Shown here piece after piece: positions 1-64,000 of a stretch of DNA of 64,000 nucleotides. Each line of letters starts with the position of its first letter. Positions within the stretch are counted from its first letter, which is position 1. This DNA comes from Candidatus Heimdallarchaeota archaeon (GTDB taxonomy: Archaea; Asgardarchaeota; Heimdallarchaeia; Hodarchaeales; Hodarchaeaceae). Where the stretch lies: assembly GCA_020353515.1 (NCBI GenBank), contig CP070695.1, forward strand, positions 3,161,532-3,225,531, given 5' to 3'. The position numbers were made by a program, and so were the translations under genes. Under the pieces are notes generated by a model, which saw nothing but the letters and a program-made list of their open reading frames with translations, was not told the DNA's origin and ran no database searches.

Positions 1-2
1 CC

Positions 3-851
3 ACTCATGAAGGAGAAGTGTGGGATTACCGTCTAGGACAGAAAAGAGTCGTAAAGAATCAAGTTCTTCCAATTATCGCTGTCCCTACTACAGCAGGCAC
101 TGGATCCGAAGTCACACCAATGGCAGTAATAAAAAATCCTGATGAGAAGTTCAAGTCTGCCCTTGCTGATTGGTCTCTAACCCCAAGGGTTAGTATAATT
201 GATCCTGAACTTACCCTGACCCTTCCACCGTATATTACTGCAGCAACTGGTTTTGACGTTTTTTGTCATGCATTTGAAAGTTTTTTACATAAAAGTGCTT
301 CAGATTATGTCGATCTTCTCGCTTTAGAGGCAATAAGACAAGTGATTAATCATCTTCCAGTTGTTGTTAAAGATGGGTCAAACAAAGAGGCAAGGGAGAC
401 GATGTCTTGGGCAAGCACCCTTGGGGGGATGTGTATTACAAATGCGGGGACTACACTAGCCCATGGAATTGGTATGGCTATTGGAGGGCATGTTACAGAT
501 GTAATGCATGGAGAAGCACTAGCTGCTATATATCCGACAGTGAACCAGTGGACGTGGAAACATGCAAAATCAAAATATGCAACAGTAGGTAGAATGTTTA
601 ATCCTGATTTGAAAAATGAATCTGATGAAGTGGCAGCAGAAGCATCATGCTATGAAATGGATGCGTTTCTGAAAAAAATTGGTTTATGGATGAATTTGAG
701 GGAGCTAAACGTGCTTGAAAATCAACTAAAAGCAATTGGGGCTGATACAATGAAACTCAAAAACTATACTGTTCATCCTAAAGTCCCCACCCTTTTAGAA
801 ATAAACAATCTTATTTTAGCAAGCTACATGGCTGTGTTGGAGGGCTATTAG
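3..851 (+). CDS. Iron-containing alcohol dehydrogenase, 5'-partial at the window edge; last codons probably come from a fused Rab relic
   Basis: AVPTTAGTGSEVT, IIDPELT, TAATGFDVFCHAFES, TLAHGIG and HGEALA motifs; frame is open back to position 3. Confidence 0.93.
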   Translation, partial: THEGEVWDYRLGQKRVVKNQVLPIIAVPTTAGTGSEVTPMAVIKNPDEKFKSALADWSLTPRVSIIDPELTLTLPPYITAATGFDVFCHAFESFLHKSASDYVDLLALEAIRQVINHLPVVVKDGSNKEARETMSWASTLGGMCITNAGTTLAHGIGMAIGGHVTDVMHGEALAAIYPTVNQWTWKHAKSKYATVGRMFNPDLKNESDEVAAEASCYEMDAFLKKIGLWMNLRELNVLENQLKAIGADTMKLKNYTVHPKVPTLLEINNLILASYMAVLEGY

Positions 852-1189
852 TGTACGATGTCACTCGTCCTGATTCGTTTCACAACATGCCTAAGTGGAT
901 TAACGAACTGTGGATAAATAATGGACGCGGTCGTGTACCTATTGTTGTAGTCGCAAATAAAATTGACTTGTGTAGTGGAGGAGATTCCACGATTTCTCGT
1001 GATCAGGGTTGGTCTTTTACTAAGAGTCTGAGTAATCTTACTAAACCTGCTGGATTTCTATGTCATTTTATTGAAACGTCTGCTAAAACTGGAGTAAATA
1101 TCTCTCAAGCTTTTTCATTACTAGGCACAAATATTGGGAAGTTCATAGAAAATCATCGAAAGACTCCCTTATTGGCATCTTACCTATGA
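830..1189 (+). pseudogene. C-terminal half of a Rab-like small GTPase (G1-G3 missing)
   Basis: Reads GCVGGLLVYDVTRPDSF...VVANKID (G4)...ETSAK (G5) from 830; upstream is ADH sequence with no P-loop. Confidence 0.85.
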
Positions 1190-1213
1190 TGAAGAACACA
1201 GAATTCAAAGAAA

Positions 1214-1241
1214 TATACTCACTAGCTTATACTCACTAGCT
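1214..1241. repeat. Perfect 14-bp tandem duplication (TATACTCACTAGCT x2)
   Basis: Read directly. Confidence 0.9.
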
Positions 1242-1548
1242 TTTTCCCTTATTTGATGTTTATAATCCGTCCCTGTCATTTCTACTCACCTCATTTGCTT
1301 CATTCTTCTGTTTCTTAGTAGTCAGGCTTATATACAAGTTTTTCTGACTGGAAGTTTCGGAGTAGATGAATCTCTGTCTTAGATTCTGATACTCCTCTGT
1401 TATACTCTAAACCGAAGACTCAGGAAGTTAGAATGACTTGCTATGACTTCAAGTGAAAACCTGGGAAATATTGAAAACTTCTAATTGCAGGTCACACTAA
1501 GAAATGAGAAAGAAACCCCTGATTTCAAGCACTTGTTAGGAGGAATGA

Positions 1549-1785
1549 ATGGTGAGAATAACCTACCCAAAGGAGCTCAAATGTCCATCGTGTAAATCAG
1601 TCATTCGATTGGATTATAGTGGTAAATATACCGCGGCAACTGATGATTTACTGGTTATGATGATAAGTGTTCCTTGTAGTACAAACTCTGCAAAGGATAT
1701 GAGAAAAAATAAGCAGGATATAGGAACTGGTCTCCCCAGCTTTGTCATTTGTCAAAGTTGTCAAACGATATTAGGCACTACGTGA
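1549..1785 (+). CDS. Small zinc-ribbon protein
   Basis: CPSC...CQSC pairs; AGGAGG Shine-Dalgarno-like motif upstream. Confidence 0.7.
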   Translation: MVRITYPKELKCPSCKSVIRLDYSGKYTAATDDLLVMMISVPCSTNSAKDMRKNKQDIGTGLPSFVICQSCQTILGTT

Positions 1786-1841
1786 GCATAATAGATAAAA
1801 TCGTATTAGTTGGTGATGGTGGGGTCGGTAAAACATCATGA
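1782..1841 (+). pseudogene. N-terminal relic (beta1 + P-loop only) of a Rab-like GTPase
   Basis: GTG-S-I-I-D-KIVLVGDGGVGKTS-stop; GTGA overlap with the upstream stop; absent from the ORF track. Confidence 0.8.
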
Positions 1842-2076
1842 TGAAGAACACAGAGTCCTCTGTTATACTCAAAATCGCCTTATTCTGTACCCCTACACGT
1901 AGGATCTTTCGATTCTTTGCTTTCTCTAATGCATCCCATATTTCATTTATTAAATAGCAATCCTCTTTATTATAAGTAATACTCAATTCATACTTCCTTA
2001 TATTCATTTTCAAGAGATCAGTTTGCTCAATAAGGAGAAAACATCCAAAGCAGAATATCACTAGAATAAACACCGT

Positions 2077-2505
2077 CTACGTTGGCTCAATAGAGTGCTG
2101 AATGCGAATAATGACAAATTCTGCAGGCTTAAGGGGTGCTAACGCAACCACTATATTGACTATACCATTATTCTGGTCTTCTTGTGTGGTTATTTCAGCA
2201 TCACACTTGACATAGAAGGAATTAGATAGCATATCGCCTTGGAATGCGCCATCGTCAAATAATCCCATCATAAACGTGGTGATACTAGCTCGTATTGAGG
2301 CCCAGGTTGACTCGTCATTAGGTTCAAAGGTTACCCATTTGGTGTTCCTTTCCAGTATCTCCATACTCTCTGGAGGCCCCACATCATAATAAGGGCATCG
2401 GTCTGGACAGTTCTCGTTCCATACTTTCATCAACAAACAGTACGCTAGCATCTCATCGGTTTTTTTCACTAGAAACAAACACTCGCGGTAGATTGGTCTC
2501 TACAA
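2077..2505 (-). pseudogene. Chimera: Cys-rich host-protein N-terminus fused to a contractile tail sheath C-terminal domain
   Basis: TKWVTFEPND...GAFQG...FYVKCDAEITTQED...GIVNIVVALAPLKPAEFVIIRIQ is the tail-sheath C-terminal signature; N-terminus aligns with 48036-48341; codon 2 (2500-2502) is TAG. Confidence 0.8.
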
Positions 2506-2839
2506 CTTTCTAGTTACATTTTGTCCTAGCTCTATTGTCGCCTTACTACGATATTTCCCCTATGGCAACTACATCTATCTTTCAGAATGGAGAAGCGTGT
2601 ATGAGTAAGTGATTTCGTCACTGGAGCGGAGCTTTTCTTCAGGATCTATTAGTGGAATTTTCATTCCTAGATAATGTCGTTACTAGCTCAGTAATATCGT
2701 AAATGAACACTACTGAGATCGAAATCTTCCTCGGAATTTAGGAATTTGAGATCATCTATTTTCAAATTATCTGCCTTTATGGTGATGTATTTAAGGTATA
2801 ATATGTCAAGATACCTTATAAAAATTATAGGGGAAAGAA

Positions 2840-3721
2840 ATGAAGCTCAAGATTGAAAGAATCAGCAAGTGTTTTGGTAAGGAGTTTTATGCACTCAAAA
2901 ATTTCTCCTTGGACATTGAATCTGGAGTCTTAGGTTTGTTAGGACCAAATGGTGCAGGTAAATCAACTCTTATGCGTATTGTGGCTACTATCACCAAACC
3001 TACCTCAGGTACAATAACTTGGAATGGCGAAGACATTGTACGAAAACCCAATAAAATTCGTCCTGTGTTAGGATATCTTCCTCAGGAATTCGGAGTGTAC
3101 CCCAATCTTAATGCTTACGAGTTCTTAAGATATATGGCTGCGATTAAAGGTCTAGCCCGTAAGGATGCGAAAACACGTGTAGAAGAATTATTGAATCTAG
3201 TACATCTCACGGATGTACGGAAGTACCCACTGGCTAATTTTAGCGGTGGGATGAAACAACGAATTGGAATTGCACAAGCTCTTCTGAATGATCCACAACT
3301 GCTAATTGTAGACGAACCAACAGCTGGTTTGGATCCGGAAGAGCGAGTTCGATTTCGAAACTTACTTGTTGACTTATCTGGTGAACGAAGTGTGATTTTG
3401 TCAACCCACATTGTCTCTGATATCGAAGCTAGTGCTACTAAAATAGCCATTATCAACATGGGCCAGCTTCTAACCACGATGACACCTGAAGACTTCTTGA
3501 AAACTGTGGATGGAAAGGTATGGCAATGGAGAATACCATCGTCTGAACTGATGACCGTTCGAGCGAAATATAGAATATCAAACCTGAGTAGGAGAGAAGA
3601 TGGCCTATATATTCGCATAGTAGAAGAAGAGAGACCGCATATCGACGCAGAGAGCGTTCCTCCTTCTTTAGAAGATGCCTATCTTCATATAATTCACAGT
3701 TATGGGAGGAAGAACCAGTGA
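2840..3721 (+). CDS. ABC transporter ATP-binding protein (ABC-2/drug exporter type)
   Basis: GPNGAGKS, FSGGMKQR, LIVDEPT and STH motifs. Confidence 0.95.
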   Translation: MKLKIERISKCFGKEFYALKNFSLDIESGVLGLLGPNGAGKSTLMRIVATITKPTSGTITWNGEDIVRKPNKIRPVLGYLPQEFGVYPNLNAYEFLRYMAAIKGLARKDAKTRVEELLNLVHLTDVRKYPLANFSGGMKQRIGIAQALLNDPQLLIVDEPTAGLDPEERVRFRNLLVDLSGERSVILSTHIVSDIEASATKIAIINMGQLLTTMTPEDFLKTVDGKVWQWRIPSSELMTVRAKYRISNLSRREDGLYIRIVEEERPHIDAESVPPSLEDAYLHIIHSYGRKNQ

Positions 3722-5379
3722 ACTTTGACATTTTAGTTCGAATGCTAGTTGAAACGATTCGAGCTGGCTTTTTGAATAGAGTCAGGACTTATCGATTCAT
3801 ATTTACACTAGCATTTATCATAATGTTATGTTATGCGTTAATTCCCCCTGCAGACGCTCTATACGCCACGTACGCTCTGTATGATAATTATAACAACCCC
3901 TACCGAGGTGTATACAATAGTGCTTGGGTAGGTACGATAATGGCCCTCCAAACCTCAATTTGGCTTTCTCTTTTTGGTTTTTATATCATTAACGATGCGA
4001 TAAAGCGCGACGAAGATACAAAAGTCGGTGAAATTCTGGCAACAACCCAGCTAAAAAATCCGATCTATATTTTAGCCAAATTTATTACTAATATCGCTAT
4101 TTTGGGGGCAATGAGTTTTATAATTCTGATCATGTCAGGTTTACTTCAAATATTTCGTAGTGAGGTTTATCATCTCGATTTGGTTTCGCTCATTGTTCCT
4201 TTTGTTATTTTAGTTATACCAGTTATTTTCTTTGTCTCTGGAGCAGCGTTATTTTTCGAAACTTTTCCCGTTTTACGTGGTACCTGGTCAAACATTGTAT
4301 GGTTCTTCTTCTGGATGTTTTTGATGATGACTATCCTTATATTTGACCCATTTATTTCCTGGTTATCCTCCAGCATCAGAGCTGCTGCGTATTCTCAATA
4401 TCCTAACATCATCTTTCCATCTGCTAATTTTGGTCTTAATCCTATTTCTCAACCTGCAAAGTTATTTCTCTGGAATGATGTCTTTTCCTTGTGGAGATTT
4501 GAAGTTATTATTTTCCGTTTTTTCTGGTACATTTCTGCTTTAATCCTTGCTTTCACCTCTATATTCTTTTTTCACCGCTTTGATCCTTCAGTAGATCGTG
4601 GTATTTCCATAACGCATAAGATTTCCTCTCTCTTAGCTACTGACACTCCTGTGATCCTAGAAACTGAAGATGAACATCAAATTCCATTAACCACAGCTGA
4701 AAGAATAGTGATACCTGTTAATACCTTAGAAAAGGTCACTTCGACACCTTTAAAATCAGGCATTGATCATTTCCGTTTTGGTACAATTTTTATTGCTGAA
4801 ACGGAGCTTATGTTCAAGACAGTACCTATTTGGTGGTACTTAGTGACTTTTGGACTGATCATCGCAGGTCTACTCATACCAATCGAAATATCACAACGAT
4901 TCTTGCTTCCTATCTCACTTATCTGGCCTTTATTCATATGGTCGAAAATGGGTACGCGTGAATCTTTGAATGGGACATATCAATTGATTTTCTCATCTAA
5001 CAATGTCTTAATAAGACAATTTCCTGCTATTTGGCTCTCAGGTGTCTTGGTTGCACTATTTTCCTGCTCTGGATTTATTGTAAACCTAGCACTCAACGGA
5101 TATAGCATCAATTTTCTTCTTACAGTCTTTATTGGTATTTTATTTATTCCCACCATGGCTCTTTGTTTTGGTGTTTGGACTGGAACTAACAAGTTTTTCG
5201 AATTAATCTATTTTTTGTACTGGTACATTGGTTCTTTAAATGGTGTTACTCTTTTGGACTTCGCTGGGACGACGCCAGAAGCTGTTGCAGCTGGACTATT
5301 TAGGTTTTATACCTTATTTACGGTTTTATTGTTAGTCCTTGCGTTCATAGGTAGACGTAGACAGATAAATTCCATGTAA
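3718..5379 (+). CDS. ABC-2-type permease
   Basis: About 12 hydrophobic segments in two blocks; GTGA overlap with the ATPase gene. Confidence 0.85.
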   Translation: MNFDILVRMLVETIRAGFLNRVRTYRFIFTLAFIIMLCYALIPPADALYATYALYDNYNNPYRGVYNSAWVGTIMALQTSIWLSLFGFYIINDAIKRDEDTKVGEILATTQLKNPIYILAKFITNIAILGAMSFIILIMSGLLQIFRSEVYHLDLVSLIVPFVILVIPVIFFVSGAALFFETFPVLRGTWSNIVWFFFWMFLMMTILIFDPFISWLSSSIRAAAYSQYPNIIFPSANFGLNPISQPAKLFLWNDVFSLWRFEVIIFRFFWYISALILAFTSIFFFHRFDPSVDRGISITHKISSLLATDTPVILETEDEHQIPLTTAERIVIPVNTLEKVTSTPLKSGIDHFRFGTIFIAETELMFKTVPIWWYLVTFGLIIAGLLIPIEISQRFLLPISLIWPLFIWSKMGTRESLNGTYQLIFSSNNVLIRQFPAIWLSGVLVALFSCSGFIVNLALNGYSINFLLTVFIGILFIPTMALCFGVWTGTNKFFELIYFLYWYIGSLNGVTLLDFAGTTPEAVAAGLFRFYTLFTVLLLVLAFIGRRRQINSM

Positions 5380-5628
5380 CAATTCCAATATCCATGATAA
5401 TTGTTTTCCCTGTTCCATTTTCACCAAGTAAATAGGAGATCTCGCCCTTCTTGACACATAAGTCAAGATCTTTTACTGCAAAAACTGCCACTTGATCCTT
5501 TTCAAAGTATTAGCCTTTAAAACCTTTCAGGATCTTTAAGTTTAATTTTCATGAGTAAATAAGCCTCTAGGGAATAACTACTAGGAGTGATTTTTTGTTG
5601 TAATTTTTTCTCTGTGGAGTTGTCTCCC

Positions 5629-7785
5629 ATGAGTGATAGTATTCCTTCTTTTCATTTCGAACACATTCCGCTCAATGTGGATCGTTCCAGTATTAATGTC
5701 TTTCAGCACGCGAAAGAGACTTTTTCGTTTGAATATTCGATTTTTGACCCGAAAACTGTCCATATCCATATGTATCCTAACAAACGTGGCTGGTTTCGTA
5801 AGAAAGGTCTAGATACAGGTATCGCCACCATCCAACAGTTTGCGACAGCTATGGGATTACACCCTGATTTTCATCAGATTCAACCCACGGCGATTCATAA
5901 AGTATTGGACATTCTTTCGACGTCCTTTCAAATTGGTTTGGATGGCCCACAGTTCTTCTGTGGCGGAGTCTTAGGTTTTGAAGGATCCGCGGAACCTCCG
6001 ATTACCACAGCAGATGACTTCACTAATGACATCCTTGAGATTCTGACCGATAATCCACAATTTGCGTTCCTTCAATTCATTTTCAAATCCGTCAAAGTCC
6101 CCAAGGAGTATCGATCTGACGAGGAACCTGACCGGCATCTGAGCCATGTTCGTTTTGACATCCAGCATGGAAGAGTTGAACGCCGTTTTCAGCCTCAACG
6201 CATGAATATCATGGAGGAAACAGGGTGCTTTAAGTTCTCTCCTCGGATTTTGGTTGTGGAAAAGACCCCTGAAGTCTTGAAAGCGAAGCTGGATCGCTTA
6301 ACTGTCTTATTTGTTTCCAAAGGTCTTAAAGTTCGCTCCTATCCATCCTTTTTCCGACGGTTTGCCTCCTTCAAGAATCTGTGTATTTCTCGTAAACTTG
6401 TCTCCCCTATAGTCCTGGATGGTTCTTCATTGATGAGTTTTATTTTTCCTCCCCAGCGGCAATTCTGTCATGATGGATACACCCTTGTTCCTAATAAAGC
6501 TGATTACCACCTTTCCACAGGTGTGAGTGAAACCTCTCCGCACCATGCGATCAACCTTGGCATTCCCATCATTAGTGGAAAAACTTCTGATGTCCCCTTA
6601 CTGATTGATGGTAAAGATCTCTGCCGACACATGGCCGTCTTTGGTATGACTGGTGAGGGTAAGAGTCGGTTTATTTATGGGTTAATTCAGGAATTTCATC
6701 AAAAAGGGGTCAATTTTCTCATTTTTGATCCGAAAGGGGAGTATCTTTCTCCCATCAAGACATTTTGTGATGATTTTCTGTACTTAAAACCTGGATCTAC
6801 CTCCTTCCCCTGGGGGATCAACATCTTCCAAATTCCCTTGAATGATGCAGGTCAACCTCTCATCCCTGTTGAAGACCACATTCAATTTGTAGTTTCTATT
6901 CTGGAACATATTTTCGATAATGAGGATGCAGTGTCTCCCCAGATGCGTCGTATGCTCCACCTGACGGTTATTCAGACCGTGAAAGACCAGGGAGACTTTC
7001 GGCGGTTTCTCTTCTACTTGGAGAATCCCGATGAGCTAGGCATGAAGGGCTCGTATCTTGAGAATACTGCGGCAGGCATCATGAATCGTGTGGAGAAGCT
7101 CTTTTTTGGCAACACGGGGCGCTGTTTCACGGTTTCTAAGACCACCTTTGAGGTCGCCAACCTCCTTGATCGTAATGCCATCATTGACCTCTCTGCGTTT
7201 GAGGCTATGGAGGATCAAAGTGGTCGCGAGATCTTTCTGAATGTGGTCTTTCAAAACTTGTACTATTATGTCCGTACGTTCCGTGCTCCCTTTAAAGAAG
7301 AATCACTGCCCAAAAACGTCTTCGTTCTGGATGAGATCCAAAAGCTCGCTCCTGCGAAGAATTTCCGTTCGAGGTCTCCTGAGACTATGATTGGTCGTGG
7401 TCCTTGGACATTACGGGCATATGATATCTCCATGATCTTTATTGGTACCGAACCGATTATTGACCAACCCATGCTGACCAATACTGGATTATTGACACTC
7501 TTCTTCACAAAATTCAATCCTTTTGAAGTGGCAAATCTTTTGGGTGTTCCTAAGGAAGAATATGAGCTATTACGTCAGCTATTAAAAGCTAAGCGAGATG
7601 AACGCCGCTGTATCATTTCTGTCAATGGGCAAATTTCCCTTTTAAAGACCAATGAATTTCATCTAGATCCTAACTTCTCTTTGGATTTAGATGAGCTCTC
7701 TAATCGGTCTTTTCAGAAGCATTTACAGGAATCCTATCACCAGTTGTATTTCAATCCTATTCAGGAGATTCTCACTAAAGATTGA
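5629..7785 (+). CDS. HerA/FtsK/VirB4-superfamily (DUF87-like) ATPase
   Basis: RHMAVFGMTGEGKS Walker A, IFDPKGEY, FVLDEIQ Walker B; start chosen at ATG 5629. Confidence 0.88.
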   Translation: MSDSIPSFHFEHIPLNVDRSSINVFQHAKETFSFEYSIFDPKTVHIHMYPNKRGWFRKKGLDTGIATIQQFATAMGLHPDFHQIQPTAIHKVLDILSTSFQIGLDGPQFFCGGVLGFEGSAEPPITTADDFTNDILEILTDNPQFAFLQFIFKSVKVPKEYRSDEEPDRHLSHVRFDIQHGRVERRFQPQRMNIMEETGCFKFSPRILVVEKTPEVLKAKLDRLTVLFVSKGLKVRSYPSFFRRFASFKNLCISRKLVSPIVLDGSSLMSFIFPPQRQFCHDGYTLVPNKADYHLSTGVSETSPHHAINLGIPIISGKTSDVPLLIDGKDLCRHMAVFGMTGEGKSRFIYGLIQEFHQKGVNFLIFDPKGEYLSPIKTFCDDFLYLKPGSTSFPWGINIFQIPLNDAGQPLIPVEDHIQFVVSILEHIFDNEDAVSPQMRRMLHLTVIQTVKDQGDFRRFLFYLENPDELGMKGSYLENTAAGIMNRVEKLFFGNTGRCFTVSKTTFEVANLLDRNAIIDLSAFEAMEDQSGREIFLNVVFQNLYYYVRTFRAPFKEESLPKNVFVLDEIQKLAPAKNFRSRSPETMIGRGPWTLRAYDISMIFIGTEPIIDQPMLTNTGLLTLFFTKFNPFEVANLLGVPKEEYELLRQLLKAKRDERRCIISVNGQISLLKTNEFHLDPNFSLDLDELSNRSFQKHLQESYHQLYFNPIQEILTKD

Positions 7786-7907
7786 GCCTTTTCAAGATAA
7801 GAAACACTTTATTGAGATGCATTTTTCATTATGATAACCTTTACATCCATAGCATATTTTATATCACCCTTCCTAATTCATTGAATCATGGTGAGGTGAA
7901 CTCAATT

Positions 7908-9956
7908 ATGAATGCTTCATGTTTTAACTTTTTACAAAGAATTAAAACCCTAAGACCGTTCATTCTACCTATAATTGTATTAATACTTTTTTTTGGAGTG
8001 TACATGCATTCCAATAAGAATTTCTCCTCACTAACACCTACTCCTCCAAATGATTGTCACGTTCGTGTGGACGGAGCTCTTTATACTGACCATGATGTCA
8101 TTTACATTTCTGGTAACCAGCATTTCCATACACAGGCAGCCGCAGAAGGATGGCCTGGTAATGGTACTCCTTCGAACCCATATATAATCAGAGATTTGAG
8201 AATTGAGAAATCAGGTGTTTCTTGGACTGAAGATTATCTCATCGATATTCGTAATGTTGATGTTTTTTTCTCCATTACTGAGTGTTTATTGATTGGATTA
8301 CTGAATGATCCTGATACTAAAGAAGGAATCCACTTTCAAAATACAACAAATGGCTGTATAATCAATAATACTCTTTTAATTGATCATAGAAGTTATTATG
8401 ATAGTATTCGTCTAGAGTCATCCCAACATAATGTTATTACAGATAATTTAATTTTTCGGCAAGATACCACATTTCACACCCTTGGAATAGCGATTAATTT
8501 ACAAGATTCGAATAATAACATCATCGCGAGAAATTCTATATTTAACCATTCTTACGGTATTTATGTAACTTCCTCTCATCATAACAGTATTTGTGAAAAC
8601 ACGGTATATGACAATAGACAGTATGGGATAATTACCGAAGACTCAAATGAAATTATGATAGAGAATAATTATGTCTATAGAAATTATTGGACGGGAATTT
8701 ATTTATCTGAATCAACTAATTGCTCATTACTAAATAATACTGTTTTTAAGAATGGACACAGTGATGATGATGGTGTTCATGGTCGTGGAATTGGAATGGA
8801 TTCATATCACACCTCTCTCATTAATAATACTGTAAAAAATAACTATGGGGATGGGATAACTATGGGATGGGGGGGTTCAAATAACCTCATTTTGAATACT
8901 CATGTTGTGAATAATTCCGGATATGGGATTCGTTTACGAAAATTGCTAAATTCCACAATCAAAAATGTCAATGTTCTTAACAATCACCAAAGTGGAATAA
9001 TTATTCAAGGATCTCATTCTTGTTTGATTAGCGAATCACTTTTCTCGAAAAACGAGGGTAATGGAATTTGGATAGAGGATGAAAGCCAAGAGTGTACAAT
9101 CTCCAATAATACAATTTCTGAGAATCAGAAAAATGGGATTTATATTTACACCTGTGACAGAATCTTCTGTTTCAATAACAAAGTGCGAAACAATGACAAA
9201 TATGGGATTTCCTTAGAGGATTCACAAAATATTGCGGTTTATTTCAATAATTTCATCGATAACAATCCAGATGGAGGTTCACAGGCCGAGGAATACCAAT
9301 TTTTCTATCATTATCATTTTTCAACCAATGGTGGATATGGATATTATTATGTTGAAGATGTTAGTAAACTTTCTAATGTTTTTACCCATAACTTTTGGTA
9401 TGATTGGCGGACTCCAGATAATAATAATGACAGTATCGTTGATTTCCCATACCCTATTGACGGAAACATTGACAGTTTTGATTGGGATCCTTTAATATCG
9501 CCTTATAATTCTTCTTCCTTTCATATCATGTCAGTTCCACAGATTTTATCCCCGAAAGGAGGAGGATTATATTCAGGGACGATTCACATTACTTGGCTTC
9601 CAGTAGTTGATTCTTTTAGCCACGAGATCACTTATACCCTCTTTTATTCTGATGATGCTGGAAAAACTTGGATATTAATGACGATTGTCCAGAATGTCAA
9701 CTCATACACGTGGCAGACGACTTCTTTACCTGACGGAAAGGACTACTTGATCAAAGTGGTTGCTAATTGCTCTGAAGGCCTTATATCAGAATTTATTATT
9801 TTGGATGAATTTTCAATCAATAATTCACTGATTAACTCAACCTTTCAATCAGCTGATAAGAGTAATCAATCAATTCAAGTAACCATTGAATTTTCACTCG
9901 TCATTTTTATCGTAGCTTTAACCTATTCTTCCTATTTAAATAGAAAACGGAATTAA
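7908..9956 (+). CDS. Surface protein with NosD/PbH1 parallel beta-helix repeats, an Ig-like domain and a C-terminal TM anchor
   Basis: GWPGNGTPSNPYII cap, repeated NNxIxxN..GI motifs, QILSPKGG..IHITW domain, hydrophobic tail + RKRN; GAGGTGA before ATG 7908. Confidence 0.88.
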   Translation: MNASCFNFLQRIKTLRPFILPIIVLILFFGVYMHSNKNFSSLTPTPPNDCHVRVDGALYTDHDVIYISGNQHFHTQAAAEGWPGNGTPSNPYIIRDLRIEKSGVSWTEDYLIDIRNVDVFFSITECLLIGLLNDPDTKEGIHFQNTTNGCIINNTLLIDHRSYYDSIRLESSQHNVITDNLIFRQDTTFHTLGIAINLQDSNNNIIARNSIFNHSYGIYVTSSHHNSICENTVYDNRQYGIITEDSNEIMIENNYVYRNYWTGIYLSESTNCSLLNNTVFKNGHSDDDGVHGRGIGMDSYHTSLINNTVKNNYGDGITMGWGGSNNLILNTHVVNNSGYGIRLRKLLNSTIKNVNVLNNHQSGIIIQGSHSCLISESLFSKNEGNGIWIEDESQECTISNNTISENQKNGIYIYTCDRIFCFNNKVRNNDKYGISLEDSQNIAVYFNNFIDNNPDGGSQAEEYQFFYHYHFSTNGGYGYYYVEDVSKLSNVFTHNFWYDWRTPDNNNDSIVDFPYPIDGNIDSFDWDPLISPYNSSSFHIMSVPQILSPKGGGLYSGTIHITWLPVVDSFSHEITYTLFYSDDAGKTWILMTIVQNVNSYTWQTTSLPDGKDYLIKVVANCSEGLISEFIILDEFSINNSLINSTFQSADKSNQSIQVTIEFSLVIFIVALTYSSYLNRKRN

Positions 9957-9973
9957 TATCTACTTTCAAGTCC

Positions 9974-10342
9974 TCAGTTATCCTTAACACCCGTGCCTTG
10001 GAGGTTTATTGTTTTGTCAGTGGAACATTCCTTGCAATAATAGATCGTTTCTTTTTTTGCTTTTGGGCCTACAATAGCACCAGCACCAGCATTCCACAAG
10101 CAGAGGCACAAACACACGAGAAGTGATAAAGTATAGTTTGTTTTTTTGGTCTGATATTCCCAAATTCTCTTTTCCCCATCCTCAAAACACATTGGTTTCT
10201 GGCATGTAAAACATACTTTGTCTGCTGTTCTATCTGGATGGTAATGACAATATCGTGTTTCTAACTCTCTCCCACATTGAATGCAGGTTGTAGCAAATTC
10301 TTTATTGGTAAATTTACACTCTGGACAAATCTTTGGTTTCAT
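9974..10342 (-). CDS. Double zinc ribbon + B-box-like zinc finger with an internal Cys-rich hydrophobic segment
   Basis: CPEC/CIQC, CHYH..CFTC..CFED..LLVCLCLCLW..CKEC. Confidence 0.78.
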   Translation of the reverse strand: MKPKICPECKFTNKEFATTCIQCGRELETRYCHYHPDRTADKVCFTCQKPMCFEDGEKRIWEYQTKKTNYTLSLLVCLCLCLWNAGAGAIVGPKAKKETIYYCKECSTDKTINLQGTGVKDN

Positions 10343-10439
10343 TCACCGACCCTTATCGAAAGATGGATATTATAGCTTATTAACCCTCCTCCTAAAATTC
10401 AGTTGCTAATAAAGTGCAGTGAAGACCAACTACGAAGTT

Positions 10440-10628
10440 ATGACAGCTCAAAGCCTCTTCCTCCCTAAGAACGTGTTTCTCGCTCATGAGTTCTTTTTAC
10501 GAGCATTTCACTTAGATCAACAGGGGCACTGGGAGGAAGCTCAAAAAATGTATTTCAAATCAGTGAAGATCTTTACTGCCCTTACCAAGAAATTTCCTGA
10601 TATGTCGTTATTTTATGATTCAATGTAA
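10440..10628 (+). CDS. Short MIT-domain-like protein (possibly truncated)
   Basis: LAHEFFLRAFHLDQQGHWEEAQKMYFKSVKIFTALTKKFPD resembles MIT helices 1-2. Confidence 0.5.
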   Translation: MTAQSLFLPKNVFLAHEFFLRAFHLDQQGHWEEAQKMYFKSVKIFTALTKKFPDMSLFYDSM

Positions 10629-10996
10629 TTGCTCAATACATAAGTCTAGTATTTGTCAGTATCCTCGGTTGTCTCCTAGTTGGGAGGAGGAGTAAGGATA
10701 ATACTATGGATGAATTTAAGGAATAATTCCAAAGTTGATTTGATTTCATAAGGAGGTTTTTGTAAACCAATTTTTATGAAACGGGTGCGTCAATGATAAC
10801 CTTTAAAAAATTATTCCACCTTTTAATACTGATTTACAATGCTAAGTAAGAAATACCTTACTGTTATCGTTCCAGTATTGCTATTTCTTCTCTCATACCA
10901 AGGAATGATCATTATTTGATTCTGTATTTTATTAGTATTAACTTAAGTGAGTGAGGAAACATGGTAAGGGAAAGGCGTTGGTTGAAAGGGATTAAG

Positions 10997-13147
10997 ATGA
11001 AGATCAGTAAATCCGTTGCTAAACCCCTAGCTCTAATTTTGACTTTGACTTTGGTGTATAATGTTGTTGGTAGTGTTTCAGCACATGATGAGTTAACCCC
11101 ATTCTTTTCCCTACACTTACTGGCTCCGACTAACAACCCACTCAGAATGCAATATGCGCAATTATTTGAAGCGGAATTTGCTAAAATTGGGGTCGATGTA
11201 GAATTAGACCTTGTTGCGTGGTCCGCTATAGGGCCTCGATGTTACTATGATGAGGCTGGAACCTACTTAGAAGGCGGGTATGATATGTTTTGCTTGGGTT
11301 ATTCCTATGCCCCATCCGCATCCATGCCCCAGCCAGGTTACCAGCTTAGCTATTTCTTTCATAGAAACTCTATCCCTCCTTTTGGATTCAACGTAATGAT
11401 GTGGAGTAACAATTCTGCTGATTATCTGACAGATCGAGCCAGTGAACAATCAGATCTTATCGAGAAAATCTATCAAGAGGTATCTCAGGTAGAGGCGAGA
11501 AAAATATTTGTTGAATGGCAAAAAATTCTCTATGATGTCAGTCCTCTACTAATTGTGTTAAATGAAATGGACTTCCACGCAGTATCTACTGGGCTTTATG
11601 GGTACGACCCCACTGGTTACCCTATTGCCTCTGCTGAGGATCAGTGGCTCACAGATGATTACACAGGGACCGCTGGGAAAGTAGTTCTTGGAACTTCTTA
11701 TTCTGGTACAAAATTTTTCGATTTCCTTGGGAGATCTATTTACGATCAATACATTGCTGGACCTGTTCAAGATGCACTCGTCGGGAACACCCCATCTAGG
11801 GAAATGATTATTCCTCCTGATGTTGATCGTGACACCTGGATGAATGAACATTATCATGATGTTTATGGGACAAGTGGATACCTAGAGCGCTATCCTCGGA
11901 TTGCTACCGCAATGGGAACATATTCTGCAGAAAGTCTCCAATATAACATTTCTATTAGAGATGATGTCTACTGGCACGATGGTCATCAAGTCGATGGCTG
12001 GGATGTTGCCTTTGGCTTCCAAGCAGAACTCCAACCAGATGCAGGATCTTCTTCATATTCAACTCTGAAAACAGAATTTGGTTACGATGATAAGGCAAAT
12101 AAGCATGGTAATTACTCTTTCACCATAACAGATGAAGATAACGATGATTTCTACGAAACAGTTGTCTTTAATTTCAACCAAATCTACACTACATTCGTCC
12201 CTACCGATCTAGGGATATCTATTAAACCTGAACATATCTTGGGAGACCCAGATACTCATGGTTTCGATGCTGCAGGTGATTTTGATGTGAATCTGTGGCA
12301 AGTTCATCCTACCGATTGGGTCACACATTCAATGAACACTGCAAACCCAGATGATGAAGGTGGTTATAAAGGGCCTATTGGTTGTGGGCCCTTGGTCTTC
12401 TATAATCGTGATCCCACAAGTAAGGTTGTAACACTAAAGAAGTTTGATGGGTGGATGTGGGATCACACTACAAAAGCTTGGGTAGAAAATGTCACCAACA
12501 GACATTTCCATGCCAAAGACGGCCGATTAGATCATATGCCTGAAACCTTCACCATAGTTCCAAAAACAGAAAACATTGCTTTTACTGAGATAAAGAAAGG
12601 CGAAGTGAACTTGATAGATCCAATGTTAATCGAGAAAACCAGTTTTGCTGAAATACAAGCCGATCCCACTATTAATGCAGTTTTAACTGCCGAAATTGGC
12701 TGGGAAGCGCTGTTTTTCAATCCAAAATATGTTGATGCTGCAGGCATTCATCACCTCAAGAAGAAAGGAGTTCGTCACGGGATTTCCCATGCAATTCCAA
12801 GAGAGGACATCATCGAATACCTACTACACGGGCAAGGAGCACCTGGATACACTCCCGTACCGATTCAGAGTTGGGGGGCTATTGATCCTGAAGATCTGCT
12901 ACAATATAAGAAAACAGTTGTTGCCACGGATGGGTCGAGACCAGAGGCAATAGAAAGAACTCATTATGACTCATATAATCTGAGTCTTGCACTCGATTGG
13001 TTTGAAACGGAGGGGTATGATGTACAACCTTACAGAAAGGCTCTGAATAGACCCCCCACTCCCAGTTTTATCCCAGGGTTCGGTATCGTGATTGCATTCA
13101 TCGCTTGTGTTGGTCTTGCCATATTTCTGAGCAGAAAACAGCATTAA
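10997..13147 (+). CDS. ABC peptide/nickel solute-binding protein (family 5), apparently circularly permuted, with a PGF-type C-terminal anchor
   Basis: Signal peptide; IRDDVYWHDG..DVAF, GPIGCGP, VRHGISHAIPREDI; IPGFG + TM + RKQH. Confidence 0.88.
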   Translation: MKISKSVAKPLALILTLTLVYNVVGSVSAHDELTPFFSLHLLAPTNNPLRMQYAQLFEAEFAKIGVDVELDLVAWSAIGPRCYYDEAGTYLEGGYDMFCLGYSYAPSASMPQPGYQLSYFFHRNSIPPFGFNVMMWSNNSADYLTDRASEQSDLIEKIYQEVSQVEARKIFVEWQKILYDVSPLLIVLNEMDFHAVSTGLYGYDPTGYPIASAEDQWLTDDYTGTAGKVVLGTSYSGTKFFDFLGRSIYDQYIAGPVQDALVGNTPSREMIIPPDVDRDTWMNEHYHDVYGTSGYLERYPRIATAMGTYSAESLQYNISIRDDVYWHDGHQVDGWDVAFGFQAELQPDAGSSSYSTLKTEFGYDDKANKHGNYSFTITDEDNDDFYETVVFNFNQIYTTFVPTDLGISIKPEHILGDPDTHGFDAAGDFDVNLWQVHPTDWVTHSMNTANPDDEGGYKGPIGCGPLVFYNRDPTSKVVTLKKFDGWMWDHTTKAWVENVTNRHFHAKDGRLDHMPETFTIVPKTENIAFTEIKKGEVNLIDPMLIEKTSFAEIQADPTINAVLTAEIGWEALFFNPKYVDAAGIHHLKKKGVRHGISHAIPREDIIEYLLHGQGAPGYTPVPIQSWGAIDPEDLLQYKKTVVATDGSRPEAIERTHYDSYNLSLALDWFETEGYDVQPYRKALNRPPTPSFIPGFGIVIAFIACVGLAIFLSRKQH

Positions 13148-13167
13148 CTGAAGTAGACATTCTCGCT

Positions 13168-13340
13168 TCATAGGCTTTTCATTTCATCATTCGATTGTAA
13201 TAATGACTGTACATTCCCTATTGCATCTACTTTTCCATCTTTTAGCACAATTATTTGATCTGCTTTTTGTAAGACCATTGGTTTATGTGATACAACAAGG
13301 TATGTCTTTTGTTTGGGGTAGTTAAACAACCAGTCTAAAG
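13168..13340 (-). pseudogene. 3' relic of an ABC exporter ATPase domain
   Basis: KTYLVVSHKPMVLQKADQIIVLKDGKV H-loop region only; no Walker motifs. Confidence 0.8.
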
Positions 13341-13381
13341 ATTTGTTTATTATTTTAAAATATGACTTGCTTGCCATAGGC

Positions 13382-13801
13382 TCACTTTAGCCAAGAATAC
13401 AGCATCATCTTCTCAAGTAATGAATCACTTCCAAGGCCTAGGGTGGGAAGTAGTTCAGGTTTGATTTGAGATAAAACCTCAGGGAGGGGAGTAGAATCAG
13501 GTAAGTTTAGCATACCTCTAACTGCGGTTATTTCTACCAAAAGGACATTTAATTGATCATAATCAGGATCTTTTATGTTAAAAACCATTCGGATTTCTTC
13601 AAATCGTTTAAAAATATAGACTAGATCATCTATGGGAGTTTGGGGAGCTAGTCCTAAATCAGATTTCATCTGTTTCAAAGAACACCAAAGTTGATTTACG
13701 GCATGATCAAATAAACGGTCATCTAGTTTTAAAATAATTCTTAGCTTTTTTAGCTCTTCCAATTTTCTTAATTCATTTGATAACATATCATTAAGAAACA
13801 T
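13382..13801 (-). CDS. Hypothetical helical protein
   Basis: 139-codon ORF with two LxLxxxTP-like internal repeats; no family recognised. Confidence 0.55.
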   Translation of the reverse strand: MFLNDMLSNELRKLEELKKLRIILKLDDRLFDHAVNQLWCSLKQMKSDLGLAPQTPIDDLVYIFKRFEEIRMVFNIKDPDYDQLNVLLVEITAVRGMLNLPDSTPLPEVLSQIKPELLPTLGLGSDSLLEKMMLYSWLK

Positions 13802-14441
13802 TCTTATCCAACCATCTCATTATTGGTCAGTTGAAATTCATTCCATTATTTAGGGTCAAGAGTGTCTCTGTATGAAATGACACACTCCTCATTGATATAC
13901 CTATAACATTTACAAAAGTGACACTTATTATTGAGAAATGTCAAAAACAATGCAAGTTAAAAAGGAAGAATAATGGGCTCTGAATCCTAAATGAACTATA
14001 CTTTCAGAGTAAATTTCAGTTTAAAAATAGAAATCTAGCGTTTGAAAGATTTTCAAATCCTGTTTTTCTCCTTCTATATTCTGTGCCAGTTCCAACAGAT
14101 CCCTATGGATGTTACGAAAAATACTCATTTCGTTATAGAAACTACGAAGATATTCACTTCCATCTAGACTTTCTGGAATGTCCTTAGTCACCTCCTCCCA
14201 GTCAATTGAAACTCTTACATATTTATCTCGTACCTCTTCCTTCGAAGGGGGTGTCGGAAGGCGGAGGCCACGGGTGGACTGGGTTGGTCTCTCAAGGAGT
14301 CGCTCTGAGACGGAACAGGTACTCAGCTTTCGCCATTCTTGTATCGGTCAGATGGCGATGAAGAACTTGCATCAGGATTTCAAGTAATGATCGCTGTAAT
14401 AACAATATTAGGGGTTGTAATATCACGATGGAGATTCAGAT

Positions 14442-15464
14442 ATGGAAAAAATTCTTATAATCATGAAAATGGATAATTTTCTTATGACAACTGCAAGAGA
14501 ATTGATGATCCAATTTTCTGAAGATACAGGTTTAACCTCTAATACGCTCCCAAGAAGATATCTGTGGACGGATGCGTTCGCTGTTTGCAATTTTTTGGGA
14601 TTATGTCAAACGAATAAAGAAGAAAAGTTCAAAGATATAGCTATTAAGTTAGTTAACCAAGTTCACAGGATATTGGGCCAGCACAGAACAGATGATGAAA
14701 GAACAGGATGGTTAGGAAGCCAAGATCATCCCACAAAGAATGGGTTACGGATAGGAAAATCCTTGAATGAACGGAAACCCCACGAACCGTATGATTTCAT
14801 TCGAGAATGGGATCGGGATGGTCAATATTTTCATTATCTGACCAAGTGGATGCATACTCTCATTCGAGTGTATCAAGTTGTGAATGAGGAAAAATATCTC
14901 CATTGGGCAGTAGATCTTGCACAGGCTTCAACAGCTTTTATCAGTGATAGTCGGATGTACTGGAAAATGAGTATTGATCTATCGTATCCTCTTGTTCCGT
15001 CGATGGGAGAGCATGATCCTATAGATGGTTATACCACCTTTAAAGAATTACAAACATTTACTGATGTTGATTTAGAAGAAGAAATAAAAAAATTTGAAAA
15101 AATGATGCAGCAATTAAATTTCATAACTATTGATCCATTAGGGATAGGAGGGCAATTGTCTGATGCTTACAGACTGAAACAGCTAGATGCTGATCCTGAA
15201 TTAAGTCAAGGACTCATCAATGCTGCTCAAAAAGGTCTCGAACTCTCTCAATTATCCCATGGATTAGCATTTAGAGAGCTAGGTTTAGCTATTGGATTGC
15301 AAGCAGCACAAAAAATGGATGTATTAGAGAAATATTGGTCACTAATTGAAGAAATTAATCAATATTGGTTAAAGCATTGTGATTGGACAGAACATATCGA
15401 TATCAATAGAGTGATGCTAGCAACCAGCTTAGCACCTGAGAGTTTTCTATCAATTTCTGACTAG
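14442..15464 (+). CDS. Conserved hypothetical protein, possibly alpha/alpha-toroid fold; true start may be 14469 or 14484
   Basis: RRYLWTDAFAV, GLRIGK, DGQYFHYLTKWM and LAFRELGLAIGL blocks. Confidence 0.75.
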   Translation: MEKILIIMKMDNFLMTTARELMIQFSEDTGLTSNTLPRRYLWTDAFAVCNFLGLCQTNKEEKFKDIAIKLVNQVHRILGQHRTDDERTGWLGSQDHPTKNGLRIGKSLNERKPHEPYDFIREWDRDGQYFHYLTKWMHTLIRVYQVVNEEKYLHWAVDLAQASTAFISDSRMYWKMSIDLSYPLVPSMGEHDPIDGYTTFKELQTFTDVDLEEEIKKFEKMMQQLNFITIDPLGIGGQLSDAYRLKQLDADPELSQGLINAAQKGLELSQLSHGLAFRELGLAIGLQAAQKMDVLEKYWSLIEEINQYWLKHCDWTEHIDINRVMLATSLAPESFLSISD

Positions 15465-15504
15465 TACCGCATACAGCATATACTGTATCACAGGTGGCTA
15501 GTCA
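15458..15504. terminator. 47-nt imperfect hairpin between convergent genes
   Basis: TGACTAG/CTAGTCA, ACC/GGT and ATACAG/CTGTAT nested arms, overlapping the TAG stop. Confidence 0.45.
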
Positions 15505-15776
15505 TAAACAATGTTTAACCTTATTACCAGCTGACCCCAGATAATAAGTGATATACCTAATTGTAACTTAAATATTATCAAAATGATCACACTAATCAAG
15601 ATGAAAGTTTGTTGCGAGCTCTTTCTAATTTCTCCACCTAATATCAGTCTACTTCCGAACCACGATTAGAGAGAACACTAATTTTATCAATTCTCATTAT
15701 ATCCATGCTCTCTGGTCAGAAAGACATTTTTCCAAAACGATTCTGATTTTTCGATTCTTTTTCTTGTTCCACCTCG

Positions 15777-16826
15777 CTAGGTCACCCAATCAGTCACAGT
15801 TCGATACTCCTCGTCTTCCCAATGATCCGTCACGGGAAAATTTACGTTTTCGGGAAAATGTGGCCAGATAAGCTCTTGTTTTTTAAGCGAGAGAAATCCA
15901 AGAACCTTCTGGAAAAAGGTCTCCTTTTTTACCGAAGCCTTATGATCAGTCCGGACAAGTTTTCCTTTTTGCTGGTAAGCTGCATAATTTTCGGGTGGGT
16001 GAGGTGTAACAAACCATGATTTTTTTTCAAGGGAAGCGTTATACTCTGTTTTACCGCGATCTTCTGAGTTAAAAGCAACAAAACAAATCTGCTTAATCTC
16101 TTTCGAGTTAATCTTTCCTTCTTGGTACGTTATACGAGTTTTCATGGTAGGAAGCCCTAGAGGAGTCCCTGTTTTCTTTAGATATCCCTGCATTTTAGTA
16201 GGGAGGGCCTTAAATGCTGGTTCGGTCTCATAGTGAAAACTCATTAACACCACGATAATTTTATTCCGTAACTCTTTAATAGTCGGCCAAGCCTTCTTTT
16301 CTTCGTAATAACGTGTAAAGTCTCCAAGAGTATACAATCGTGCTTTGTCATCCTTGAACACGTTAAGAATCTGTTCATTGAGCCGTATAAGACCGTACTC
16401 TTCGGGAGGTTCGTTATCTGTATCAAGTAGACCAGCTTTAAGATCTAAAAACACGGTGATCGGAGCATGCCCCTCATTCTTTCTGGACCAATCGGCTATT
16501 TTGCCTAACCACTTCTCAATATCGTCACCCCTCGGATTGTCTCCCCAAGGCCTTCGTTTCCGCACCTCATGTCCTGGCCACCAATGACCTACCTTGAAGT
16601 GAAATTTTATTTTTTTCCTAAAACGAGGAAAACTTCTCCAGAGTTTATCCCAACTTCCTCCTGTTAGTTCTGCCCAAATATTGACATCGTGTATATCCAG
16701 CTCGAAACCCCTGATCCCTTGATCAAGTTGTTTGGTTAAAGACCACCCATAAGAATTATGTGTGGTCATGAAAATGCTCTCATTATAAGGTTGTGAGTCA
16801 AATTTGTTAGAAGTGATAATCTTCAC
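15777..16826 (-). CDS. PI-PLC-like phosphodiesterase (X-domain)
   Basis: THNSY..SLTKQLDQGIRGFELDIH, GH, HAPITVFLDLK, WPTIKELRNKIIVVL. Confidence 0.85.
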   Translation of the reverse strand: MKIITSNKFDSQPYNESIFMTTHNSYGWSLTKQLDQGIRGFELDIHDVNIWAELTGGSWDKLWRSFPRFRKKIKFHFKVGHWWPGHEVRKRRPWGDNPRGDDIEKWLGKIADWSRKNEGHAPITVFLDLKAGLLDTDNEPPEEYGLIRLNEQILNVFKDDKARLYTLGDFTRYYEEKKAWPTIKELRNKIIVVLMSFHYETEPAFKALPTKMQGYLKKTGTPLGLPTMKTRITYQEGKINSKEIKQICFVAFNSEDRGKTEYNASLEKKSWFVTPHPPENYAAYQQKGKLVRTDHKASVKKETFFQKVLGFLSLKKQELIWPHFPENVNFPVTDHWEDEEYRTVTDWVT

Positions 16827-16990
16827 CTTCCTTATCCATTATAACTATCATTATTTTCCCTGATCCTCTTCTTCTCCTCTAAGCAATAGCTCCCCCGAAA
16901 GAGGCGCATACAACTTTAAAAATGTATCAGGGATGAAAAATACATTTTCTAAGAAGCATTTTGTTTAACCGAATTAAGTGTTCCAATTTC

Positions 16991-17056
16991 TTCCTTGGAG
17001 TATTAGTAGTGACCACTTTCTTAACCAGGCGCAGGTGAGGATCTATCTTTGGTTTC
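16991..17056 (+). repeat. Orphan 3' tail (LGVLVVTTFLTRRR*) plus 3' flank of the NosD-family surface-protein gene
   Basis: 16994-17038 matches 18321-18365 at 38/45 nt; similarity continues about 18 nt past the stop. Confidence 0.8.
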
Positions 17057-17212
17057 ATTTACCATTCCTCCTCGAAAAACATCCATTCTGGTATATAACC
17101 ATTGCTCTCGCAATTCAGTTGTTAATAAAGGCCAGTGATGACCAAATACCAAGTTATGACCGTCCGATGTCATTCATAACTTCCTTCTTAAAGTTCATCA
17201 CATGCTAGCAAG

Positions 17213-18058
17213 CTAGTTTCTTCTACGATATCCATAAGTAAGGAGGAGGAGGAAACCAAGGATCCCAAACTCGAACCCAGGTATGGTTGAACTCGCGGCT
17301 TTAACCTTCACCCCGTTGATCTCGATTGCCTTCGATTCGTACTGGATGGTGACTAAGAGGACATACCTATCGTCTTCCAGGATCTCCAACTCCTGAATAG
17401 TAGTGACACCCACGCACACCCCATTTACATCTGTAACTCTATCACGAGTGTCCAAGTAACTTATACGAAACTCGTTACCTTGGAGGGTAAAGTTATAGCT
17501 GAAATCCAGAACTCCGATGTCCCAGATATCAATTTCCTCAGTTTTTCCATCAACTTCAACTTCGATTGTCCTCTTGTCTCCAAATACTGTTCGTTTTTTA
17601 CTGGTACTGTGGACTCCAGAATCATCCTCATATTCAATTAGAAAATCGAGATCGGGGATTTCACATCCATCTGTAAAGTCAGAGGTGTCAAGAAAAGCTC
17701 CAGTCCAGTACCCATCGTCATCTAATCCAGTGTTAGGATCAACATCGTACGTGTCGTCATAATCCAAGGTATCCCACCATGCTTCGAGAGCTCTACTAGA
17801 AGTGGATCGTTCAAATTCCATCTCGTCCCTATCAAGCTCCGTGTAGGTTTCAGTCATTTTCACTCCTTCAATATCATAATTGGTAAAAGGATCTTCATTC
17901 GGGTAGTAATCATAATTCCAATCTTGGTAGAGATCTACTTCATAAACAATATACCCATCTACTTCCCAGACATCGGTACCTTTAATCGCTCCGACAGGAG
18001 AAATCGTATATAATAATACTGCAAATAGACAGAGAATCATACCTTGGTGTTTTTTCAT
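17213..18058 (-). CDS. Acidic secreted protein with a PGF-CTERM-like anchor
   Basis: Signal peptide; C-terminal IPGFEFGILGFLLLLTYGYRRRN. Confidence 0.85.
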   Translation of the reverse strand: MKKHQGMILCLFAVLLYTISPVGAIKGTDVWEVDGYIVYEVDLYQDWNYDYYPNEDPFTNYDIEGVKMTETYTELDRDEMEFERSTSSRALEAWWDTLDYDDTYDVDPNTGLDDDGYWTGAFLDTSDFTDGCEIPDLDFLIEYEDDSGVHSTSKKRTVFGDKRTIEVEVDGKTEEIDIWDIGVLDFSYNFTLQGNEFRISYLDTRDRVTDVNGVCVGVTTIQELEILEDDRYVLLVTIQYESKAIEINGVKVKAASSTIPGFEFGILGFLLLLTYGYRRRN

Positions 18059-18158
18059 CCATACTCACCTTAATCCATCTAGGTAATGAGACGAATTAAT
18101 GAATTTTACTGAAGAGAATATGAATTCTAGAGGAGCCTTAGCGTCTTTCTTACCACAA

Positions 18159-18365
18159 TATTGGTCTGATTACAATGGGAGTGGCAGTTATTTCATTGCT
18201 GGGTCAGCTGGTACGAGTGATTTCTATCCCTCTGGTGGCTCTTATCATCCCACTCCAAGTGTAATAGATCTTAGTGGGTTTTTCTCTCTCTTAGTTCGAA
18301 TTGATTTATTCTTGGGCATTCTTGGGGTATTAGCAGTGACCATTTTCCTATCCAGGTGCAGATGA
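18159..18365 (+). pseudogene. 3' relic of a NosD-family surface protein, paralog of 36153-38126
   Basis: YWSDYNGSGSYFIAGSAG...IDLSGFFSLLVRIDLFLGILGVLAVTIFLSR aligns with the end of 36153-38126. Confidence 0.88.
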
Positions 18366-18401
18366 GGATATATCTCCTGTTTCTGATAATTAATCGAATA
18401 T

Positions 18402-18789
18402 TCAGAAAGATGTTTGAAGGGAAGATGACCAAGTTAACAGATTTTGTCCTTTTTCCACATGATCAGTGTCAAGAAGAAGTGTGACAAACCCTGTCATAAA
18501 GAGAAGCAGAAACCTCGGTTGAAGGAAATAATTAATGCCATAGTGGTCAAAACCTATGATCGCCAATCCAGCTATCAGAGATATGCCTATGGGCCAACTT
18601 ATACTCAAGAAAAAGATGGTGATTGTTTTTTGCAAGAACATCGGGGAGTTCGAGCTCTTCCAGAGGAACAAATACGTCTCCATTCATGAGGTACGAGAAG
18701 ATTAAAACGATTGCTTCAAGAGTGTACCAACATAGGAACCAGAACACGAAAACTCTTATGATTACCGCTCTTGGGATGCTAAATTCCAT
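18402..18789 (-). pseudogene. Frameshifted membrane protein fragment
   Basis: Two overlapping hydrophobic ORFs join (PDVLAK/TITIFF) if one base is removed from the 6-nt run at 18626-18631; LLDTDH motif. Confidence 0.55.
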
Positions 18790-18947
18790 CGGATTGGCCG
18801 CCCCGAAGTTTGCAGTGCGGTCGCACTCATGCTGATTTCATTTAGAATGTTAAATCCTACATGATCTAGTACCACACTTGTTTATAAAATCATAACTCAA
18901 TTGACGAAATTATGATTCCTGTACTTAATTTAGGTTGAGAAAGGTCA

Positions 18948-21458
18948 ATGAGTCTCAAACAAGTTCAAAAATCTCTCTGGTCAAATAAAATCGACCAAGC
19001 TCTCCATATGATTGAAGATCTACAAGATAAAGATAAAATAAATGGTTTAATTTATAAAAGCCTCATACTAGCTCAAAAACGAGAGATTACTAACGCTTTA
19101 TCAATCGTTGGAGAAATTTTGAATAAAAAAGAGATCTCATTAAGCCTTACACAAGAATTTGGTGCTAAATTAGCGAAGATATCAGCATTAATGAGGGGTA
19201 ACCAATTTTTTGAAGCATTCGAGGAAATTGATGTTTGCTCCGAATTATTAACCCAGTTGGATCTCGCTGAATTTAAAGACTGGGAAGGGATGTTCTTAAT
19301 GATCAAAGCAGGATTTCAAATGATGGGAGGTGATATTAAGCAAGCTATTGCGAACTTTCAAAAAAGTTTGACACTATTTACCGATATCCGATATTACAAA
19401 GAAATACACAATCAATTGAACAATCTGGGTTGGATTTACCGAGTTCAGGGTAAATTAGATCAAGCACACTATGCTTTTCATAAACAATTGGAATTTAATC
19501 AAGAGAGTAATGATGAGAAAAGTATTACATGGTCTAAATTTAATCTTGCGTACATTCATTTTTACAAAGGAGAGTTAACTCAAGCAGCTGATTATGCACA
19601 AGAAAGTTTGGCTTCTTTCGAGGAATTAGGAAGCCATACTGGCCTTTCTTATATCTATACAGTGATTGGCTCAATTCATAGAGGGAAAGGGGAATTAGAG
19701 AAAGGTCTTGACTACTATAACAAAGCTCTAGGGATTTATGACACTCATTTAGAAGAGCACCGACCTGTTCCCCACTCCGTATGTGTTGGTTTTCGAGACT
19801 TGGGAATTGTGTATTTCCACAAAAATAGAATTGAGCAATCAACGGAGTATTTCAAGAAAGCAATCGAAACACACAACTCTTTATGTCTGTTTAAGAACAC
19901 TTTCAATGACTTTGAACTTGCAGTGTCAAATTATTTTTTGATTTCTATCTCTATTGATTCTGGGTTTCCTAATCCTGTAGATGATTTTCTAAAAGAGATT
20001 AACCAGCTCACTACCCGCTGGCCTTGGTTGAAACTATTCAGTAAAGCAGGTGAAGCTGTAATATTAAAGAATCGGCCACGAGCTATAGATAAGATTAAAG
20101 CTCAACAATTATTCCAAGAACTTCTGGGAGAGCGTTTTGATTATGAATTAGAATTCAATATTCAAGTAAACTTATGTGAATTGCTCCTAGACGAGTTAAA
20201 ATTTTACGGGGAAGAAGAAGTTATACAAGAAATCCAAAGTTTATTAACTCGAATCTCAAATACTGCCAAGAATCAACGTTCTATTACTACTTTAGTTATT
20301 TTGTATTCTCTTCAGGCAAAATTAGCATTGATTGAGGGAAATATCGAGTATGCAAAGAGTCTATTAACTCAAGCATTCTTACTTGCAAATGAAAAAGGAT
20401 TAGAATTCCTTTCAATTCAGATTAAGAAACAACAAGATCTTCTTATCAGTCAATTAGAGGAATGGAGGCAGTTATTAGTCCGGAATTCATCTATCCAAGA
20501 GAAATTTGAACTGTTGGATCTTAAGAAGTATATAGCTGGGGCGATAAACGACGTTCTTGAGAAGAAATTCCAACCGATAAAGAAATTCGAATTAATCTAC
20601 AAAGACCTGCTTCAAGCAGATCCCAAAATACCAAAAAGACAATGTAGAGTCGGTGTCGCTCAAATTGGTGTTTCTCAGAGTGGTGATATTCTATCAGATT
20701 TCTATTATGAAAAATCATCTGGTTTTTTTCGTCTTAAAGAGGAAAAGGTTCATACTGTCCTAGTTACAGTTAAAACCTTGGTAGAAGCCGCTTCTAGCAA
20801 TGGTGTTAATATTTTACTCTTTCCAGAACTAGCCATTGATCTTAATTACCCTCAGCTTTCAAATGCTCTTCTAGATATGGCAAAACAATATGATTTGTAT
20901 ATTGTTCCTGGTTCGTACCATAATCAAAACACAAGACAGAATGTAAGCTTGGTTATCAGTCCAAACGGAGTCTTATGGGAACAAGAAAAACATATTCCAG
21001 CAATAATTCATTTTGGTACCAAGCGAGTTAAAGAATCAATAAATATTAGTAAATACCCTCGTAGAACCATTGTTTGTAATACGGAGTATGGAAGGATAGC
21101 AATTGTTATTTGTCGTGATTTTCTTGATCTAGATTTGAGGGTTGAGTTGAAAAACTTTGATCCTCCAATTGATATTTTATTCAATCCAGCTTTCACCCCT
21201 GTAGCGGCTGATTTCCGTGCTGCTCATTTTGATGCTCGGAGATCCATTTATTCTTATTGTTTTTTCGCAAATATTGCTGAATTTGGTGAATCTCTAATTT
21301 ATACTCCTGAAAAAGAGCGAACCGAACAAAGAATCCTTCCTAAAGAGGAAAAACTTATCTATAAAGACGTTAATATTTTTAAACTACGTTCAGAACGAAA
21401 AAAGTGGGAATTGGAACAAAAGAAAGACAGGCCTTTCATACAGAGTACTAAATACTAA
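18948..21458 (+). CDS. TPR-repeat protein with a C-terminal carbon-nitrogen hydrolase (nitrilase-fold) domain
   Basis: TPR helices (LNNLGWIYRVQG, IGSIHRGKGE); VGVAQI, LFPEL, QEKHIP and VICRDF give an E-K-C triad. Confidence 0.88.
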   Translation: MSLKQVQKSLWSNKIDQALHMIEDLQDKDKINGLIYKSLILAQKREITNALSIVGEILNKKEISLSLTQEFGAKLAKISALMRGNQFFEAFEEIDVCSELLTQLDLAEFKDWEGMFLMIKAGFQMMGGDIKQAIANFQKSLTLFTDIRYYKEIHNQLNNLGWIYRVQGKLDQAHYAFHKQLEFNQESNDEKSITWSKFNLAYIHFYKGELTQAADYAQESLASFEELGSHTGLSYIYTVIGSIHRGKGELEKGLDYYNKALGIYDTHLEEHRPVPHSVCVGFRDLGIVYFHKNRIEQSTEYFKKAIETHNSLCLFKNTFNDFELAVSNYFLISISIDSGFPNPVDDFLKEINQLTTRWPWLKLFSKAGEAVILKNRPRAIDKIKAQQLFQELLGERFDYELEFNIQVNLCELLLDELKFYGEEEVIQEIQSLLTRISNTAKNQRSITTLVILYSLQAKLALIEGNIEYAKSLLTQAFLLANEKGLEFLSIQIKKQQDLLISQLEEWRQLLVRNSSIQEKFELLDLKKYIAGAINDVLEKKFQPIKKFELIYKDLLQADPKIPKRQCRVGVAQIGVSQSGDILSDFYYEKSSGFFRLKEEKVHTVLVTVKTLVEAASSNGVNILLFPELAIDLNYPQLSNALLDMAKQYDLYIVPGSYHNQNTRQNVSLVISPNGVLWEQEKHIPAIIHFGTKRVKESINISKYPRRTIVCNTEYGRIAIVICRDFLDLDLRVELKNFDPPIDILFNPAFTPVAADFRAAHFDARRSIYSYCFFANIAEFGESLIYTPEKERTEQRILPKEEKLIYKDVNIFKLRSERKKWELEQKKDRPFIQSTKY

Positions 21459-21644
21459 TATCTCTCCTCAGATAAGAATTTTAGACAATTACATTATTCA
21501 CAGATCAATTTCAAAAGAGTAGGCTTTTATTGATATATCTTCTGCATTTTAAAGAATGTAAAAGCTCCCAAGATCGGAACAATGAAGGTTTTTACAAAAG
21601 TAAATATACAAGATACCCCACTCAACGGGTCTCCCATCCATGAT

Positions 21645-21698
21645 TCCTATCAGCAGTTGTATTTCAACCCCATTCAGGAGATCCTGACCAAAGATTGA
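21645..21698 (+). repeat. Orphan copy of the last 17 codons + stop of the HerA-like ATPase (7732-7785)
   Basis: SYQQLYFNPIQEILTKD* vs SYHQLYFNPIQEILTKD*; 48/54 nt identical. Confidence 0.92.
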
Positions 21699-21713
21699 CC
21701 CCTTATAAGGAAT

Positions 21714-21953
21714 TTACCTATCTTTTATGTTCGTTCCTTGGAGCTCAGGATATCTTCGATTGAAACATTTGAAACAGTGTATCTTTCCTTCTTTCACCCG
21801 AGACGGTGCCGCAACCGTAAAACAACAGACAAAAAACCGTAAAATTTTATCCCATTGAGTTATTTTTCTCCGTATATCTTTGGCACAGATATATCTCCCA
21901 CACAGAACACATTTTACCTCAGCATCTTCTCTCTTGTGGTAGTAACATTTCAC
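21714..21953 (-). CDS. B-box-like zinc finger protein, paralog of 9974-10342
   Basis: CYYH..CVLC..CAKD..FFVCCF..HCFKC; ends LQGTNIKDR vs LQGTGVKDN. Confidence 0.78.
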   Translation of the reverse strand: MKCYYHKREDAEVKCVLCGRYICAKDIRRKITQWDKILRFFVCCFTVAAPSRVKEGKIHCFKCFNRRYPELQGTNIKDR

Positions 21954-21982
21954 TGAATTAAAATAGGAACGTCCCTACTCTT

Positions 21983-22885
21983 TCAGATCGATTTAAGATC
22001 TCGTAATTTTCGTGCAAATACACCAAAGCTCCCAAGGGAACCAACCACAATGAGTAACCATAGGAGAAAATGCAGGTCTACTCCTGTGATGAAAATCGTC
22101 TCGACTTTATGGGCTCCCGCGAGTCCACTCCACCAGTAGGAATAAGCAATGACGTCGGTCATTACGTGTGCCACCATACCTGGAATCAAGGAATTGCTAG
22201 CTTTCGCGAGGACTCCAAATAACACGCCCGCAAGGATGAGGACTACAATTGCGGGTGGGGCCCACACTTGATTAAAATGGGAAACGGTAAAGAGGAGCGC
22301 CACGATCCCAATGGCTATTGTCGATCCATAGCGCCTCTCAAGTGGGACTTGCATATAACCCCTAAAGCCTACCTCCTCAAAAATACCTGCTGCAAGAGCT
22401 GCACAGCCTATAAACCCAATGACAGCCCAGCTGGGATAGAGGTGAAAATTATACCCTAAATCGAATGTTTCAGCTGGAAAATCTACCAATCGAAAGGTCA
22501 GTACCATAACCGCTTGTATCCCGACCACTACCGTGATGACTGCTAATGCACTCCAGTTTCTCGCTTCCCTCAACAAATGACCTGATCGAAAATTGTCTCT
22601 TCGAACCTTGATCGTGGATTTCGGCCCCCAGTTCCCGCTAAAGTATTTTAAATAGACCCAAAAAACCCCAATCATGGTGATAAATGAGAAGGGTATTGGT
22701 ATCAAGGATATGATTATTAACCAAATTCCTGTACCGATCCCATAAACAATAGTCCCGAGAATTAATGCTTGAACCCACACGGGTAAGTTCAGCCAAACTT
22801 GGCCAACTATTTCCCTTTTTCGTACAAGTACTCTTTCTGTACTGCCCGGATTTTCGTTGAGAGGTTTTTCATTTCTAAATTCCAT
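21983..22885 (-). CDS. CPBP/Abi (type II CAAX) intramembrane protease
   Basis: EEVGFRG, FTVSH, AHVMTD; multiple TM helices. Confidence 0.92.
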   Translation of the reverse strand: MEFRNEKPLNENPGSTERVLVRKREIVGQVWLNLPVWVQALILGTIVYGIGTGIWLIIISLIPIPFSFITMIGVFWVYLKYFSGNWGPKSTIKVRRDNFRSGHLLREARNWSALAVITVVVGIQAVMVLTFRLVDFPAETFDLGYNFHLYPSWAVIGFIGCAALAAGIFEEVGFRGYMQVPLERRYGSTIAIGIVALLFTVSHFNQVWAPPAIVVLILAGVLFGVLAKASNSLIPGMVAHVMTDVIAYSYWWSGLAGAHKVETIFITGVDLHFLLWLLIVVGSLGSFGVFARKLRDLKSI

Positions 22886-23196
22886 AACATTTCTTCCTCA
22901 TTTTCCGAATATTATTTCCTCTAATCATTAGATTGGTATTTAAATTAGAGACGTTAAAGCTTAGCTGATCTAGAATGTCAGAATATGGTGAAAATGTCTT
23001 CAACTTCTCTTACAGCCCTTGTAATTAACTGTTCTAAACTGTTTCAAAACGTTGAATTGTTACTTTTCAAATGTATCTTGAAACGTTATTATAAAATAGG
23101 TTTATGATTAAGGCAGATAATGCTCAAGTTTCTTCCCCAATTTCGCCCAGAAATCTATTTCCGTCTAGTATGCCATCTCCAAAAATAAGGAGAGAC

Positions 23197-23843
23197 GACG
23201 ATCCCGAATTCCCTGGAGTACTAACAGAACCACAAGAATATCCAAATCTTCGTTTGAATGATCCAAATGTAAAGAATCTTACTCCTTCAGATGTTGCAGA
23301 TAAGGTCATCGGCGGGATAAACACTGGCCATGAGTTGTCCAAGAGAATTCAAAATGTTTCAGGGAATTTAAATATTAAAGATGGAATAACGTTATTTCAA
23401 TCCTCGGAGGGACTAGAGGATGTCACACCGACCACTGAACTAACTACGACAATAAACATCATGGATGTGGTTATCACTTTTATGGATCTCCTTTTCCTCT
23501 TCCTTTCTCGATAAAGGTACATCCAGGCCAAAAAACCAAAAATCAATTGATTGAAGAAATGGATGACGGTCTTCTTGTAACTAACTTGCATTACACTAAC
23601 TACATCGATATCCCACGAGGGACTGAAACGGGCATGACAAAAGATGGGTTGTTCATTGTAAAAAATGGAGAGGTAATTGGGGCTGCTAAAAACATGCGTT
23701 TTACTGATAATTTCCTAAATCTTTTCTCACAGATGGAGTTATCTCGGGAAACTTTTCAAGCTGTGACGTGGTTGGAAATGGCTTTGACAGTTCCAGCAAT
23801 AAGAATCAATTCAATGAATTTTTCTAGCAGGACGAAGCATTGA
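23197..23843 (+). pseudogene. TldD/PmbA-family relic, 5'-truncated and internally deleted
   Basis: DPEFPG..SSEG central region joined out of frame at about 23462 to HPGQKTKNQLIEEMDDGLLVTNLHY..TGMTKDGLFIVKNGE..NMRFTDN. Confidence 0.85.
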
Positions 23844-24079
23844 TAGTGTATTATATCACAAGAAGAAAAATAGAGAAAATAAAAGGCATATCCAAAAAAT
23901 CCAAATCAAACTATTGAGGATAATTGCCTCTCAAACCAAGATGATGATTGAAATTAATGACAATCACAATTCCTCTTATACAGGAGATCTACCTAATTAG
24001 TGAAGATTTTAAATTCCTTACTGAATCCGAACCCACGTAAGAAAATATGTAATGTCAGAAAATCTGGGAAGAATCAACC

Positions 24080-24607
24080 ATGGTTGACAAATATTTATTC
24101 AAATTTTGTGCTATTGGGTCTGGTAATGTTGGAAAAACCTCTTTGATAAGGAGGTTTGCAACAGGGAAATTTACGGAAGGAATATATCACCCTACTCTAG
24201 GAGTTGATATCACTACTTCCAAGCACCTTTCTGTCGATAATAAACTCGTTGATCTACTCCTTGTAGATACTGCGGGGCAAGAATATTTTAGCAAATTACG
24301 ACCAGAATATTATCGTGGAGCTTCAGCTTGTCTCATTGTGTTTGCTCTTAATGAAAGGCCATCATTTGAAGCTATCCCAGATTGGCTGGCAGAATTTCGG
24401 AAGTACATCCCTCAATCTTCAGTTCCAATTGCCTTGGTAGGTAATAAGAAAGACCTTGATGACCAACGGCAAGTTTCTACCGAAGAGGCTTATTCATGGG
24501 CAGAAGCCAAAGATATGACTTATCATGAGACTTCCGCAAAATTAGGGGGCCTTGATATTAAGGAAATATTTACGGGGTTAATAAGACGCATTTTTCAAGA
24601 GAACTAA
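24080..24607 (+). CDS. Rab-like small GTPase
   Basis: GSGNVGKTS, PTLGVD, DTAGQE, NKKD, ETSAK. Confidence 0.95.
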   Translation: MVDKYLFKFCAIGSGNVGKTSLIRRFATGKFTEGIYHPTLGVDITTSKHLSVDNKLVDLLLVDTAGQEYFSKLRPEYYRGASACLIVFALNERPSFEAIPDWLAEFRKYIPQSSVPIALVGNKKDLDDQRQVSTEEAYSWAEAKDMTYHETSAKLGGLDIKEIFTGLIRRIFQEN

Positions 24608-24657
24608 CAAATAACACACTTATGAAGATGAGGAATTGAAAAAAGGAGTAGATGACA

Positions 24658-25482
24658 TTATTTAATTTTATCTAAAAACCATTTTATTTTATCAATACAG
24701 TGAAGAGTTGTTTTCCAAGTAATTGGTATCTGTGATTCGATATAAAGCCTTAATTCAAGAAGTAGTGTTATTAAAGTTTGACATGCTGTTATCAGTGATT
24801 CTTTTTGGGGAAGGGGAAAGAGTTTTCCTAGGTTTTCTAAGTCATCTTTTTCGAAGAGAAACTCCAATCGTCTCGTGTCGAACTTCATTTCATACTGAAA
24901 ATAGGCAATCCATTTTTCTACAATCCCTCGCAACCAGGAAAATTCTGCTGCAATGGCATAATATTCTCCTCTGGCTATATGGACATAACTATAAAACAAC
25001 CAGGCCCAAACCCGTTCATCATCATGGATAATTTCCGCTACATTAATCTCAGGTTTCTTCTGTTCTTTGTGAAACAGCTTATTGCTATTTTCACACCAAG
25101 TTTTCAATTCTTGTTCTTTATAATAATCCAGAAGAAACGGAGCTCCTTCAGGGGGAGGAAGGGAATCCTTTGTATATAACGCTAGATCCACTTTGATGTC
25201 AGGTTCAAAAAGAATAATGATAAAATGTTCTTTCACATGATCAGCATCAAACCTATGAAACCATGTGGGTAGTTCCCAATCCCAGCGTTCTTCCCAGAAT
25301 TTTTCTAAGCTTTCAGTTGATTCAAAGACAATTCCCATGTCAATATCACTATATTGATCCATCGTATCAACAGCACTACTCCCGCTTAGAAAAATACCCG
25401 TGATAAAAGGAAAAGACGAGAAATAGCGCTGTAAATCCGCATAAATTCGTGAATGTTCGGAAAATGAATGTATTGTAACCAT
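24658..25482 (-). CDS. Nucleotidyltransferase (aminoglycoside/lincosamide adenylyltransferase-like)
   Basis: LSGSSA..DQYSDID..KVDL pol-beta motif; helical C-terminal domain (ARGE). Confidence 0.8.
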   Translation of the reverse strand: MVTIHSFSEHSRIYADLQRYFSSFPFITGIFLSGSSAVDTMDQYSDIDMGIVFESTESLEKFWEERWDWELPTWFHRFDADHVKEHFIIILFEPDIKVDLALYTKDSLPPPEGAPFLLDYYKEQELKTWCENSNKLFHKEQKKPEINVAEIIHDDERVWAWLFYSYVHIARGEYYAIAAEFSWLRGIVEKWIAYFQYEMKFDTRRLEFLFEKDDLENLGKLFPLPQKESLITACQTLITLLLELRLYIESQIPITWKTTLHCIDKIKWFLDKIK

Positions 25483-25572
25483 TGCTAAAAACCAGTTTAA
25501 CCTATAGACTCTTCATAACCTGTAACTCCCCGTATTTTTGAAATGCTGTCGTAGAGAGGCGTCCTCCTCAGC

Positions 25573-27720
25573 TCAGATTGCTCTCCCTCTGGGCCAATAA
25601 TCCTGAATGATCTCTTTCAGGACAGCCGCAAGTTCTTCATCAATAGTAGCAATAATGGGAATTTTTTCATCTTTCCCCGAACCAATACTGATCTCTTCTG
25701 TACCATCTCGTGCAATGGCATAGACATGTCCTAGATCATCAAGATTCTTCAGATGGACATTATCTATATCACTTAGTTCCTGTACATTGTCAGAGGATTT
25801 AATCTGGGTTAAAATCTGAATCCGAGGTCGTGTTATCTGCTTTATCGCTTCAATTGGGAGGAGGGAAATGCTAGGGAGGATTATCTGAATGGTGCTTTTG
25901 GTTCGAGCCAACATTGCTTCAAGTATTCTAGTTATACCTTCTAAGGATTCAATTTGAAGATATGTGTGTTCGATTTGTTCAATTGGGAGCTCTAACGCCA
26001 TGGTGTTGATATCACGCAATACATTAACTATTTCTTGACCTTGAGCCAGGCCCTTTGAAAATCTATCTGGAATTGCCTCAATAGATTGGTTCAAATTCGT
26101 GGATATTGAATTGTTAGCATCTGTTATTGAGTCATTAATTTCTGTTTCAAGATTTAGTTGAATGTTATCTAATGTCGTTGTTAAATCCCCAACCTCAGAA
26201 TCTATTGAGGAGAAAATAGTAGAGAGATTCTTTTCTATTATCTCGAAATAGGTTGTTCCTGATTCAATTAGAGTGTTTTTTATTGTGGCTAAACAGTCAT
26301 TGACATTTTGGATTATTCGATCAACCAATCTCTGGGTTTCAATGTTGATTTGAGTGAAAAAAGTTTGTAACACTTGATCAATTGTAGTCAGATACTGGGT
26401 GTTCCTTTCAGCCAAAAGCTCGGATAACTGACTTATTTGGTGATATGTGGTAATCCTTTGTTGCAAAGATGAATTTCGGATTCTCTGTGAAACAGATTGC
26501 AAAGTAGAAATGGTATTTTGGTATGAATTGTTTATTACTTCAGCTAAATCATTTTTGATTTCGCTTAGAAAATGTTGAAATTCCAGATTTTGTTTATTTA
26601 AGTTTGACGTCACAGTTTCAGCTAAAGATGAACTATTTTGCTCTGAACTTTGAATTATATTTTCAATTTGATTCTCAATATCTTTATACGAGGTGTCAAT
26701 CTCTTCTATTGAAAGGTCTACTATTTTTCCTACAGCTTCGAATCCGCTTTTTCCAAGTGATACTCGTTTACTTAACCGGTTATTCACTTCGTCTTGAATT
26801 TCCACAAAACGACTCTTAATTTTATTCATAGCTCCTTTAAAGGTCCTGTCTAAGAGGTTGAAATCATTGGAATGTCGAGCGGTGAACTCTTCTACTAGTT
26901 TAGGAAATTGATCACTGAATTCTAGGATCGTTTTTTCGTATTCATTTCCAGTTTTATCAACAAATTCAGTTGAAGCTTGTAGTTTTTCTTCCCGTTGTTC
27001 TTGAGCGGGTTGGATTCTAGCCTCTATTTCTTCGATGCTTTGATTGATCCAGTCTTCAAATTTATTTGAAAATTCTTCTTTCTTTTCATCTGTTATTTTA
27101 TTAATAAAATCTTGTAATTGGTCCTGAAAATCGGAATGAATCTTTCGCTGTTCCTCTGTTAGATTTAACATATCTTTGTCTAATACAGATTGTAGAGATA
27201 GACTAAATGTATGACCACAAATTTCAATGGTATCATTATGGACTTGGGTGTTTTTCTCTATTTCTCCTTCAAGTCTTTCCTCCTCGGATTTAAGTGTACC
27301 GTCTACCTGATTAATAAACCGCTCAAGACTTGAAGATGTTTCTTTTTTAAATGCTAATAGTTGCTTAACACCTTCTTGGAACTGAGTGATTATCGATTGT
27401 AAGGTTACTTGCCCTTGTTCCCAATGTGAGTTGATCTCATCCTTATACTCTGCGGTGGTTGTCTCTACTTGATGATCTATTTCTTGACTCATGGCTACTG
27501 GAGGTACTAAGGCATGATATTGAGGTACTTTCCCAGGAATAATTCGAATGAATTTCTTTTTCTCTAATGATTTAAGAAGGTTTTCCACTTGAAGAGGGGC
27601 AAGCTTCTCCGTTAATAATGCTATTTCTTCTTTAGTTCGAACCATCTTTGAGGCCATGATAGTATAGATCTGACCCTCCTCAACTGAAAGTCCTAGTTTT
27701 TTATATACTTCTGATGACAT
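25573..27720 (-). CDS. TrmB-like wHTH + long coiled-coil + TrmB-like C-terminal domain
   Basis: KLGLSVEEGQIY..LKSLEKKKFI..PQYHALVPP N-terminus; about 500 aa E/Q/I/L-rich helical region; C-terminal alpha/beta domain (AIARDGTEE). Confidence 0.75.
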   Translation of the reverse strand: MSSEVYKKLGLSVEEGQIYTIMASKMVRTKEEIALLTEKLAPLQVENLLKSLEKKKFIRIIPGKVPQYHALVPPVAMSQEIDHQVETTTAEYKDEINSHWEQGQVTLQSIITQFQEGVKQLLAFKKETSSSLERFINQVDGTLKSEEERLEGEIEKNTQVHNDTIEICGHTFSLSLQSVLDKDMLNLTEEQRKIHSDFQDQLQDFINKITDEKKEEFSNKFEDWINQSIEEIEARIQPAQEQREEKLQASTEFVDKTGNEYEKTILEFSDQFPKLVEEFTARHSNDFNLLDRTFKGAMNKIKSRFVEIQDEVNNRLSKRVSLGKSGFEAVGKIVDLSIEEIDTSYKDIENQIENIIQSSEQNSSSLAETVTSNLNKQNLEFQHFLSEIKNDLAEVINNSYQNTISTLQSVSQRIRNSSLQQRITTYHQISQLSELLAERNTQYLTTIDQVLQTFFTQINIETQRLVDRIIQNVNDCLATIKNTLIESGTTYFEIIEKNLSTIFSSIDSEVGDLTTTLDNIQLNLETEINDSITDANNSISTNLNQSIEAIPDRFSKGLAQGQEIVNVLRDINTMALELPIEQIEHTYLQIESLEGITRILEAMLARTKSTIQIILPSISLLPIEAIKQITRPRIQILTQIKSSDNVQELSDIDNVHLKNLDDLGHVYAIARDGTEEISIGSGKDEKIPIIATIDEELAAVLKEIIQDYWPRGRAI

Positions 27721-28058
27721 TTTTCTCCTCTCAGAGACAATTTTTTCAAATACAAGGTCCTATTAACAACATTATTATATGTTGCTTTAAAATAACTTCT
27801 CATTTTTGTGTAATGAGCAAAAGTAAAAGAGTTTTTACTCAGTGCTTTTTACTTTTTGAGTTCAACACCCCAGCTTATAATCTCTAAACAAGAATTAGTT
27901 TCAAATATACTGTGAATGATGGAATTATATCTGAGCTCTTTCTTCTAGAGCAGATGGTTCATAAGCGGATGTTTCAGATTGAGGAGGAAATCAATCAGTA
28001 CGTTACAAAAGCCCAGCTGCTAATAGAAAGATGGGAAAAAGATTCGGAATTCGAGTCT

Positions 28059-29816
28059 CTATTCCATCCTCGATTGATCTGATGGTGTTTTATGAAAAAA
28101 TTTTCTCGTTAACAACTCTGTAATATCATTAATGAAAATTATTGAGATCGAAATAAGACTCAATATCGTTGGAATCCAGGGTGATTCTGTTAACGTCCAA
28201 TATGAATAGTTGTAAAGAGCCAAACCAATTAGACTTATTACTAACCATCCTTGAAAGAAATAGCGTTCTTTTGATTTCCTGAAATGGGGTGCCAAATCGT
28301 CTTTATTTTTAAGAATAAAGACGGAAAAAAATGCTAAATAGCTCACGATTGGCAGAAAGAGCACTAATCTTAACCAATCATTCAAGCTAATATAATTTAA
28401 TCCAAGCATGAGAGCCAGAAGCCCACAGATTAGAAATGGTAATATGAAACTTCTATCCCCACCTGTGGAATTATAGAATTTGGTTATCTTCTCTTTGTTC
28501 ACGATTCGAACACTGAAATGGACAATAAGAACAAATGTTACCCACAATGTGGCGAAGAAAATGAGAAGATCAACAACCACCTGGTTTATTGTCGGAATAA
28601 GATTCAATTCAAAAAGTATGGTATTAATTAATTGGTTATAACAGGCTTGAACCTCATTAAAGTCTTCTAGGGCTGGGTTCATCACTAATGAATTTAGATT
28701 CATGAATAGAACAATTCCTATACTTGTTCCGTCAGGATTTTTCCTACCTGCTGTCACTGAAAGAAAACCTGGAGTTGATCCTCCATGACCTCCAAATCCA
28801 TCATGAAAGTGACTCCATCCTAATCCGTAGGAATGTTGATAAAATTTATAATTCTTTACATCTTGGAAGAGGGGATTTCGATGAAATGAATATTGAACTA
28901 GTTTAGAATGCATCATATCAACACTTGAGGCTTTTAAAATCCGATTTTCGCCAAATTTCCCATTATTTAGCTGGGCAATCATAAAGTGGGCCATATCCGT
29001 AACAGAACAGCGAATCTGCCAAGTGGAATATAGCTCCATTTCTTCATTCTTCCCAGAAATCCTAGAATAGGGGGTGGCATGATTATCAATAAAATCAGAG
29101 GTATTTATCCCCGAATTGGTCATATTTAATGGACCAAAAATATTCTCCTTCAGATAATCCTCAAAAGAATGTCCTGATACATATTCAACTAGATAATGAA
29201 GTAATTTAAACCCCACATTTGAATAATAATACCTTTCATTTGGCTTATTTTCCCAAATTCCTGGGTCATAATTTGAGCCTCCTGAAGTAAATGATTCATT
29301 AAGATACTCCCCTAGACTCAGATTAAGAATGGCACGGTAATGCGGGTGAGGATAATACAAGTACTTTCCCTCCGTATCCCAATAAAATTCGTATCTTAAT
29401 GTTGAACCTAGACCAGACATATGTTTTAAGAGCATTCGAATAGTTATTTTCTCATCGGGATAATCAGGATGTCTTACCTCAAAAGGTAAGTACTCTGATA
29501 GGTCAGAATCTAAAGAAACTATCCCCTGTTCATATAATTGTAGAAGGGCTGTTGCCACAAACGGTTTAACATTAGAAGCGATAAGAAAGACCGTGTCTGG
29601 TGCTGTTTGGTTACCTAACCCCTTGGTCCAGATTGATTTTTTATTACGTGTTATTGCTGCATGGACTGTTGGGACATTATTTGCACTTCTAATCGCTTCT
29701 AACTTTTCTTCTAACTTAGAAAAATTAGGTGTGGCGTCTACTCTAGTAACATGCAGAGCTAATGTTATCCAACAAAAAAGGGTAATGACCAATATTGTTT
29801 TCTTAGAAGAGCTCAT
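28059..29816 (-). CDS. Serine hydrolase (beta-lactamase/PBP family) with a multi-TM C-terminus
   Basis: SNVK (SxxK), YSN, HGGSTPGF; signal peptide; about 5 C-terminal TMs. Confidence 0.92.
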   Translation of the reverse strand: MSSSKKTILVITLFCWITLALHVTRVDATPNFSKLEEKLEAIRSANNVPTVHAAITRNKKSIWTKGLGNQTAPDTVFLIASNVKPFVATALLQLYEQGIVSLDSDLSEYLPFEVRHPDYPDEKITIRMLLKHMSGLGSTLRYEFYWDTEGKYLYYPHPHYRAILNLSLGEYLNESFTSGGSNYDPGIWENKPNERYYYSNVGFKLLHYLVEYVSGHSFEDYLKENIFGPLNMTNSGINTSDFIDNHATPYSRISGKNEEMELYSTWQIRCSVTDMAHFMIAQLNNGKFGENRILKASSVDMMHSKLVQYSFHRNPLFQDVKNYKFYQHSYGLGWSHFHDGFGGHGGSTPGFLSVTAGRKNPDGTSIGIVLFMNLNSLVMNPALEDFNEVQACYNQLINTILFELNLIPTINQVVVDLLIFFATLWVTFVLIVHFSVRIVNKEKITKFYNSTGGDRSFILPFLICGLLALMLGLNYISLNDWLRLVLFLPIVSYLAFFSVFILKNKDDLAPHFRKSKERYFFQGWLVISLIGLALYNYSYWTLTESPWIPTILSLISISIIFINDITELLTRKFFHKTPSDQSRME

Positions 29817-30124
29817 GATATTTCAAATTTGGCGATTGATCATTAATAAACATCTAGAAATCGGAACGGATAACTCCTTGAACTACCATGTTACATATAA
29901 ATCATTCAATTTTGGGAAGGAGTCCCTTAAATGTCTATCAAAAGTAATAATGTAAACATTACTCTCGCAATTTCTGAGAAATAATACTTCTATTTGGGAT
30001 TTAAATGATATCTCTCTTTTTTCTGATATTTTTATCCACTCTTATTGCTATGATATATCATTATTATATAAAAATAATGTATCTCATATTGTTATATTTA
30101 TAATAATGAATTAACATTTCATTA

Positions 30125-33100
30125 ATGACACTTTTCATCATTTTATTTCATATTTGGATATCTAGGCATTTTATCAAATGTGTTGATACTGAAGAGGTCA
30201 GAAGAATTCCTCATAGAAATGAAAAAATTTGGAGTATTAATAGGTGGATAATTATAAATAAAATTGTACCGAGTTTTCTAATTATTATTGTGATTAACAC
30301 AGCATTCCTTTTATTTCCATTTTATACTGAAGCATTGGAATCTTTTAATGACCCTTCTAGGAGCAATGATCAACAAATCATTTTCAATGAAAATAAACAA
30401 GAAAAATATCAATCTATATCTGAACTGAGAAATAATTCACCAATTAGGTCAGGTGAAAAAAGACCTAGCTTTAGTCTAGAGAGTAACTTCAATTTATCAG
30501 TCCTAAAACCTGTTAGTAATGGCACTAAATCAGAAATTCCATCTGAAAATCCTGTGGGAGGTATTCATTGGCAATTAGTATCAGACATCAATGACAGTTC
30601 TTACATTATTGAGGATTATTCTACTGCTACATCTTATACAGAAACGTACCAATCTCAAAATATTTCGGGTATTTCGGGTACTATCAACTCAGTATCCCTA
30701 TATATACGCGTTCGAACTAGTATAGCATTTACTAATGCTCGAGCTTGGACAGTATTACGTACATATGATAAAGAATACGTTGGGCCTTTGAATGAACCCT
30801 TAACTAGTTGGAATAATTATTCTACGAAATATTTGATTAATCCCAACACTTCTGTAAACTGGACGTGGGATGAAGTGAATACAATGGAGATTGGAGTTAT
30901 GTTACGAGCGTTACCACAACAGGATAGAGAATGCTGGTGTTCTGAAGTCTGGGCCGAGGTTAACTATACCCAAACATTTGACCTAGATCCTCCATCAATT
31001 ATTGACCACGGAGTAGAGGATTTGGGGAATGGTACAGGTGTTTTTTGGGCTGATATCAGAGACACTTTATCTAGTGTGGATACTACAAATATATCAATTA
31101 ATAATACTGAATATTCGATGATAAACAACGGATCGTATTGGATATATCCAAAAGCAGTTTTGTATAAGAGATATTATGAATTTCAAATAATAAATTCATC
31201 CGATTCTAATGGAAATTATATTAGCTCTCCTTCAGATATCAAGTCTTATTCGTTTAATTCAGACGTTGTTGCTCCTATTGTGGACACTCCAGTCTATAAC
31301 TCTACACTTGGTGATAATGGAACATTTAAAGTTAATATAAGGGATCCGTGGGGGGAAGTTGATACTGTACTTGTTAATGTTACTTTTGCAGCAGGTGTTC
31401 CTCAACATAAAGTATGGGCTGTGATGATAAATACCACTTCTGGATACATGACTAAGACTTTACCAATAGATAAAGGTATTTTTCATTATGTTATCATTGC
31501 CAATGACACAAAAGGGAATAGAGGTACTTCTAATGAAATAATCTCGAGTGTCCCTAATCATTTCCCTGAAGTTACTGATTTACGACTCTCTAGTGACCAA
31601 GATCGCCTTCAAATGACTATATTTAGTAATGATACTCTCTTTGTTCAATATATGTTTTTTGATCGTGATGGTGATAACGAAGGAGGGACTGAAATACACT
31701 GGTATAAAAATGGTGTAATTCAACCCGCTCATAATGATTCTCGTCTAGTAACAGCCTCTTATTTGACCAAAAATGATCAATGGTTTATTACTGTTAAACC
31801 AAAAGATGCCCAAGAGTTTGGAATAAAACAAACTTCTGACACCATAACGATTCTAAATGTTCCTCCAAATGTGTGTAATTATTCGTATATCTTTGATTCA
31901 AGGAGCCAGATTATTCCAGAAATCAGATCTACCTTACTAGGTCAAGTTTTTTTCATCGAAGATGAAGATATCTCCCTTTTTTATGAGTTTGAAGATAGTG
32001 ATCACCCTATAGATTATGATCAATCCCTGATTCAATGGTATAGCAAATTAGAAACTAGCGAATGGGAGGAAGTCTTTACTCGTCAAAATTCAACCTTCAT
32101 TCCTTCTTCTGAAACGTCACCAGGGGAGTACTGGAAATGCAAGATCACCCCTTATGATGGTACCGAATTAGGAAAAAGTGTGCCTCTGAATGTGATTTAT
32201 ATCGAAAGCCGTCCGTGTATTCTAAATTACAGCGTTTCACCTATAATCCTCGATGATAAAGGAATGTACTTCGATGAAGGAAAATATAAATTTCAAGTAG
32301 TTACTTCCAGTCTTAATCCAATTGCTACCATAGAGTTCATAATAAATGACTCTTCTGAGGGAATTTATTATGCTCAAAAAAGTCAGGATAATAATTCAAT
32401 ATGGATTTTAGATTATAATATACCCCCAAGCGAGTTTTGTGACAATTATATGGGGAAAATTTTCACAACCAAAGTTAGAGCTTGTAGTTTTGTAGATTAT
32501 CAAGACCAAGAGTTTATGATATATGCTAATTATACTTTTTTATTTGGGGTAGAAGACAAATGTCCCCCTCGTGTTGTAGGTAAACCTAGTGTTACCTTTG
32601 ATTCTCTTGACCCTTCAAATATTACTTTTTTCTCATATGTAATCGATTATGGTTCTGAGATTGAAGAAGTATTTCTTTACTACTATTTTAGAGAAATTGA
32701 TGAAACAACACTAGCAGGAATTGGGGCTAGTTTACCGCAAAAGGATATTCCATGGCAAGTTATACAGATGTCCCTCCTCTCAGTCAATGAGACTAATGTT
32801 ATTCATAGTTATTCAGTTACTGTTCCATTTGAACATAATGATACATCTAGAGCAATAATTTATTATATTAAAACCACTGATAGTAGTGGAAATACAGGAA
32901 TTCCTTATAATATCTTAAATGATCCAGAGAGGATTCGAGAATTTCATTTTGAGAAAGATGCTTTTCTATTTGATCCATTACTAGTGATTATACTCATTGT
33001 TTTCACAATCATCTTAACCCTTTTAGGTTCCATTTTATACCTTAGGATCTTTAGAAAACCTGAACTGATTGGATTTGATGAAGAAATAGTTCTTAATAAC

Positions 33101-33631
33101 ATCTCTGAAGTTAGTGAATCGGAGATAATGGAAATTCTTGATATTCATACTGTTGGGGTAGTCATAGCATTTTTTGATCAGCAGCATGGTCCAATTCCAA
33201 TTATTATAACCCCAGAAATATTAAAGGATAATTTTCCCAAGTTAATTGAACTGTCTGATAGATCTTTTGGGACTATAGGGTTTATTCAAGACTTTGAGAG
33301 AAAAATAACATCAAATTTTGACTTTTTGTTATCAAAAGAACTCCTTATCACATCGTTATCGTTTGGTTTTGCCTTACAACGACCTGATGCGAGAGGAGGC
33401 CAAGAGAACCTGATCATGAATATTCTGATATATCCAGATGTATTCCCGTTTATTAATCAATTTCTTGATGAAATTCGTGAGAAAGTAGATATTGTTCATA
33501 AGTTAATGGATAAAGACAGCTCAAAGAAAGAGTTGATCCTGTCAAAGATTATTGACATCAGAAAATATATTTCCCAAATTATTTTAGCGTATGAGAAAAC
33601 TTATGGCACCACGGATCTTCTCACCACATAA
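30125..33631 (+). CDS. Large membrane protein: Ig-like ectodomain, TM helix, cytoplasmic longin/uDENN-like domain (start uncertain)
   Basis: N-terminal hydrophobic segment, beta-rich N-x-S/T-rich repeats, TM + RIFRK, then VIAFFDQQHGP..LSDRSF..DARGGQENL. Confidence 0.8.
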   Translation: MTLFIILFHIWISRHFIKCVDTEEVRRIPHRNEKIWSINRWIIINKIVPSFLIIIVINTAFLLFPFYTEALESFNDPSRSNDQQIIFNENKQEKYQSISELRNNSPIRSGEKRPSFSLESNFNLSVLKPVSNGTKSEIPSENPVGGIHWQLVSDINDSSYIIEDYSTATSYTETYQSQNISGISGTINSVSLYIRVRTSIAFTNARAWTVLRTYDKEYVGPLNEPLTSWNNYSTKYLINPNTSVNWTWDEVNTMEIGVMLRALPQQDRECWCSEVWAEVNYTQTFDLDPPSIIDHGVEDLGNGTGVFWADIRDTLSSVDTTNISINNTEYSMINNGSYWIYPKAVLYKRYYEFQIINSSDSNGNYISSPSDIKSYSFNSDVVAPIVDTPVYNSTLGDNGTFKVNIRDPWGEVDTVLVNVTFAAGVPQHKVWAVMINTTSGYMTKTLPIDKGIFHYVIIANDTKGNRGTSNEIISSVPNHFPEVTDLRLSSDQDRLQMTIFSNDTLFVQYMFFDRDGDNEGGTEIHWYKNGVIQPAHNDSRLVTASYLTKNDQWFITVKPKDAQEFGIKQTSDTITILNVPPNVCNYSYIFDSRSQIIPEIRSTLLGQVFFIEDEDISLFYEFEDSDHPIDYDQSLIQWYSKLETSEWEEVFTRQNSTFIPSSETSPGEYWKCKITPYDGTELGKSVPLNVIYIESRPCILNYSVSPIILDDKGMYFDEGKYKFQVVTSSLNPIATIEFIINDSSEGIYYAQKSQDNNSIWILDYNIPPSEFCDNYMGKIFTTKVRACSFVDYQDQEFMIYANYTFLFGVEDKCPPRVVGKPSVTFDSLDPSNITFFSYVIDYGSEIEEVFLYYYFREIDETTLAGIGASLPQKDIPWQVIQMSLLSVNETNVIHSYSVTVPFEHNDTSRAIIYYIKTTDSSGNTGIPYNILNDPERIREFHFEKDAFLFDPLLVIILIVFTIILTLLGSILYLRIFRKPELIGFDEEIVLNNISEVSESEIMEILDIHTVGVVIAFFDQQHGPIPIIITPEILKDNFPKLIELSDRSFGTIGFIQDFERKITSNFDFLLSKELLITSLSFGFALQRPDARGGQENLIMNILIYPDVFPFINQFLDEIREKVDIVHKLMDKDSSKKELILSKIIDIRKYISQIILAYEKTYGTTDLLTT

Positions 33632-33652
33632 ACTACCTCTGTTAGATCGTGG

Positions 33653-33674
33653 TCTTCTCCGAAAGCGTTTTATT
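33653..33674 (+). promoter_or_regulatory. BRE/TATA-like element, copy 1 of a direct repeat
   Basis: TCTTCTCCGAAAGCGTTTTATT; 21/22 identical to 34721-34742. Confidence 0.55.
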
Positions 33675-33778
33675 TTACTAAATTCAAATGAATGTTGCTT
33701 TAAATGTTGTTAATATCATATCTTCTGTATTGTATAATTTTTTAAACAATTATTCACTATTGAAACTGAGGATAGGGA

Positions 33779-34474
33779 TTGTTCTTTAACCAGATTAAAC
33801 ACCAAGGTTGTATCTTCTTCTTACTTTGCGTACTTATTATTTCATCTGGGGGCTGTTTACAAGCCTTCGCGAGAGCTATCCAAGAGGAGTGGCAGATCCA
33901 GGTGGGGGATTCCCAAACCTATATCTATGATGATTTTTATGAGGTTTCTTCCGATAATTCCTCTGAATACATTTATTGGATTATAGATGAAAACAATAAC
34001 AATGTTACCATAATTCTCAAAAAAGGATTAACTCTTCGTTATGATATTACATTCCTCGATCCAGATGAAGCAAGAGGAACAATAACATATAATGGAACCA
34101 TTACTAGTTTAGAACAATCTCTCTCATCTCGTACCTATTCGGGGTGGACTGGAATCGTTAGACCTTCAATTAACAATAAAAGTTATTGGGAGGAATATTG
34201 TAGATTCCGGGGTCTGGAAAACGTTACGGGTGATTTCATCGTTATGGAGATTAATACAGATATTATAAATCAAATTTCCATATGGAACTGGAAAACAGGG
34301 TGGCTCAACTACTATTATGAGATGTATTGGAATGACACAACAATTATCTCGTTGAGGGAAATCTCTCTTGTCCCTCAGGAAAATGAACCGCCTCCTCCAT
34401 TAAATGTTATTGTTGGGGGTTTCATCTTAGTATTCATCATTCTTATTCTTGTAGGAATTAAGAAATTTAAATAG
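33779..34474 (+). CDS. Secreted protein with a C-terminal TM anchor
   Basis: Signal peptide, WQIQVGDSQTY, Pro linker, TM + KKFK. Confidence 0.8.
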   Translation: MFFNQIKHQGCIFFLLCVLIISSGGCLQAFARAIQEEWQIQVGDSQTYIYDDFYEVSSDNSSEYIYWIIDENNNNVTIILKKGLTLRYDITFLDPDEARGTITYNGTITSLEQSLSSRTYSGWTGIVRPSINNKSYWEEYCRFRGLENVTGDFIVMEINTDIINQISIWNWKTGWLNYYYEMYWNDTTIISLREISLVPQENEPPPPLNVIVGGFILVFIILILVGIKKFK

Positions 34475-34720
34475 ATTCCTTTCAATTTTTCAATGGAGGT
34501 AGCTGTTTATTGATTGTAATTCAATTAGTTTTGCCTCAGTAATCTAGATCAACTCAACTTCATTCAAAATATCTTCTTATTCCCATAATCCCAATTAATC
34601 CCATTGATACTTTAGTTTCCCTAATCTGTTTGTCTTTACCTTTCTTTAGAGAAGAAAGATTGCCAATCTAAATGGAATTCTCATATAACCCAATTGAGAT
34701 CTTATTGTTGAGATTACGGA

Positions 34721-34742
34721 TCTTCTCCGAAAGTGTTTTATT
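34721..34742 (+). promoter_or_regulatory. BRE/TATA-like element, copy 2; plausible promoter of the flavoprotein gene
   Basis: TCTTCTCCGAAAGTGTTTTATT about 40 nt before the TTG start. Confidence 0.55.
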
Positions 34743-34779
34743 CCACTTTTCGAATGAAATACTACTGGAGGAAATAAAT

Positions 34780-35499
34780 TTGTCAAAAGTTATGATTGTA
34801 AATGGGAGTGCAAGAGCCAAAAAGGGTCATACAGCTTTTGTACTGGCTCCTTTTATCGAAGGTATGAAAAAAGCTGGAGCTAAAGTGGAGCTCCTTTATT
34901 CTAAAAAGTTAAAAATTCGTCCTTGTGTCGGTGACTTTAAATGTTGGGGGGAAACAATTGGGGAATGTTTTCTTGAGGATGATATGCAGAAAATTTATCC
35001 TAAGTTACGAGAAACTGATATTTTAGTCCTGGCAATACCTGTTTATATTCCTCTTCCAGGAATGATGCAAAATTTCATTAACAGGCTGTGTCCGTTAGTA
35101 GAACCATTGTTAGAGTATAAAGCTGGACGAACCAGAGCGAAGTTTCATGATAATGTAAACATCTCCAAAATCCTAGGAGTAATAACTGGAGGATGGTGGG
35201 AGATTGAAAATTTGAGTGTTGTATTAAAAATTGTAGAAGAGCTTGCTTTGAATGCTTCCACAGAATTCTCTGGAGCACTCCTTCGTCCTCATGCGTATGC
35301 TTTAAGAGAAGAAACAGAGTTAAATAAGGAGATTTTATCCACTTTAGAAATTATTGGTGAAAAATTTATCAGAGAAGGAAAGATAGATCAGGAAGATTTG
35401 ACATTCATTAGTCAACCACTTGTGGATCAAGATGATTACATTACTGTGTGGAATAAGAATTATCTCGAAGAGAAAAGAAAACAGAAGATCGATTGGTGA
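34780..35499 (+). CDS. Flavodoxin-fold NAD(P)H-dependent FMN reductase / iron-sulfur flavoprotein family
   Basis: IVNGSARAKKGHT, PCVGDFKCW..C..DDM, PVY; GGAGG before TTG 34780. Confidence 0.9.
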   Translation: MSKVMIVNGSARAKKGHTAFVLAPFIEGMKKAGAKVELLYSKKLKIRPCVGDFKCWGETIGECFLEDDMQKIYPKLRETDILVLAIPVYIPLPGMMQNFINRLCPLVEPLLEYKAGRTRAKFHDNVNISKILGVITGGWWEIENLSVVLKIVEELALNASTEFSGALLRPHAYALREETELNKEILSTLEIIGEKFIREGKIDQEDLTFISQPLVDQDDYITVWNKNYLEEKRKQKIDW

Positions 35500-36096
35500 A
35501 TGTCCATGGATGAAGAACTTGTGTTTAGAATACTCTTCATCTCCATTTATGCCGTCTTTGCTGGAGTAAGAATCTATTACAGGAGTCAGAATATTGGTAG
35601 AACGAGTGAAAAAGAGTATACTCAAAAGACTAAGGCTATTACTGTCCTAATAGTCGCCATTCTTGGATACTTTCTGACTGTGGGGTTATGGATTGTTTTT
35701 CCTCCGATTGTCCTTATCTTTCAGATTCCTTTACCCTCTGTCATTCGTTGGTTCGGAGGAGGAATAGCTTTAATCGCCACAGCTCTTACTGTGTGGATTC
35801 ATCGTATATTGGGAAAACAGTATTCTGCGAAGTTGGAGATCCAAAAGGGCCATGAGCTAATAACCGTGGGACCTTATAGCAAAATCCGACATCCAATGTA
35901 TTCTTCCCTCAATCTGTTTTCCCTATCTGTCTCATTAATTTCAGCGAACCTATTACTCATATTATTTGCGATTTCTGTTGCCATTCCTTTCCATTGGATA
36001 ACTAGGGCTGAAGAGGAGCTTCTGATAGAGCAGTTTGGTGAAGAATACTTGGAGTATATGCAAACCACTGGACGATTTTTTCCTCGTCTCTGGTGA
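35500..36096 (+). CDS. Isoprenylcysteine carboxyl methyltransferase/PEMT-family membrane protein
   Basis: HELITVGPYSKIRHPMY, EEELL..FGEEYLEY. Confidence 0.92.
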   Translation: MSMDEELVFRILFISIYAVFAGVRIYYRSQNIGRTSEKEYTQKTKAITVLIVAILGYFLTVGLWIVFPPIVLIFQIPLPSVIRWFGGGIALIATALTVWIHRILGKQYSAKLEIQKGHELITVGPYSKIRHPMYSSLNLFSLSVSLISANLLLILFAISVAIPFHWITRAEEELLIEQFGEEYLEYMQTTGRFFPRLW

Positions 36097-36152
36097 GAGC
36101 TAGCTGATAGGGAATTGATATCAAACTGTAATTATTTGATAAGTGAGGATAT

Positions 36153-38126
36153 GTGAGAAGGAACAGAACCAGTTTCTCAAAAATTATGTTGCTAATAGCT
36201 ATTTTCTTGCTTCATCTGAGTATCAATTTCTTTCCAGTCCCAATTAGTTTCTCAGACTCGTCAGTTTTAGCAGACAGATCAATTTTACAGAATTACACAG
36301 CACATGATCCCATTCAAATCACTTCCGACGCTCAACTAGCTGCTGTGGCGACTCGTGGCACAGGAACGGCTAGTGATCCCTATATTATTGCTAATTGGAA
36401 TATTACTGGGTCTCCAACTTTTGGTATTTCCATAATGTGGACAACGAAGTCTTTTAGAATTGAAGATTGTTGGATTGTTGATTCTACTTATTCTGGCATT
36501 CATGTGTTTGATATTGCCTCAGGTACAGCGACTATTAGCAAGAACATTTGTCATAACAATGGTGATCATGGTATCTCCCTTGAAAATGCTAATTCATCTA
36601 TTGTGATCAACAATATCTGCACTAGTAATCATAATGGTATTTTCCTAGAGGATTCTCCTTCTTCAATTGTCGTCAACAACACCTGTAACAGAAATTATAA
36701 TGGTATTTTCTTGGAGTGGTCTACTTCTTCAACTGTCGCCAATAATACCTGCGATAGCAACGAAAGGAGTGGCATCTGGCTTATTATTTCTGATTTTTCG
36801 GTCATAGCTAACAACATTTGCACAAATAATTCAATATTTGAGTATGCTGCTTGTGGGATCTATCTTTCTTCTTCTGGTTCTTCGACTGTTGCCAACAATA
36901 CCTGCAACAATAATCGTTATGGCATTTTCCTTGATAATGCTTATTCTTCGACTACAGTTAACAACATCTGCACCCACAATAGGATTAATGGTATCTATAT
37001 TAGTTTTTCTGATTCTTCAAGCGTAACCAACAACACCTGCAGCAACAATGATTATGGGATCTCCGTTGTCTCTTCTGATTCTTCAACCATTACCAACAAC
37101 ACCTGTACCAACAATGGGGATGGTATCTCTATAGGTTATACTTATTCTTCGACTGTCACCAACAATACCTGTATTAACAATGATTGGATTGGTATCTACC
37201 TTGAGTATTCATATTCTTCGACTGTAACCAACAACACCTGCAGCAGCAATGGTTGTGGGATCTACCTTGACACTTGTGGTTCTTCAACTGTAGCTAACAA
37301 CATTTTCGTCAATGATGGGATGTATTTAGTCGCATCTTCTAAAAGGGATTTACTCTCGTGTACAGTGGATAATAACACGGTTAATAACCTCCCTCTGGGC
37401 TATTTCGAGAATCTGACTTATAGTACGATCATTGGGGCTTATGGACAGCTTATCTTAATAAATTGTAACAAGATAATAGTGAAAAACCAAGACTTCTCTG
37501 ATACCTCTATAGGAATCGCTCTGTATTATTGTAACGAGAACCAGTTAATCAACAACACCTGCAACAGTAATAGTTTATCTGGTATCATCCTTTCTTCTTC
37601 TACTTCGTTAACTGTGGATACCAACACTTGCAACAACAATGATGAAAATGGTATCCGTCTTGACGGCTGCAGTTCTTCGGTTTTAACACACAATACTTGT
37701 AATAGCAATACTGATTGCGGGATCTACCTTGGTAATTCAGAAAATAGCTCTATTGTTTGGAATACATTACGTAGGAATGGTGGTTACGGGATCAAATTAT
37801 CTTTTAGTAATAATAATTCTATTCACCACAATACGTTTATAGAAAATGGGGAGAATAATCCACAAGCATATGATGGTGGCGCGAACAATCTATGGTATGA
37901 CGAGACAGCCTTGGAAGGGAATTACTGGTCCGATTATAATGGAGTTGGGAGTTATTTAATTGCTGGGCCTGCTGGAGCTTCCGATCCTTATCCCTTTTAC
38001 GATCCAGATTTCACGAAAGAAATAGATTTGAGTAGGTTTCTTTCCCTTTTAGTACGAGTTGGCTTATTCTTGGGTATTCTTGGGGTATTAGCAGTGTCTA
38101 TTTTCCTTAGTAGACGCCAAAACTGA
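36153..38126 (+). CDS. NosD/PbH1 beta-helix surface protein with a C-terminal TM anchor
   Basis: GTGTASDPYII cap, many 22-23 aa SSTVxNNTCxxN..GI repeats, GNYWSDY, TM + RRQN. Confidence 0.9.
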   Translation: MRRNRTSFSKIMLLIAIFLLHLSINFFPVPISFSDSSVLADRSILQNYTAHDPIQITSDAQLAAVATRGTGTASDPYIIANWNITGSPTFGISIMWTTKSFRIEDCWIVDSTYSGIHVFDIASGTATISKNICHNNGDHGISLENANSSIVINNICTSNHNGIFLEDSPSSIVVNNTCNRNYNGIFLEWSTSSTVANNTCDSNERSGIWLIISDFSVIANNICTNNSIFEYAACGIYLSSSGSSTVANNTCNNNRYGIFLDNAYSSTTVNNICTHNRINGIYISFSDSSSVTNNTCSNNDYGISVVSSDSSTITNNTCTNNGDGISIGYTYSSTVTNNTCINNDWIGIYLEYSYSSTVTNNTCSSNGCGIYLDTCGSSTVANNIFVNDGMYLVASSKRDLLSCTVDNNTVNNLPLGYFENLTYSTIIGAYGQLILINCNKIIVKNQDFSDTSIGIALYYCNENQLINNTCNSNSLSGIILSSSTSLTVDTNTCNNNDENGIRLDGCSSSVLTHNTCNSNTDCGIYLGNSENSSIVWNTLRRNGGYGIKLSFSNNNSIHHNTFIENGENNPQAYDGGANNLWYDETALEGNYWSDYNGVGSYLIAGPAGASDPYPFYDPDFTKEIDLSRFLSLLVRVGLFLGILGVLAVSIFLSRRQN

Positions 38127-38184
38127 GTCCTAATGTTAATGGAAAACCTTAAGAATATTATCAGGTTAACATTCATGATTTCAT

Positions 38185-38859
38185 ATGAGGAGAAGGAAAA
38201 TATATGTTGGAACTATGTTAGTACTTCTCATTCCTTTTATTTCTCGTACATTAATCGTTCGAAGCTCCCATTTAAATGGAGATGACTCAAGAAATTCAGA
38301 AACAGGCTCTTTTTTTCTTAATAACTCTGAAGTTACCCTTATTGATGAAATATGGTGGTACAATATCGGTACACACTGGAATTTAACAGTTCATATTCAT
38401 CCTAACTCTACTTCCGCTGTAAAAATAACTGCATTTCTGGATGACGGGATTTCCTTGAGGCAGCAGAAGGAGCCACTTTCAGGGAATTTTACTTTTCAGG
38501 TCTCTCCTAATGAAACTTGCTCTGAAATTTATGTGTCTCATACTGCTTGTGATGAGATTCACTTTTTCTACTTCAATGGTTCTCTTACAAATGTTTCAGG
38601 TATTGCAAGTGGAACCTTTCATTTTCAGGAAACTCACCCTGGTTATAATCCTTATGTTGATACTGATTGTGTTCATGCAGAAAACATTACTTTATGGTTA
38701 GAGACTCGTCGTACGGATTATTACATAACAAGCGAGAGTAGTACCACTATCCAGCTTCACACATCATCATTCTCGTTATTTACGATAATCTTTACCCTAT
38801 TTGTGATAGTTTTTATTAAGTATAGAAGGAGAATCAACAGAGGAAAGGACAGTGAATGA
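38185..38859 (+). CDS. Secreted glycoprotein-like protein with a C-terminal TM anchor
   Basis: Signal peptide, many N-x-S/T sites, Ser/Thr linker, TM + KYRRR. Confidence 0.8.
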   Translation: MRRRKIYVGTMLVLLIPFISRTLIVRSSHLNGDDSRNSETGSFFLNNSEVTLIDEIWWYNIGTHWNLTVHIHPNSTSAVKITAFLDDGISLRQQKEPLSGNFTFQVSPNETCSEIYVSHTACDEIHFFYFNGSLTNVSGIASGTFHFQETHPGYNPYVDTDCVHAENITLWLETRRTDYYITSESSTTIQLHTSSFSLFTIIFTLFVIVFIKYRRRINRGKDSE

Positions 38860-38965
38860 TTCTTCACTAATATCTTTGATTGCTCAATCTATAGAACATT
38901 TAATATAATGCAGCCAACCTGATGAATTATAGTTAGAATGAAACATCTTAAGTGGGTGGAATTTT

Positions 38966-39439
38966 TTGCAACAGCCTAATAGAATTACTCTAATTGCACT
39001 GGGTTTTTCTTCACTTCTCCTATTCTCTGGCCTAGCCTCTCTCGGTTTCACATATATGTTTTACCCCACCCTTGTGCCTAGTTATGGCCGAACTGAACGT
39101 TTTAATTTAGCTGAGTATAACAATTATCATACTGAATTTTCTTATTATGCTAATTCGCAGCTTCATATAACGATTGAAGCGAATAGCACAATGAGTATCT
39201 TTATCGATGAAAACTATGTTCATAACGGTTCTTTCTATGAACTAACAGTAGAACCCAAAGAATATATCCTAATCACGCTAAACTCAACTTCCGCAGTGTC
39301 TGGAAGGTTCTTAGCATGGCAAGAGCCACCATGGTCGATGCAAGTGGGTTCACTTCTTCTCCTTTTCACAGGTTTTATAACAACAGTTCTATCATTAGTA
39401 TTTTGGTACCGGTTACAGAAGAAGTATTTAGTAAGTTAA
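38966..39439 (+). CDS. Membrane protein with two TMs flanking a beta-rich domain
   Basis: Hydrophobic termini. Confidence 0.7.
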   Translation: MQQPNRITLIALGFSSLLLFSGLASLGFTYMFYPTLVPSYGRTERFNLAEYNNYHTEFSYYANSQLHITIEANSTMSIFIDENYVHNGSFYELTVEPKEYILITLNSTSAVSGRFLAWQEPPWSMQVGSLLLLFTGFITTVLSLVFWYRLQKKYLVS

Positions 39440-39558
39440 TTCATCTAGGATCTTTTATTGAAATTTCCGACTGGTTTTGCCAATATCAAAAAGGATAAAA
39501 AAGGAATTCTTAACCTATGGATAAAATGGTACAAGATTTCTGTGGAGATTGATGACCG

Positions 39559-39942
39559 ATGAAGGATGTTGAACACAATCTGGAAGTTGACCTCATAAAA
39601 AAGGCTATTATGGATTACTATCATGAAGGGCATGTCAAAGCAGACCCCCAATTGTATGAACAGGTATTACATGATGAATGGAAATTTTTCATGTTCGATG
39701 ATCAAAATAAATTGAAAGTTGTTGATAAGCAGGAATATTACTCCTGGTATGATCCCCAAAATGTCGATCCTGACTTACAATGGAAAACAGAGGTTTTTTA
39801 CGTTGATGTTTATAAAAATAATGCTCAAGCAAAAATAATTATTGAAAATCAGAACGTTAAGTATCTTGACTACTTCAATCTTATGAAAATCGATGGTACT
39901 TGGTGGATTGTTCATAAAATTTCCCAACCCATGGAAAAATAA
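39559..39942 (+). CDS. NTF2-like (lumazine-binding-2 type) protein
   Basis: IKKAIMDYY..YLDYFNLMKIDGTWWIVHKI. Confidence 0.85.
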   Translation: MKDVEHNLEVDLIKKAIMDYYHEGHVKADPQLYEQVLHDEWKFFMFDDQNKLKVVDKQEYYSWYDPQNVDPDLQWKTEVFYVDVYKNNAQAKIIIENQNVKYLDYFNLMKIDGTWWIVHKISQPMEK

Positions 39943-39966
39943 GAGGTCTAATTAATTTAGGTTGAG

Positions 39967-40341
39967 TTATTCATTCCCTACGGGTTTCACTGTATCTTTT
40001 TCGACCATTAGTATGACAGTTTTTTTGGGAGCTCGGGTGCGATGTGTTATCCCTTTCGGTACAGTATATCCTTGTTTTGGCTTTAGTTCGATCATTTCCC
40101 CTTCTAAATCAATGAGTAACCTCCCTTCAATAACATAGAAAAACTCATCTTCCAAGGTATGTTTATGCCAATGGAACTCCCCCTGAATGATTCCTACTCT
40201 AACCACACTGTCATTGACATGACATAAGGTCTGATTAAACCATTGATCCGTACAGGATTCGATTAATTCTGGAATATTAATAACTTTCAAATACCCATAT
40301 TTTTCTTCCATCTGGAATTTATAATCTGGAGGATTGCTCAC
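39967..40341 (-). CDS. Cupin-domain protein
   Basis: GEFHWHKH..EDEFFYVIEG..VPKGITHR. Confidence 0.92.
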   Translation of the reverse strand: MSNPPDYKFQMEEKYGYLKVINIPELIESCTDQWFNQTLCHVNDSVVRVGIIQGEFHWHKHTLEDEFFYVIEGRLLIDLEGEMIELKPKQGYTVPKGITHRTRAPKKTVILMVEKDTVKPVGNE

Positions 40342-40396
40342 TATTTCACCCTGTTTTATTCTCGTTGTGATTGAGAATTCGGATTACCATGTCACT

Positions 40397-40753
40397 TCAG
40401 GCTTCGATTGCTGCTAACGTTTGCCTAAAATCTGTAGATTTCGATCGTTGATCCACATTTTCTACTCGATAAACAATTCCTGTTCTTCGTTGAATTACAT
40501 TTGCTGCATGAGCACCTACGAATTTTGAGCGAGCTGGTGCTGCCAATCCAACCCACAAAAAGATCTTACGCAATGCTTGGTTAATTAAAATATATACTTC
40601 CTCCTCCTTCAATGGGAGGGAAGGAATTGGAAGCGACTGCAACTCATCAGGATTTGTCTTGACCCAAAAAAAGTGGATATCATGCTTTTTAATCATCTTC
40701 TGTTGAGTATAGGGGGTTGCTACCGGTTTAATGATAGGAATTGCTGAGAACAT
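40397..40753 (-). CDS. Single-domain gelsolin-like protein
   Basis: LKEEEVYILI..KIFLWVG..A..SKFVGAHAA..VENVDQ..DF. Confidence 0.75.
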   Translation of the reverse strand: MFSAIPIIKPVATPYTQQKMIKKHDIHFFWVKTNPDELQSLPIPSLPLKEEEVYILINQALRKIFLWVGLAAPARSKFVGAHAANVIQRRTGIVYRVENVDQRSKSTDFRQTLAAIEA

Positions 40754-41484
40754 CTTGTGATCCTCTGTGTTATGTTTAATCTCAGCTATGATCTCCTTCC
40801 TAGATATATATACTATCAGAAGATGTCCAAAATATCGTGATGAATAAATTTAACCTTTAATTGGAACGAGCTTTCTTGAATAAATTTGTATTTTTTCTTT
40901 TATTAATCATATCTGGTACAAATCATCTTTAATTTCAACAAGTTTTTAGGGAAGATTGCATTTTCTTCCTACCCTCAAATAATTTTTGGGATAATAAAGG
41001 ATGAATTTATAGTTATGGCAATTTATTCAGAGTATGACTCTTTCATTTTCCCTTATTTTATTCTCAATGTCTGCAATAACTGTATATCAAAGTAAAGTCT
41101 TTCAAACAAAAAGAAACTTGATACTTACTCTCTTTTTTCTTAATTTATCAATTTACAAATTATGTTTACTTATTCTATTTTTCTTCATTTGATGAAAAAG
41201 GATTATTTTATCTGATTATCCTCCCCATTCTCTCAATGTTATTCTTAACTTTAGATATAATCTGTCTGATGTTATTTGTTGCATTGAATCTGAGATTTTA
41301 TTTATCTGGCTTCTCAGTTTATGAGTCGAAATCCAACTTGATTTTCCCGCATGGGTCTGAGAATACGTAAAATACATTAGATCAAGCTCTTCATTCTGGA
41401 AAAGCAGTTGGTAACCCTTGATTTCGTTTTCTCGGTAAAAATTTTTAGGAAATAAGGAAAAATCTATCTTCGACTTTAAGAAGA

Positions 41485-41937
41485 CTATATAGACCTACTA
41501 ACTTTAATTTTATGGTCATACATCACAAGAATCCCGCCAGCAGCAATCAGAGTAAGGGTAATCCCAATGATCAACAGTGTGAGGGAAGTTCGAGTGTCGT
41601 AAGCAAAGCGGGTTGTGAACCAGATCAAGTAACAACCCCCCGCTCCGAGTCCAATAAAGAGTGATGCAATCAAGGATTCTATGAGAAATTGCTCACTTAG
41701 TTCTGGGAAGATTATAATTATTCCTTCTGGTGTTTGTCCCATTGGTAGAGGTGTTTCAGCGAGATTGTAGATCCCTCCCCCCAATAAGAAGATAACAGCA
41801 CATAGAATTATTCCCAACAGATATTTATGGGGAGCCTCATATGGGAGCTCAATCGTTGGAATGGTAAAGTCGATTAATGGTTTTTTTAGGCCTTTTATCC
41901 ATGGAACTCGCGGAATCAAGTTTTTTTTTCTGTGCAT
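41485..41937 (-). CDS. Oligosaccharyltransferase accessory subunit, OSTC/DC2 (OST3/6 family)-like
   Basis: RVPW..LKKP N-terminus; FLLGGGIYNLAETP..QFLIESLIASLF..LGAGG; 3 TMs. Confidence 0.8.
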   Translation of the reverse strand: MHRKKNLIPRVPWIKGLKKPLIDFTIPTIELPYEAPHKYLLGIILCAVIFLLGGGIYNLAETPLPMGQTPEGIIIIFPELSEQFLIESLIASLFIGLGAGGCYLIWFTTRFAYDTRTSLTLLIIGITLTLIAAGGILVMYDHKIKVSRSI

Positions 41938-42234
41938 TACTTCTTTATTTTCTAGAGTGCTGGTCTCGCTGAATTTAATACACCTCTTCGGTACTAAGGA
42001 CTTGTTACCCATTAATTATTGAATGAAACTTCTTTTTAATCTTTCTGGTACAATTTTTGAACTTACTTTGTTGTTAAATAGATGGTATTCTAGCCATATG
42101 CTCCAGGGATGTGATTTTAGCTATCCTTGAGACAAGTTCATTCTAGCAAAGCCTTATGAAATATGAAATCAATCTACTCCTGATACAGTATGTGGGGAAA
42201 GATTTACTTTTGAGGTTCAACCAAGGAGATTTTA

Positions 42235-43677
42235 ATGATAGAAGAGACATTAGATCCCGAAAACTGGGAGGAGATGAGGGCCTTAGGACATCACATCATT
42301 GATAATATGGTTGATTATCTGAAGAATATAAGAGAACAACCAGTATGGCGACCTATTCCACCAGAAGTAAAAAAGAGGTTTCGAGGATCAATCCCTAAAG
42401 AAGGACAGGACATTTACTCAATTTATGAAGAAATAAAAGAGAAAGTGATCGCTTTTCGATTGGGAAATATTCACCCGTGTTTCTGGGGATGGGTTTTTGG
42501 CACAGGTACTCTCTATGGTGCCTATGGAGATCTGATTGCTTCAACCATGAATGCTACATCAGGAGATTTTGAACATGGTGCCAGTTATATAGAAAATCAG
42601 GTTATTGACTGGGTAAAAGAAATGCTAGGATATGATCCCCAAGCATCTGGATTGATAACCAGAGGAGCCTCTATGGCGAATATAATTGGCTTAACTGTAG
42701 CAAGGAATGTGAAAGCTGGATTTGATCTTCGAGAAGAAGGATTACAATCAGATTCCACTAAATTAACTTATTATGGCTCTGAAGAAATGCATAGTTCTCT
42801 ACAGAAAGCAGTAGAACTTCTAGGAATCGGAAATAAGAACCTTAGAAGAATCTCTGTGAATGAAAAGTTTCAAATAAATCTTGACGAGTTAAAAGAAGCG
42901 ATAGAGAGTGATAAGAAAAACTACTTACCTATATGTATCATTGGCAATCTAGGGACAGTCAATACAGGAGCAGTAGATAATCTGAATGCTCTTGCAGATA
43001 TTGCAGAACAACAAAACATGTGGTTCCATATCGATGGGGCCTTTGGGGCTTTAACAAAAGTCTCTCCAATGTCACATCACCTTGCAGATGGATTAGAACG
43101 AGCAGATTCTATTGCTTTTGATTTCCATAAGTGGATGTATGTGAATTATGCAGCTGGTTGCGTTCTTGTTAAAAGTGCAAAAGACCACTATCAAACATTT
43201 GCACTTAGTCCCGATTATTGTACACAGGGGATACGGGGGATAACTGGAGGGAAGATATGGTTCAGTGATTATGGGGTGAATATGTCAGGGGAATTCAAAG
43301 CATTAAAAATCTGGATGAGTCTAAAAGAACATGGTATAAAGAAATATGGCCGATTAGTAGAACAAAATATTCAACAAGCTAAATATTTGACAGGGCTAAT
43401 CAAAAAAGAAGAGAGTTTGGAACTTCTCGCACCTACCTCTATGAATATCGTTTGTTTTAGGTATAAGAAAGAAGGACTAGGTAAAGAAGAGCTAAACAAA
43501 TTTAATGAAGAAATTCTACTTCAAATGCATGAGAGAGGTATTGCAGTACCTTCGCATACAATATTGAGAGGAAATTTTGCAATTAGAGTGGCAATTACAA
43601 ATCACAGGAGTAAAACAGGAGATTTTGACGTCCTCATCAATGCTGTGAAAGAAATAGCCCAAGACATTAATGTTTAA
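42235..43677 (+). CDS. PLP-dependent group II (aromatic amino acid-type) decarboxylase
   Basis: MHSSLQKA, GTVNTGAVD, WFHIDGAFG, DFHKW. Confidence 0.95.
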   Translation: MIEETLDPENWEEMRALGHHIIDNMVDYLKNIREQPVWRPIPPEVKKRFRGSIPKEGQDIYSIYEEIKEKVIAFRLGNIHPCFWGWVFGTGTLYGAYGDLIASTMNATSGDFEHGASYIENQVIDWVKEMLGYDPQASGLITRGASMANIIGLTVARNVKAGFDLREEGLQSDSTKLTYYGSEEMHSSLQKAVELLGIGNKNLRRISVNEKFQINLDELKEAIESDKKNYLPICIIGNLGTVNTGAVDNLNALADIAEQQNMWFHIDGAFGALTKVSPMSHHLADGLERADSIAFDFHKWMYVNYAAGCVLVKSAKDHYQTFALSPDYCTQGIRGITGGKIWFSDYGVNMSGEFKALKIWMSLKEHGIKKYGRLVEQNIQQAKYLTGLIKKEESLELLAPTSMNIVCFRYKKEGLGKEELNKFNEEILLQMHERGIAVPSHTILRGNFAIRVAITNHRSKTGDFDVLINAVKEIAQDINV

Positions 43678-43706
43678 GTAATTATTCTCCCAGATTTCTT
43701 TTTGTT

Positions 43707-44099
43707 TTAAAAATCGAAACCAAATTCTAGAGTTTCATTATAAAGCATTGTTGATTGGACATAGATCGAATCAGGTATTGGTTTGTCTCCTAAAGCACCT
43801 ATTTTATGTTTCAGCTTAAACATACAGGCCTCTACCAATGTAACATGATCTCCTTTTCGACTATAATTATCTTCTGAACATTTCACGAGAACTCTTTCTC
43901 CAGCTTTTAGGTCCACTGGTTCCGATCTTTTGAATGTTACAGAAATATCATGTTTCAATTCCAATAGGAATTTGGAGTCATATCTGGCCCACCCCGATTC
44001 ACTCCCATACATACAATGGATAGGCTCATCGATAATAATCCCTTGAACTATAAGCTTTTTTTCTATTGATTGTTCTCTTTTGGACATGGAATATTTCAC
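43707..44099 (-). CDS. Hypothetical protein (possibly OB-fold-like)
   Basis: 130-codon ORF, beta-rich; no firm motif. Confidence 0.6.
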   Translation of the reverse strand: MKYSMSKREQSIEKKLIVQGIIIDEPIHCMYGSESGWARYDSKFLLELKHDISVTFKRSEPVDLKAGERVLVKCSEDNYSRKGDHVTLVEACMFKLKHKIGALGDKPIPDSIYVQSTMLYNETLEFGFDF

Positions 44100-44365
44100 C
44101 TTTAGAGTGGTTGTTCTATTTATTTACTGTTCTTCCCTTTTGAGGTTTTTCGTTCAGATAAAGATGAAAAAATCACTCTGGAATGTGTAATTAAATTCAA
44201 TTATCCTTAGGAGAGTGTCTGGTACCCTTTATCTAGATTTATCAAGAGATCTTGTTTTTCTTCGGATGTTATTTTCAGATAGAGTCTTGTTTTAATTTCT
44301 TGCTCATTCCCTTGGGAAACGATTTGAAGTGAAAAGCACGATTTGGAAAAATAATAAGGAATCTT

Positions 44366-44576
44366 CTATAAACCATGAATCTCTAGCATAAATCGGAGAA
44401 CCATGAGAAAACTCATAGAAAAGAAGAATATGAGGAAGAAAACTAATCCTTTCACGATTCGTGGAGATAATGCAAACCTTATTGTGCATCTAAAAGAGCA
44501 AAAAATATCCATTTGGCTGTTTCCACAATGAATCTTCCAACCCACAATAATGGCACCTTTTCTGATCATTAAGCAA
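44366..44576 (-). pseudogene. Frameshifted TRASH/YHS-like zinc finger + TM protein
   Basis: KRCHYCGLE..NGYF joins CSFRC..TM across the 6-nt run at 44500-44505. Confidence 0.55.
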
Positions 44577-44593
44577 TGAAGTCCCTCATTTAT

Positions 44594-45208
44594 TTATCTA
44601 CTTTTGATTTTATATAAGTATTCATACAACCAAGCAAAAAAAATCCCCCCTAGAAGCCCGAAAAGATGGGAGATGAAGTTAGTATCTTGGCCTATTGTTA
44701 TCAGAAAGAAGATGATCAGTATATATAGCGCTTGTCGCCTTTCACGTTTGGTATTTCCCCGTACTAAGAAATAAACTATCCCTAATAATCCAAAGATTGC
44801 TCCTGATGATCCAACTGAAGTCATACGAATTGCTAGCAAGAACCAAATGAGTGATGCCACATTTCCAACAAATCCACAGAAAATAAATCCAACAATCAAA
44901 AAGGAAGAAGATTTTAATTCCTCTAGTCGGATCCCAAAGATAATCAAGAATAAAATATTTGAAACAAGATGTACAACATTCGCATGAATGAAAATTGCGC
45001 TAAACAACCGATAAATTTCCCCTTGTAAGACTTTGTCATTCTCCCCTAATAGCTGCAAAACTTCTGGAGATTGTCTTAGAAGATCATAAGGAAAAAGTAC
45101 CATTCCTGCAATATATATTAAAATCAATGAAATTACTAAGAATATTGTCCCTGGAATAGGTGGTATATTCTCTGAATAGCTATCCGGCATTCTATTTTTA
45201 GGAGTCAT
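44594..45208 (-). CDS. Rhomboid intramembrane serine protease
   Basis: YRLFSAIFIHANVVHLVSN, GSSG, SHLFG. Confidence 0.93.
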   Translation of the reverse strand: MTPKNRMPDSYSENIPPIPGTIFLVISLILIYIAGMVLFPYDLLRQSPEVLQLLGENDKVLQGEIYRLFSAIFIHANVVHLVSNILFLIIFGIRLEELKSSSFLIVGFIFCGFVGNVASLIWFLLAIRMTSVGSSGAIFGLLGIVYFLVRGNTKRERRQALYILIIFFLITIGQDTNFISHLFGLLGGIFFAWLYEYLYKIKSR

Positions 45209-45220
45209 ATAATCATCTAT

Positions 45221-45466
45221 TTACTCCAGTAGATTATAAATAATAGCAGCACTCGAATTATTAAGCATATGGGCTCCTGAAATTACCCAGATATTGCGAG
45301 TACGGTACCACACATACCCATACAACATGCTAGAATAAAAAATCAACATCAAAGAAAACGAACCCAGAGATATTCCACTTCCTAAGATGTGTGAGGGAAT
45401 ATGACTAATTGTGAATAGTAATGCCATCAATACAATCCCTCGTTGGTTACCAAACCGTCTTTCCAG
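45221..45466 (-). pseudogene. 3' relic of a CPBP/CAAX protease
   Basis: LERRFGNQRGIVLMALLFTISH..YRTRNIW..HMLNN; EExxFRG motif missing. Confidence 0.85.
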
Positions 45467-45997
45467 AACAAAAAAAATACTAGATTAGTACTATTTTTAA
45501 TATTTCTCGTTCTGACATTGGTCCCCATGGTTTCAGTAACAGCTAAGAAACCTCTGAGAGGTGATATGGTCTTAGACTTTGATTTCGCTCTCCACCCTGA
45601 AGGTGGAATAACTTGGCAAGGAACAATAGATTTTGGAAACGGTAAAGTATATGATATGCGATTCATCTCTACTGGCGCAGGGACTCCTCGTGGTGACTTA
45701 CCAACAGATAAAGCTGGCCATTTTGGTGAAATTTGGGAAATTTACGAGTTAGGTGAAATGGGAGATCCCACGAAGTTCCTCATGTGGGGCTATGACAAAG
45801 GTGTAACTAATCAAAAAAAGGATTTGACATAGCCATATCGGATGAACGGTAATGTAGAATATGCTTCAGGCTGGGTATCACAGTATCAAGGTCGGAATGT
45901 GCATATGAGTAGAATTTCAACGTGGTTTTCTCTACCTCTACCTAATGATCCCTTCCTTATAGAAGGGGAAGCACCAGGTACATTTCGAATAAATTAA
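45467..45997 (+). pseudogene. Secreted protein lacking its start codon, with an internal TAG at 45830-45832
   Basis: NKKNTRLVLFLIFLVLTLVPMVSVTA signal peptide; frame continues after TAG (PYRMNGNVE..APGTFRIN*). Confidence 0.75.
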
Positions 45998-46009
45998 TAG
46001 TGGATTTAA

Positions 46010-46051
46010 GAGGGATTCTTGCTTTCACCCAAGAACCCTCCTCTTTTTTTT
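46010..46051 (+). terminator. Hairpin + T8 tract
   Basis: GAGGG(A)TTCTTG-loop-CAAGAACCCTC followed by CTC-TTTTTTTT. Confidence 0.6.
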
Positions 46052-46198
46052 AATAAAATTCAAAGAGCCGAGAAAAATTCGATGATAACCAATAATCTTT
46101 AACCTTATTTATCCTGACAAGAAATAAACATTGTTTATAGTTCATCTCGGGTTTTCTTCCAAACAATAGAAGAAAAAGAGAGGCTGGGTAGAAAAATC

Positions 46199-46263
46199 TT
46201 AACATGGTACTGATTGTTCATCCCCAATCCACTTGCGCATTCGGCGGAGGGCTCAATCGCGTC
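46199..46263 (-). repeat. Orphan diverged copy of the LuxC-like gene 3' tail
   Basis: DAIEP(L)RRMRKWIGDEQSVPC* vs DAIEPLHRMCKWIMDEKSISY* (48361-48426), one 1-nt deletion. Confidence 0.85.
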
Positions 46264-46408
46264 TGACAACTATTGAGACAAAAACGACGCAATATTTTCC
46301 CTTATCTCCTGCTTTCATCAAATGATCGAAAAACTAGTACAGAATGTTCTAAAACCTAGGCTATTAAACTCACTCTTCTTTTGCATAATTGTCCTTTTGG
46401 AGGCTATC

Positions 46409-48013
46409 ATGGTTATTATCTATAAAAATAAATCTTTTTTGTTGGTTTTTCAGATTTTCCTCCTCATCGGTTTACTCCCCTTAAGTAACGTCTTTAGTAT
46501 AGATGAACATACGTCCCATGCTCAATATAGTCAAAGACAAACTAGAACTAAATTATTAGATTTCAAAGGATGCAGTGTGTTAAAGCATTCTAATCGTGAT
46601 CGGCAAAACCATGAGCTCTTAACTTCTCAAAATACGCAAAAAGTGTCTAAGAACATGGATACGCACGAAGTTGGCTATCAACGAACCTTCTGGATCTGGG
46701 ATTTCGAAGATTTATCTCACTATGAAATAAATGCGACAATACTTGCAGTAGGCGAGTATAGTTATATTTTCATGGAAAATGTTTGTATATCAGACCTAGG
46801 AGAATCATTTGCGATTGAATATTCCGAGTCCATACGTGACGAATTTGATAGCACAATTTTTCCTCGAGTTACTGATTTGGCTGGACATCCCAATGGAACA
46901 TTAGGAGATATTGATAATGATCCTAGAATTATTATTCTACTCGCTCGGGAATTGGTATCTTACTATTCCCAGAGAAACGAACAGGAATTGGAGTATTCGA
47001 ACCAATGTGAGATGTTTTATATCTACTATAGATTGTTTCAATGGCCTTACCGTGTTTTTCAGGCAATTGCACATGAATTTCACCACTTAATATGGTTTAA
47101 CAACGAAATGGATGAACCTCAATTCATCCTAGAGGCATTAGCAGAATATGCCATGTATCATAGTGGGTACCTAGCGCCTTTTGGCAACATCAGCTCACGA
47201 ACCAATGATTTCCTTTCACATCCGGAAGATTCTCTTCTGCATTTTAATATTGATAGTGAGGAAGGATTAACTAGAGCTATTGATTACGGAGGTGGCTATT
47301 TATTTGCTTGCTATATCGCTGAACACTACGGAGTGGATATCCTCCGAAACCTGATAACTGAATCGGCTGATGGGCCTATAGGACTTGAAAACGTTCTAGA
47401 AATGGCTGGTTATAATATCTCTTTTAATGAGCTTTATCTTGATTGGATCACAGCTGTGACAATTAATGAGTTAGGATTTAGTGATAACCTCTACGGCTTT
47501 GAGAATCTAAACGCCCGAATTTCTAGATATGATCTTGTTCACGAACTTCCCCTTGTCAATGAAACTATTCCACTTCGCTATTATGGGTTCCACATTTATA
47601 AATTGGAATCCCCACCTAATAATTTCGCAGTGAAAATTAACAAAGCCTCATATCAGACATTAGGTGTCTCCATTGCTTTTCATGACACCGCTGGTTGGCA
47701 TATTCACCAATATCTTCATGATGAAAGGGAGATTCAGGTCACTGATCACCTTCAAGGAAATTCAATTGATGTAGCATATGTAATAACAAGTTTTATATCA
47801 GGGAATACCCCCATTGTAACCCGTCCTAATTATGGACTTGGACCATTGATAGACATTGAGATCTCTATAATCCAGACACCTACTCAAACTAATACTACTA
47901 CACATCAGACTTCCAAAAGTACTACAACAGATGTTTCTACTGGTTTGAATGGAGTAATAGTATTAATTACCTTTGCTACTGTTTTGATTATTCTTCTAAA
48001 GAGCAGAGATTAA
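46409..48013 (+). CDS. Secreted zinc metallopeptidase (HExxH; M30/M6-like) with a Thr-rich linker and TM anchor
   Basis: DIDNDPRIIIL, IAHEFHHLI, ILEALAEYA; GGAGG before ATG 46409. Confidence 0.85.
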   Translation: MVIIYKNKSFLLVFQIFLLIGLLPLSNVFSIDEHTSHAQYSQRQTRTKLLDFKGCSVLKHSNRDRQNHELLTSQNTQKVSKNMDTHEVGYQRTFWIWDFEDLSHYEINATILAVGEYSYIFMENVCISDLGESFAIEYSESIRDEFDSTIFPRVTDLAGHPNGTLGDIDNDPRIIILLARELVSYYSQRNEQELEYSNQCEMFYIYYRLFQWPYRVFQAIAHEFHHLIWFNNEMDEPQFILEALAEYAMYHSGYLAPFGNISSRTNDFLSHPEDSLLHFNIDSEEGLTRAIDYGGGYLFACYIAEHYGVDILRNLITESADGPIGLENVLEMAGYNISFNELYLDWITAVTINELGFSDNLYGFENLNARISRYDLVHELPLVNETIPLRYYGFHIYKLESPPNNFAVKINKASYQTLGVSIAFHDTAGWHIHQYLHDEREIQVTDHLQGNSIDVAYVITSFISGNTPIVTRPNYGLGPLIDIEISIIQTPTQTNTTTHQTSKSTTTDVSTGLNGVIVLITFATVLIILLKSRD

Positions 48014-48035
48014 TCTATTCCTGAATAAATTACTA

Positions 48036-48341
48036 CTACTCATCAAAATAATGCTGCCAAAAATAGCAGGGTTTACACAAAGGGTTTTCCTGGGGATAAA
48101 GAGTACAATAATAAGTTGGAATTCTAGTTTCAGCTATTTGTCGTGTGAAATAATTACATGCAATGTCATACCCACTCTCTTCCACTTCTCTAAACCTCCC
48201 TTCCTCACCTCTAACGAAATAATTGCATCGAATAGAACAAGGATTTAGCTTATTGATCCAATATTTAAATTTAAGGCGGTATCCTGTTTTCTCATTTGAC
48301 TTAACAAGGTACAGACACGATTTAAAGATCATTTTCCTCAT
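48036..48341 (-). CDS. Small Cys-rich protein
   Basis: CLYL..CSIRCNYF..CNYF..YCTLY..CKPC; paralog of the N-terminus of 2077-2505. Confidence 0.65.
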   Translation of the reverse strand: MRKMIFKSCLYLVKSNEKTGYRLKFKYWINKLNPCSIRCNYFVRGEEGRFREVEESGYDIACNYFTRQIAETRIPTYYCTLYPQENPLCKPCYFWQHYFDE

Positions 48342-48360
48342 GTCTAGGAGGAAAGAGTTT

Positions 48361-48967
48361 CTAATATGATATGGATTTTTCATCCATAATCCACTTGCAC
48401 ATCCGGTGAAGGGGTTCGATCGCGTCTTGTGGAGTGGTGAAACTTCCATTGGGTGCAAATCCTAGAGATACAATTCTTTGGACACCGTGGAGGATTAATT
48501 CATCTCTGATTTGTTGCTTTAAAGACTCAGGGTAGATTCCAACGATCTGGGTGTAAGCATTTACTGATTGGAGTGCAGTTCGGACATCATCAATTGGTAC
48601 GAGATTTACCACTCGACCGCAGAGTTGATCTGAGAAATCTACAGGTTCATCCATCTGACTGACAATCACAGCTCCTTCGTTTTCGTGACCCCCAAATACC
48701 CGATAAAACATATCATCCTTTCGAAGGCCATCGATGTTACTTTTGAGATCTACGTCGAATTCTTTCGCAGGAGTGGAGACATGACTGGGAAGGTTTACTA
48801 ACGCGTAGTATAGGTAAGCTTCTAATTCATTCAATTTATCAATCCCCATATCGTCTGTTCCTGACTACATAGATCACTCGACTATTCACACAGGCTTCTT
48901 GATTGGATTCCCCAATATCAATCGCTACTCGTTGTGCAACTGTCCGCATCGTCTCCTCATTTTGGAA
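48361..48967 (-). pseudogene. Acyl-CoA reductase (LuxC-like) 3' relic with a frameshift near 48866
   Basis: AIDIGESNQEACVNSRVIYV then GAVIVSQ..GRVVNLVP..TQIVGIYP..GVQRIVSLG..PQDAIEP. Confidence 0.8.
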
Positions 48968-49281
48968 CCATAGCGATAATGTTGTTCAAAACACATGATC
49001 ATTATCAAAGAATTTTTTGATCCAATTGTGTATCTTTTTTTGATTCTTCTCTTTTGATGAAGAATTTTCAGGCTTGTTTATTGAGTTTCACCTCGTTACC
49101 GATGGATAAAGCAAAAGATTAGTGATCTCCTAACGACAGATACGAATTAAAAGGATGATATAAAGATTTCTTCTTTAATATGAAAAATCTTAAATATTTC
49201 CACCTTTTTTTAGAACATGAGATATAGGTAGCGAGAGAATCCCATTATATTTCTATTCCCTTTTCAAGAGTATGACAAATA

Positions 49282-49893
49282 ATGCCCAAGTCTTCCCTTA
49301 GAGCGAAAATATTATTGATCGGAGATGGTGGAGTGGGGAAAAGTTCATTTCGTCGGGCTTGGCTTGGTGAAACCTTTCGCACCCAGTATATTATGACTCT
49401 TGGGGCGGATTTTGCAGCTAAAGAGATTACTCAATTCTACCCTCCAACAAATACCTATTTTACAATTAAATACCAAATTTGGGATCTTGCAGGCCAACCT
49501 AGGTTTAAAGTTGTTAGCGACCTTTATTACCGAGGTGCGGTCGGTGCTCTTTGTTTTTTTGACATCACAGATCAAGGTTCCTTTACAAATCTCATGGAAT
49601 GGATTAATTCTTATTGGAATCTAAATGGTCAGGGTAAACGACCTCTTTTAATCATAGGGGCAAAGAGTGATCTTCGGAAAAGTCCTAATTTTCCAAATCA
49701 AGTATCCTCTCAACATGGTTTAGAACTAGCAGACAGACTCACAAAAAGTGTCCAAACTGACCACAAATTTAGTATCTATTATGTTGAAACTTCAGCTAAA
49801 GAAAACATCAATGTAGAGAAAGCCTTTCAACTATTAGGAACTGAAGTTATCAAACTATACTATCAAATGATAACACCTATCTTTCAAAAATGA
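49282..49893 (+). CDS. Rab-like small GTPase
   Basis: GDGGVGKSS, TLGADF, WDLAGQ, AKSD (variant G4), ETSAK. Confidence 0.95.
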   Translation: MPKSSLRAKILLIGDGGVGKSSFRRAWLGETFRTQYIMTLGADFAAKEITQFYPPTNTYFTIKYQIWDLAGQPRFKVVSDLYYRGAVGALCFFDITDQGSFTNLMEWINSYWNLNGQGKRPLLIIGAKSDLRKSPNFPNQVSSQHGLELADRLTKSVQTDHKFSIYYVETSAKENINVEKAFQLLGTEVIKLYYQMITPIFQK

Positions 49894-50107
49894 GTCTACT
49901 CTTACTTCGCAATCACTCAAAAAGTCATATTGTTATTTCTAAGTGTGTAACATCCTGCAGATATTTTTCTGTAGTTGATTTATTTATTTTTTTTACCCCT
50001 AACTTTCCTATAAAATCACCTAGAGAGTTTTTCTTTAAGAGAAAGGTATATCAATAAGATTGAATATTAGTCTATTTGAAATAGATAAATATTGAAAAGT
50101 GTTCTAA

Positions 50108-50746
50108 ATGTCAGTTTGGAGATTAGATTATTCATCGTTCCAACAACTCTTTGCAAATGAATACAGTCTTAAAATTTTAGCTCTAATCTTTCAAAGGAAA
50201 AACAAAATTTGCGCTGCTGACATCTCCAAGCTTTTAGACATTCATATTAGCACAGCAAAGAAGTATCTCGACCTGCTAGCGAAGAACAATATTCTAAAGA
50301 GTGAACAATATCTTCATAAACCTGGGAAGCCGACTTTCTATTCTCTTCTGGTGGATAGAATCGATATTTCTCTCGATTTGTCTCAGATTTCCGAAACAAT
50401 GGATGTACCCCCTGTTGCAGAGAATATTCCTAATCCACTGATTCGAGAGGATATTAATTCACCCCCGAGAGTCCAGTTTCACTTTGATAACAAAGATATG
50501 GTAACAGAAATATCTGTTAAGGTACGAACTAAGGCAAAAAAAACAATTGCCCATAAAATCATATTAAATGAAACAGAAAGTCAGTTCATGAAGTACATCC
50601 CTCACCCCACTATGGAACCAGAATCATTCTTTGATATTTGTACAAAAGCTGGTATTTCTGACTATTATTCAATCAAAGAGGCATATCTCTTTGCTGAAAA
50701 ACTTATGAAATATGATATTATCCACTTTTCGCATAGTAGCCATTAA
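50108..50746 (+). CDS. ArsR-like winged-helix regulator
   Basis: AADISKLLDIHISTAKKYLDLL..GKPTFY. Confidence 0.8.
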   Translation: MSVWRLDYSSFQQLFANEYSLKILALIFQRKNKICAADISKLLDIHISTAKKYLDLLAKNNILKSEQYLHKPGKPTFYSLLVDRIDISLDLSQISETMDVPPVAENIPNPLIREDINSPPRVQFHFDNKDMVTEISVKVRTKAKKTIAHKIILNETESQFMKYIPHPTMEPESFFDICTKAGISDYYSIKEAYLFAEKLMKYDIIHFSHSSH

Positions 50747-50758
50747 ACCTTTATCCCA

Positions 50759-51763
50759 TTGGTGTTAAACGTGAATGAAACAAAACAACTAATGATTAAA
50801 CGATTTGAAAAATTCCAAAGCAAATTTCGGAAACAATCCTATGTTTCGATTTCTGTTTGGATTTTAATTATTGCAGTATTAACGATTATAATATTCAGTA
50901 ACCAATTATATGGTAACTTTTCACCTCTTCGAGGATTAATCATGTCGTTCTTTTACGCAATAGTATTAGTCAGTCTCTATATCAATATCCCATTTTTAAT
51001 AATACTGATTATCATATATCTGAGAGCGAGAAGCCAAAATTATTTGTTTCAACTTATTCCGAATTTTGGTTTACAAGTTCTGATCGTTCTAGCAGCATTA
51101 TCAAATTTCATTCAGCTCATTGAGACTGATCCATTAATGCCATTTTACATCATTTTTCTGCTTGTTCTAGTATTCTTAGAAATGATATTCCTCTATTGGT
51201 ATGTTCGTGGTGTGCGAGAGAACCGAAAACCAATTTTCTTTTGGACTTTTTACCAGGATTCACTTGCAGCCTATTCTTCAACGGTACTATCCCGTCATGC
51301 CCTTGAAATTAGTGAAGAGGAGGATGGTTATTCCCAACGACCGTTCTTCTTGTCATTTTCGGAACTTGGGGAATATTTCAAAGAAACAGAATTTATGAAG
51401 GATAAGATACGAGAATATGCATCATTTTTAACTGAAAAAAGTGAGTTAATTGGTTGGGACATCTCTGAAAATCAAATCGTTCTATACCCTCGTGTTTTAT
51501 TGGGTAAATATAGTCCTGGGATTGGTTTAACTTTCCTTTGGCGTTTAATGATCAGGGTGTTAAAGAAAAACTTAACCTACATTCGGATTGATTTTGATTC
51601 TCAGGAAATCAGTTTAAAAGTAGCTGAAGAAGATTATCACCTGTTAAGTGACGTAACATATCACTTACTGGGATTTCAAGTGTTAAACCACTTCAAAAGC
51701 TCAATTCTTGCCTTCATCACTGGAAATAGAGAAGAAGCTTACTCAACATTATTCCCTGCTTGA
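50759..51763 (+). CDS. Membrane protein (about 4 TMs + soluble C-terminal domain)
   Basis: Hydrophobicity pattern; 12 nt after the regulator gene. Confidence 0.7.
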   Translation: MVLNVNETKQLMIKRFEKFQSKFRKQSYVSISVWILIIAVLTIIIFSNQLYGNFSPLRGLIMSFFYAIVLVSLYINIPFLIILIIIYLRARSQNYLFQLIPNFGLQVLIVLAALSNFIQLIETDPLMPFYIIFLLVLVFLEMIFLYWYVRGVRENRKPIFFWTFYQDSLAAYSSTVLSRHALEISEEEDGYSQRPFFLSFSELGEYFKETEFMKDKIREYASFLTEKSELIGWDISENQIVLYPRVLLGKYSPGIGLTFLWRLMIRVLKKNLTYIRIDFDSQEISLKVAEEDYHLLSDVTYHLLGFQVLNHFKSSILAFITGNREEAYSTLFPA

Positions 51764-52058
51764 ATTACAAGCCTCCTCTTTAAATTCCGAACTCCAAGAC
51801 ATATGAATAAAACACCTCCAAAAGCACATATTACAACAGCATCTAGCCCTAATCCGCCAAATAAGGAAATGATGCAAGCAAACCAAAAGAATCCACCTAA
51901 TAGGAGAGCAACCCACCAAGGCATCGTCATCATGAGATCATATACAGATGTTACTGGTGAGCTCCTCGCTTTTGGAAGTTCAGATCCACATGAAACGCAA
52001 TATAAAACCTCTTCACTGTTTTTTCCCCACAAAATGCGCATAATCTTTTGGGTTCTAT
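51739..52058 (-). pseudogene. Double zinc ribbon + 2 TM protein, frameshifted
   Basis: EPKRLCAFCGEK joins NSEEVLYCVSCG if one base is added to the run at 52019-52024. Confidence 0.6.
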
Positions 52059-52086
52059 CCTTAATCCTTCTATTAATCTCTTTAAT

Positions 52087-52890
52087 TTATAAGTTTGTTT
52101 CGGGTACCACATTTGAATTACTAAAGAATGTGGTAATATTTAATAGGCTTGTATCGGTTGTCCAGATAGCGTAGACATTTGGAGAGTGCCAATTAGAGAC
52201 AGAAAGTAAATAATTTTGGTCTATCATCAAATAAAAGCAATCACAACATCTTTGACAGATAGTTAGTGCCAATTCGGGTATTCGATCTGATTTCTCTCTT
52301 AGTTCTTTAATTGACATTTGACACAATCCTGCATTTATGCTTATTCCCGCTTTTCGCAATTCCAATAATATAGGTTCAAATTCAAAGTACAGTTTATAGT
52401 TTGGAAATCGAATAAGGATCTCCCTCTCAACTTTTGATAACTCGTAGTGGATTTTGTTGATGATATTCTTTCTACCTTTTACTATTAAGGCTATAGCGGA
52501 TGGAATCGAGACAAATGAATCAAATAAAGGAGTCAATCGAAGATTAAGTTCCTTGAGAGCATCCTTTTTTTGGTTAAAATTATTTTCTATACGTTCTTGG
52601 AGGTTCTGAAGCCCTTCTGCTAATGGTATGACCATATAAAGCTTTGGAATAGACGTTTGAACCATTATGAGGCCAATTTGTTCGAGTTCTGTTAATATAC
52701 TATAGATTCTAGAATCTTTTACTCCTGTTGCTTTACAAAGATCACCAGCTGTGGATTCTTTAACTTTTACTAATTCTAGGTATATCCGCGCTTGAGGTAA
52801 TGAAAGTCCAATAGTTGTCATCAAGTTTAATAATTGTTCGGGGTACGAATCTTTCTGTATATCAAGTCTACTAGATTTAATACTTGACAA
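52087..52890 (-). CDS. TrmB-family transcriptional regulator
   Basis: IGLSLPQARIYLEL..RIYSILTELEQIGLI..PKLY..IVKGRKNI. Confidence 0.9.
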   Translation of the reverse strand: MSSIKSSRLDIQKDSYPEQLLNLMTTIGLSLPQARIYLELVKVKESTAGDLCKATGVKDSRIYSILTELEQIGLIMVQTSIPKLYMVIPLAEGLQNLQERIENNFNQKKDALKELNLRLTPLFDSFVSIPSAIALIVKGRKNIINKIHYELSKVEREILIRFPNYKLYFEFEPILLELRKAGISINAGLCQMSIKELREKSDRIPELALTICQRCCDCFYLMIDQNYLLSVSNWHSPNVYAIWTTDTSLLNITTFFSNSNVVPETNL

Positions 52891-53082
52891 GGTTATTTCC
52901 TTTCTCTTTATTTTTCTCTACTAACTACTATTAGTGATGAGAAGATCGATCTTATAATCATTTGGATTTCAACAAAAATCAGATCGAATAGAGATATCAA
53001 TGATTTAATCTCTCTTGATTTATTGAGATTATTTCTTAAAAATAAAGACTTTTCATACAAAGTATATTCGAGGTGTTTAGAA

Positions 53083-53688
53083 ATGAAAAAACGAGATACA
53101 TTCAATAAAATGTTTGAAAGTGGTATTTCTTATGAGGAATATACCAAATCAAGTGATAAGTATATGGAAAGAATGAAAGACAGCTGGTTTATTTGTGAAA
53201 GGGAAATAACGAAATCGTATCAGGCTCAGATCTCCCGATTGAATGAAAAATTACGAGTCCTTTGTATAGCTGAGTCTTGGTGTGGTGATTGTGCAAATGG
53301 CGTACCTGTTATAGCCAAACTTGCTGAAGAATCAGACAACTGGGATTTTCGGATTGTTCCACGAGATAGTTTTCGAGAAGAAGTAGATAAGTTTTATGCG
53401 ACTGCTGGTAGAACAAAAATCCCAATCGTTATCTTTGCAGATGAGGATGGAGATGAGATTATGCGATGGGTTGAAAGGCCAACACGTAGTTATCATTTGT
53501 TAGGTATGCTACGTGATCAAAATCTTTCAAAAGAAGAATTTCTGGAGCAATACAATGCTCTCAACGAATTAAAACCTCCTACTGTCTCTCAAGAAATTCT
53601 GCGTGAATTAATTACTGTTGCAGATAAAGCGTCCTCGATAGTTCATCTTAACCCACCTATAAAAAAACCTAAAATATTAATTCATTGA
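53083..53688 (+). CDS. Thioredoxin-family protein
   Basis: ESWCGDC, KIP, RWVERP. Confidence 0.9.
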   Translation: MKKRDTFNKMFESGISYEEYTKSSDKYMERMKDSWFICEREITKSYQAQISRLNEKLRVLCIAESWCGDCANGVPVIAKLAEESDNWDFRIVPRDSFREEVDKFYATAGRTKIPIVIFADEDGDEIMRWVERPTRSYHLLGMLRDQNLSKEEFLEQYNALNELKPPTVSQEILRELITVADKASSIVHLNPPIKKPKILIH

Positions 53689-53691
53689 CAG

Positions 53692-54591
53692 TTAGTAATC
53701 TAATTGTTCGAGCGTTTCCCAGGTATAGCCAATGAGTTCGGGGGGAATGTTTTGCAAGTACTCAACCAATGAATGCGACCCATATCTTTTAGTGGCTTGT
53801 TCAGAACTGAGTACCTTCATTTCTTTATACAAACCAATTGCTCTAAGGATCTGGACATGAGAGAGAAGTAATCCTTCGGGCACACGAAATGCAATATATG
53901 AAACAATGACTAAAGTAATTAAAACTAGAGCATTAGGTAATGGAATAAAAGTAAACCAAGGGAGTACTATGATGGTATATATTGATAGGATTGCAGCAGC
54001 AATGATTAGAAATCTTCGTGCTCGAATGATTTCAGCTGTAGGCTGGACGATTTGAACCTTAATATAAGCATATAAGAGTAATGCGACAACGAAAAAATCA
54101 AACATGTTTGATAGAAAATTGAATCCAGTAGAAGAAATAATAACTCCTCCTTGAGTGATTAATCCCGCTCCTTGTGGATAATAAGAAGAATAATTGTGTG
54201 ACATTTTCCAAAACAATACTGTTGCAGTTTCGGGCTGAACCATGAGCTCCCAAAATCCAATAAGGAGCATTATAATGGAAAACCAGATTATTCCAGTATA
54301 CCACACGATTGGTGGAGGATGATCCCAGAGAATACTCACCGCTTGAAGAAAGAAGAGATACAATACTGTATTAAATGCTCAATTGTGAATTTTGTAAAGC
54401 AATAAGATATTGGTTATACCAGCCAAGGTTGCAGATGATAAAGTAATGAAAGTACTGAGAAAAACTCCAGTAAATATTCCGAATTCTAATACTCCTGACC
54501 GTTTGTATAATTTAAGCAATACACCTGCGGGGATAAGAGCTAATACTGAAATTAGTATATTTATCCCTTGAATGGCATTCATTGCAACCAT
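53692..54591 (-). pseudogene. Multi-TM membrane protein interrupted by an in-frame TGA at 54379-54381
   Basis: ORFs 54379-54591 and 53692-54363 share a frame (KIHN*AFNTVLYLFF). Confidence 0.75.
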
Positions 54592-54847
54592 TTTAGTTGC
54601 CAGCCTCTTATTCTGATTATGTAATTCATCCTAATAAGTAAGAATTACATCTATTATCTTTTTTAATAGTTATTTTAAAACCTTGATATCCATAATTTAT
54701 AGAGAAACCTGAAATATTGAATCACAGATATATTGTAAAAATTCTGATTTTGATTATAAGCAAGGGTTGGTTTTCTAAAAGGATTGTTTTTAAAATCAAG
54801 AGTAAATACTATGTATCGGTCATCCTAGTTTAGTTGTTTGGCTCAAA

Positions 54848-56596
54848 ATGAACGTATTAGTCGTCTACAGCTTAATTATACTAACATTGATTCGAATTAT
54901 TGGTGTAGTGGTTTCTCTCGACTTTTTTTTGAAGCAAAGAGAAGAAAGATTTTTGATTTTTACTCTTGGTTGGATTTTTTGGGCTATCACAGGAATATTT
55001 CCAATACTTTCAAGTTTTACAGAAAACGAAGAATTGATTAACTTTTATTTTCGATTAAATGCTTATTGCACTCCATTTGGCACTTTATTCATTGTTATTG
55101 GAATAATATTGTACTTTCAACCAATTTCTCTAAAGATGCAGATAACCATTCCATTTGTACTTCTCTGTTCACAAATCATTTTGACGCTCATTATAGGTGA
55201 AGAACAAGCAGGGTATTTAATAATCGCATTCTTTTTCTTATTATCTTGCTTTTTGATATTGGGAGGTTTCATCAAACGGCGTGTAATCAAGAAATTTGTT
55301 GCACACAGTATTTTGTGGTTTTATATTAGTTCAATTATGTTTGTTCTATTGAATGTCATCTTAATTCTGAATGTTGCTAGAGGAGAAATCTTTGGTCTCT
55401 ATTATTCTGAAGATATTGGAGCAATTATAGTGAATTATTCACTAGGTATTGCATTTACAGCATTACTAATCGTATATTTTATTCATACAGAACAGAGTCT
55501 CTCATCCAAAGCGCTTCAATCAAGTGAAGAACGCTTTAGAACGCTTTATGAGAGAACTAGAGTAGGATTAGTAACCTCTCGTCTTGATGGGACTATAATC
55601 GCAGCAAATCCTGCTGCGGCAACAATTTTGGGTTATAATAGCTCTAAGGAACTAGTTGGTAAAAATACGATCTCTCTATACCAAGATCCAAACCAGCGGG
55701 AGTTACTTCTAAATCAATTAGCGAAGACAAGTTTCATTGACAATTATGAATTAATCCTTAAGAAGAAAGATGGCACTCAAACGCATGTATTGATAAGTGT
55801 AAGTTATCAGTTGAAAAAAGATACATCTCCTTTAGAATGGGTTTTCAGAGACATTACAGAACGTAAGGAAGTTGAAAAAACAGAAAGAGAACTTTCTGAT
55901 CGTCGAAGGAAGTTTATTGAGATTACCTCACACGAATTACGTACCCCCTTAACAACTATTAAAGGATTTGTAGATTTTCTCGAAAAATATGGTAAAGATC
56001 TTCCTCCAGAGGATACGAATAAGAGCTTTGACTATATTCATAAAAATATCTCACGCTTGAACCGCTTGATCACAGACGTTTCGGATCTATCACAAATTGA
56101 AAGAGAATCTTTTCATGTTGAAAAACAGCTATTGAACTTTTGTGACTTCCTTAATGAGGTTATGCAAGCCTATAAAACTCTGTTAGGAGATAAGTTCAAG
56201 TTCCAACCTTGTGACGAAACATATATTCCTATAGAAGGAGACGAGGAGCGACTCCAACAGGTCTTTGACAATTTAATAGACAATTCTATAAAACACAGTT
56301 CCAATGAAAAATTGCACATAGATATGCGTGTCCACACCTTTCCCCATTCTGTTCGAATAACTATCACAGATCAAGGAGCAGGAATTGAACCTCAGAACCT
56401 TGAAAGGATTTTTGAACCATTTGTTTCTCTTAATACTAGGTATTCGGTAAAAGGAGCAGGAATAGGATTATATTTATGCAGAGTTATCGTTCAACAGCAT
56501 AATGGAACAATTTCAGCACAAAGCGAAGGCCATGATCAAGGTACAACCATTACAATTGAATTACCTCTGAAAATTCAAAACCTCCTAGTTGGTTGA
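54848..56596 (+). CDS. Membrane-bound PAS histidine kinase
   Basis: About 7 TMs, PAS (ANPAAA..DITERK), SHELRTPL, NLIDNSIKH, DQGAGI, GAGIGL. Confidence 0.95.
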   Translation: MNVLVVYSLIILTLIRIIGVVVSLDFFLKQREERFLIFTLGWIFWAITGIFPILSSFTENEELINFYFRLNAYCTPFGTLFIVIGIILYFQPISLKMQITIPFVLLCSQIILTLIIGEEQAGYLIIAFFFLLSCFLILGGFIKRRVIKKFVAHSILWFYISSIMFVLLNVILILNVARGEIFGLYYSEDIGAIIVNYSLGIAFTALLIVYFIHTEQSLSSKALQSSEERFRTLYERTRVGLVTSRLDGTIIAANPAAATILGYNSSKELVGKNTISLYQDPNQRELLLNQLAKTSFIDNYELILKKKDGTQTHVLISVSYQLKKDTSPLEWVFRDITERKEVEKTERELSDRRRKFIEITSHELRTPLTTIKGFVDFLEKYGKDLPPEDTNKSFDYIHKNISRLNRLITDVSDLSQIERESFHVEKQLLNFCDFLNEVMQAYKTLLGDKFKFQPCDETYIPIEGDEERLQQVFDNLIDNSIKHSSNEKLHIDMRVHTFPHSVRITITDQGAGIEPQNLERIFEPFVSLNTRYSVKGAGIGLYLCRVIVQQHNGTISAQSEGHDQGTTITIELPLKIQNLLVG

Positions 56597-56652
56597 AGAT
56601 GTTAAGAATTCTCCATTAAAGAAAGGCCTCTATTTCGTGTGGAGACGCCTGA

Positions 56653-57750
56653 ATGATCCCTGAGATAACAATTATTGGAGGAAACATAGCAGGACTATCC
56701 GCTGCATATTATCTTTCTAAGAAAGGATTTTATGTAACACTTTATGAAGCAAAACTATGGAATAAACCATGTGGAGGAGCGATCAGTCTTGAATTTGAAC
56801 AATATTTAAGTGATGAACTAAATATTGTTTTAGAGGAGTCTGATCATTATACAGAACGATTTAAAGTAGGATTATGGTCAGGCCGTTATATGGAAGATGT
56901 TGGCGTTTTTCGTGTAACTACAAGATATGATCTTCAAAAAAAATTGATTGAAAGATTGATAAAAGAAACAAATATTGAGATTAAATACAAAAGGGTCTCT
57001 TTCAAAGATGAACTCTTCACCCCACAGACAATAGTAGCTACAGGATACAGTGGTTTCACTAATAAAGTGATGGAGAGAAGGTGGAGGTTTAATGATAAAG
57101 CTCTCACCCTGCGGTATGATGGGAAATTCTCAGGAACTTATCCAAATACAAATTTAATTGTCCTTGATCATAAAAAAATGGGTTATGGCTGGGTTTTTGT
57201 CGGTAAAAACGATCACATAAATGTTGGGGTAGGTGCTGTAGCTTCCAGAGAGTTTCTTTGGAATAGATTTTATGATTTCTTCGATCTCATTGCTGATAAA
57301 TATGGATATAACATTGATCCCCCATCAAAAAAGCCCCAAGCGTGGTACTTACCTATACCAACAAACAAGAAGAAGATACCTATAAGTAATCTTAAGGATG
57401 GAATTGAATTCATTGGGGTGGGAGATGTCCTCGGATTAGCACATCCTCTTTCTGGTGCGGGTATTGAACCTGCTTGGCAATCAGGGTGGGTTTTGTCTGA
57501 ATGTATTACTAAAAATCGAATTGATACTACCAGATATCAATGGTTATTACTGAAAAATTTGAGGTTGAGTAGTTGGCGATGGTTGGATCAATTTGCTTCT
57601 ATCGTAAGTAGAATAAACTTTCCATTCAAATCTACATTAGGTTATTTCGCACTACATTTCATAAGACATCGTATGCTAACCATGATGCGAAAATATCCAT
57701 GGTTTTCTCTAGTTCATGATGGTACAAAGAAAACTAGGTTTAAAAGTTAA
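56653..57750 (+). CDS. Geranylgeranyl reductase-family FAD oxidoreductase
   Basis: IIGGNIAG, KPCGGA, GYGWVF, GDVLG..PLSGAGI. Confidence 0.85.
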   Translation: MIPEITIIGGNIAGLSAAYYLSKKGFYVTLYEAKLWNKPCGGAISLEFEQYLSDELNIVLEESDHYTERFKVGLWSGRYMEDVGVFRVTTRYDLQKKLIERLIKETNIEIKYKRVSFKDELFTPQTIVATGYSGFTNKVMERRWRFNDKALTLRYDGKFSGTYPNTNLIVLDHKKMGYGWVFVGKNDHINVGVGAVASREFLWNRFYDFFDLIADKYGYNIDPPSKKPQAWYLPIPTNKKKIPISNLKDGIEFIGVGDVLGLAHPLSGAGIEPAWQSGWVLSECITKNRIDTTRYQWLLLKNLRLSSWRWLDQFASIVSRINFPFKSTLGYFALHFIRHRMLTMMRKYPWFSLVHDGTKKTRFKS

Positions 57751-57864
57751 TAGTCCAATGTTGAAGTCTTTTAGGATACGAATCTTAAGATACGAAATAA
57801 GTAGTGGTATTGAATTTTATAATAGGATTAAGTTATATATTGATAGCATTAGAATTCATTTATT

Positions 57865-59529
57865 ATGTCTGTTGAAAAACTAATAGCTGATCTTTCATCT
57901 CCAAACGAAGATCTTAGGAAAAACGCGGTAGATGAAATTTACGAGTTGATTTCTGCAAATCCCAATGAACTGACCCCTCATATACGTTCTTTTTTGAAAG
58001 TAATTCGTACAACATCTGATAATTATATTTTTCAGTATCTAGGCAGTACAATTTCGACTATAGCTTCATCAGTACCTTCTTTAGGAACAGATTATTTTGA
58101 TGATATCCTTGAGACGGTTACAGTTTTAACAGAGAATTTTGCTATGGATGATGAATCCGAAGGATTTGTAGGTATCTGTGCAATAGGTCTATTAGAAACC
58201 ATTCGACAACCAATAACAACAGATCCACGAAAATTTATTGAGGCCTTACCTACATTCTTTAAATTAATGGAAAAAGACCATTCAGTAAAATACAGTGCGA
58301 TGGGTTATGTATCACCCATGGTTAGTCGTAGTCCCCGCATATTCAAGGACTATGTTCCTCAGATCTTTGATCTAGTAAAAGGTGGAATGACAGAGATGAT
58401 TTCTCTGCTATGGGAGTTATACAAATTCAATCCGCCTTTTTATGAAGAAAATATTGATTTCTTGCTTCAGATGGCTAAAGATGTGAATTATTCAAGTATC
58501 GCCTTGATGATTCTAAACGAAATGGCAAAGAAGAATAGTACTATCATGAATCCCTATATCAAGGATCTGAAAGATACAATCCACTCGCCTCATACCGCCT
58601 CAAGTAGTATTATGATTTTTAGCGAAATTGCTCGTAATAATCCAGAATTAATTCAACCAATTCTTCCAGAAATTCAGGAAGCGATGGAGTACAACAATAC
58701 TCTTAAAATGATGGCCCCAAACATTTTTGGGCTTGTTGGTCGGATGTCAGTCAAAATCGCAGCCGAACTTCTTCCCTTTCTTGTAGAACTACTCGATGAC
58801 CCTGATCATAATGTACACACTGTAACTTTGATGGAAATACGGAACCTCGGAGAAATGGATCGCTCCTTACTAGATCCATACATTGAGAAAATAAGAACTT
58901 TAGAAGATGACCCCCAGGAATACATCCGAGATCAAGCGAAATATATTGTTGATATTTATGAAGGGAGAACAGTTCGTGAATTTGCTGCTGCAATCGATGA
59001 TCATAACAAGAGAATCAGTGAAATGGTGCATTCTTATGAAGATCTCAAGGCATATGTTGATGAGAATGTTTCTGAGCTCAAGGAATTCATATCTCAAATT
59101 GCGAAAAAACTTCCTATCCCTTCTGAATTTTCAACTGAAGGACGGATCAGGAAAACCATGAAACTGCATTTTACCTGTGGTATGCAAAATGATCGGTGTT
59201 TATATCCATCTGATAGAAGTTTTACTGCTGAAACCAAAGCATGGAATAAATGGTTGAAGATTGCACTTTCTGCTGTTAAAATAGGAGCTGCTGTTATTCA
59301 TCCTGTAGCTGCAGGAGGAGCAGTAGACGCGGTAAAAGACGTATATGAGGTATATAGAACAAAAGATGATGCAGACTTTATAAGTTATATTTCACAGCCG
59401 TTCTTGACATCTGAAGAGCAGGATAACCTCATCGTTCAACTTCGAAAAGCTAGGTTTTTTGATATATTTAACTATAACGCTCAACAGGGAAATTGGGCAT
59501 GCCTTATGTGTAATCCTCCAGGTAGCTGA
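57865..59529 (+). CDS. HEAT/ARM-repeat protein with a Cys-containing C-terminal domain
   Basis: Repeated amphipathic helix pairs (LVELLDDPD.., LEDDPQEYIR); LHFTC..C..WACLMC. Confidence 0.8.
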   Translation: MSVEKLIADLSSPNEDLRKNAVDEIYELISANPNELTPHIRSFLKVIRTTSDNYIFQYLGSTISTIASSVPSLGTDYFDDILETVTVLTENFAMDDESEGFVGICAIGLLETIRQPITTDPRKFIEALPTFFKLMEKDHSVKYSAMGYVSPMVSRSPRIFKDYVPQIFDLVKGGMTEMISLLWELYKFNPPFYEENIDFLLQMAKDVNYSSIALMILNEMAKKNSTIMNPYIKDLKDTIHSPHTASSSIMIFSEIARNNPELIQPILPEIQEAMEYNNTLKMMAPNIFGLVGRMSVKIAAELLPFLVELLDDPDHNVHTVTLMEIRNLGEMDRSLLDPYIEKIRTLEDDPQEYIRDQAKYIVDIYEGRTVREFAAAIDDHNKRISEMVHSYEDLKAYVDENVSELKEFISQIAKKLPIPSEFSTEGRIRKTMKLHFTCGMQNDRCLYPSDRSFTAETKAWNKWLKIALSAVKIGAAVIHPVAAGGAVDAVKDVYEVYRTKDDADFISYISQPFLTSEEQDNLIVQLRKARFFDIFNYNAQQGNWACLMCNPPGS

Positions 59530-59538
59530 TAAAATTAC

Positions 59539-60270
59539 TTACTTGACCAGTTTATGGAATTGAAGATTATTTTCGCTAATAAAGTGGAACGAGTTGTCAA
59601 GTTTCCCTAAAAACTCTCCAGTATGAGAATCTGTACCACAGACAACTGTGACTCCTTTGTTGACCAACTCTTGAACTAGTTTCTTAGTGAAATGGAGATA
59701 ATAATCTAGTCCTTCCCTTGTATTTCTTCCCACTCCTCTTCTTGGATGTAATTCAGATTCTTGAATTTCGATAAAGATTTCATACTGACTTAAGATCGTG
59801 GCTATTTCTAGTTCCTTTCTGTTATAATTCTGCTGGATATCATTATGTGCAAGCCCTACTGGTATCTCTAGTTCGTTTCGTATATCTATTATTTCTGAGA
59901 TATCTCTATTTCCTACTTCTCCCCAATATTCCTTTTCTGTATTGACATATTCAAAAAGGACATAATCGAATCGATTTAAAATTTCAAAGGGTAATTGAGA
60001 TGGATTTATCCCATAAATCCTAGACACATCGATTTCAATTCCAATCTTTAATTCTAATCCTTTCAAAGTTCTTTTTATTTCCTTAAGATAATTATAGTAT
60101 CTTTCAAGATTCGCCGTTACTTGGTAAGTATCAATGAGTTTCTTTGAAAAACCATGGTCACAAATACCTAGAATCTCAAGATTCCTGTATTTAGCTTGTT
60201 TGATCAAGTCTTTAGGGGAAAGAAGACCATCTGAATATGTTGTATGGGTATGAATGTCATGTCTCCTCAT
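59539..60270 (-). CDS. PHP-family phosphoesterase
   Basis: DIHTHTTYSDG, CDH, GIE, AH, GTDSH. Confidence 0.93.
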   Translation of the reverse strand: MRRHDIHTHTTYSDGLLSPKDLIKQAKYRNLEILGICDHGFSKKLIDTYQVTANLERYYNYLKEIKRTLKGLELKIGIEIDVSRIYGINPSQLPFEILNRFDYVLFEYVNTEKEYWGEVGNRDISEIIDIRNELEIPVGLAHNDIQQNYNRKELEIATILSQYEIFIEIQESELHPRRGVGRNTREGLDYYLHFTKKLVQELVNKGVTVVCGTDSHTGEFLGKLDNSFHFISENNLQFHKLVK

Positions 60271-60324
60271 TTTTATCGCATTAAACAGATTTTATTTTAG
60301 TTCTTAATAGTAAGGGGAAAATTT

Positions 60325-60342
60325 TCAGTACTAGAGTACTGA
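60325..60342. promoter_or_regulatory. Perfect 8-bp inverted repeat, candidate operator
   Basis: TCAGTACT-AG-AGTACTGA 55 nt upstream of the PHP gene. Confidence 0.4.
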
Positions 60343-60406
60343 TAAGCTCAATACAAATAACTCTTTGGGAAAAAAGAGGTTGGCTTATCCAAGATAGAAT
60401 ATCAGA

Positions 60407-61171
60407 CTAATTTATCTTAATATTTGGAGTGTCATTGATGATATTAAGATAATCTTCCGCGATTTTTAGTTGATGATGTCGCCGACTAATAATTCCAAAT
60501 TGTTCAAGTTGTTTGACGTAATAAGAAACCATTACTTTACTGATACCAGTGAAATTTACAATGTCTTTCTGCAAACATACACTGGTCTTTGATTCGAGAA
60601 ACTGTAAGATTGTCTTAACATTTTTGTTTCGTAAAACTGAGAACCACATTTTTTCTTTTATTGAGAACTGGTGATTCTTTAGAAAAAAATGCTTACATCG
60701 ACCTAAGATAAATGCCTCGATCTCAGTAGTTTCAAGACGACCTATATGATATTGAATAACTCCGATAGCAAGTCCTGTTTCGCGTTGAATCTCACGAAGA
60801 GTGATTCCTGGACTCTCTTCAATGGTTTCCTTGATAATTGATCGATTAACAGGGATTTTTTCATCATCATTTTGGTGATTCTCAAATGTCCATCTTCCTA
60901 GGAAGATTATAGGCAGATTTAATAATTTTACTGGTTTTAGTATCTCCCTTACTCGAATAACAATATCTGAACTTTGCACTGTACTGCTTTGTGATGGTAT
61001 AAGTAAATTTGACGAACAAACAGGGGAAATGAACATTTCATTACCCTCAAATGATTGGGTTACTGGAAGAAGGGACAAGAGATGAAAGAAAGAGAGAAAA
61101 GTAATTATCACTAATAGTAATCCCAAAAGCTTCCTTTTTCTCGATTTATGAAAAATTGATCCCACCATCAT
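60407..61171 (-). CDS. Membrane-tethered tandem winged-helix regulator
   Basis: N-terminal TM; PGITLREIQRETGLAIGVIQYHIGRLE and QKDIVNFTGISKVMVSYYVKQLE. Confidence 0.85.
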   Translation of the reverse strand: MMVGSIFHKSRKRKLLGLLLVIITFLSFFHLLSLLPVTQSFEGNEMFISPVCSSNLLIPSQSSTVQSSDIVIRVREILKPVKLLNLPIIFLGRWTFENHQNDDEKIPVNRSIIKETIEESPGITLREIQRETGLAIGVIQYHIGRLETTEIEAFILGRCKHFFLKNHQFSIKEKMWFSVLRNKNVKTILQFLESKTSVCLQKDIVNFTGISKVMVSYYVKQLEQFGIISRRHHQLKIAEDYLNIINDTPNIKIN

Positions 61172-61327
61172 ATCTGAATAATTATTACTCTCTTTTATAG
61201 TTTCTGTTAGTTAAAAAATTGTACTAGTATCTTTAATACTGAAAGAAAAGTATGGAAATTGTACCAAAAAGTAATAAAAGCTAAAATAGGAAGGGAATGA
61301 CGAGTTACGTCGTCTAAGGTTTAGTAT

Positions 61328-62836
61328 ATGACCTCTATGTTTCTTCAAGCGATTCGACCATTTATGTCAATCACACCAGAAGTTGTCAAACCGCCTCGTG
61401 AGGTTCATTTCAATGAAAAAGTAATGTGGACATTTGCAGCTTTGGTTATTTATTTTGTAATGGCATCTACTCCAATTATTGGAGCTCATTATGAAGGAGC
61501 TGACCCTATCGCACTTATGCGGATTATTACAGCCTCAACTCGAGGATCGCTGGCAGAGCTCGGAATTGGCCCAATTGTAACAGCAGGACTCATTATGCAA
61601 ATACTAGTAGGATCCAAAATTATTTCTGTGAATATGGGAGACCCTGAGGAAAGAGCTCTCTATACAGGAGCACAAAAGGTTATGTCAGTTGCATTAACAG
61701 TTATTGAAGCAACTGCATTCTTAATTGGGGGAACTTATGGTTCTAATCTAATTCTTCAGGACCAGTTAGCTATCATTGCCCAATTATTAGCAGCAGGTAT
61801 CATAATCATTCTCCTAGATGAGATGATTCAGAAAGGTTGGGGATTAGGATCAGGTATTTCTTTATTCATTGCAGGGGGGGTTGGTTTACAAATTTTTCAA
61901 GGATTGTTTGCACAACAAACTTTCTACGAAGGACCAAACAATCGAGTAGAGTCAAGGAGAGGTATTGCTCTTGCTTTTCTTGCGTGGATATCACAGCGGG
62001 GTCCGATTGAAGCAATTGGAGCATTATTTTTCCGATACAGTCCAACCGAGAGTATAAATTTACCTTCCCTCTCTCTCCTTTCTGTGATAGCTTCCATTGT
62101 AGTGTTCATTGTTGTAATCTATTTTGAATCCATGCGAATTGAAATCCCAATCTCGTATGCCCAGTACAAGGGCATCCGATCCATTTATCCTATTAAACTG
62201 CTTTATGTATCGAATATCCCCGTCATTTTAACTTCAGCTGTTTTTGCTGATATCTATTTTATTACTCAAATGGTTTGGAATGCTAGTGGGGGACCAAATA
62301 GAACAATAACCAATCCACTCGCGCTATTTTTAGGGACATTTAGAATTGATGAAACAACTCAGCAATATGTTCCTGTATCTGGTCTTGTTTATTATTTGAC
62401 CCCACCTCAGTCTTTTGTTGGCGAGGCTGGATTTCTAAATGTAGCAAAACCAATTGAATCTATGTTCCGTGCCTTGGTGTACGCCATATTTCTTGTCATT
62501 CTTTGTGTAATCTTTTCAGCAATGTGGTTGGAAACAGCGGGAATGGGTTCACGAGATGTTGCACGACAGCTATTACAATCTGGAATGCAGGTACCAGGTT
62601 GGCGACGATGTGAGAAAATGGTTCAACGAAGATTAGAAATGTACATTCCTACAATAGCTTTGATGGGTGGATTATTTATTGGGATTTTAGCAGCTTTTGC
62701 AGATTTTTTTGGTGCTATCGGATCTGGTATGGGCATTCTCCTCTCTGTCAGCATTATAAGACAATACATTGATCTTATTAGCAAAGAAAAAGTTGCTGAA
62801 ATGAATCCTTCTTTACGCAGTTTTTTAGGGATATAA
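61328..62836 (+). CDS. secY: Preprotein translocase SecY/Sec61alpha
   Basis: GSLAELGIGPIVTAGLIMQIL, KGWGLGSGISLFI, YPIKLLYVSNIPVIL, GSGMGILL. Confidence 0.97.
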   Translation: MTSMFLQAIRPFMSITPEVVKPPREVHFNEKVMWTFAALVIYFVMASTPIIGAHYEGADPIALMRIITASTRGSLAELGIGPIVTAGLIMQILVGSKIISVNMGDPEERALYTGAQKVMSVALTVIEATAFLIGGTYGSNLILQDQLAIIAQLLAAGIIIILLDEMIQKGWGLGSGISLFIAGGVGLQIFQGLFAQQTFYEGPNNRVESRRGIALAFLAWISQRGPIEAIGALFFRYSPTESINLPSLSLLSVIASIVVFIVVIYFESMRIEIPISYAQYKGIRSIYPIKLLYVSNIPVILTSAVFADIYFITQMVWNASGGPNRTITNPLALFLGTFRIDETTQQYVPVSGLVYYLTPPQSFVGEAGFLNVAKPIESMFRALVYAIFLVILCVIFSAMWLETAGMGSRDVARQLLQSGMQVPGWRRCEKMVQRRLEMYIPTIALMGGLFIGILAAFADFFGAIGSGMGILLSVSIIRQYIDLISKEKVAEMNPSLRSFLGI

Positions 62837-62909
62837 TGGTTGTCTTTCCGAATAGGTTAGATTTAAATCTGAACTTTAGATTTCTTTATTCAATGTACTT
62901 AGCAATCGA

Positions 62910-63605
62910 GTGATTAATATGAAACCTCTCATAAGAAAAATGCTATACATTATTTTGTGGTATGTTGTGTACCCCAATTTTTGGTTACTCCTCCTTGCCT
63001 CTGATATTTATTTCAAACCAGAAAATCTCATCTTTCTACTGACTCTTCTTATCTCTTATATTATGGGAATAATAGACACAATAATCCGACCCTTTTCAGA
63101 GAGTATTGAGGAAGACTGGACAACTAATCGCCTTTATACCATGATTATACTCGCCTTATTCTTATTTAATCCAATTATTATTGCCCTATCATTCTATGAA
63201 TCTAAACTCATTGTAGCAAACTACTTTCCGACTTGGAATACCCTCCCTGTATCTATTCTTGGTATCTTTATTCTGATGATAGGAGGATGTATTACAATAA
63301 CAGGGAGATACCAGCTCAAACAATTTGGTGAAGGAGTTTTAAATGTTAAAGAAGATCAGACCTTGATAACCACAGGAATTTTTAGCTATATTCGTCATCC
63401 TATTTATGCGGGAGGAATTATAGGAGTTTTCGGACTCTATCTCGCATTCGGGAGTTTCTTTGTTTTAATTGGTATTTGGATTTCCTATTTCGTGGTTTTC
63501 AGACACCGATTACTCTTCGAAGAGAAAATGATGACTGAAGCTTTTGGAGACGAATACAGAGAATATATGAAACACTCAAAACGATTAATCCCATTTCTAT
63601 ATTAA
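62910..63605 (+). CDS. Isoprenylcysteine carboxyl methyltransferase/PEMT-family membrane protein
   Basis: LITTGIFSYIRHPIY, EEKMM..FGDEYREY. Confidence 0.92.
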   Translation: MINMKPLIRKMLYIILWYVVYPNFWLLLLASDIYFKPENLIFLLTLLISYIMGIIDTIIRPFSESIEEDWTTNRLYTMIILALFLFNPIIIALSFYESKLIVANYFPTWNTLPVSILGIFILMIGGCITITGRYQLKQFGEGVLNVKEDQTLITTGIFSYIRHPIYAGGIIGVFGLYLAFGSFFVLIGIWISYFVVFRHRLLFEEKMMTEAFGDEYREYMKHSKRLIPFLY

Positions 63606-63684
63606 TGAGATACACGCGACAAGTATAACGTAAAAATCAAATTGAGGAAAAAAAGAAAGAAAGAAGAAATGATAAGGAAAACTG

Positions 63685-64000
63685 TTACTCTTCTTCAGGT
63701 TCCATTATCTTCTTTTTGATTTTTTCTAGTAATTCTTTGAGTTCATCCTTTTTGAGGTCATCTGATTCTCCTATCTTTTGAACGATTGTATCTACTTCTG
63801 TTTTTGCTGACATTAGCACATCTAACCTTCTTTGGGTTTTATTTATCCGCTTTTTTAAGGATGACCTATATCCTTGAAAGTAGTCTAGAGCATCCTCCTT
63901 GGATTGAAAATCATTGATGTCTGCAACCATCCTTCGATACAATCTCGGTCGTGCGAATGGATGACCATATTTTTCTGGGGGAGCTAATTCTGAAAAGAAT
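63685..64000 (-). CDS. Hypothetical coiled-coil protein, probably 5'-partial at the window edge
   Basis: Frame stays open upstream of 63942. Confidence 0.6.
   Translation of the reverse strand, partial: FFSELAPPEKYGHPFARPRLYRRMVADINDFQSKEDALDYFQGYRSSLKKRINKTQRRLDVLMSAKTEVDTIVQKIGESDDLKKDELKELLEKIKKKIMEPEEE

Follow-up and report, generated by a model that had tools for sequence, protein, structure and literature searches.

The window analysed here comprises 64,000 nucleotides from the beginning of a 190-kb contig in a Hodarchaeales-type Asgard MAG with an assembly size of 4.9 Mb, here referred to as G000. The nearest relative used for comparison, G014, was a sister species of ~80% identity (about 81% between G000 and G014), to which the similarity was arranged in patches of 89% to 94% identity against a background of 77% to 84%. 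A Pfam scan covered 50 ORFs and a PHROGs scan covered 10 unknown ORFs.

A sequence-only reading of the window had claimed that five sets of direct repeats each enclose unrelated genes, and all five were present in the sequence and in direct orientation. In whole-genome BLASTN and exact searches, the best or sole partner of each anchor in the 4.9-Mb assembly was located nearby, and the repeat sequences were absent elsewhere in the genome, with the exception of the LuxC set, for which one further copy corresponded to an intact paralogue. Three further direct pairs were identified at 10329-10444/17045-17160, 18159-18349/37923-38107 and 2677-2725/28106-28154, and the copies in the last of these were 82% identical and without any other match in the genome. 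The anchors, the relics and the genes enclosed by them, here called cargo, were as follows.

803-1189, plus strand: C-terminal half of a Rab/Ras gene, relic (Pfam Ras profile positions 78-160 only)
1186-1202, plus strand: Rab stop and 3' flank, copy 1 of a 17-mer (exact match)
1782-1854, plus strand: 19-codon Rab head with P-loop (1782-1841), joined directly to copy 2 of the 17-mer (1838-1854)
2677-2725, minus strand: additional relic that duplicates a segment (28106-28154) from the tail of the beta-lactamase-fold gene at 28059-29816
5587-7796, plus strand: intact HerA-like ATPase gene (Pfam DUF87/HerA)
7797-21638: 13.8 kb between the HerA anchors, with NosD-like, zinc-ribbon, SBP_bac_5, PI-PLC-like and TPR/CN-hydrolase genes (Pfam) and further relics
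10329-10444, minus strand: first codons of the zinc-ribbon gene at 9974-10342, with its upstream region
16994-17160: composite relic, in which a NosD-type tail (16994-17056, plus strand) abuts the relic of a zinc-ribbon gene start and promoter (17045-17160, minus strand)
17213-18058, minus strand: cargo between two NosD-type tail relics, encoding a secreted protein with a C-terminal anchor (ORF list, translation)
18159-18383, plus strand: 69-codon NosD-type tail relic with an 18-nt flank (DNA and protein alignments)
21639-21709, plus strand: HerA tail relic, anchor copy 2, with 19 codons, stop and 11 nt (repeat search)
33653-33700, plus strand: promoter-like anchor, left copy, just past the stop of the gene at 30125-33631
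33779-34474, plus strand: cargo X, encoding a small secreted protein with a C-terminal membrane anchor; missing from the same site in G014
34721-34768, plus strand: promoter-like anchor, right copy, with the likely ATG (34786) of an FMN-reductase gene about 65 nt downstream
36153-38126, plus strand: intact gene for a NosD-like beta-helix surface protein (Pfam NosD/Beta_helix), carrying the tail type of the relics
46200-46264, minus strand: LuxC-like mini-tail relic of 22 codons with an in-frame stop, decayed
46322-48458: 563-aa and 140-aa ORFs between the LuxC anchors, which adjoin LuxC in G014 too
48362-48967, minus strand: LuxC-like relic limited to residues 286-487 and interrupted by one frame break (Pfam LuxC profile 283-401)

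The C-terminal Rab half was fused at 826/828 to the end of an Fe-ADH gene and showed 71% protein identity to residues 99-219 of an intact Rab protein encoded elsewhere in the genome, and the Rab head matched intact Rab genes of both G000 and G014 at 88% to 91% identity. The exact 17-mer that follows both pieces occurred just twice when both strands of the 4.9-Mb assembly were searched. Because a single intact gene in G014 spans the two pieces, both are stumps left by deletion. The long LuxC-like copy was likewise a 5'-truncated stump with 90% protein identity to the intact paralogue, and since G014 carries a full-length LuxC-like gene at the matching locus, this piece, too, was left by deletion. 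The 2 LuxC anchors (46200-46264 and 48362-48427) were 79% identical, with an E-value of 6e-8. The segment at 46299-48968 aligned with G014 (contig C201) at 93.5% identity, and the mini-tail was located in a stretch of 235 nt, at which position G014 contained about 50 unrelated nt and no second anchor.

Copy 1 of the HerA anchor (7726-7796) consists of the last 20 codons of the intact gene plus 11 nt and was 83% to 85% identical to the relic at 21639-21709 (E 2e-14), which was its sole other match in the genome. All 8 coding differences were at third codon positions, and no breakpoint was seen in the identity profile along the anchors. The relic sits within a stop-to-stop frame of 54 codons, and no similarity to the HerA-like gene was detected upstream of 21639. 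Most of the 13.8 kb between the anchors was without a close counterpart in G014. Fragments of HerA heads and tails were also identified in another genome, G008, which contained a 95-codon HerA tail followed by a NosD-like gene.

The short NosD-type tails at 16994-17056 and 18321-18383, both of which are relics, were 82.5% identical (E 4e-11). At the protein level, the longer relic at 18159-18383 was 69% identical to residues 590-654 in the product of the intact gene at 36153-38126, the tail of which matched 18159-18349 with 72% identity at the DNA level. In the composite relic, the NosD part is a 15-codon tail with stop and flank, and the zinc-ribbon part was 73% identical to 10329-10444 (E 1e-12). 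Since the tail relic of one gene here abuts the start relic of its neighbor, the arrangement points to an eroded two-gene module. The product of the enclosed gene at 17213-18058 matched no Pfam family.

The promoter-like anchors were about 82% identical to each other. Contig C157 of G014 joins the sequences corresponding to window positions 33691 and 34706 via a single anchor copy and thus represents an empty site, and a homolog of cargo X with 74% identity was located elsewhere in G014 with unrelated flanks. The 22-nt core of the anchor was present twice in G000 and once in G014, and a search of 20 further genomes of the genus found it in none. The 2 copies and the G014 sequence formed a star, with 5, 6 and 4 private changes, respectively, that were interleaved along the alignment from which they were counted. 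An empty site with one anchor and no cargo had been predicted for the relatives, and among the 5 sets in the window it was demonstrated for the promoter set; the prediction failed at the LuxC set, where G014 has the cargo without a second anchor. No empty site was found for the HerA and NosD sets, for which the G014 contig ends and the neighboring genes are missing from the other species.

Empty sites were also demonstrated at 2 loci outside the window, here called R1 (L063) and R4 (L066). At R1, a target of about 200 to 260 bp that extends over the tails of 2 convergent genes encloses one SBP_bac_5 gene, and a single anchor is present in G014 (contig C371). The R1 repeats were 90% to 95% identical, versus about 81% between G000 and G014, nothing else in G000 exceeded 72% identity to the cargo, and there is no intragenomic donor. 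Repeats younger than the split from G014, combined with cargo that lacks a close paralogue, indicate an addition. Both genes next to R1 are intact, and the right copy, including a spacer that is 60 nt longer, resembles a second allele throughout. The R4 target is the 89-bp tail of an ArsR/TrmB-like gene, followed by 3.5 kb of cargo, with the empty site on contig C422 of G014. The live tail at R4 is almost in the state of G014, and the relic holds 11 of the 13 polarized changes counted from the alignment, as would be predicted if a copy generated on insertion had simply decayed. It was also noted that another locus, L077, fits a tandem duplication with reciprocal loss, and that L077 and L064 resemble arrays with differential loss.

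A genome-wide check of orientation showed an overwhelming predominance of direct repeats among pairs less than 30 kb apart. Of the pairs separated by 1 to 30 kb, 92 were direct and 20 inverted (34 and 3, respectively, for short low-copy pairs), whereas distant pairs were about evenly divided between the two orientations. No common sequence was found among the anchors, as had been claimed, nor among the cargo ends, which shared 22 8-mers compared with 22.8 in shuffled sequences. Neither Pfam nor PHROGs profiles, which very divergent recombinases could escape, identified an integrase or transposase in the ORFs of the G000 inserts or the HerA-linked inserts of G008, and no tRNA gene was present. 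Neither the anchors nor the cargo could be traced to a donor sequence. The structure of target, cargo and diverged target, without a recombinase, is both real and recurrent. Divergence of the coding copies mainly at synonymous sites was confirmed for HerA but not for the short NosD tails or the LuxC mini-tail, in which differences occurred at all codon positions. Over 6 pairs of live and relic tails, the differences numbered 20, 10 and 42 at codon positions 1, 2 and 3, an excess at third positions with p = 1e-5 against an expectation of one third and p = 0.016 against a rough 45%, and 5 of the 6 relics lacked an internal stop.

We suggest, with intermediate confidence, that the gene-tail and promoter relics that bracket unrelated genes reflect additive insertion mixed with ordinary gene decay. 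By the first process, one to several genes would enter at the end or the promoter of a resident gene, after which 50 to 260 bp of the target would flank the insert on both sides; the neighbors would stay intact, and the spare half-copies would turn into gene-tail or promoter relics. By the second, deletion would trim resident genes and duplicated modules to stumps, among which we would place the Rab pieces, the long LuxC piece and the NosD-tail/zinc-ribbon-head composite. The promoter set would be an additive insertion; for HerA, NosD and the LuxC mini-tail, earlier insertions of this type, or displaced tails, are probable. On this reading, the window is a hot spot of gene turnover at which these 2 ordinary processes have acted repeatedly. 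The single unifying capture process of the sequence-only reading agrees with the promoter set, R1 and R4, but not with the Rab pieces, the long LuxC piece and the composite relic, which reflect truncation or module decay, nor with L077. Its proposal that capture explains the dense relics holds for part of the gene stumps but not for the long LuxC piece and the Rab pieces, which are deletions.

An element-encoded recombinase would play no part in such insertions. The mechanism we prefer is that the cell's own recombination acts on DNA from a related lineage by homology-facilitated illegitimate recombination, with one crossover in homologous sequence and one illegitimate joint behind it, so that one anchor copy would arrive with the cargo. 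The codon-position pattern, the relics without stops and the patches of 89% to 94% identity to G014 lean towards import of an anchor together with the cargo, and the allele-like right copy at R1 leans towards import of donor flanks, whereas R4 leans against it. As originally proposed, the cargo may have been captured from related genomes through recombination at short stretches of homology.

Tandem duplication classically leaves repeats that are direct and close together, and the genome-wide bias towards short-range direct pairs could therefore reflect a history of erosion alone, in which tandem or segmental duplicates (HerA-NosD-zinc ribbon, LuxC, Rab) were hollowed out by deletion or replacement and the supposed cargo consists of native or later neighbors. 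The composite relic at 16994-17160, the HerA fragments in G008 with a tail followed by a NosD-like gene, the intact LuxC and Rab genes in G014 and the array-like losses at L077 and L064 all fit this explanation, as does the reported richness of Asgard genomes in tandem duplicates (PMC13247210). However, R1, R4 and the promoter set have exactly one anchor in G014 with both flanks contiguous, the R1 repeats postdate the species split and enclose cargo without a close paralogue, and each site would require a duplication plus 2 precisely placed deletions, and we consider erosion alone to be unlikely. Slightly less likely again is that the second anchor arose on the spot, if 2 illegitimate joints or template switches, staggered by 20 to 260 bp on 2 genome copies, duplicated the intervening stretch and selection retained the product as both neighbors survive. 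Anchors that vary from 17 to about 260 bp without a common sequence, the concentration of nearly all changes in the R4 relic, the star pattern of the promoter set and the intact neighbors of R1 would be expected from such events, but the third-position excess, the lack of internal stops in the relics and the allele-like right copy at R1 would not.

Site-specific integrative elements at gene 3' ends characteristically leave duplicated gene tails that differ at synonymous sites, and the HerA-type tails would fit elements whose integrases were lost or act in trans. We nevertheless regard such elements as very improbable, given that the inserts of 2 species contained no integrase, that there was no anchor core, cargo-end motif or tRNA gene, and that the insert can be one ordinary gene. 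A similarly slight probability is given to strain-chimeric assembly of a mixed population. G000 is a short-read-type MAG with 7.4% contamination, in which 114 pieces are joined by 113 spacers of 100 N, and 2 extra candidate loci fall exactly on contig breaks, but the window, R1 and R4 are free of gaps. Furthermore, the repeat copies differ by 5% to 20%, so that an assembler would not join through them, and the cargo is missing from the entire G014 assembly, which argues that the empty sites are not collapses.

Phage 21 and e14 integrate in the 3' end of icd and provide a substitute tail, which requires an integrase and a fixed attachment core. The HerA set resembles them in having a live and a displaced tail with mainly synonymous differences, but neither integrase nor core was found here. 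An integron, in which IntI and attI are combined with cassettes that have attC sites in common, was rejected, as the anchors are mutually unrelated and the promoter core occurred in only 2 genomes of the genus. Insertion with long target duplication, known from the restriction-modification genes of bacteria, is the closest match to additive insertion (Furuta, Abe and Kobayashi 2010; PMC2853133; Nobusato et al. 2000, Gene 259:99, as cited in PMC2869330); the survey that described it yielded no archaeal case. There, as here, direct repeats of >30 bp flank the insert (here 48 bp for the promoter set, 71 for HerA, 63 for NosD, 65 to 66 for LuxC, about 200 to 260 for R1 and 89 for R4; the 17-bp Rab repeat is shorter) and correspond to a single-copy sequence in a related genome without it (here for the promoter set, R1 and R4), and the repeat is unique in the genome, variable in length and often placed over gene 3' ends, with no mobility gene. 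Our loci differ in the Asgard host, the ordinary cargo (a solute-binding protein, a small surface protein and unknowns) and the older repeats (80% to 95% identical). The kind of pattern is thus already known from bacteria and is new only in its host, a Hodarchaeales-type Asgard MAG, and its ordinary cargo.

Displacement of 3' ends by homology-facilitated illegitimate recombination has been described for T6SS effector-immunity arrays (PMC5361080) and for Rhs C-termini (as cited in PMC5361080). Like the loci studied here, these arrays are integrase-free and additive, and old gene ends are displaced downstream in the same orientation with stacking possible, as for the 2 HerA tails in G008; their combination of one homologous anchor and one illegitimate joint may apply here too. 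They are built on one dedicated conserved gene with toxin-immunity cargo, whereas arbitrary genes serve as anchors here and no donor was found. In Arabidopsis, single transposed genes are surrounded by genic direct repeats, of which the sister species has just one copy at the orthologous target site, and excision of a circle with re-insertion by homology was proposed (Woodhouse, Pedersen and Freeling 2010; PMC2869330); the genome is eukaryotic and the donors intragenomic, unlike at R1.

Among archaea, Asgard genomes are large, and they expand through transfer and duplication (PMC13247210); the entry of single genes without mobile-element machinery has rarely been shown locus by locus. The 3 loci with an empty site in the sister species represent concrete, datable, integrase-free additive insertions in a Hodarchaeales-type genome, and their worth lies in breadth and a testable mechanism rather than in a new kind of system. 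A broader and rather doubtful extension is that related Hodarchaeales lineages routinely exchange single genes or small cassettes by host recombination alone, with a short piece of any resident gene's end or promoter, brought in beside the cargo, serving as a landing pad that is duplicated on entry. If so, genes could be gained without harm to their neighbors, and a crossover between the repeats could release the unit as a circle; this would give the closest archaeal relatives of eukaryotes a general means of gaining genes without an integrase, similar to the repeat-flanked gene transposition of plants and flies. For annotators, short dead gene tails and duplicated promoters are to be expected beside accessory genes.

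Self-comparison of the window identified direct repeats only, leaving aside the internal β-helix repeats of one gene. A sequence-only reading had described five sets of repeated gene tails or promoters (named Rab, HerA, NosD, promoter and LuxC), each enclosing unrelated cargo genes in a target-cargo-target structure, and all five were present and in direct orientation. In a search against the whole assembly, the best or sole partner of each anchor was located inside the window, and both the Rab 17-mer and the 22-nt promoter core occurred exactly twice in the assembly. The last two pairs below, and the second NosD-type pair, were absent from the earlier reading.

Direct repeat pairs in the window
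7726-7796 and 21639-21709, direct: HerA tail pair (E 2e-14)
16994-17056 and 18321-18383, direct: NosD-type tail pair (E 4e-11)
18159-18349 and 37923-38107, direct: NosD-type tail pair (E 7e-23)
33653 and 34721, direct: promoter-like pair
46200-46264 and 48362-48427, direct: LuxC tail pair (E 6e-8), with one intact LuxC paralogue far off
10329 and 17045, direct: further pair
2677 and 28106, direct: further pair

The predicted excess of direct orientation at short spacing was recovered genome-wide, with 92 direct versus 20 inverted repeat pairs at distances of 1 to 30 kb and 34 versus 3 among short low-copy pairs, while orientation was even among pairs further apart than 30 kb. The repeat observation thus stands and is far from chance. 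Distances that exceed one contig carry no meaning, since the assembly is a concatenation of pieces. Roughly counted across the genome, gene fragments comprised 70 C-terminal versus 19 N-terminal pieces, a count that mixes relics with domain sharing and was not relied on.

The assembly of the genome under study (G000; 4.94 Mb, 35.8% G+C) consists of 114 pieces joined via 113 spacers of 100 N, with a completeness of 96% and a contamination of 7.4%. Genes that mark Asgard archaea were present, including Ras/Rab GTPases, a gelsolin-like gene and an OST3/6-like gene. The window belongs to a single contig, with one spacer immediately before its start and the next 190 kb further on. All junctions are known from this metagenome assembly alone, which is the main caveat on the structures described here. 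For comparison, we used 21 other species genomes of the genus, giving 22 genomes in total.

The nearest relative, G014, was 77% to 84% identical to G000 in two 20-kb control regions, and shared the window only in patches, with a different gene order. Three patches were closer to G014 than this background, namely 1-826 (94%), 30042-33691 (89% to 90%) and 46299-48968 (93.5%), and such high identities hint that there may have been recent exchange between the two species. At the promoter set, a single anchor copy in G014 (contig C157) connected the large gene, which it left at window position 33691, to the FMN-reductase gene (34706), and the 1.0-kb cargo gene, here called X, was absent from this site. 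A homologue of X with 74% identity was identified elsewhere in G014, in unrelated flanks. Among the 22 genomes, the promoter core was found twice in G000, once in G014 and in no others. A manual count from the alignment gave 5 private changes in the left copy, 6 in the right copy and 4 in the G014 copy; these were interleaved, which argues against the G014 sequence being a simple crossover product of both copies.

Of eleven further loci examined, chosen among the short, locally spaced direct pairs of the genome, two showed the same pattern outside the window. The first (R1, also L063; G000:C1:3235031-3241031) has an intact peptidase-M14 gene and, convergent with it, an equally intact glyoxalase gene, and about 200 to 260 bp covering both gene tails flank each side of a 2.1-kb insert with one SBP_bac_5 gene. 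The repeat copies were 90% to 95% identical to each other, whereas G000 and G014 were about 81% identical, and no other sequence in G000 matched the cargo at above 72% identity. The insert was therefore added after the species split, with DNA from outside the genome. At the second (R4, also L066; G000:C1:873031-880031), the 29 codons that end an ArsR/TrmB-like gene were repeated past a 3.5-kb insert of two genes, and the repeated tail adjoins the original convergent neighbour. In G014, both loci contained a single copy and lacked the insert (contigs C371 and C422, respectively), so that empty sites with one anchor and no cargo, as had been predicted, were found in this relative for the promoter set, R1 and R4.

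No integrase or transposase was detected in any insert with Pfam or PHROGs, in agreement with the integrase-independent process that had been proposed. Furthermore, no tRNA gene was found, the GC content of the cargo was no different from that of the flanks, and a motif search of the cargo ends was negative (22 shared 8-mers versus 22.8 in shuffles). The proposed process is already known in kind. Insertion with long target duplication is a class defined through genome comparison for bacterial restriction-modification genes (PMC2853133; original paper as cited in PMC2869330), in a survey whose recovered cases included none from archaea (PMC2853133). Judged by their pattern, the promoter set, R1 and R4 agree with this class on every criterion.

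The second anchor copy may have come in with the cargo from a related lineage by homology-facilitated illegitimate recombination, a mechanism put forward for T6SS arrays and Rhs genes (PMC5361080), or it may have been made on the spot. In six pairs of live and relic tails, the differences at codon positions 1, 2 and 3 numbered 20, 10 and 42, and 5 of the 6 relics contained no internal stop, both of which speak for import, as does the finding that some window patches are far closer to G014 than the background. The whole right-hand copy of R1, with a spacer that is 60 nt longer, likewise acts like a second allele. A copy made on the spot is favored by R4, where the live tail is nearly in the state of G014 and the relic has 11 of the 13 changes, and by the star formed by the two promoter copies and the G014 sequence. 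On balance, we place import slightly ahead of copying on the spot.

The earlier reading had attributed all sets to one process, which holds for the promoter set. The Rab pieces, together with the long LuxC piece and the composite relic described below, instead arose as resident genes were deleted and duplicated modules eroded. The Rab-like sequence at 803-1189 represents the C-terminal half only (Pfam positions 78 to 160) and is joined at 826/828 to the end of an Fe-ADH gene, while the second Rab 17-mer is preceded by a 19-codon Rab head; both pieces match one intact gene in G014. It was also noted that the homology of the Fe-ADH gene to G014 ends 10 nt ahead of the G014 stop codon, and that its final 8 codons (window 826-851) are Rab-derived DNA read in another frame. 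The LuxC-like copy at 48362-48967 covers residues 286 to 487 only, and the mini-tail differs from it at all codon positions and contains an in-frame stop. In G014 (contig C201), a full-length LuxC gene at the same locus is followed by the same two cargo genes, and the 235-nt stretch of the mini-tail is replaced by about 50 unrelated nt. The long copy thus arose through recent 5' truncation, and the cargo is independent of the second anchor. Another gene stump is the ORF at 2077-2478 (minus strand), in which a contractile tail sheath is represented by its C-terminal domain alone (Pfam Phage_sheath_1C), with no other tail gene located nearby.

The HerA and NosD sets, as well as the LuxC mini-tail, are either displaced tails or eroded paralogues. 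The HerA relic has kept its stop codon and the 19 codons before it; it differs from the live tail at 8 sites, every one a third codon position, and the similarity to the live gene stops abruptly upstream. No near-identical source was found among the genus members, the best match being the genome's own tail (85%), and the identity profile against G008, G011 and G014 showed no recombination breakpoint. The G014 contig ends inside the HerA gene (window position 7302), and the tail is not assembled there. The Rce1-like gene beside the relic has an orthologue in G014 only, and a metagenome search anchored on it retrieved two short contigs only, at 58% to 59% identity. Both NosD-type short tails are relics that differ at all codon positions, the intact family member being the gene at 36153-38126. 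Directly adjoining the relic at 16994-17056 is a 116-nt duplicate of the start of a zinc-ribbon gene, comprising its first codons and the sequence upstream of them. The zinc-ribbon gene itself is convergent with another NosD-like gene (7782-9956), so that two pieces of a two-gene module have collapsed together at 16994-17160.

A second species likewise has a hot spot around HerA. In G008, the HerA orthologue was accompanied, all in the same orientation, by a head fragment (residues 4 to 79) and by two tails of 22 and 95 codons, the longer of which is followed by a NosD-like gene; these pieces are separated by differing genes with no integrase among them. The surrounding region (L014; G008:C37:68000-87999) contained HerA head and tail fragments and several NosD-like genes. 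The intact NosD-like gene at 36153-38126 in the window contains at least 13 internal repeats of 66 to 69 nt and exceeds its orthologue in G014 by about 1 kb.

Several other candidates were rejected. Loci L075, L076 and L080 were dropped because one of their repeat copies had a 100-N spacer next to it or close by, R3 was uninformative for similar reasons (contig ends or N spacers), and for R5 the relative was unclear. At L078, both repeat copies are located within a 6-kb island specific to G000 and look like a duplicated promoter. An ABC cassette was colinear in all 5 relatives checked and thus provided no empty site, the compared stretch ending about 200 nt short of the left repeat. L064 appears to be a two-gene array with alternate losses, with a reciprocal arrangement at 1795-2073 and 18144-18685 of the locus (G000:C1 3,928,825-3,945,715): a relic of the gene 1 tail lies behind the tail of live gene 2, and 16 kb away a relic of the gene 2 tail lies behind the tail of live gene 1. 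L077 is better read as a duplication with reciprocal loss. Its repeat is the first 52 nt of an element of about 480 nt (4155-4640; G000:C1 ~2,633,654-2,634,139) that genomes across the genus carry in multiple copies. It was matched five times in G008, including four times on contig C52 (one match was 483 nt long and the others were partial), and four times in G011:C49. L065 contains an element of 65 to 80 nt (1704-1785; G000:C1 ~4,497,534-4,497,615), in which ARAGORN found no tRNA, that is 87% to 98% conserved in G011, G008 and G033 in flanks that are not. Finally, a dense family of intergenic direct repeats was observed at G000:C1 ~3,074,500-3,106,700 (window coordinates -87,060 to -54,840), the members of which are 55 to 225 nt long, 79% to 95% alike, in a single orientation and 0.7 to 15 kb apart.

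Follow-up and report, generated by a model that had tools for sequence, protein, structure and literature searches.

Does the gene at 30125..33631 (+) in this window, the whole 64,000-nucleotide stretch of Heimdallarchaeota DNA analysed here, encode a surface protein that could control small GTPases from inside the cell? The original prediction described a receptor-like protein with an ectodomain, a transmembrane (TM) helix and a C-terminal domain, and this architecture was borne out. The ORF is single and intact, and comprises 1168 codons from the first ATG. Hydropathy revealed only two hydrophobic segments, residues 41-68 and 947-976; the second contains the TM helix (residues 951-975; 32975..33049, +), which is also a helix in the model; from there a 190-aa tail runs to the protein's end. 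Collinear orthologues are 1095-1147 aa long and share 52-88% identity. Public records name the proteins of this family hypothetical, LamG or DUF2341, and neither the 1168-aa protein nor the tail alone had a Pfam match at E<=1. A scan for bacterial promoters and terminators found no more than shuffles give, although bacterial models are ill-suited to an archaeon.

In-frame starts occur at codon 1 (ATG), codon 56 (GTG) and codon 71 (TTG), and the public gene call begins at the GTG, giving 1113 aa. The exact start is uncertain, given these alternatives and because the canonical signal peptides that open the orthologues align to residues 44-70. An N-terminal signal or anchor is nonetheless present. 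The segment at residues 41-68 (30245..30328, +) is a signal peptide or signal anchor by hydropathy and orthologue alignment, and the N-terminal signal peptides of orthologues P0006, P0007, P0009 and P0012 align to it.

The protein has the features of a type I single-pass surface glycoprotein: an N-terminal signal, one TM helix and an ectodomain rich in glycosylation sequons (30 versus 11.3 expected, a count reached in 0 of 2000 shuffles). Sequon enrichment is limited to the ectodomain. Basic residues follow the TM helix (R974, R977 and K978), but the flanking charges alone are not decisive for orientation. We infer a cytoplasmic tail, as originally proposed, from the signal peptide, the presence of only one TM helix and a beta-sandwich ectodomain rich in sequons.

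The ectodomain had been described as about 900 aa of Ig-like repeats, which holds for only part of it. Residues 290-945 (30992..32959, +) form a tandem chain of about six Ig/FN3-like beta-sandwich domains, all-beta in the AF2 model with pLDDT 80-94. Foldseek matched this region to contactin-2, titin, MDGA1, gp130, RPTP-sigma and SiiE at E-values of 1e-14 to 1e-9. The ~85-105-aa repeat of the family occurs twice in this stalk (approximately residues 480-587 and 590-695), and the membrane-proximal stalk module is common to most family members. The "head" (residues 70-287; 30332..30985, +), in contrast, was modelled at pLDDT below 50. Orthologues conserve this head, and a few giant relatives contain it too, with local matches in P0049, P0054, P0057 and P0082. 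A language-model search with residues 110-290 returned unnamed phage clusters only (score 0.90), which we treat as a lead only.

What is the tail? It was originally labelled longin/uDENN-like, and only the longin half of that label survives. The AF2 model of residues 978-1168 (pLDDT 92.5) has the longin order strand-strand-helix-strand-strand-strand-helix-helix (DSSP of the tail model: E32-41, E45-52, H54-74, E84-93, E96-108, E116-125, H137-153, H158-183). The longin domain spans residues 1009-1160 (33149..33604, +), preceded by juxtamembrane helices at residues 986-1008 (33080..33148, +) in both the tail and whole-protein models. The protein stops eight residues past the last longin helix and has no cDENN/dDENN module; without a DENN core, the tail is longin only.

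In an exhaustive VIA comparison, the top ~25 matches to the tail model were longins. The best was 8yqg, an Asgard longin (Z 13.4), and folliculin-, SMCR8- and NPRL2-type longins led the comparison: FLCN at Z 11.6 (6nzd_H), 7o2w_A at 11.4, Lst4 at 10.8, GATOR1 at 10.2, FNIP2 at 9.8, a second C9orf72-SMCR8 entry (6lt0) at 9.7 and the SEA complex at 9.4. Other longins scored lower (DENND1A 8.8; TRAPP, AP sigma, VAMP7 and Mon1-Ccz1 6-8.2), and roadblock chains were well below longins (Z 6-6.5 over ~97-100 residues). The roadblock order is helix-strand-strand-helix-strand-strand-strand; the two folds are related, and the two long C-terminal helices of the model appear to suit a longin better. Foldseek placed LOV/PAS chains alongside FLCN, Lst4 and NPRL, with E-values much alike and TM-scores low throughout; the exhaustive VIA comparison settled the matter in favour of longins. 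ESM Atlas neighbours of the tail included C9orf72, FLCN/SMCR8-type uDENN, Avl9 and Asgard folliculin-like clusters. No folliculin or longin chain was recovered from the PDB by sequence searches, whether the query was the tail, its profile or the genome's soluble folliculin-like protein. In sum, the modelled structure supports assignment of the tail to the folliculin/SMCR8/NPRL2 (GAP-type) class of longins.

Two motifs had been proposed as hallmarks, VIAFFDQQHGP (beginning at residue 1013) and DARGG (at 1088), and conservation across 145 relatives confirms them. The first contains the GP motif (G1022-P1023; 33188..33193, +) at the start of strand 2 of the tail model, with the glycine kept in 145/145 and the proline in 142/145 relatives. 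The second lies in the loop RPDARGG between strands 4 and 5 (33380..33400, +), whose candidate arginine finger R1090 (33392-33394) is kept in 143/145. GAP longins and some Asgard longins are marked by an arginine finger together with a GP motif, which sits where the strand 1-2 loop ends or strand 2 begins; the GP motif and loop arginine are reported absent from non-GAP longins (PMC12290439).

The motifs also link the tail to Folliculin at the sequence level. Sub-threshold matches to Pfam Folliculin occur in 28 of the 145 tails (best E 1.9e-4; 14-19 bits) and the R1090 loop falls within them; such matches, spanning the Arg loop, occur in 8 of the 10 members of a divergent subgroup. Neither the 1168-aa protein nor the matching relatives reach the curated cut-off of PF11704 (23.3 bits). 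In hhalign, the tail aligned with the genome's soluble folliculin-like protein (439 aa; G000:C1:680191-681510) and with its family at E 2e-5 and 3.5e-5, at moderate probabilities of 72-77%, pairing FDxxHGP with FDEEHGP and ARG with ARG. Most members of this soluble Asgard family carry PF11704. R1090 aligns with their invariant R100, and both residues map to approximately the same position (~61) of the Folliculin profile.

With moderate confidence, we propose that the protein is a membrane-tethered folliculin-type regulator, predicted to be a GAP, of a Rag-like GTPase; GTPase binding, GAP chemistry and client are all part of this prediction. Counting against it are the lack of a Pfam match in the protein itself, the moderate hhalign probabilities, the lack of an adjacent GTPase gene or of a partner longin encoded nearby, and the prevalence of GEFs and scaffolds among longin and roadblock platforms. 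An unlikely alternative is that the tail binds a small GTPase as a non-catalytic platform, a GEF or an effector-recruiting site, in the manner of the TRAPP, Mon1-Ccz1, Ragulator or MglB-type longin/roadblock platforms. Platforms of this sort act mostly as GEFs or scaffolds (PMC10933270), and a GEF role has been proposed for Asgard folliculin-like modules by Liu et al. (bioRxiv 10.1101/2020.10.19.343400). DENND1A, TRAPP and Mon1-Ccz1 longins also match the tail (Z 6-9), and the protein has no second longin or DENN domain. A platform of this kind sits poorly, however, with the lead of GAP-type longins in the structural comparison and with a nearly invariant motif pair that non-GAP longins reportedly lack (PMC12290439).

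Conservation of the tail extends over 149 representative clusters, and the family was found only in Heimdall-group Asgard archaea, with five copies in this genome. In an architecture survey of the kind that the original prediction suggested, the tail is C-terminal in all relatives, on surface proteins of ~200 to 5800 aa, and follows a TM helix by 0-5 residues in nearly all of the ~140 full-length ones. Their conserved unit is stalk, TM helix and tail, and the heads vary (LamG, DUF2341, GH16). Ten TM-less members scanned for N-terminal domains gave nothing useful, bar a weak TPR match in one.

Gene neighbourhoods differ among the subfamilies. Two other families of the same class are represented by 13 loci, and at 11 of these Gtr1/RagA-type genes are directly adjacent in conserved order; two loci of this gene's own clade likewise adjoin such genes. 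An example of a Rag-linked sister gene is L010 6030-10640, with L010 10658-12160 and 12167-13402, the strongest of the predicted pairings. No GTPase gene is adjacent to the gene under study, its orthologues (L005, L006, L021, L022) or any of the five copies in the genome, where the closest Rag-like pair lies at a distance of 6.4 kb from another paralogue. We found no longin or roadblock gene among the gene's neighbours or beside its orthologues, and no conserved operon around them. The sole recurrent neighbour, loosely, is a downstream ICMT/PEMT-like gene. The downstream ORF 33779-34474 was rejected as a partner because it encodes a small secreted, C-terminally anchored protein and is not conserved beside orthologues.

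The combination of stalk, TM helix and tail with variable heads resembles an adhesin family, and this orthogroup is without a GTPase neighbour. The tail could instead be unrelated to GTPases, serving as a cytoplasmic anchor, oligomerisation or sorting module of adhesin or S-layer-like surface glycoproteins, much as the longins of SNAREs and adaptors associate with coat or cytoskeletal partners; VAMP7, Ykt6 and AP sigma longins match it at Z 6-8. We regard this as improbable too, as it does not account for why the GP and ARG motifs are nearly invariant or why the sister subfamilies have conserved Rag-type neighbours.

The original prediction had the protein signalling to small GTPases and pointed to the two encoded in the window, 24080-24607 and 49282-49893. 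Both are real Ras-family genes (Ras/Rab-like) and, as had been noted, neither adjoins the gene. SMCR8-C9orf72 and DENN proteins do target Arf and Rab GTPases, but a link to these two is highly improbable. They lie at least 5.5 kb from the gene, one on either side and not in an operon with it, and orthologues elsewhere are without such neighbours. With 55 Ras-like and 9 Rag-like genes in the genome, ~0.8 are expected per 64 kb, so that two in the window are unremarkable. The Rag-like genes are at G000:C1 2307-3254, 145388-146647, 1227305-1228189, 1525248-1526156, 2893843-2894772, 2895149-2897365, 4151744-4152682, 4154474-4155562 and 4157878-4158816. Family synteny points to a Rag-type rather than a Ras-type client.

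Despite the uncertain start codon and indecisive TM-flanking charges, we give next to no credence to an artefactual ORF or an extracellular tail, against which stand the collinear orthologues and their signal peptides, the breadth of the family, the sequons confined to the ectodomain and the confident longin model.

Returning to the folliculin-type regulator, the gene, the topology elements, the fold, the motif conservation, the family distribution and the Rag synteny of sister subfamilies are observed. The protein would be an N-glycosylated type I surface protein with the head outermost, then about six Ig/FN3-like beta-sandwiches, the TM helix and the cytoplasmic longin, which would hold and regulate a small GTPase on the inner side of the cell membrane. 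The most probable mechanism, by analogy with FLCN, NPRL2 and SMCR8, is stimulation of GTP hydrolysis through R1090 next to the GP motif. The catalytic arginine fingers of these three proteins are R164, R78 and R147, respectively. The likeliest client would be a Gtr1/RagA-like GTPase, since genes of this type directly adjoin those of sister subfamilies. A ligand or cue of the variable ectodomain would determine where the GTPase is switched, or whether it is switched at all, which presupposes coupling between ectodomain and tail.

A broader scenario can be offered only tentatively. The family would comprise candidate receptor-GAPs, in which a ligand- or contact-binding ectodomain exposed at the surface would directly govern a folliculin-type longin and, through it, the switching of Rag-like GTPases at the plasma membrane of the archaeon. 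In topology this membrane corresponds to that of the lysosome, the outside being equivalent to the lumen. The eukaryotic lysosomal FLCN/GATOR-Rag nutrient-sensing axis might then derive from cell-surface sensing in a Heimdall-group ancestor, and the present orthogroup would have lost its Rag linkage.

In eukaryotic nutrient signalling, Rag and Arf GTPases are controlled by GAPs whose catalytic cores are longins of the folliculin, NPRL2 and SMCR8 types. In the literature searched, soluble Asgard relatives are known, and none is described as the cytoplasmic tail of a large glycosylated surface protein. The family may represent a eukaryote-style GTPase switch wired to the archaeal cell surface. 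In the archaea most closely related to eukaryotes, a membrane-spanning longin offers a concrete, testable route from the surface to such a switch. Candidate partners are the Rag-type neighbours of the sister subfamilies; the family member in the window is a less informative example, as it has no linked GTPase gene.

Among known systems, the longin SNAREs (VAMP7, Sec22, Ykt6) also carry a longin on a single-pass membrane protein, but in reversed order, with the longin at the N-terminus and a tail anchor at the C-terminus. These SNAREs lack an ectodomain as well as the GP and ARG motifs, and match the tail much more weakly (Z 6-7.5). The closest structural match, 8yqg (141 residues, rmsd 3.0), is the longin of a Lokiarchaeota Roadblock-Longin protein, a soluble fusion that was solved as a dimer and is 14% identical to the tail. 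Soluble Asgard folliculin-like proteins, consisting of a longin and a C-terminal domain (Liu et al., bioRxiv 10.1101/2020.10.19.343400; PMC12290439), occur in the same organisms and share the FDxxHGP and ARG motifs. They differ in having PF11704, the C-terminal domain and an adjoining roadblock gene, whereas the protein described here has only a longin, as the tail of a surface protein.

A further point against the proposed GAP role is that the known GAP longins pair with a second longin as heterodimers and have additional domains. The second, non-catalytic longin (FNIP, NPRL3 or C9orf72) forms a dimeric platform with the first; prediction of a tail homodimer from two copies scored 0.00 in both runs, which speaks neither for nor against dimerisation. 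The tail resembles SMCR8-C9orf72 of the CSW complex (Z 11.4 for 7o2w, 9.7 for 6lt0) and NPRL2-NPRL3 of GATOR1/SEACIT (Z 10.2 for 8fw5, 9.4 for 8adl). Like SMCR8 and NPRL2 it carries a GP motif, and R1090 is its candidate for the arginine finger that completes the signature defined in PMC12290439. Those systems are soluble multi-subunit complexes with extra domains that act on Arf/Rab or on RagA/B at lysosomes.

FLCN-FNIP2 and yeast Lst7-Lst4, the GAP for RagC/D-Gtr2 (PDB 6nzd, 6ulg, 8dhb, 4zy8), have a fold in common with the tail (Z 11.6 for FLCN, 10.8 for Lst4). The likeness to folliculin extends to the xHGP turn before strand 2, the ARG loop between strands 4 and 5, the sub-threshold Folliculin matches of relatives over the Arg loop, and the Rag-type GTPases encoded beside sister subfamilies. 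Unlike folliculin, the protein has no DENN domain after the longin, no FNIP-like partner gene and no Pfam match of its own. It spans the membrane and carries a large extracellular part, whereas folliculin is soluble and is recruited to lysosomes.

The receptor-like gene at window 30125-33631 (+) is one open frame of 1168 codons in an AT-rich stretch (G+C ~33%), within G000:C1:3161532-3225531 of a single-contig 4.94-Mb genome. Hydropathy identified hydrophobic segments only at residues 41-68 and 947-976. In-frame starts are ATG at codon 1, GTG at codon 56 and TTG at codon 71, and the public gene call (P0002, 1113 aa) begins at the GTG. Canonical signal peptides open the orthologues P0006, P0007, P0009 and P0012 and align to residues 44-70, which argues that an N-terminal signal or anchor is a family feature; the exact start of this protein is uncertain. 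A signal peptide and one further transmembrane (TM) helix would put the C-terminal 190 residues in the cytoplasm. The ectodomain (residues 70-945) holds 30 N-x-S/T sequons versus 11.3 expected from composition (0 of 2000 shuffles reach 30), and the tail holds one (0.8 expected).

Pfam and PDB sequence searches with the protein found nothing. An exhaustive phmmer search with the tail (residues 978-1168) recovered 149 representative clusters, of which 75 reach E<=1e-30. In nearly all full-length matches, from proteins of ~200 to 5800 aa, the tail domain is the C-terminus and a hydrophobic helix ends 0-5 residues before it. The motifs VIAFFDQQHGP and DARGG, named in the original prediction, are indeed present at residues 1013 and 1088. 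Across an alignment of 145 tails (domain numbering, to which 977 is added for protein numbering), G45, P48 and R169 are invariant, and conservation reaches at least 90% at F40, D41, Q42, P46, R113, G114, G115, E117 and N118; by count, 145/145 tails have G1022, 142/145 have P1023 and 143/145 have R1090. The AF2 model of the tail built with this alignment (pLDDT 92.5, pTM 0.89) has the longin topology, with helices, strand 1, strand 2, a helix, strands 3-5 and two long helices in that order. Strand 2 begins with G1022-P1023, and R1090 is within the strand 4-5 loop. Strand 1 pairs with strand 5 in the longin sheet, so the two turns would lie at the same sheet edge.

Foldseek alone was ambiguous for the tail, with LOV/PAS mixed with FLCN, Lst4 and NPRL. 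VIA-align of the tail model against 48,161 representatives gave a clear outcome: a Lokiarchaeal longin (8yqg_B, Z 13.4 over 141 residues, rmsd 3.0), FLCN (6nzd_H, Z 11.6), the C9orf72-SMCR8 complex (7o2w_A, Z 11.4), Lst4 (4zy8, Z 10.8), GATOR1 (8fw5_B, Z 10.2), FNIP2 (6ulg_N, Z 9.8), the C9orf72-SMCR8-WDR41 complex (6lt0_B, Z 9.7), the SEA complex (8adl_S, Z 9.4) and DENND1A (6ekk_A, Z 8.8), then several chains of TRAPP, AP sigma and VAMP7 (Z 7-8) and of Roadblock and GAF (Z 6-6.5). ESM Atlas neighbours include Avl9, C9orf72, "UDENN FLCN/SMCR8-type", an Asgard PF11704 cluster and Asgard GTPase-longin fusions.

The Folliculin profile PF11704 matches 28 of the 145 tails below threshold (best E 1.9e-4). 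Such matches occur in 8 of 10 tails of the most divergent subgroup, always at domain residues ~98-163 versus profile positions 48-110, a stretch that comprises strand 4, the Arg loop, strand 5 and helix 2. The same genome encodes a soluble 439-aa folliculin-like protein (G000:C1:680191-681510; L001:1192-2511), in which a longin bearing FDEEHGP and EARG motifs is joined to a C-terminal domain; the protein scores 21.1 bits in the same profile region, just below the cut-off; most of its relatives carry PF11704. By hhalign, the tail alignment matches this protein (probability 77%, E 2e-5) and its family alignment (probability 72%, E 3.5e-5), pairing FDxxHGP with FDEEHGP and ARG with ARG in both runs. 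G32, P33 and R100 are invariant in the soluble family, and the loop arginine falls at about profile position 61 in both families. A Roadblock/LC7-like gene (G000:C1:679138-679632; L001:139-633) lies directly upstream of the soluble gene, a pair resembling the roadblock-plus-DENN/folliculin module of Liu et al.

According to PMC12290439, FLCN, NPRL2, SMCR8 and C9orf72 are distinguished by a GP motif and an arginine finger, which non-GAP longins lack and some Asgard longins share. On fold matches and this signature, the tail is predicted to be a folliculin/SMCR8/NPRL2-type longin; its sequence falls short of formal Pfam membership. The longin part of the original prediction is thus borne out by fold (AF2, VIA-align) and by the GP motif and candidate arginine finger, and the uDENN part falls, as the protein is without any DENN module and the tail is a longin only.

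In the full-length AF2 model (62-row alignment, mean pLDDT 74), residues 290-945 are all-beta (pLDDT 80-94) and form about six beta-sandwich domains, residues 951-975 are a helix, and residues 70-287 have pLDDT < 50. Foldseek matched this model to tandem Ig/FN3 chains (E 1e-14 to 1e-9), including contactin-2, titin, MDGA1, gp130, RPTP-sigma, SiiE and GhpA. The predicted Ig-like repeats are therefore correct for ~650 of the ~880 ectodomain residues. Comparison with relatives identified an ~85-aa unit, present twice here (~residues 480-587 and 590-695) and up to ~15 times in larger relatives, and a membrane-proximal module (~residues 590-945) is common to most members. These recurrences argue that the conserved family unit is the stalk, TM helix and tail, with heads that vary (LamG, DUF2341, GH16). 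Family heads include carbohydrate-active or carbohydrate-binding modules. The ectodomain of the 1296-aa paralogue G000:C1:4292075-4295965 (L004:1076-4966) contains a domain of glycoside hydrolase family 16 (E 1.5e-22), ahead of the TM helix and longin tail typical of the family. For the head of the present protein (residues 110-290, window 30452-30994), language-model features alone place unnamed ~160-aa tailed-phage protein clusters nearest (score 0.90) and MAM-domain clusters further away, a tentative lead towards a jelly-roll or receptor-binding-type fold.

This genome has five intact family copies and one 81-codon remnant. The remnant (G000:C1:338948-339190; L003:3967-4194) matches tail profile positions 96-176 (E 9e-30) ~0.9 kb downstream of an intact 632-723-aa paralogue and looks like a decayed tandem copy. 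Named relatives come from Hodarchaeales, Kariarchaeaceae, "Heimdallarchaeota" and a few otherwise labelled Asgard MAGs. Among 400 genomes of the phylum, strong tail matches occur in 20/21 other genomes of the genus, with per-genome counts reaching at least eight, and matches of ~1e-35 occur in 22/31 and 10/12 genomes of two other families of the class. Other Asgard lineages show weak matches only (1e-6 to 1e-13), probably to other longins.

Pfam assigns the two GTPases at 24080 and 49282, proposed as signalling partners, to the Ras family (E 2.5e-46 and 1.7e-37) and gives neither a Gtr1_RagA match. Their link to the receptor-like gene is not supported; the nearest lies 5.5 kb away. The genome has 58 PF00071 matches and, by our own HMMs, 55 Ras-like and 9 Rag-like genes. 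At the resulting ~0.8 per 64 kb, a pair in the window is unremarkable. A third Ras-like sequence, a 112-aa ORF at 851-1189 (+), covers only Ras profile positions 70-160, the C-terminal half, and is possibly a small GTPase gene that is truncated or has a wrongly called start. Around the orthologues on large contigs (L005, L006, L021, L022) there is neither a neighbouring GTPase gene nor a conserved operon. An ORF of 231 aa 148 bp downstream (33779-34474, +) begins with a signal-like segment, contains several sequons and has a proline run before a C-terminal hydrophobic anchor; Pfam gives no match, and the ORF is not conserved next to the orthologues. A gene for an ICMT/PEMT-type methyltransferase is located a few kb downstream (35500-36096, +) and likewise downstream of an orthologue in another genome (L005 17734-18417, -); as none of the window's Ras-like proteins ends in CaaX, no connection with GTPase prenyl processing is evident.

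From other genomes we took 20 loci surrounding family members and scanned them with tail, Rag and Ras profiles. In two other families of the class, Rag-like genes directly adjoin the family gene in 11/13 loci, confirmed as Gtr1_RagA by Pfam (E 1e-23 to 5e-39). The recurring order there is a weak Ras-like gene (~250 aa), a receptor or tandem receptor array (~1450-1640 aa), a Rag-like gene (500-670 aa) and a Rag-like gene on the opposite strand (~410-427 aa). Arrays of two or three ~1600-aa receptor-longin paralogues in other families of the class (L007 on G022:C160, L014, L017) each end beside Rag-like genes. Within the protein's own clade, Rag-like genes flank the family gene at L020, and one lies directly downstream at L025 (3688-aa protein, same genus). 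At this genome's density, chance alone would give such a neighbour to ~1% of genes; the loci are related, so the counts are not independent. A maximum-likelihood tree of 30 tails (midpoint root only) splits into these two clades, the two other families and the protein's own, with Rag adjacency in both, which argues that Rag linkage is probably old in the family and lost in this orthogroup. None of the five copies in this genome adjoins a GTPase gene; one (2903782-2905248) is 6.4 kb from a divergent Rag-like pair.

Most likely, the membrane-tethered folliculin-type longin would engage a Rag-like GTPase at the inner membrane face, an Arf/Rab-like client being less likely; R1090 would probably, by analogy, accelerate GTP hydrolysis, and the ectodomain would supply localisation or input. 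Known GAP longins work as longin heterodimers, and no partner longin is evident among the gene neighbours here; the tail may alternatively act as a scaffold or GEF. It may also be a GTPase-independent anchor: this protein is a member without GTPase linkage, in a family in which Rag-like neighbours recur. Engagement of a Rag-like GTPase remains our preferred reading.

Database names of family members are uninformative, and the papers searched make no mention of a membrane-spanning, surface-protein longin. Longins of folliculin-like and NPRL2-like type, some fused to two-component domains, are already published from Asgard archaea (PMC12290439; Liu et al., bioRxiv 10.1101/2020.10.19.343400).
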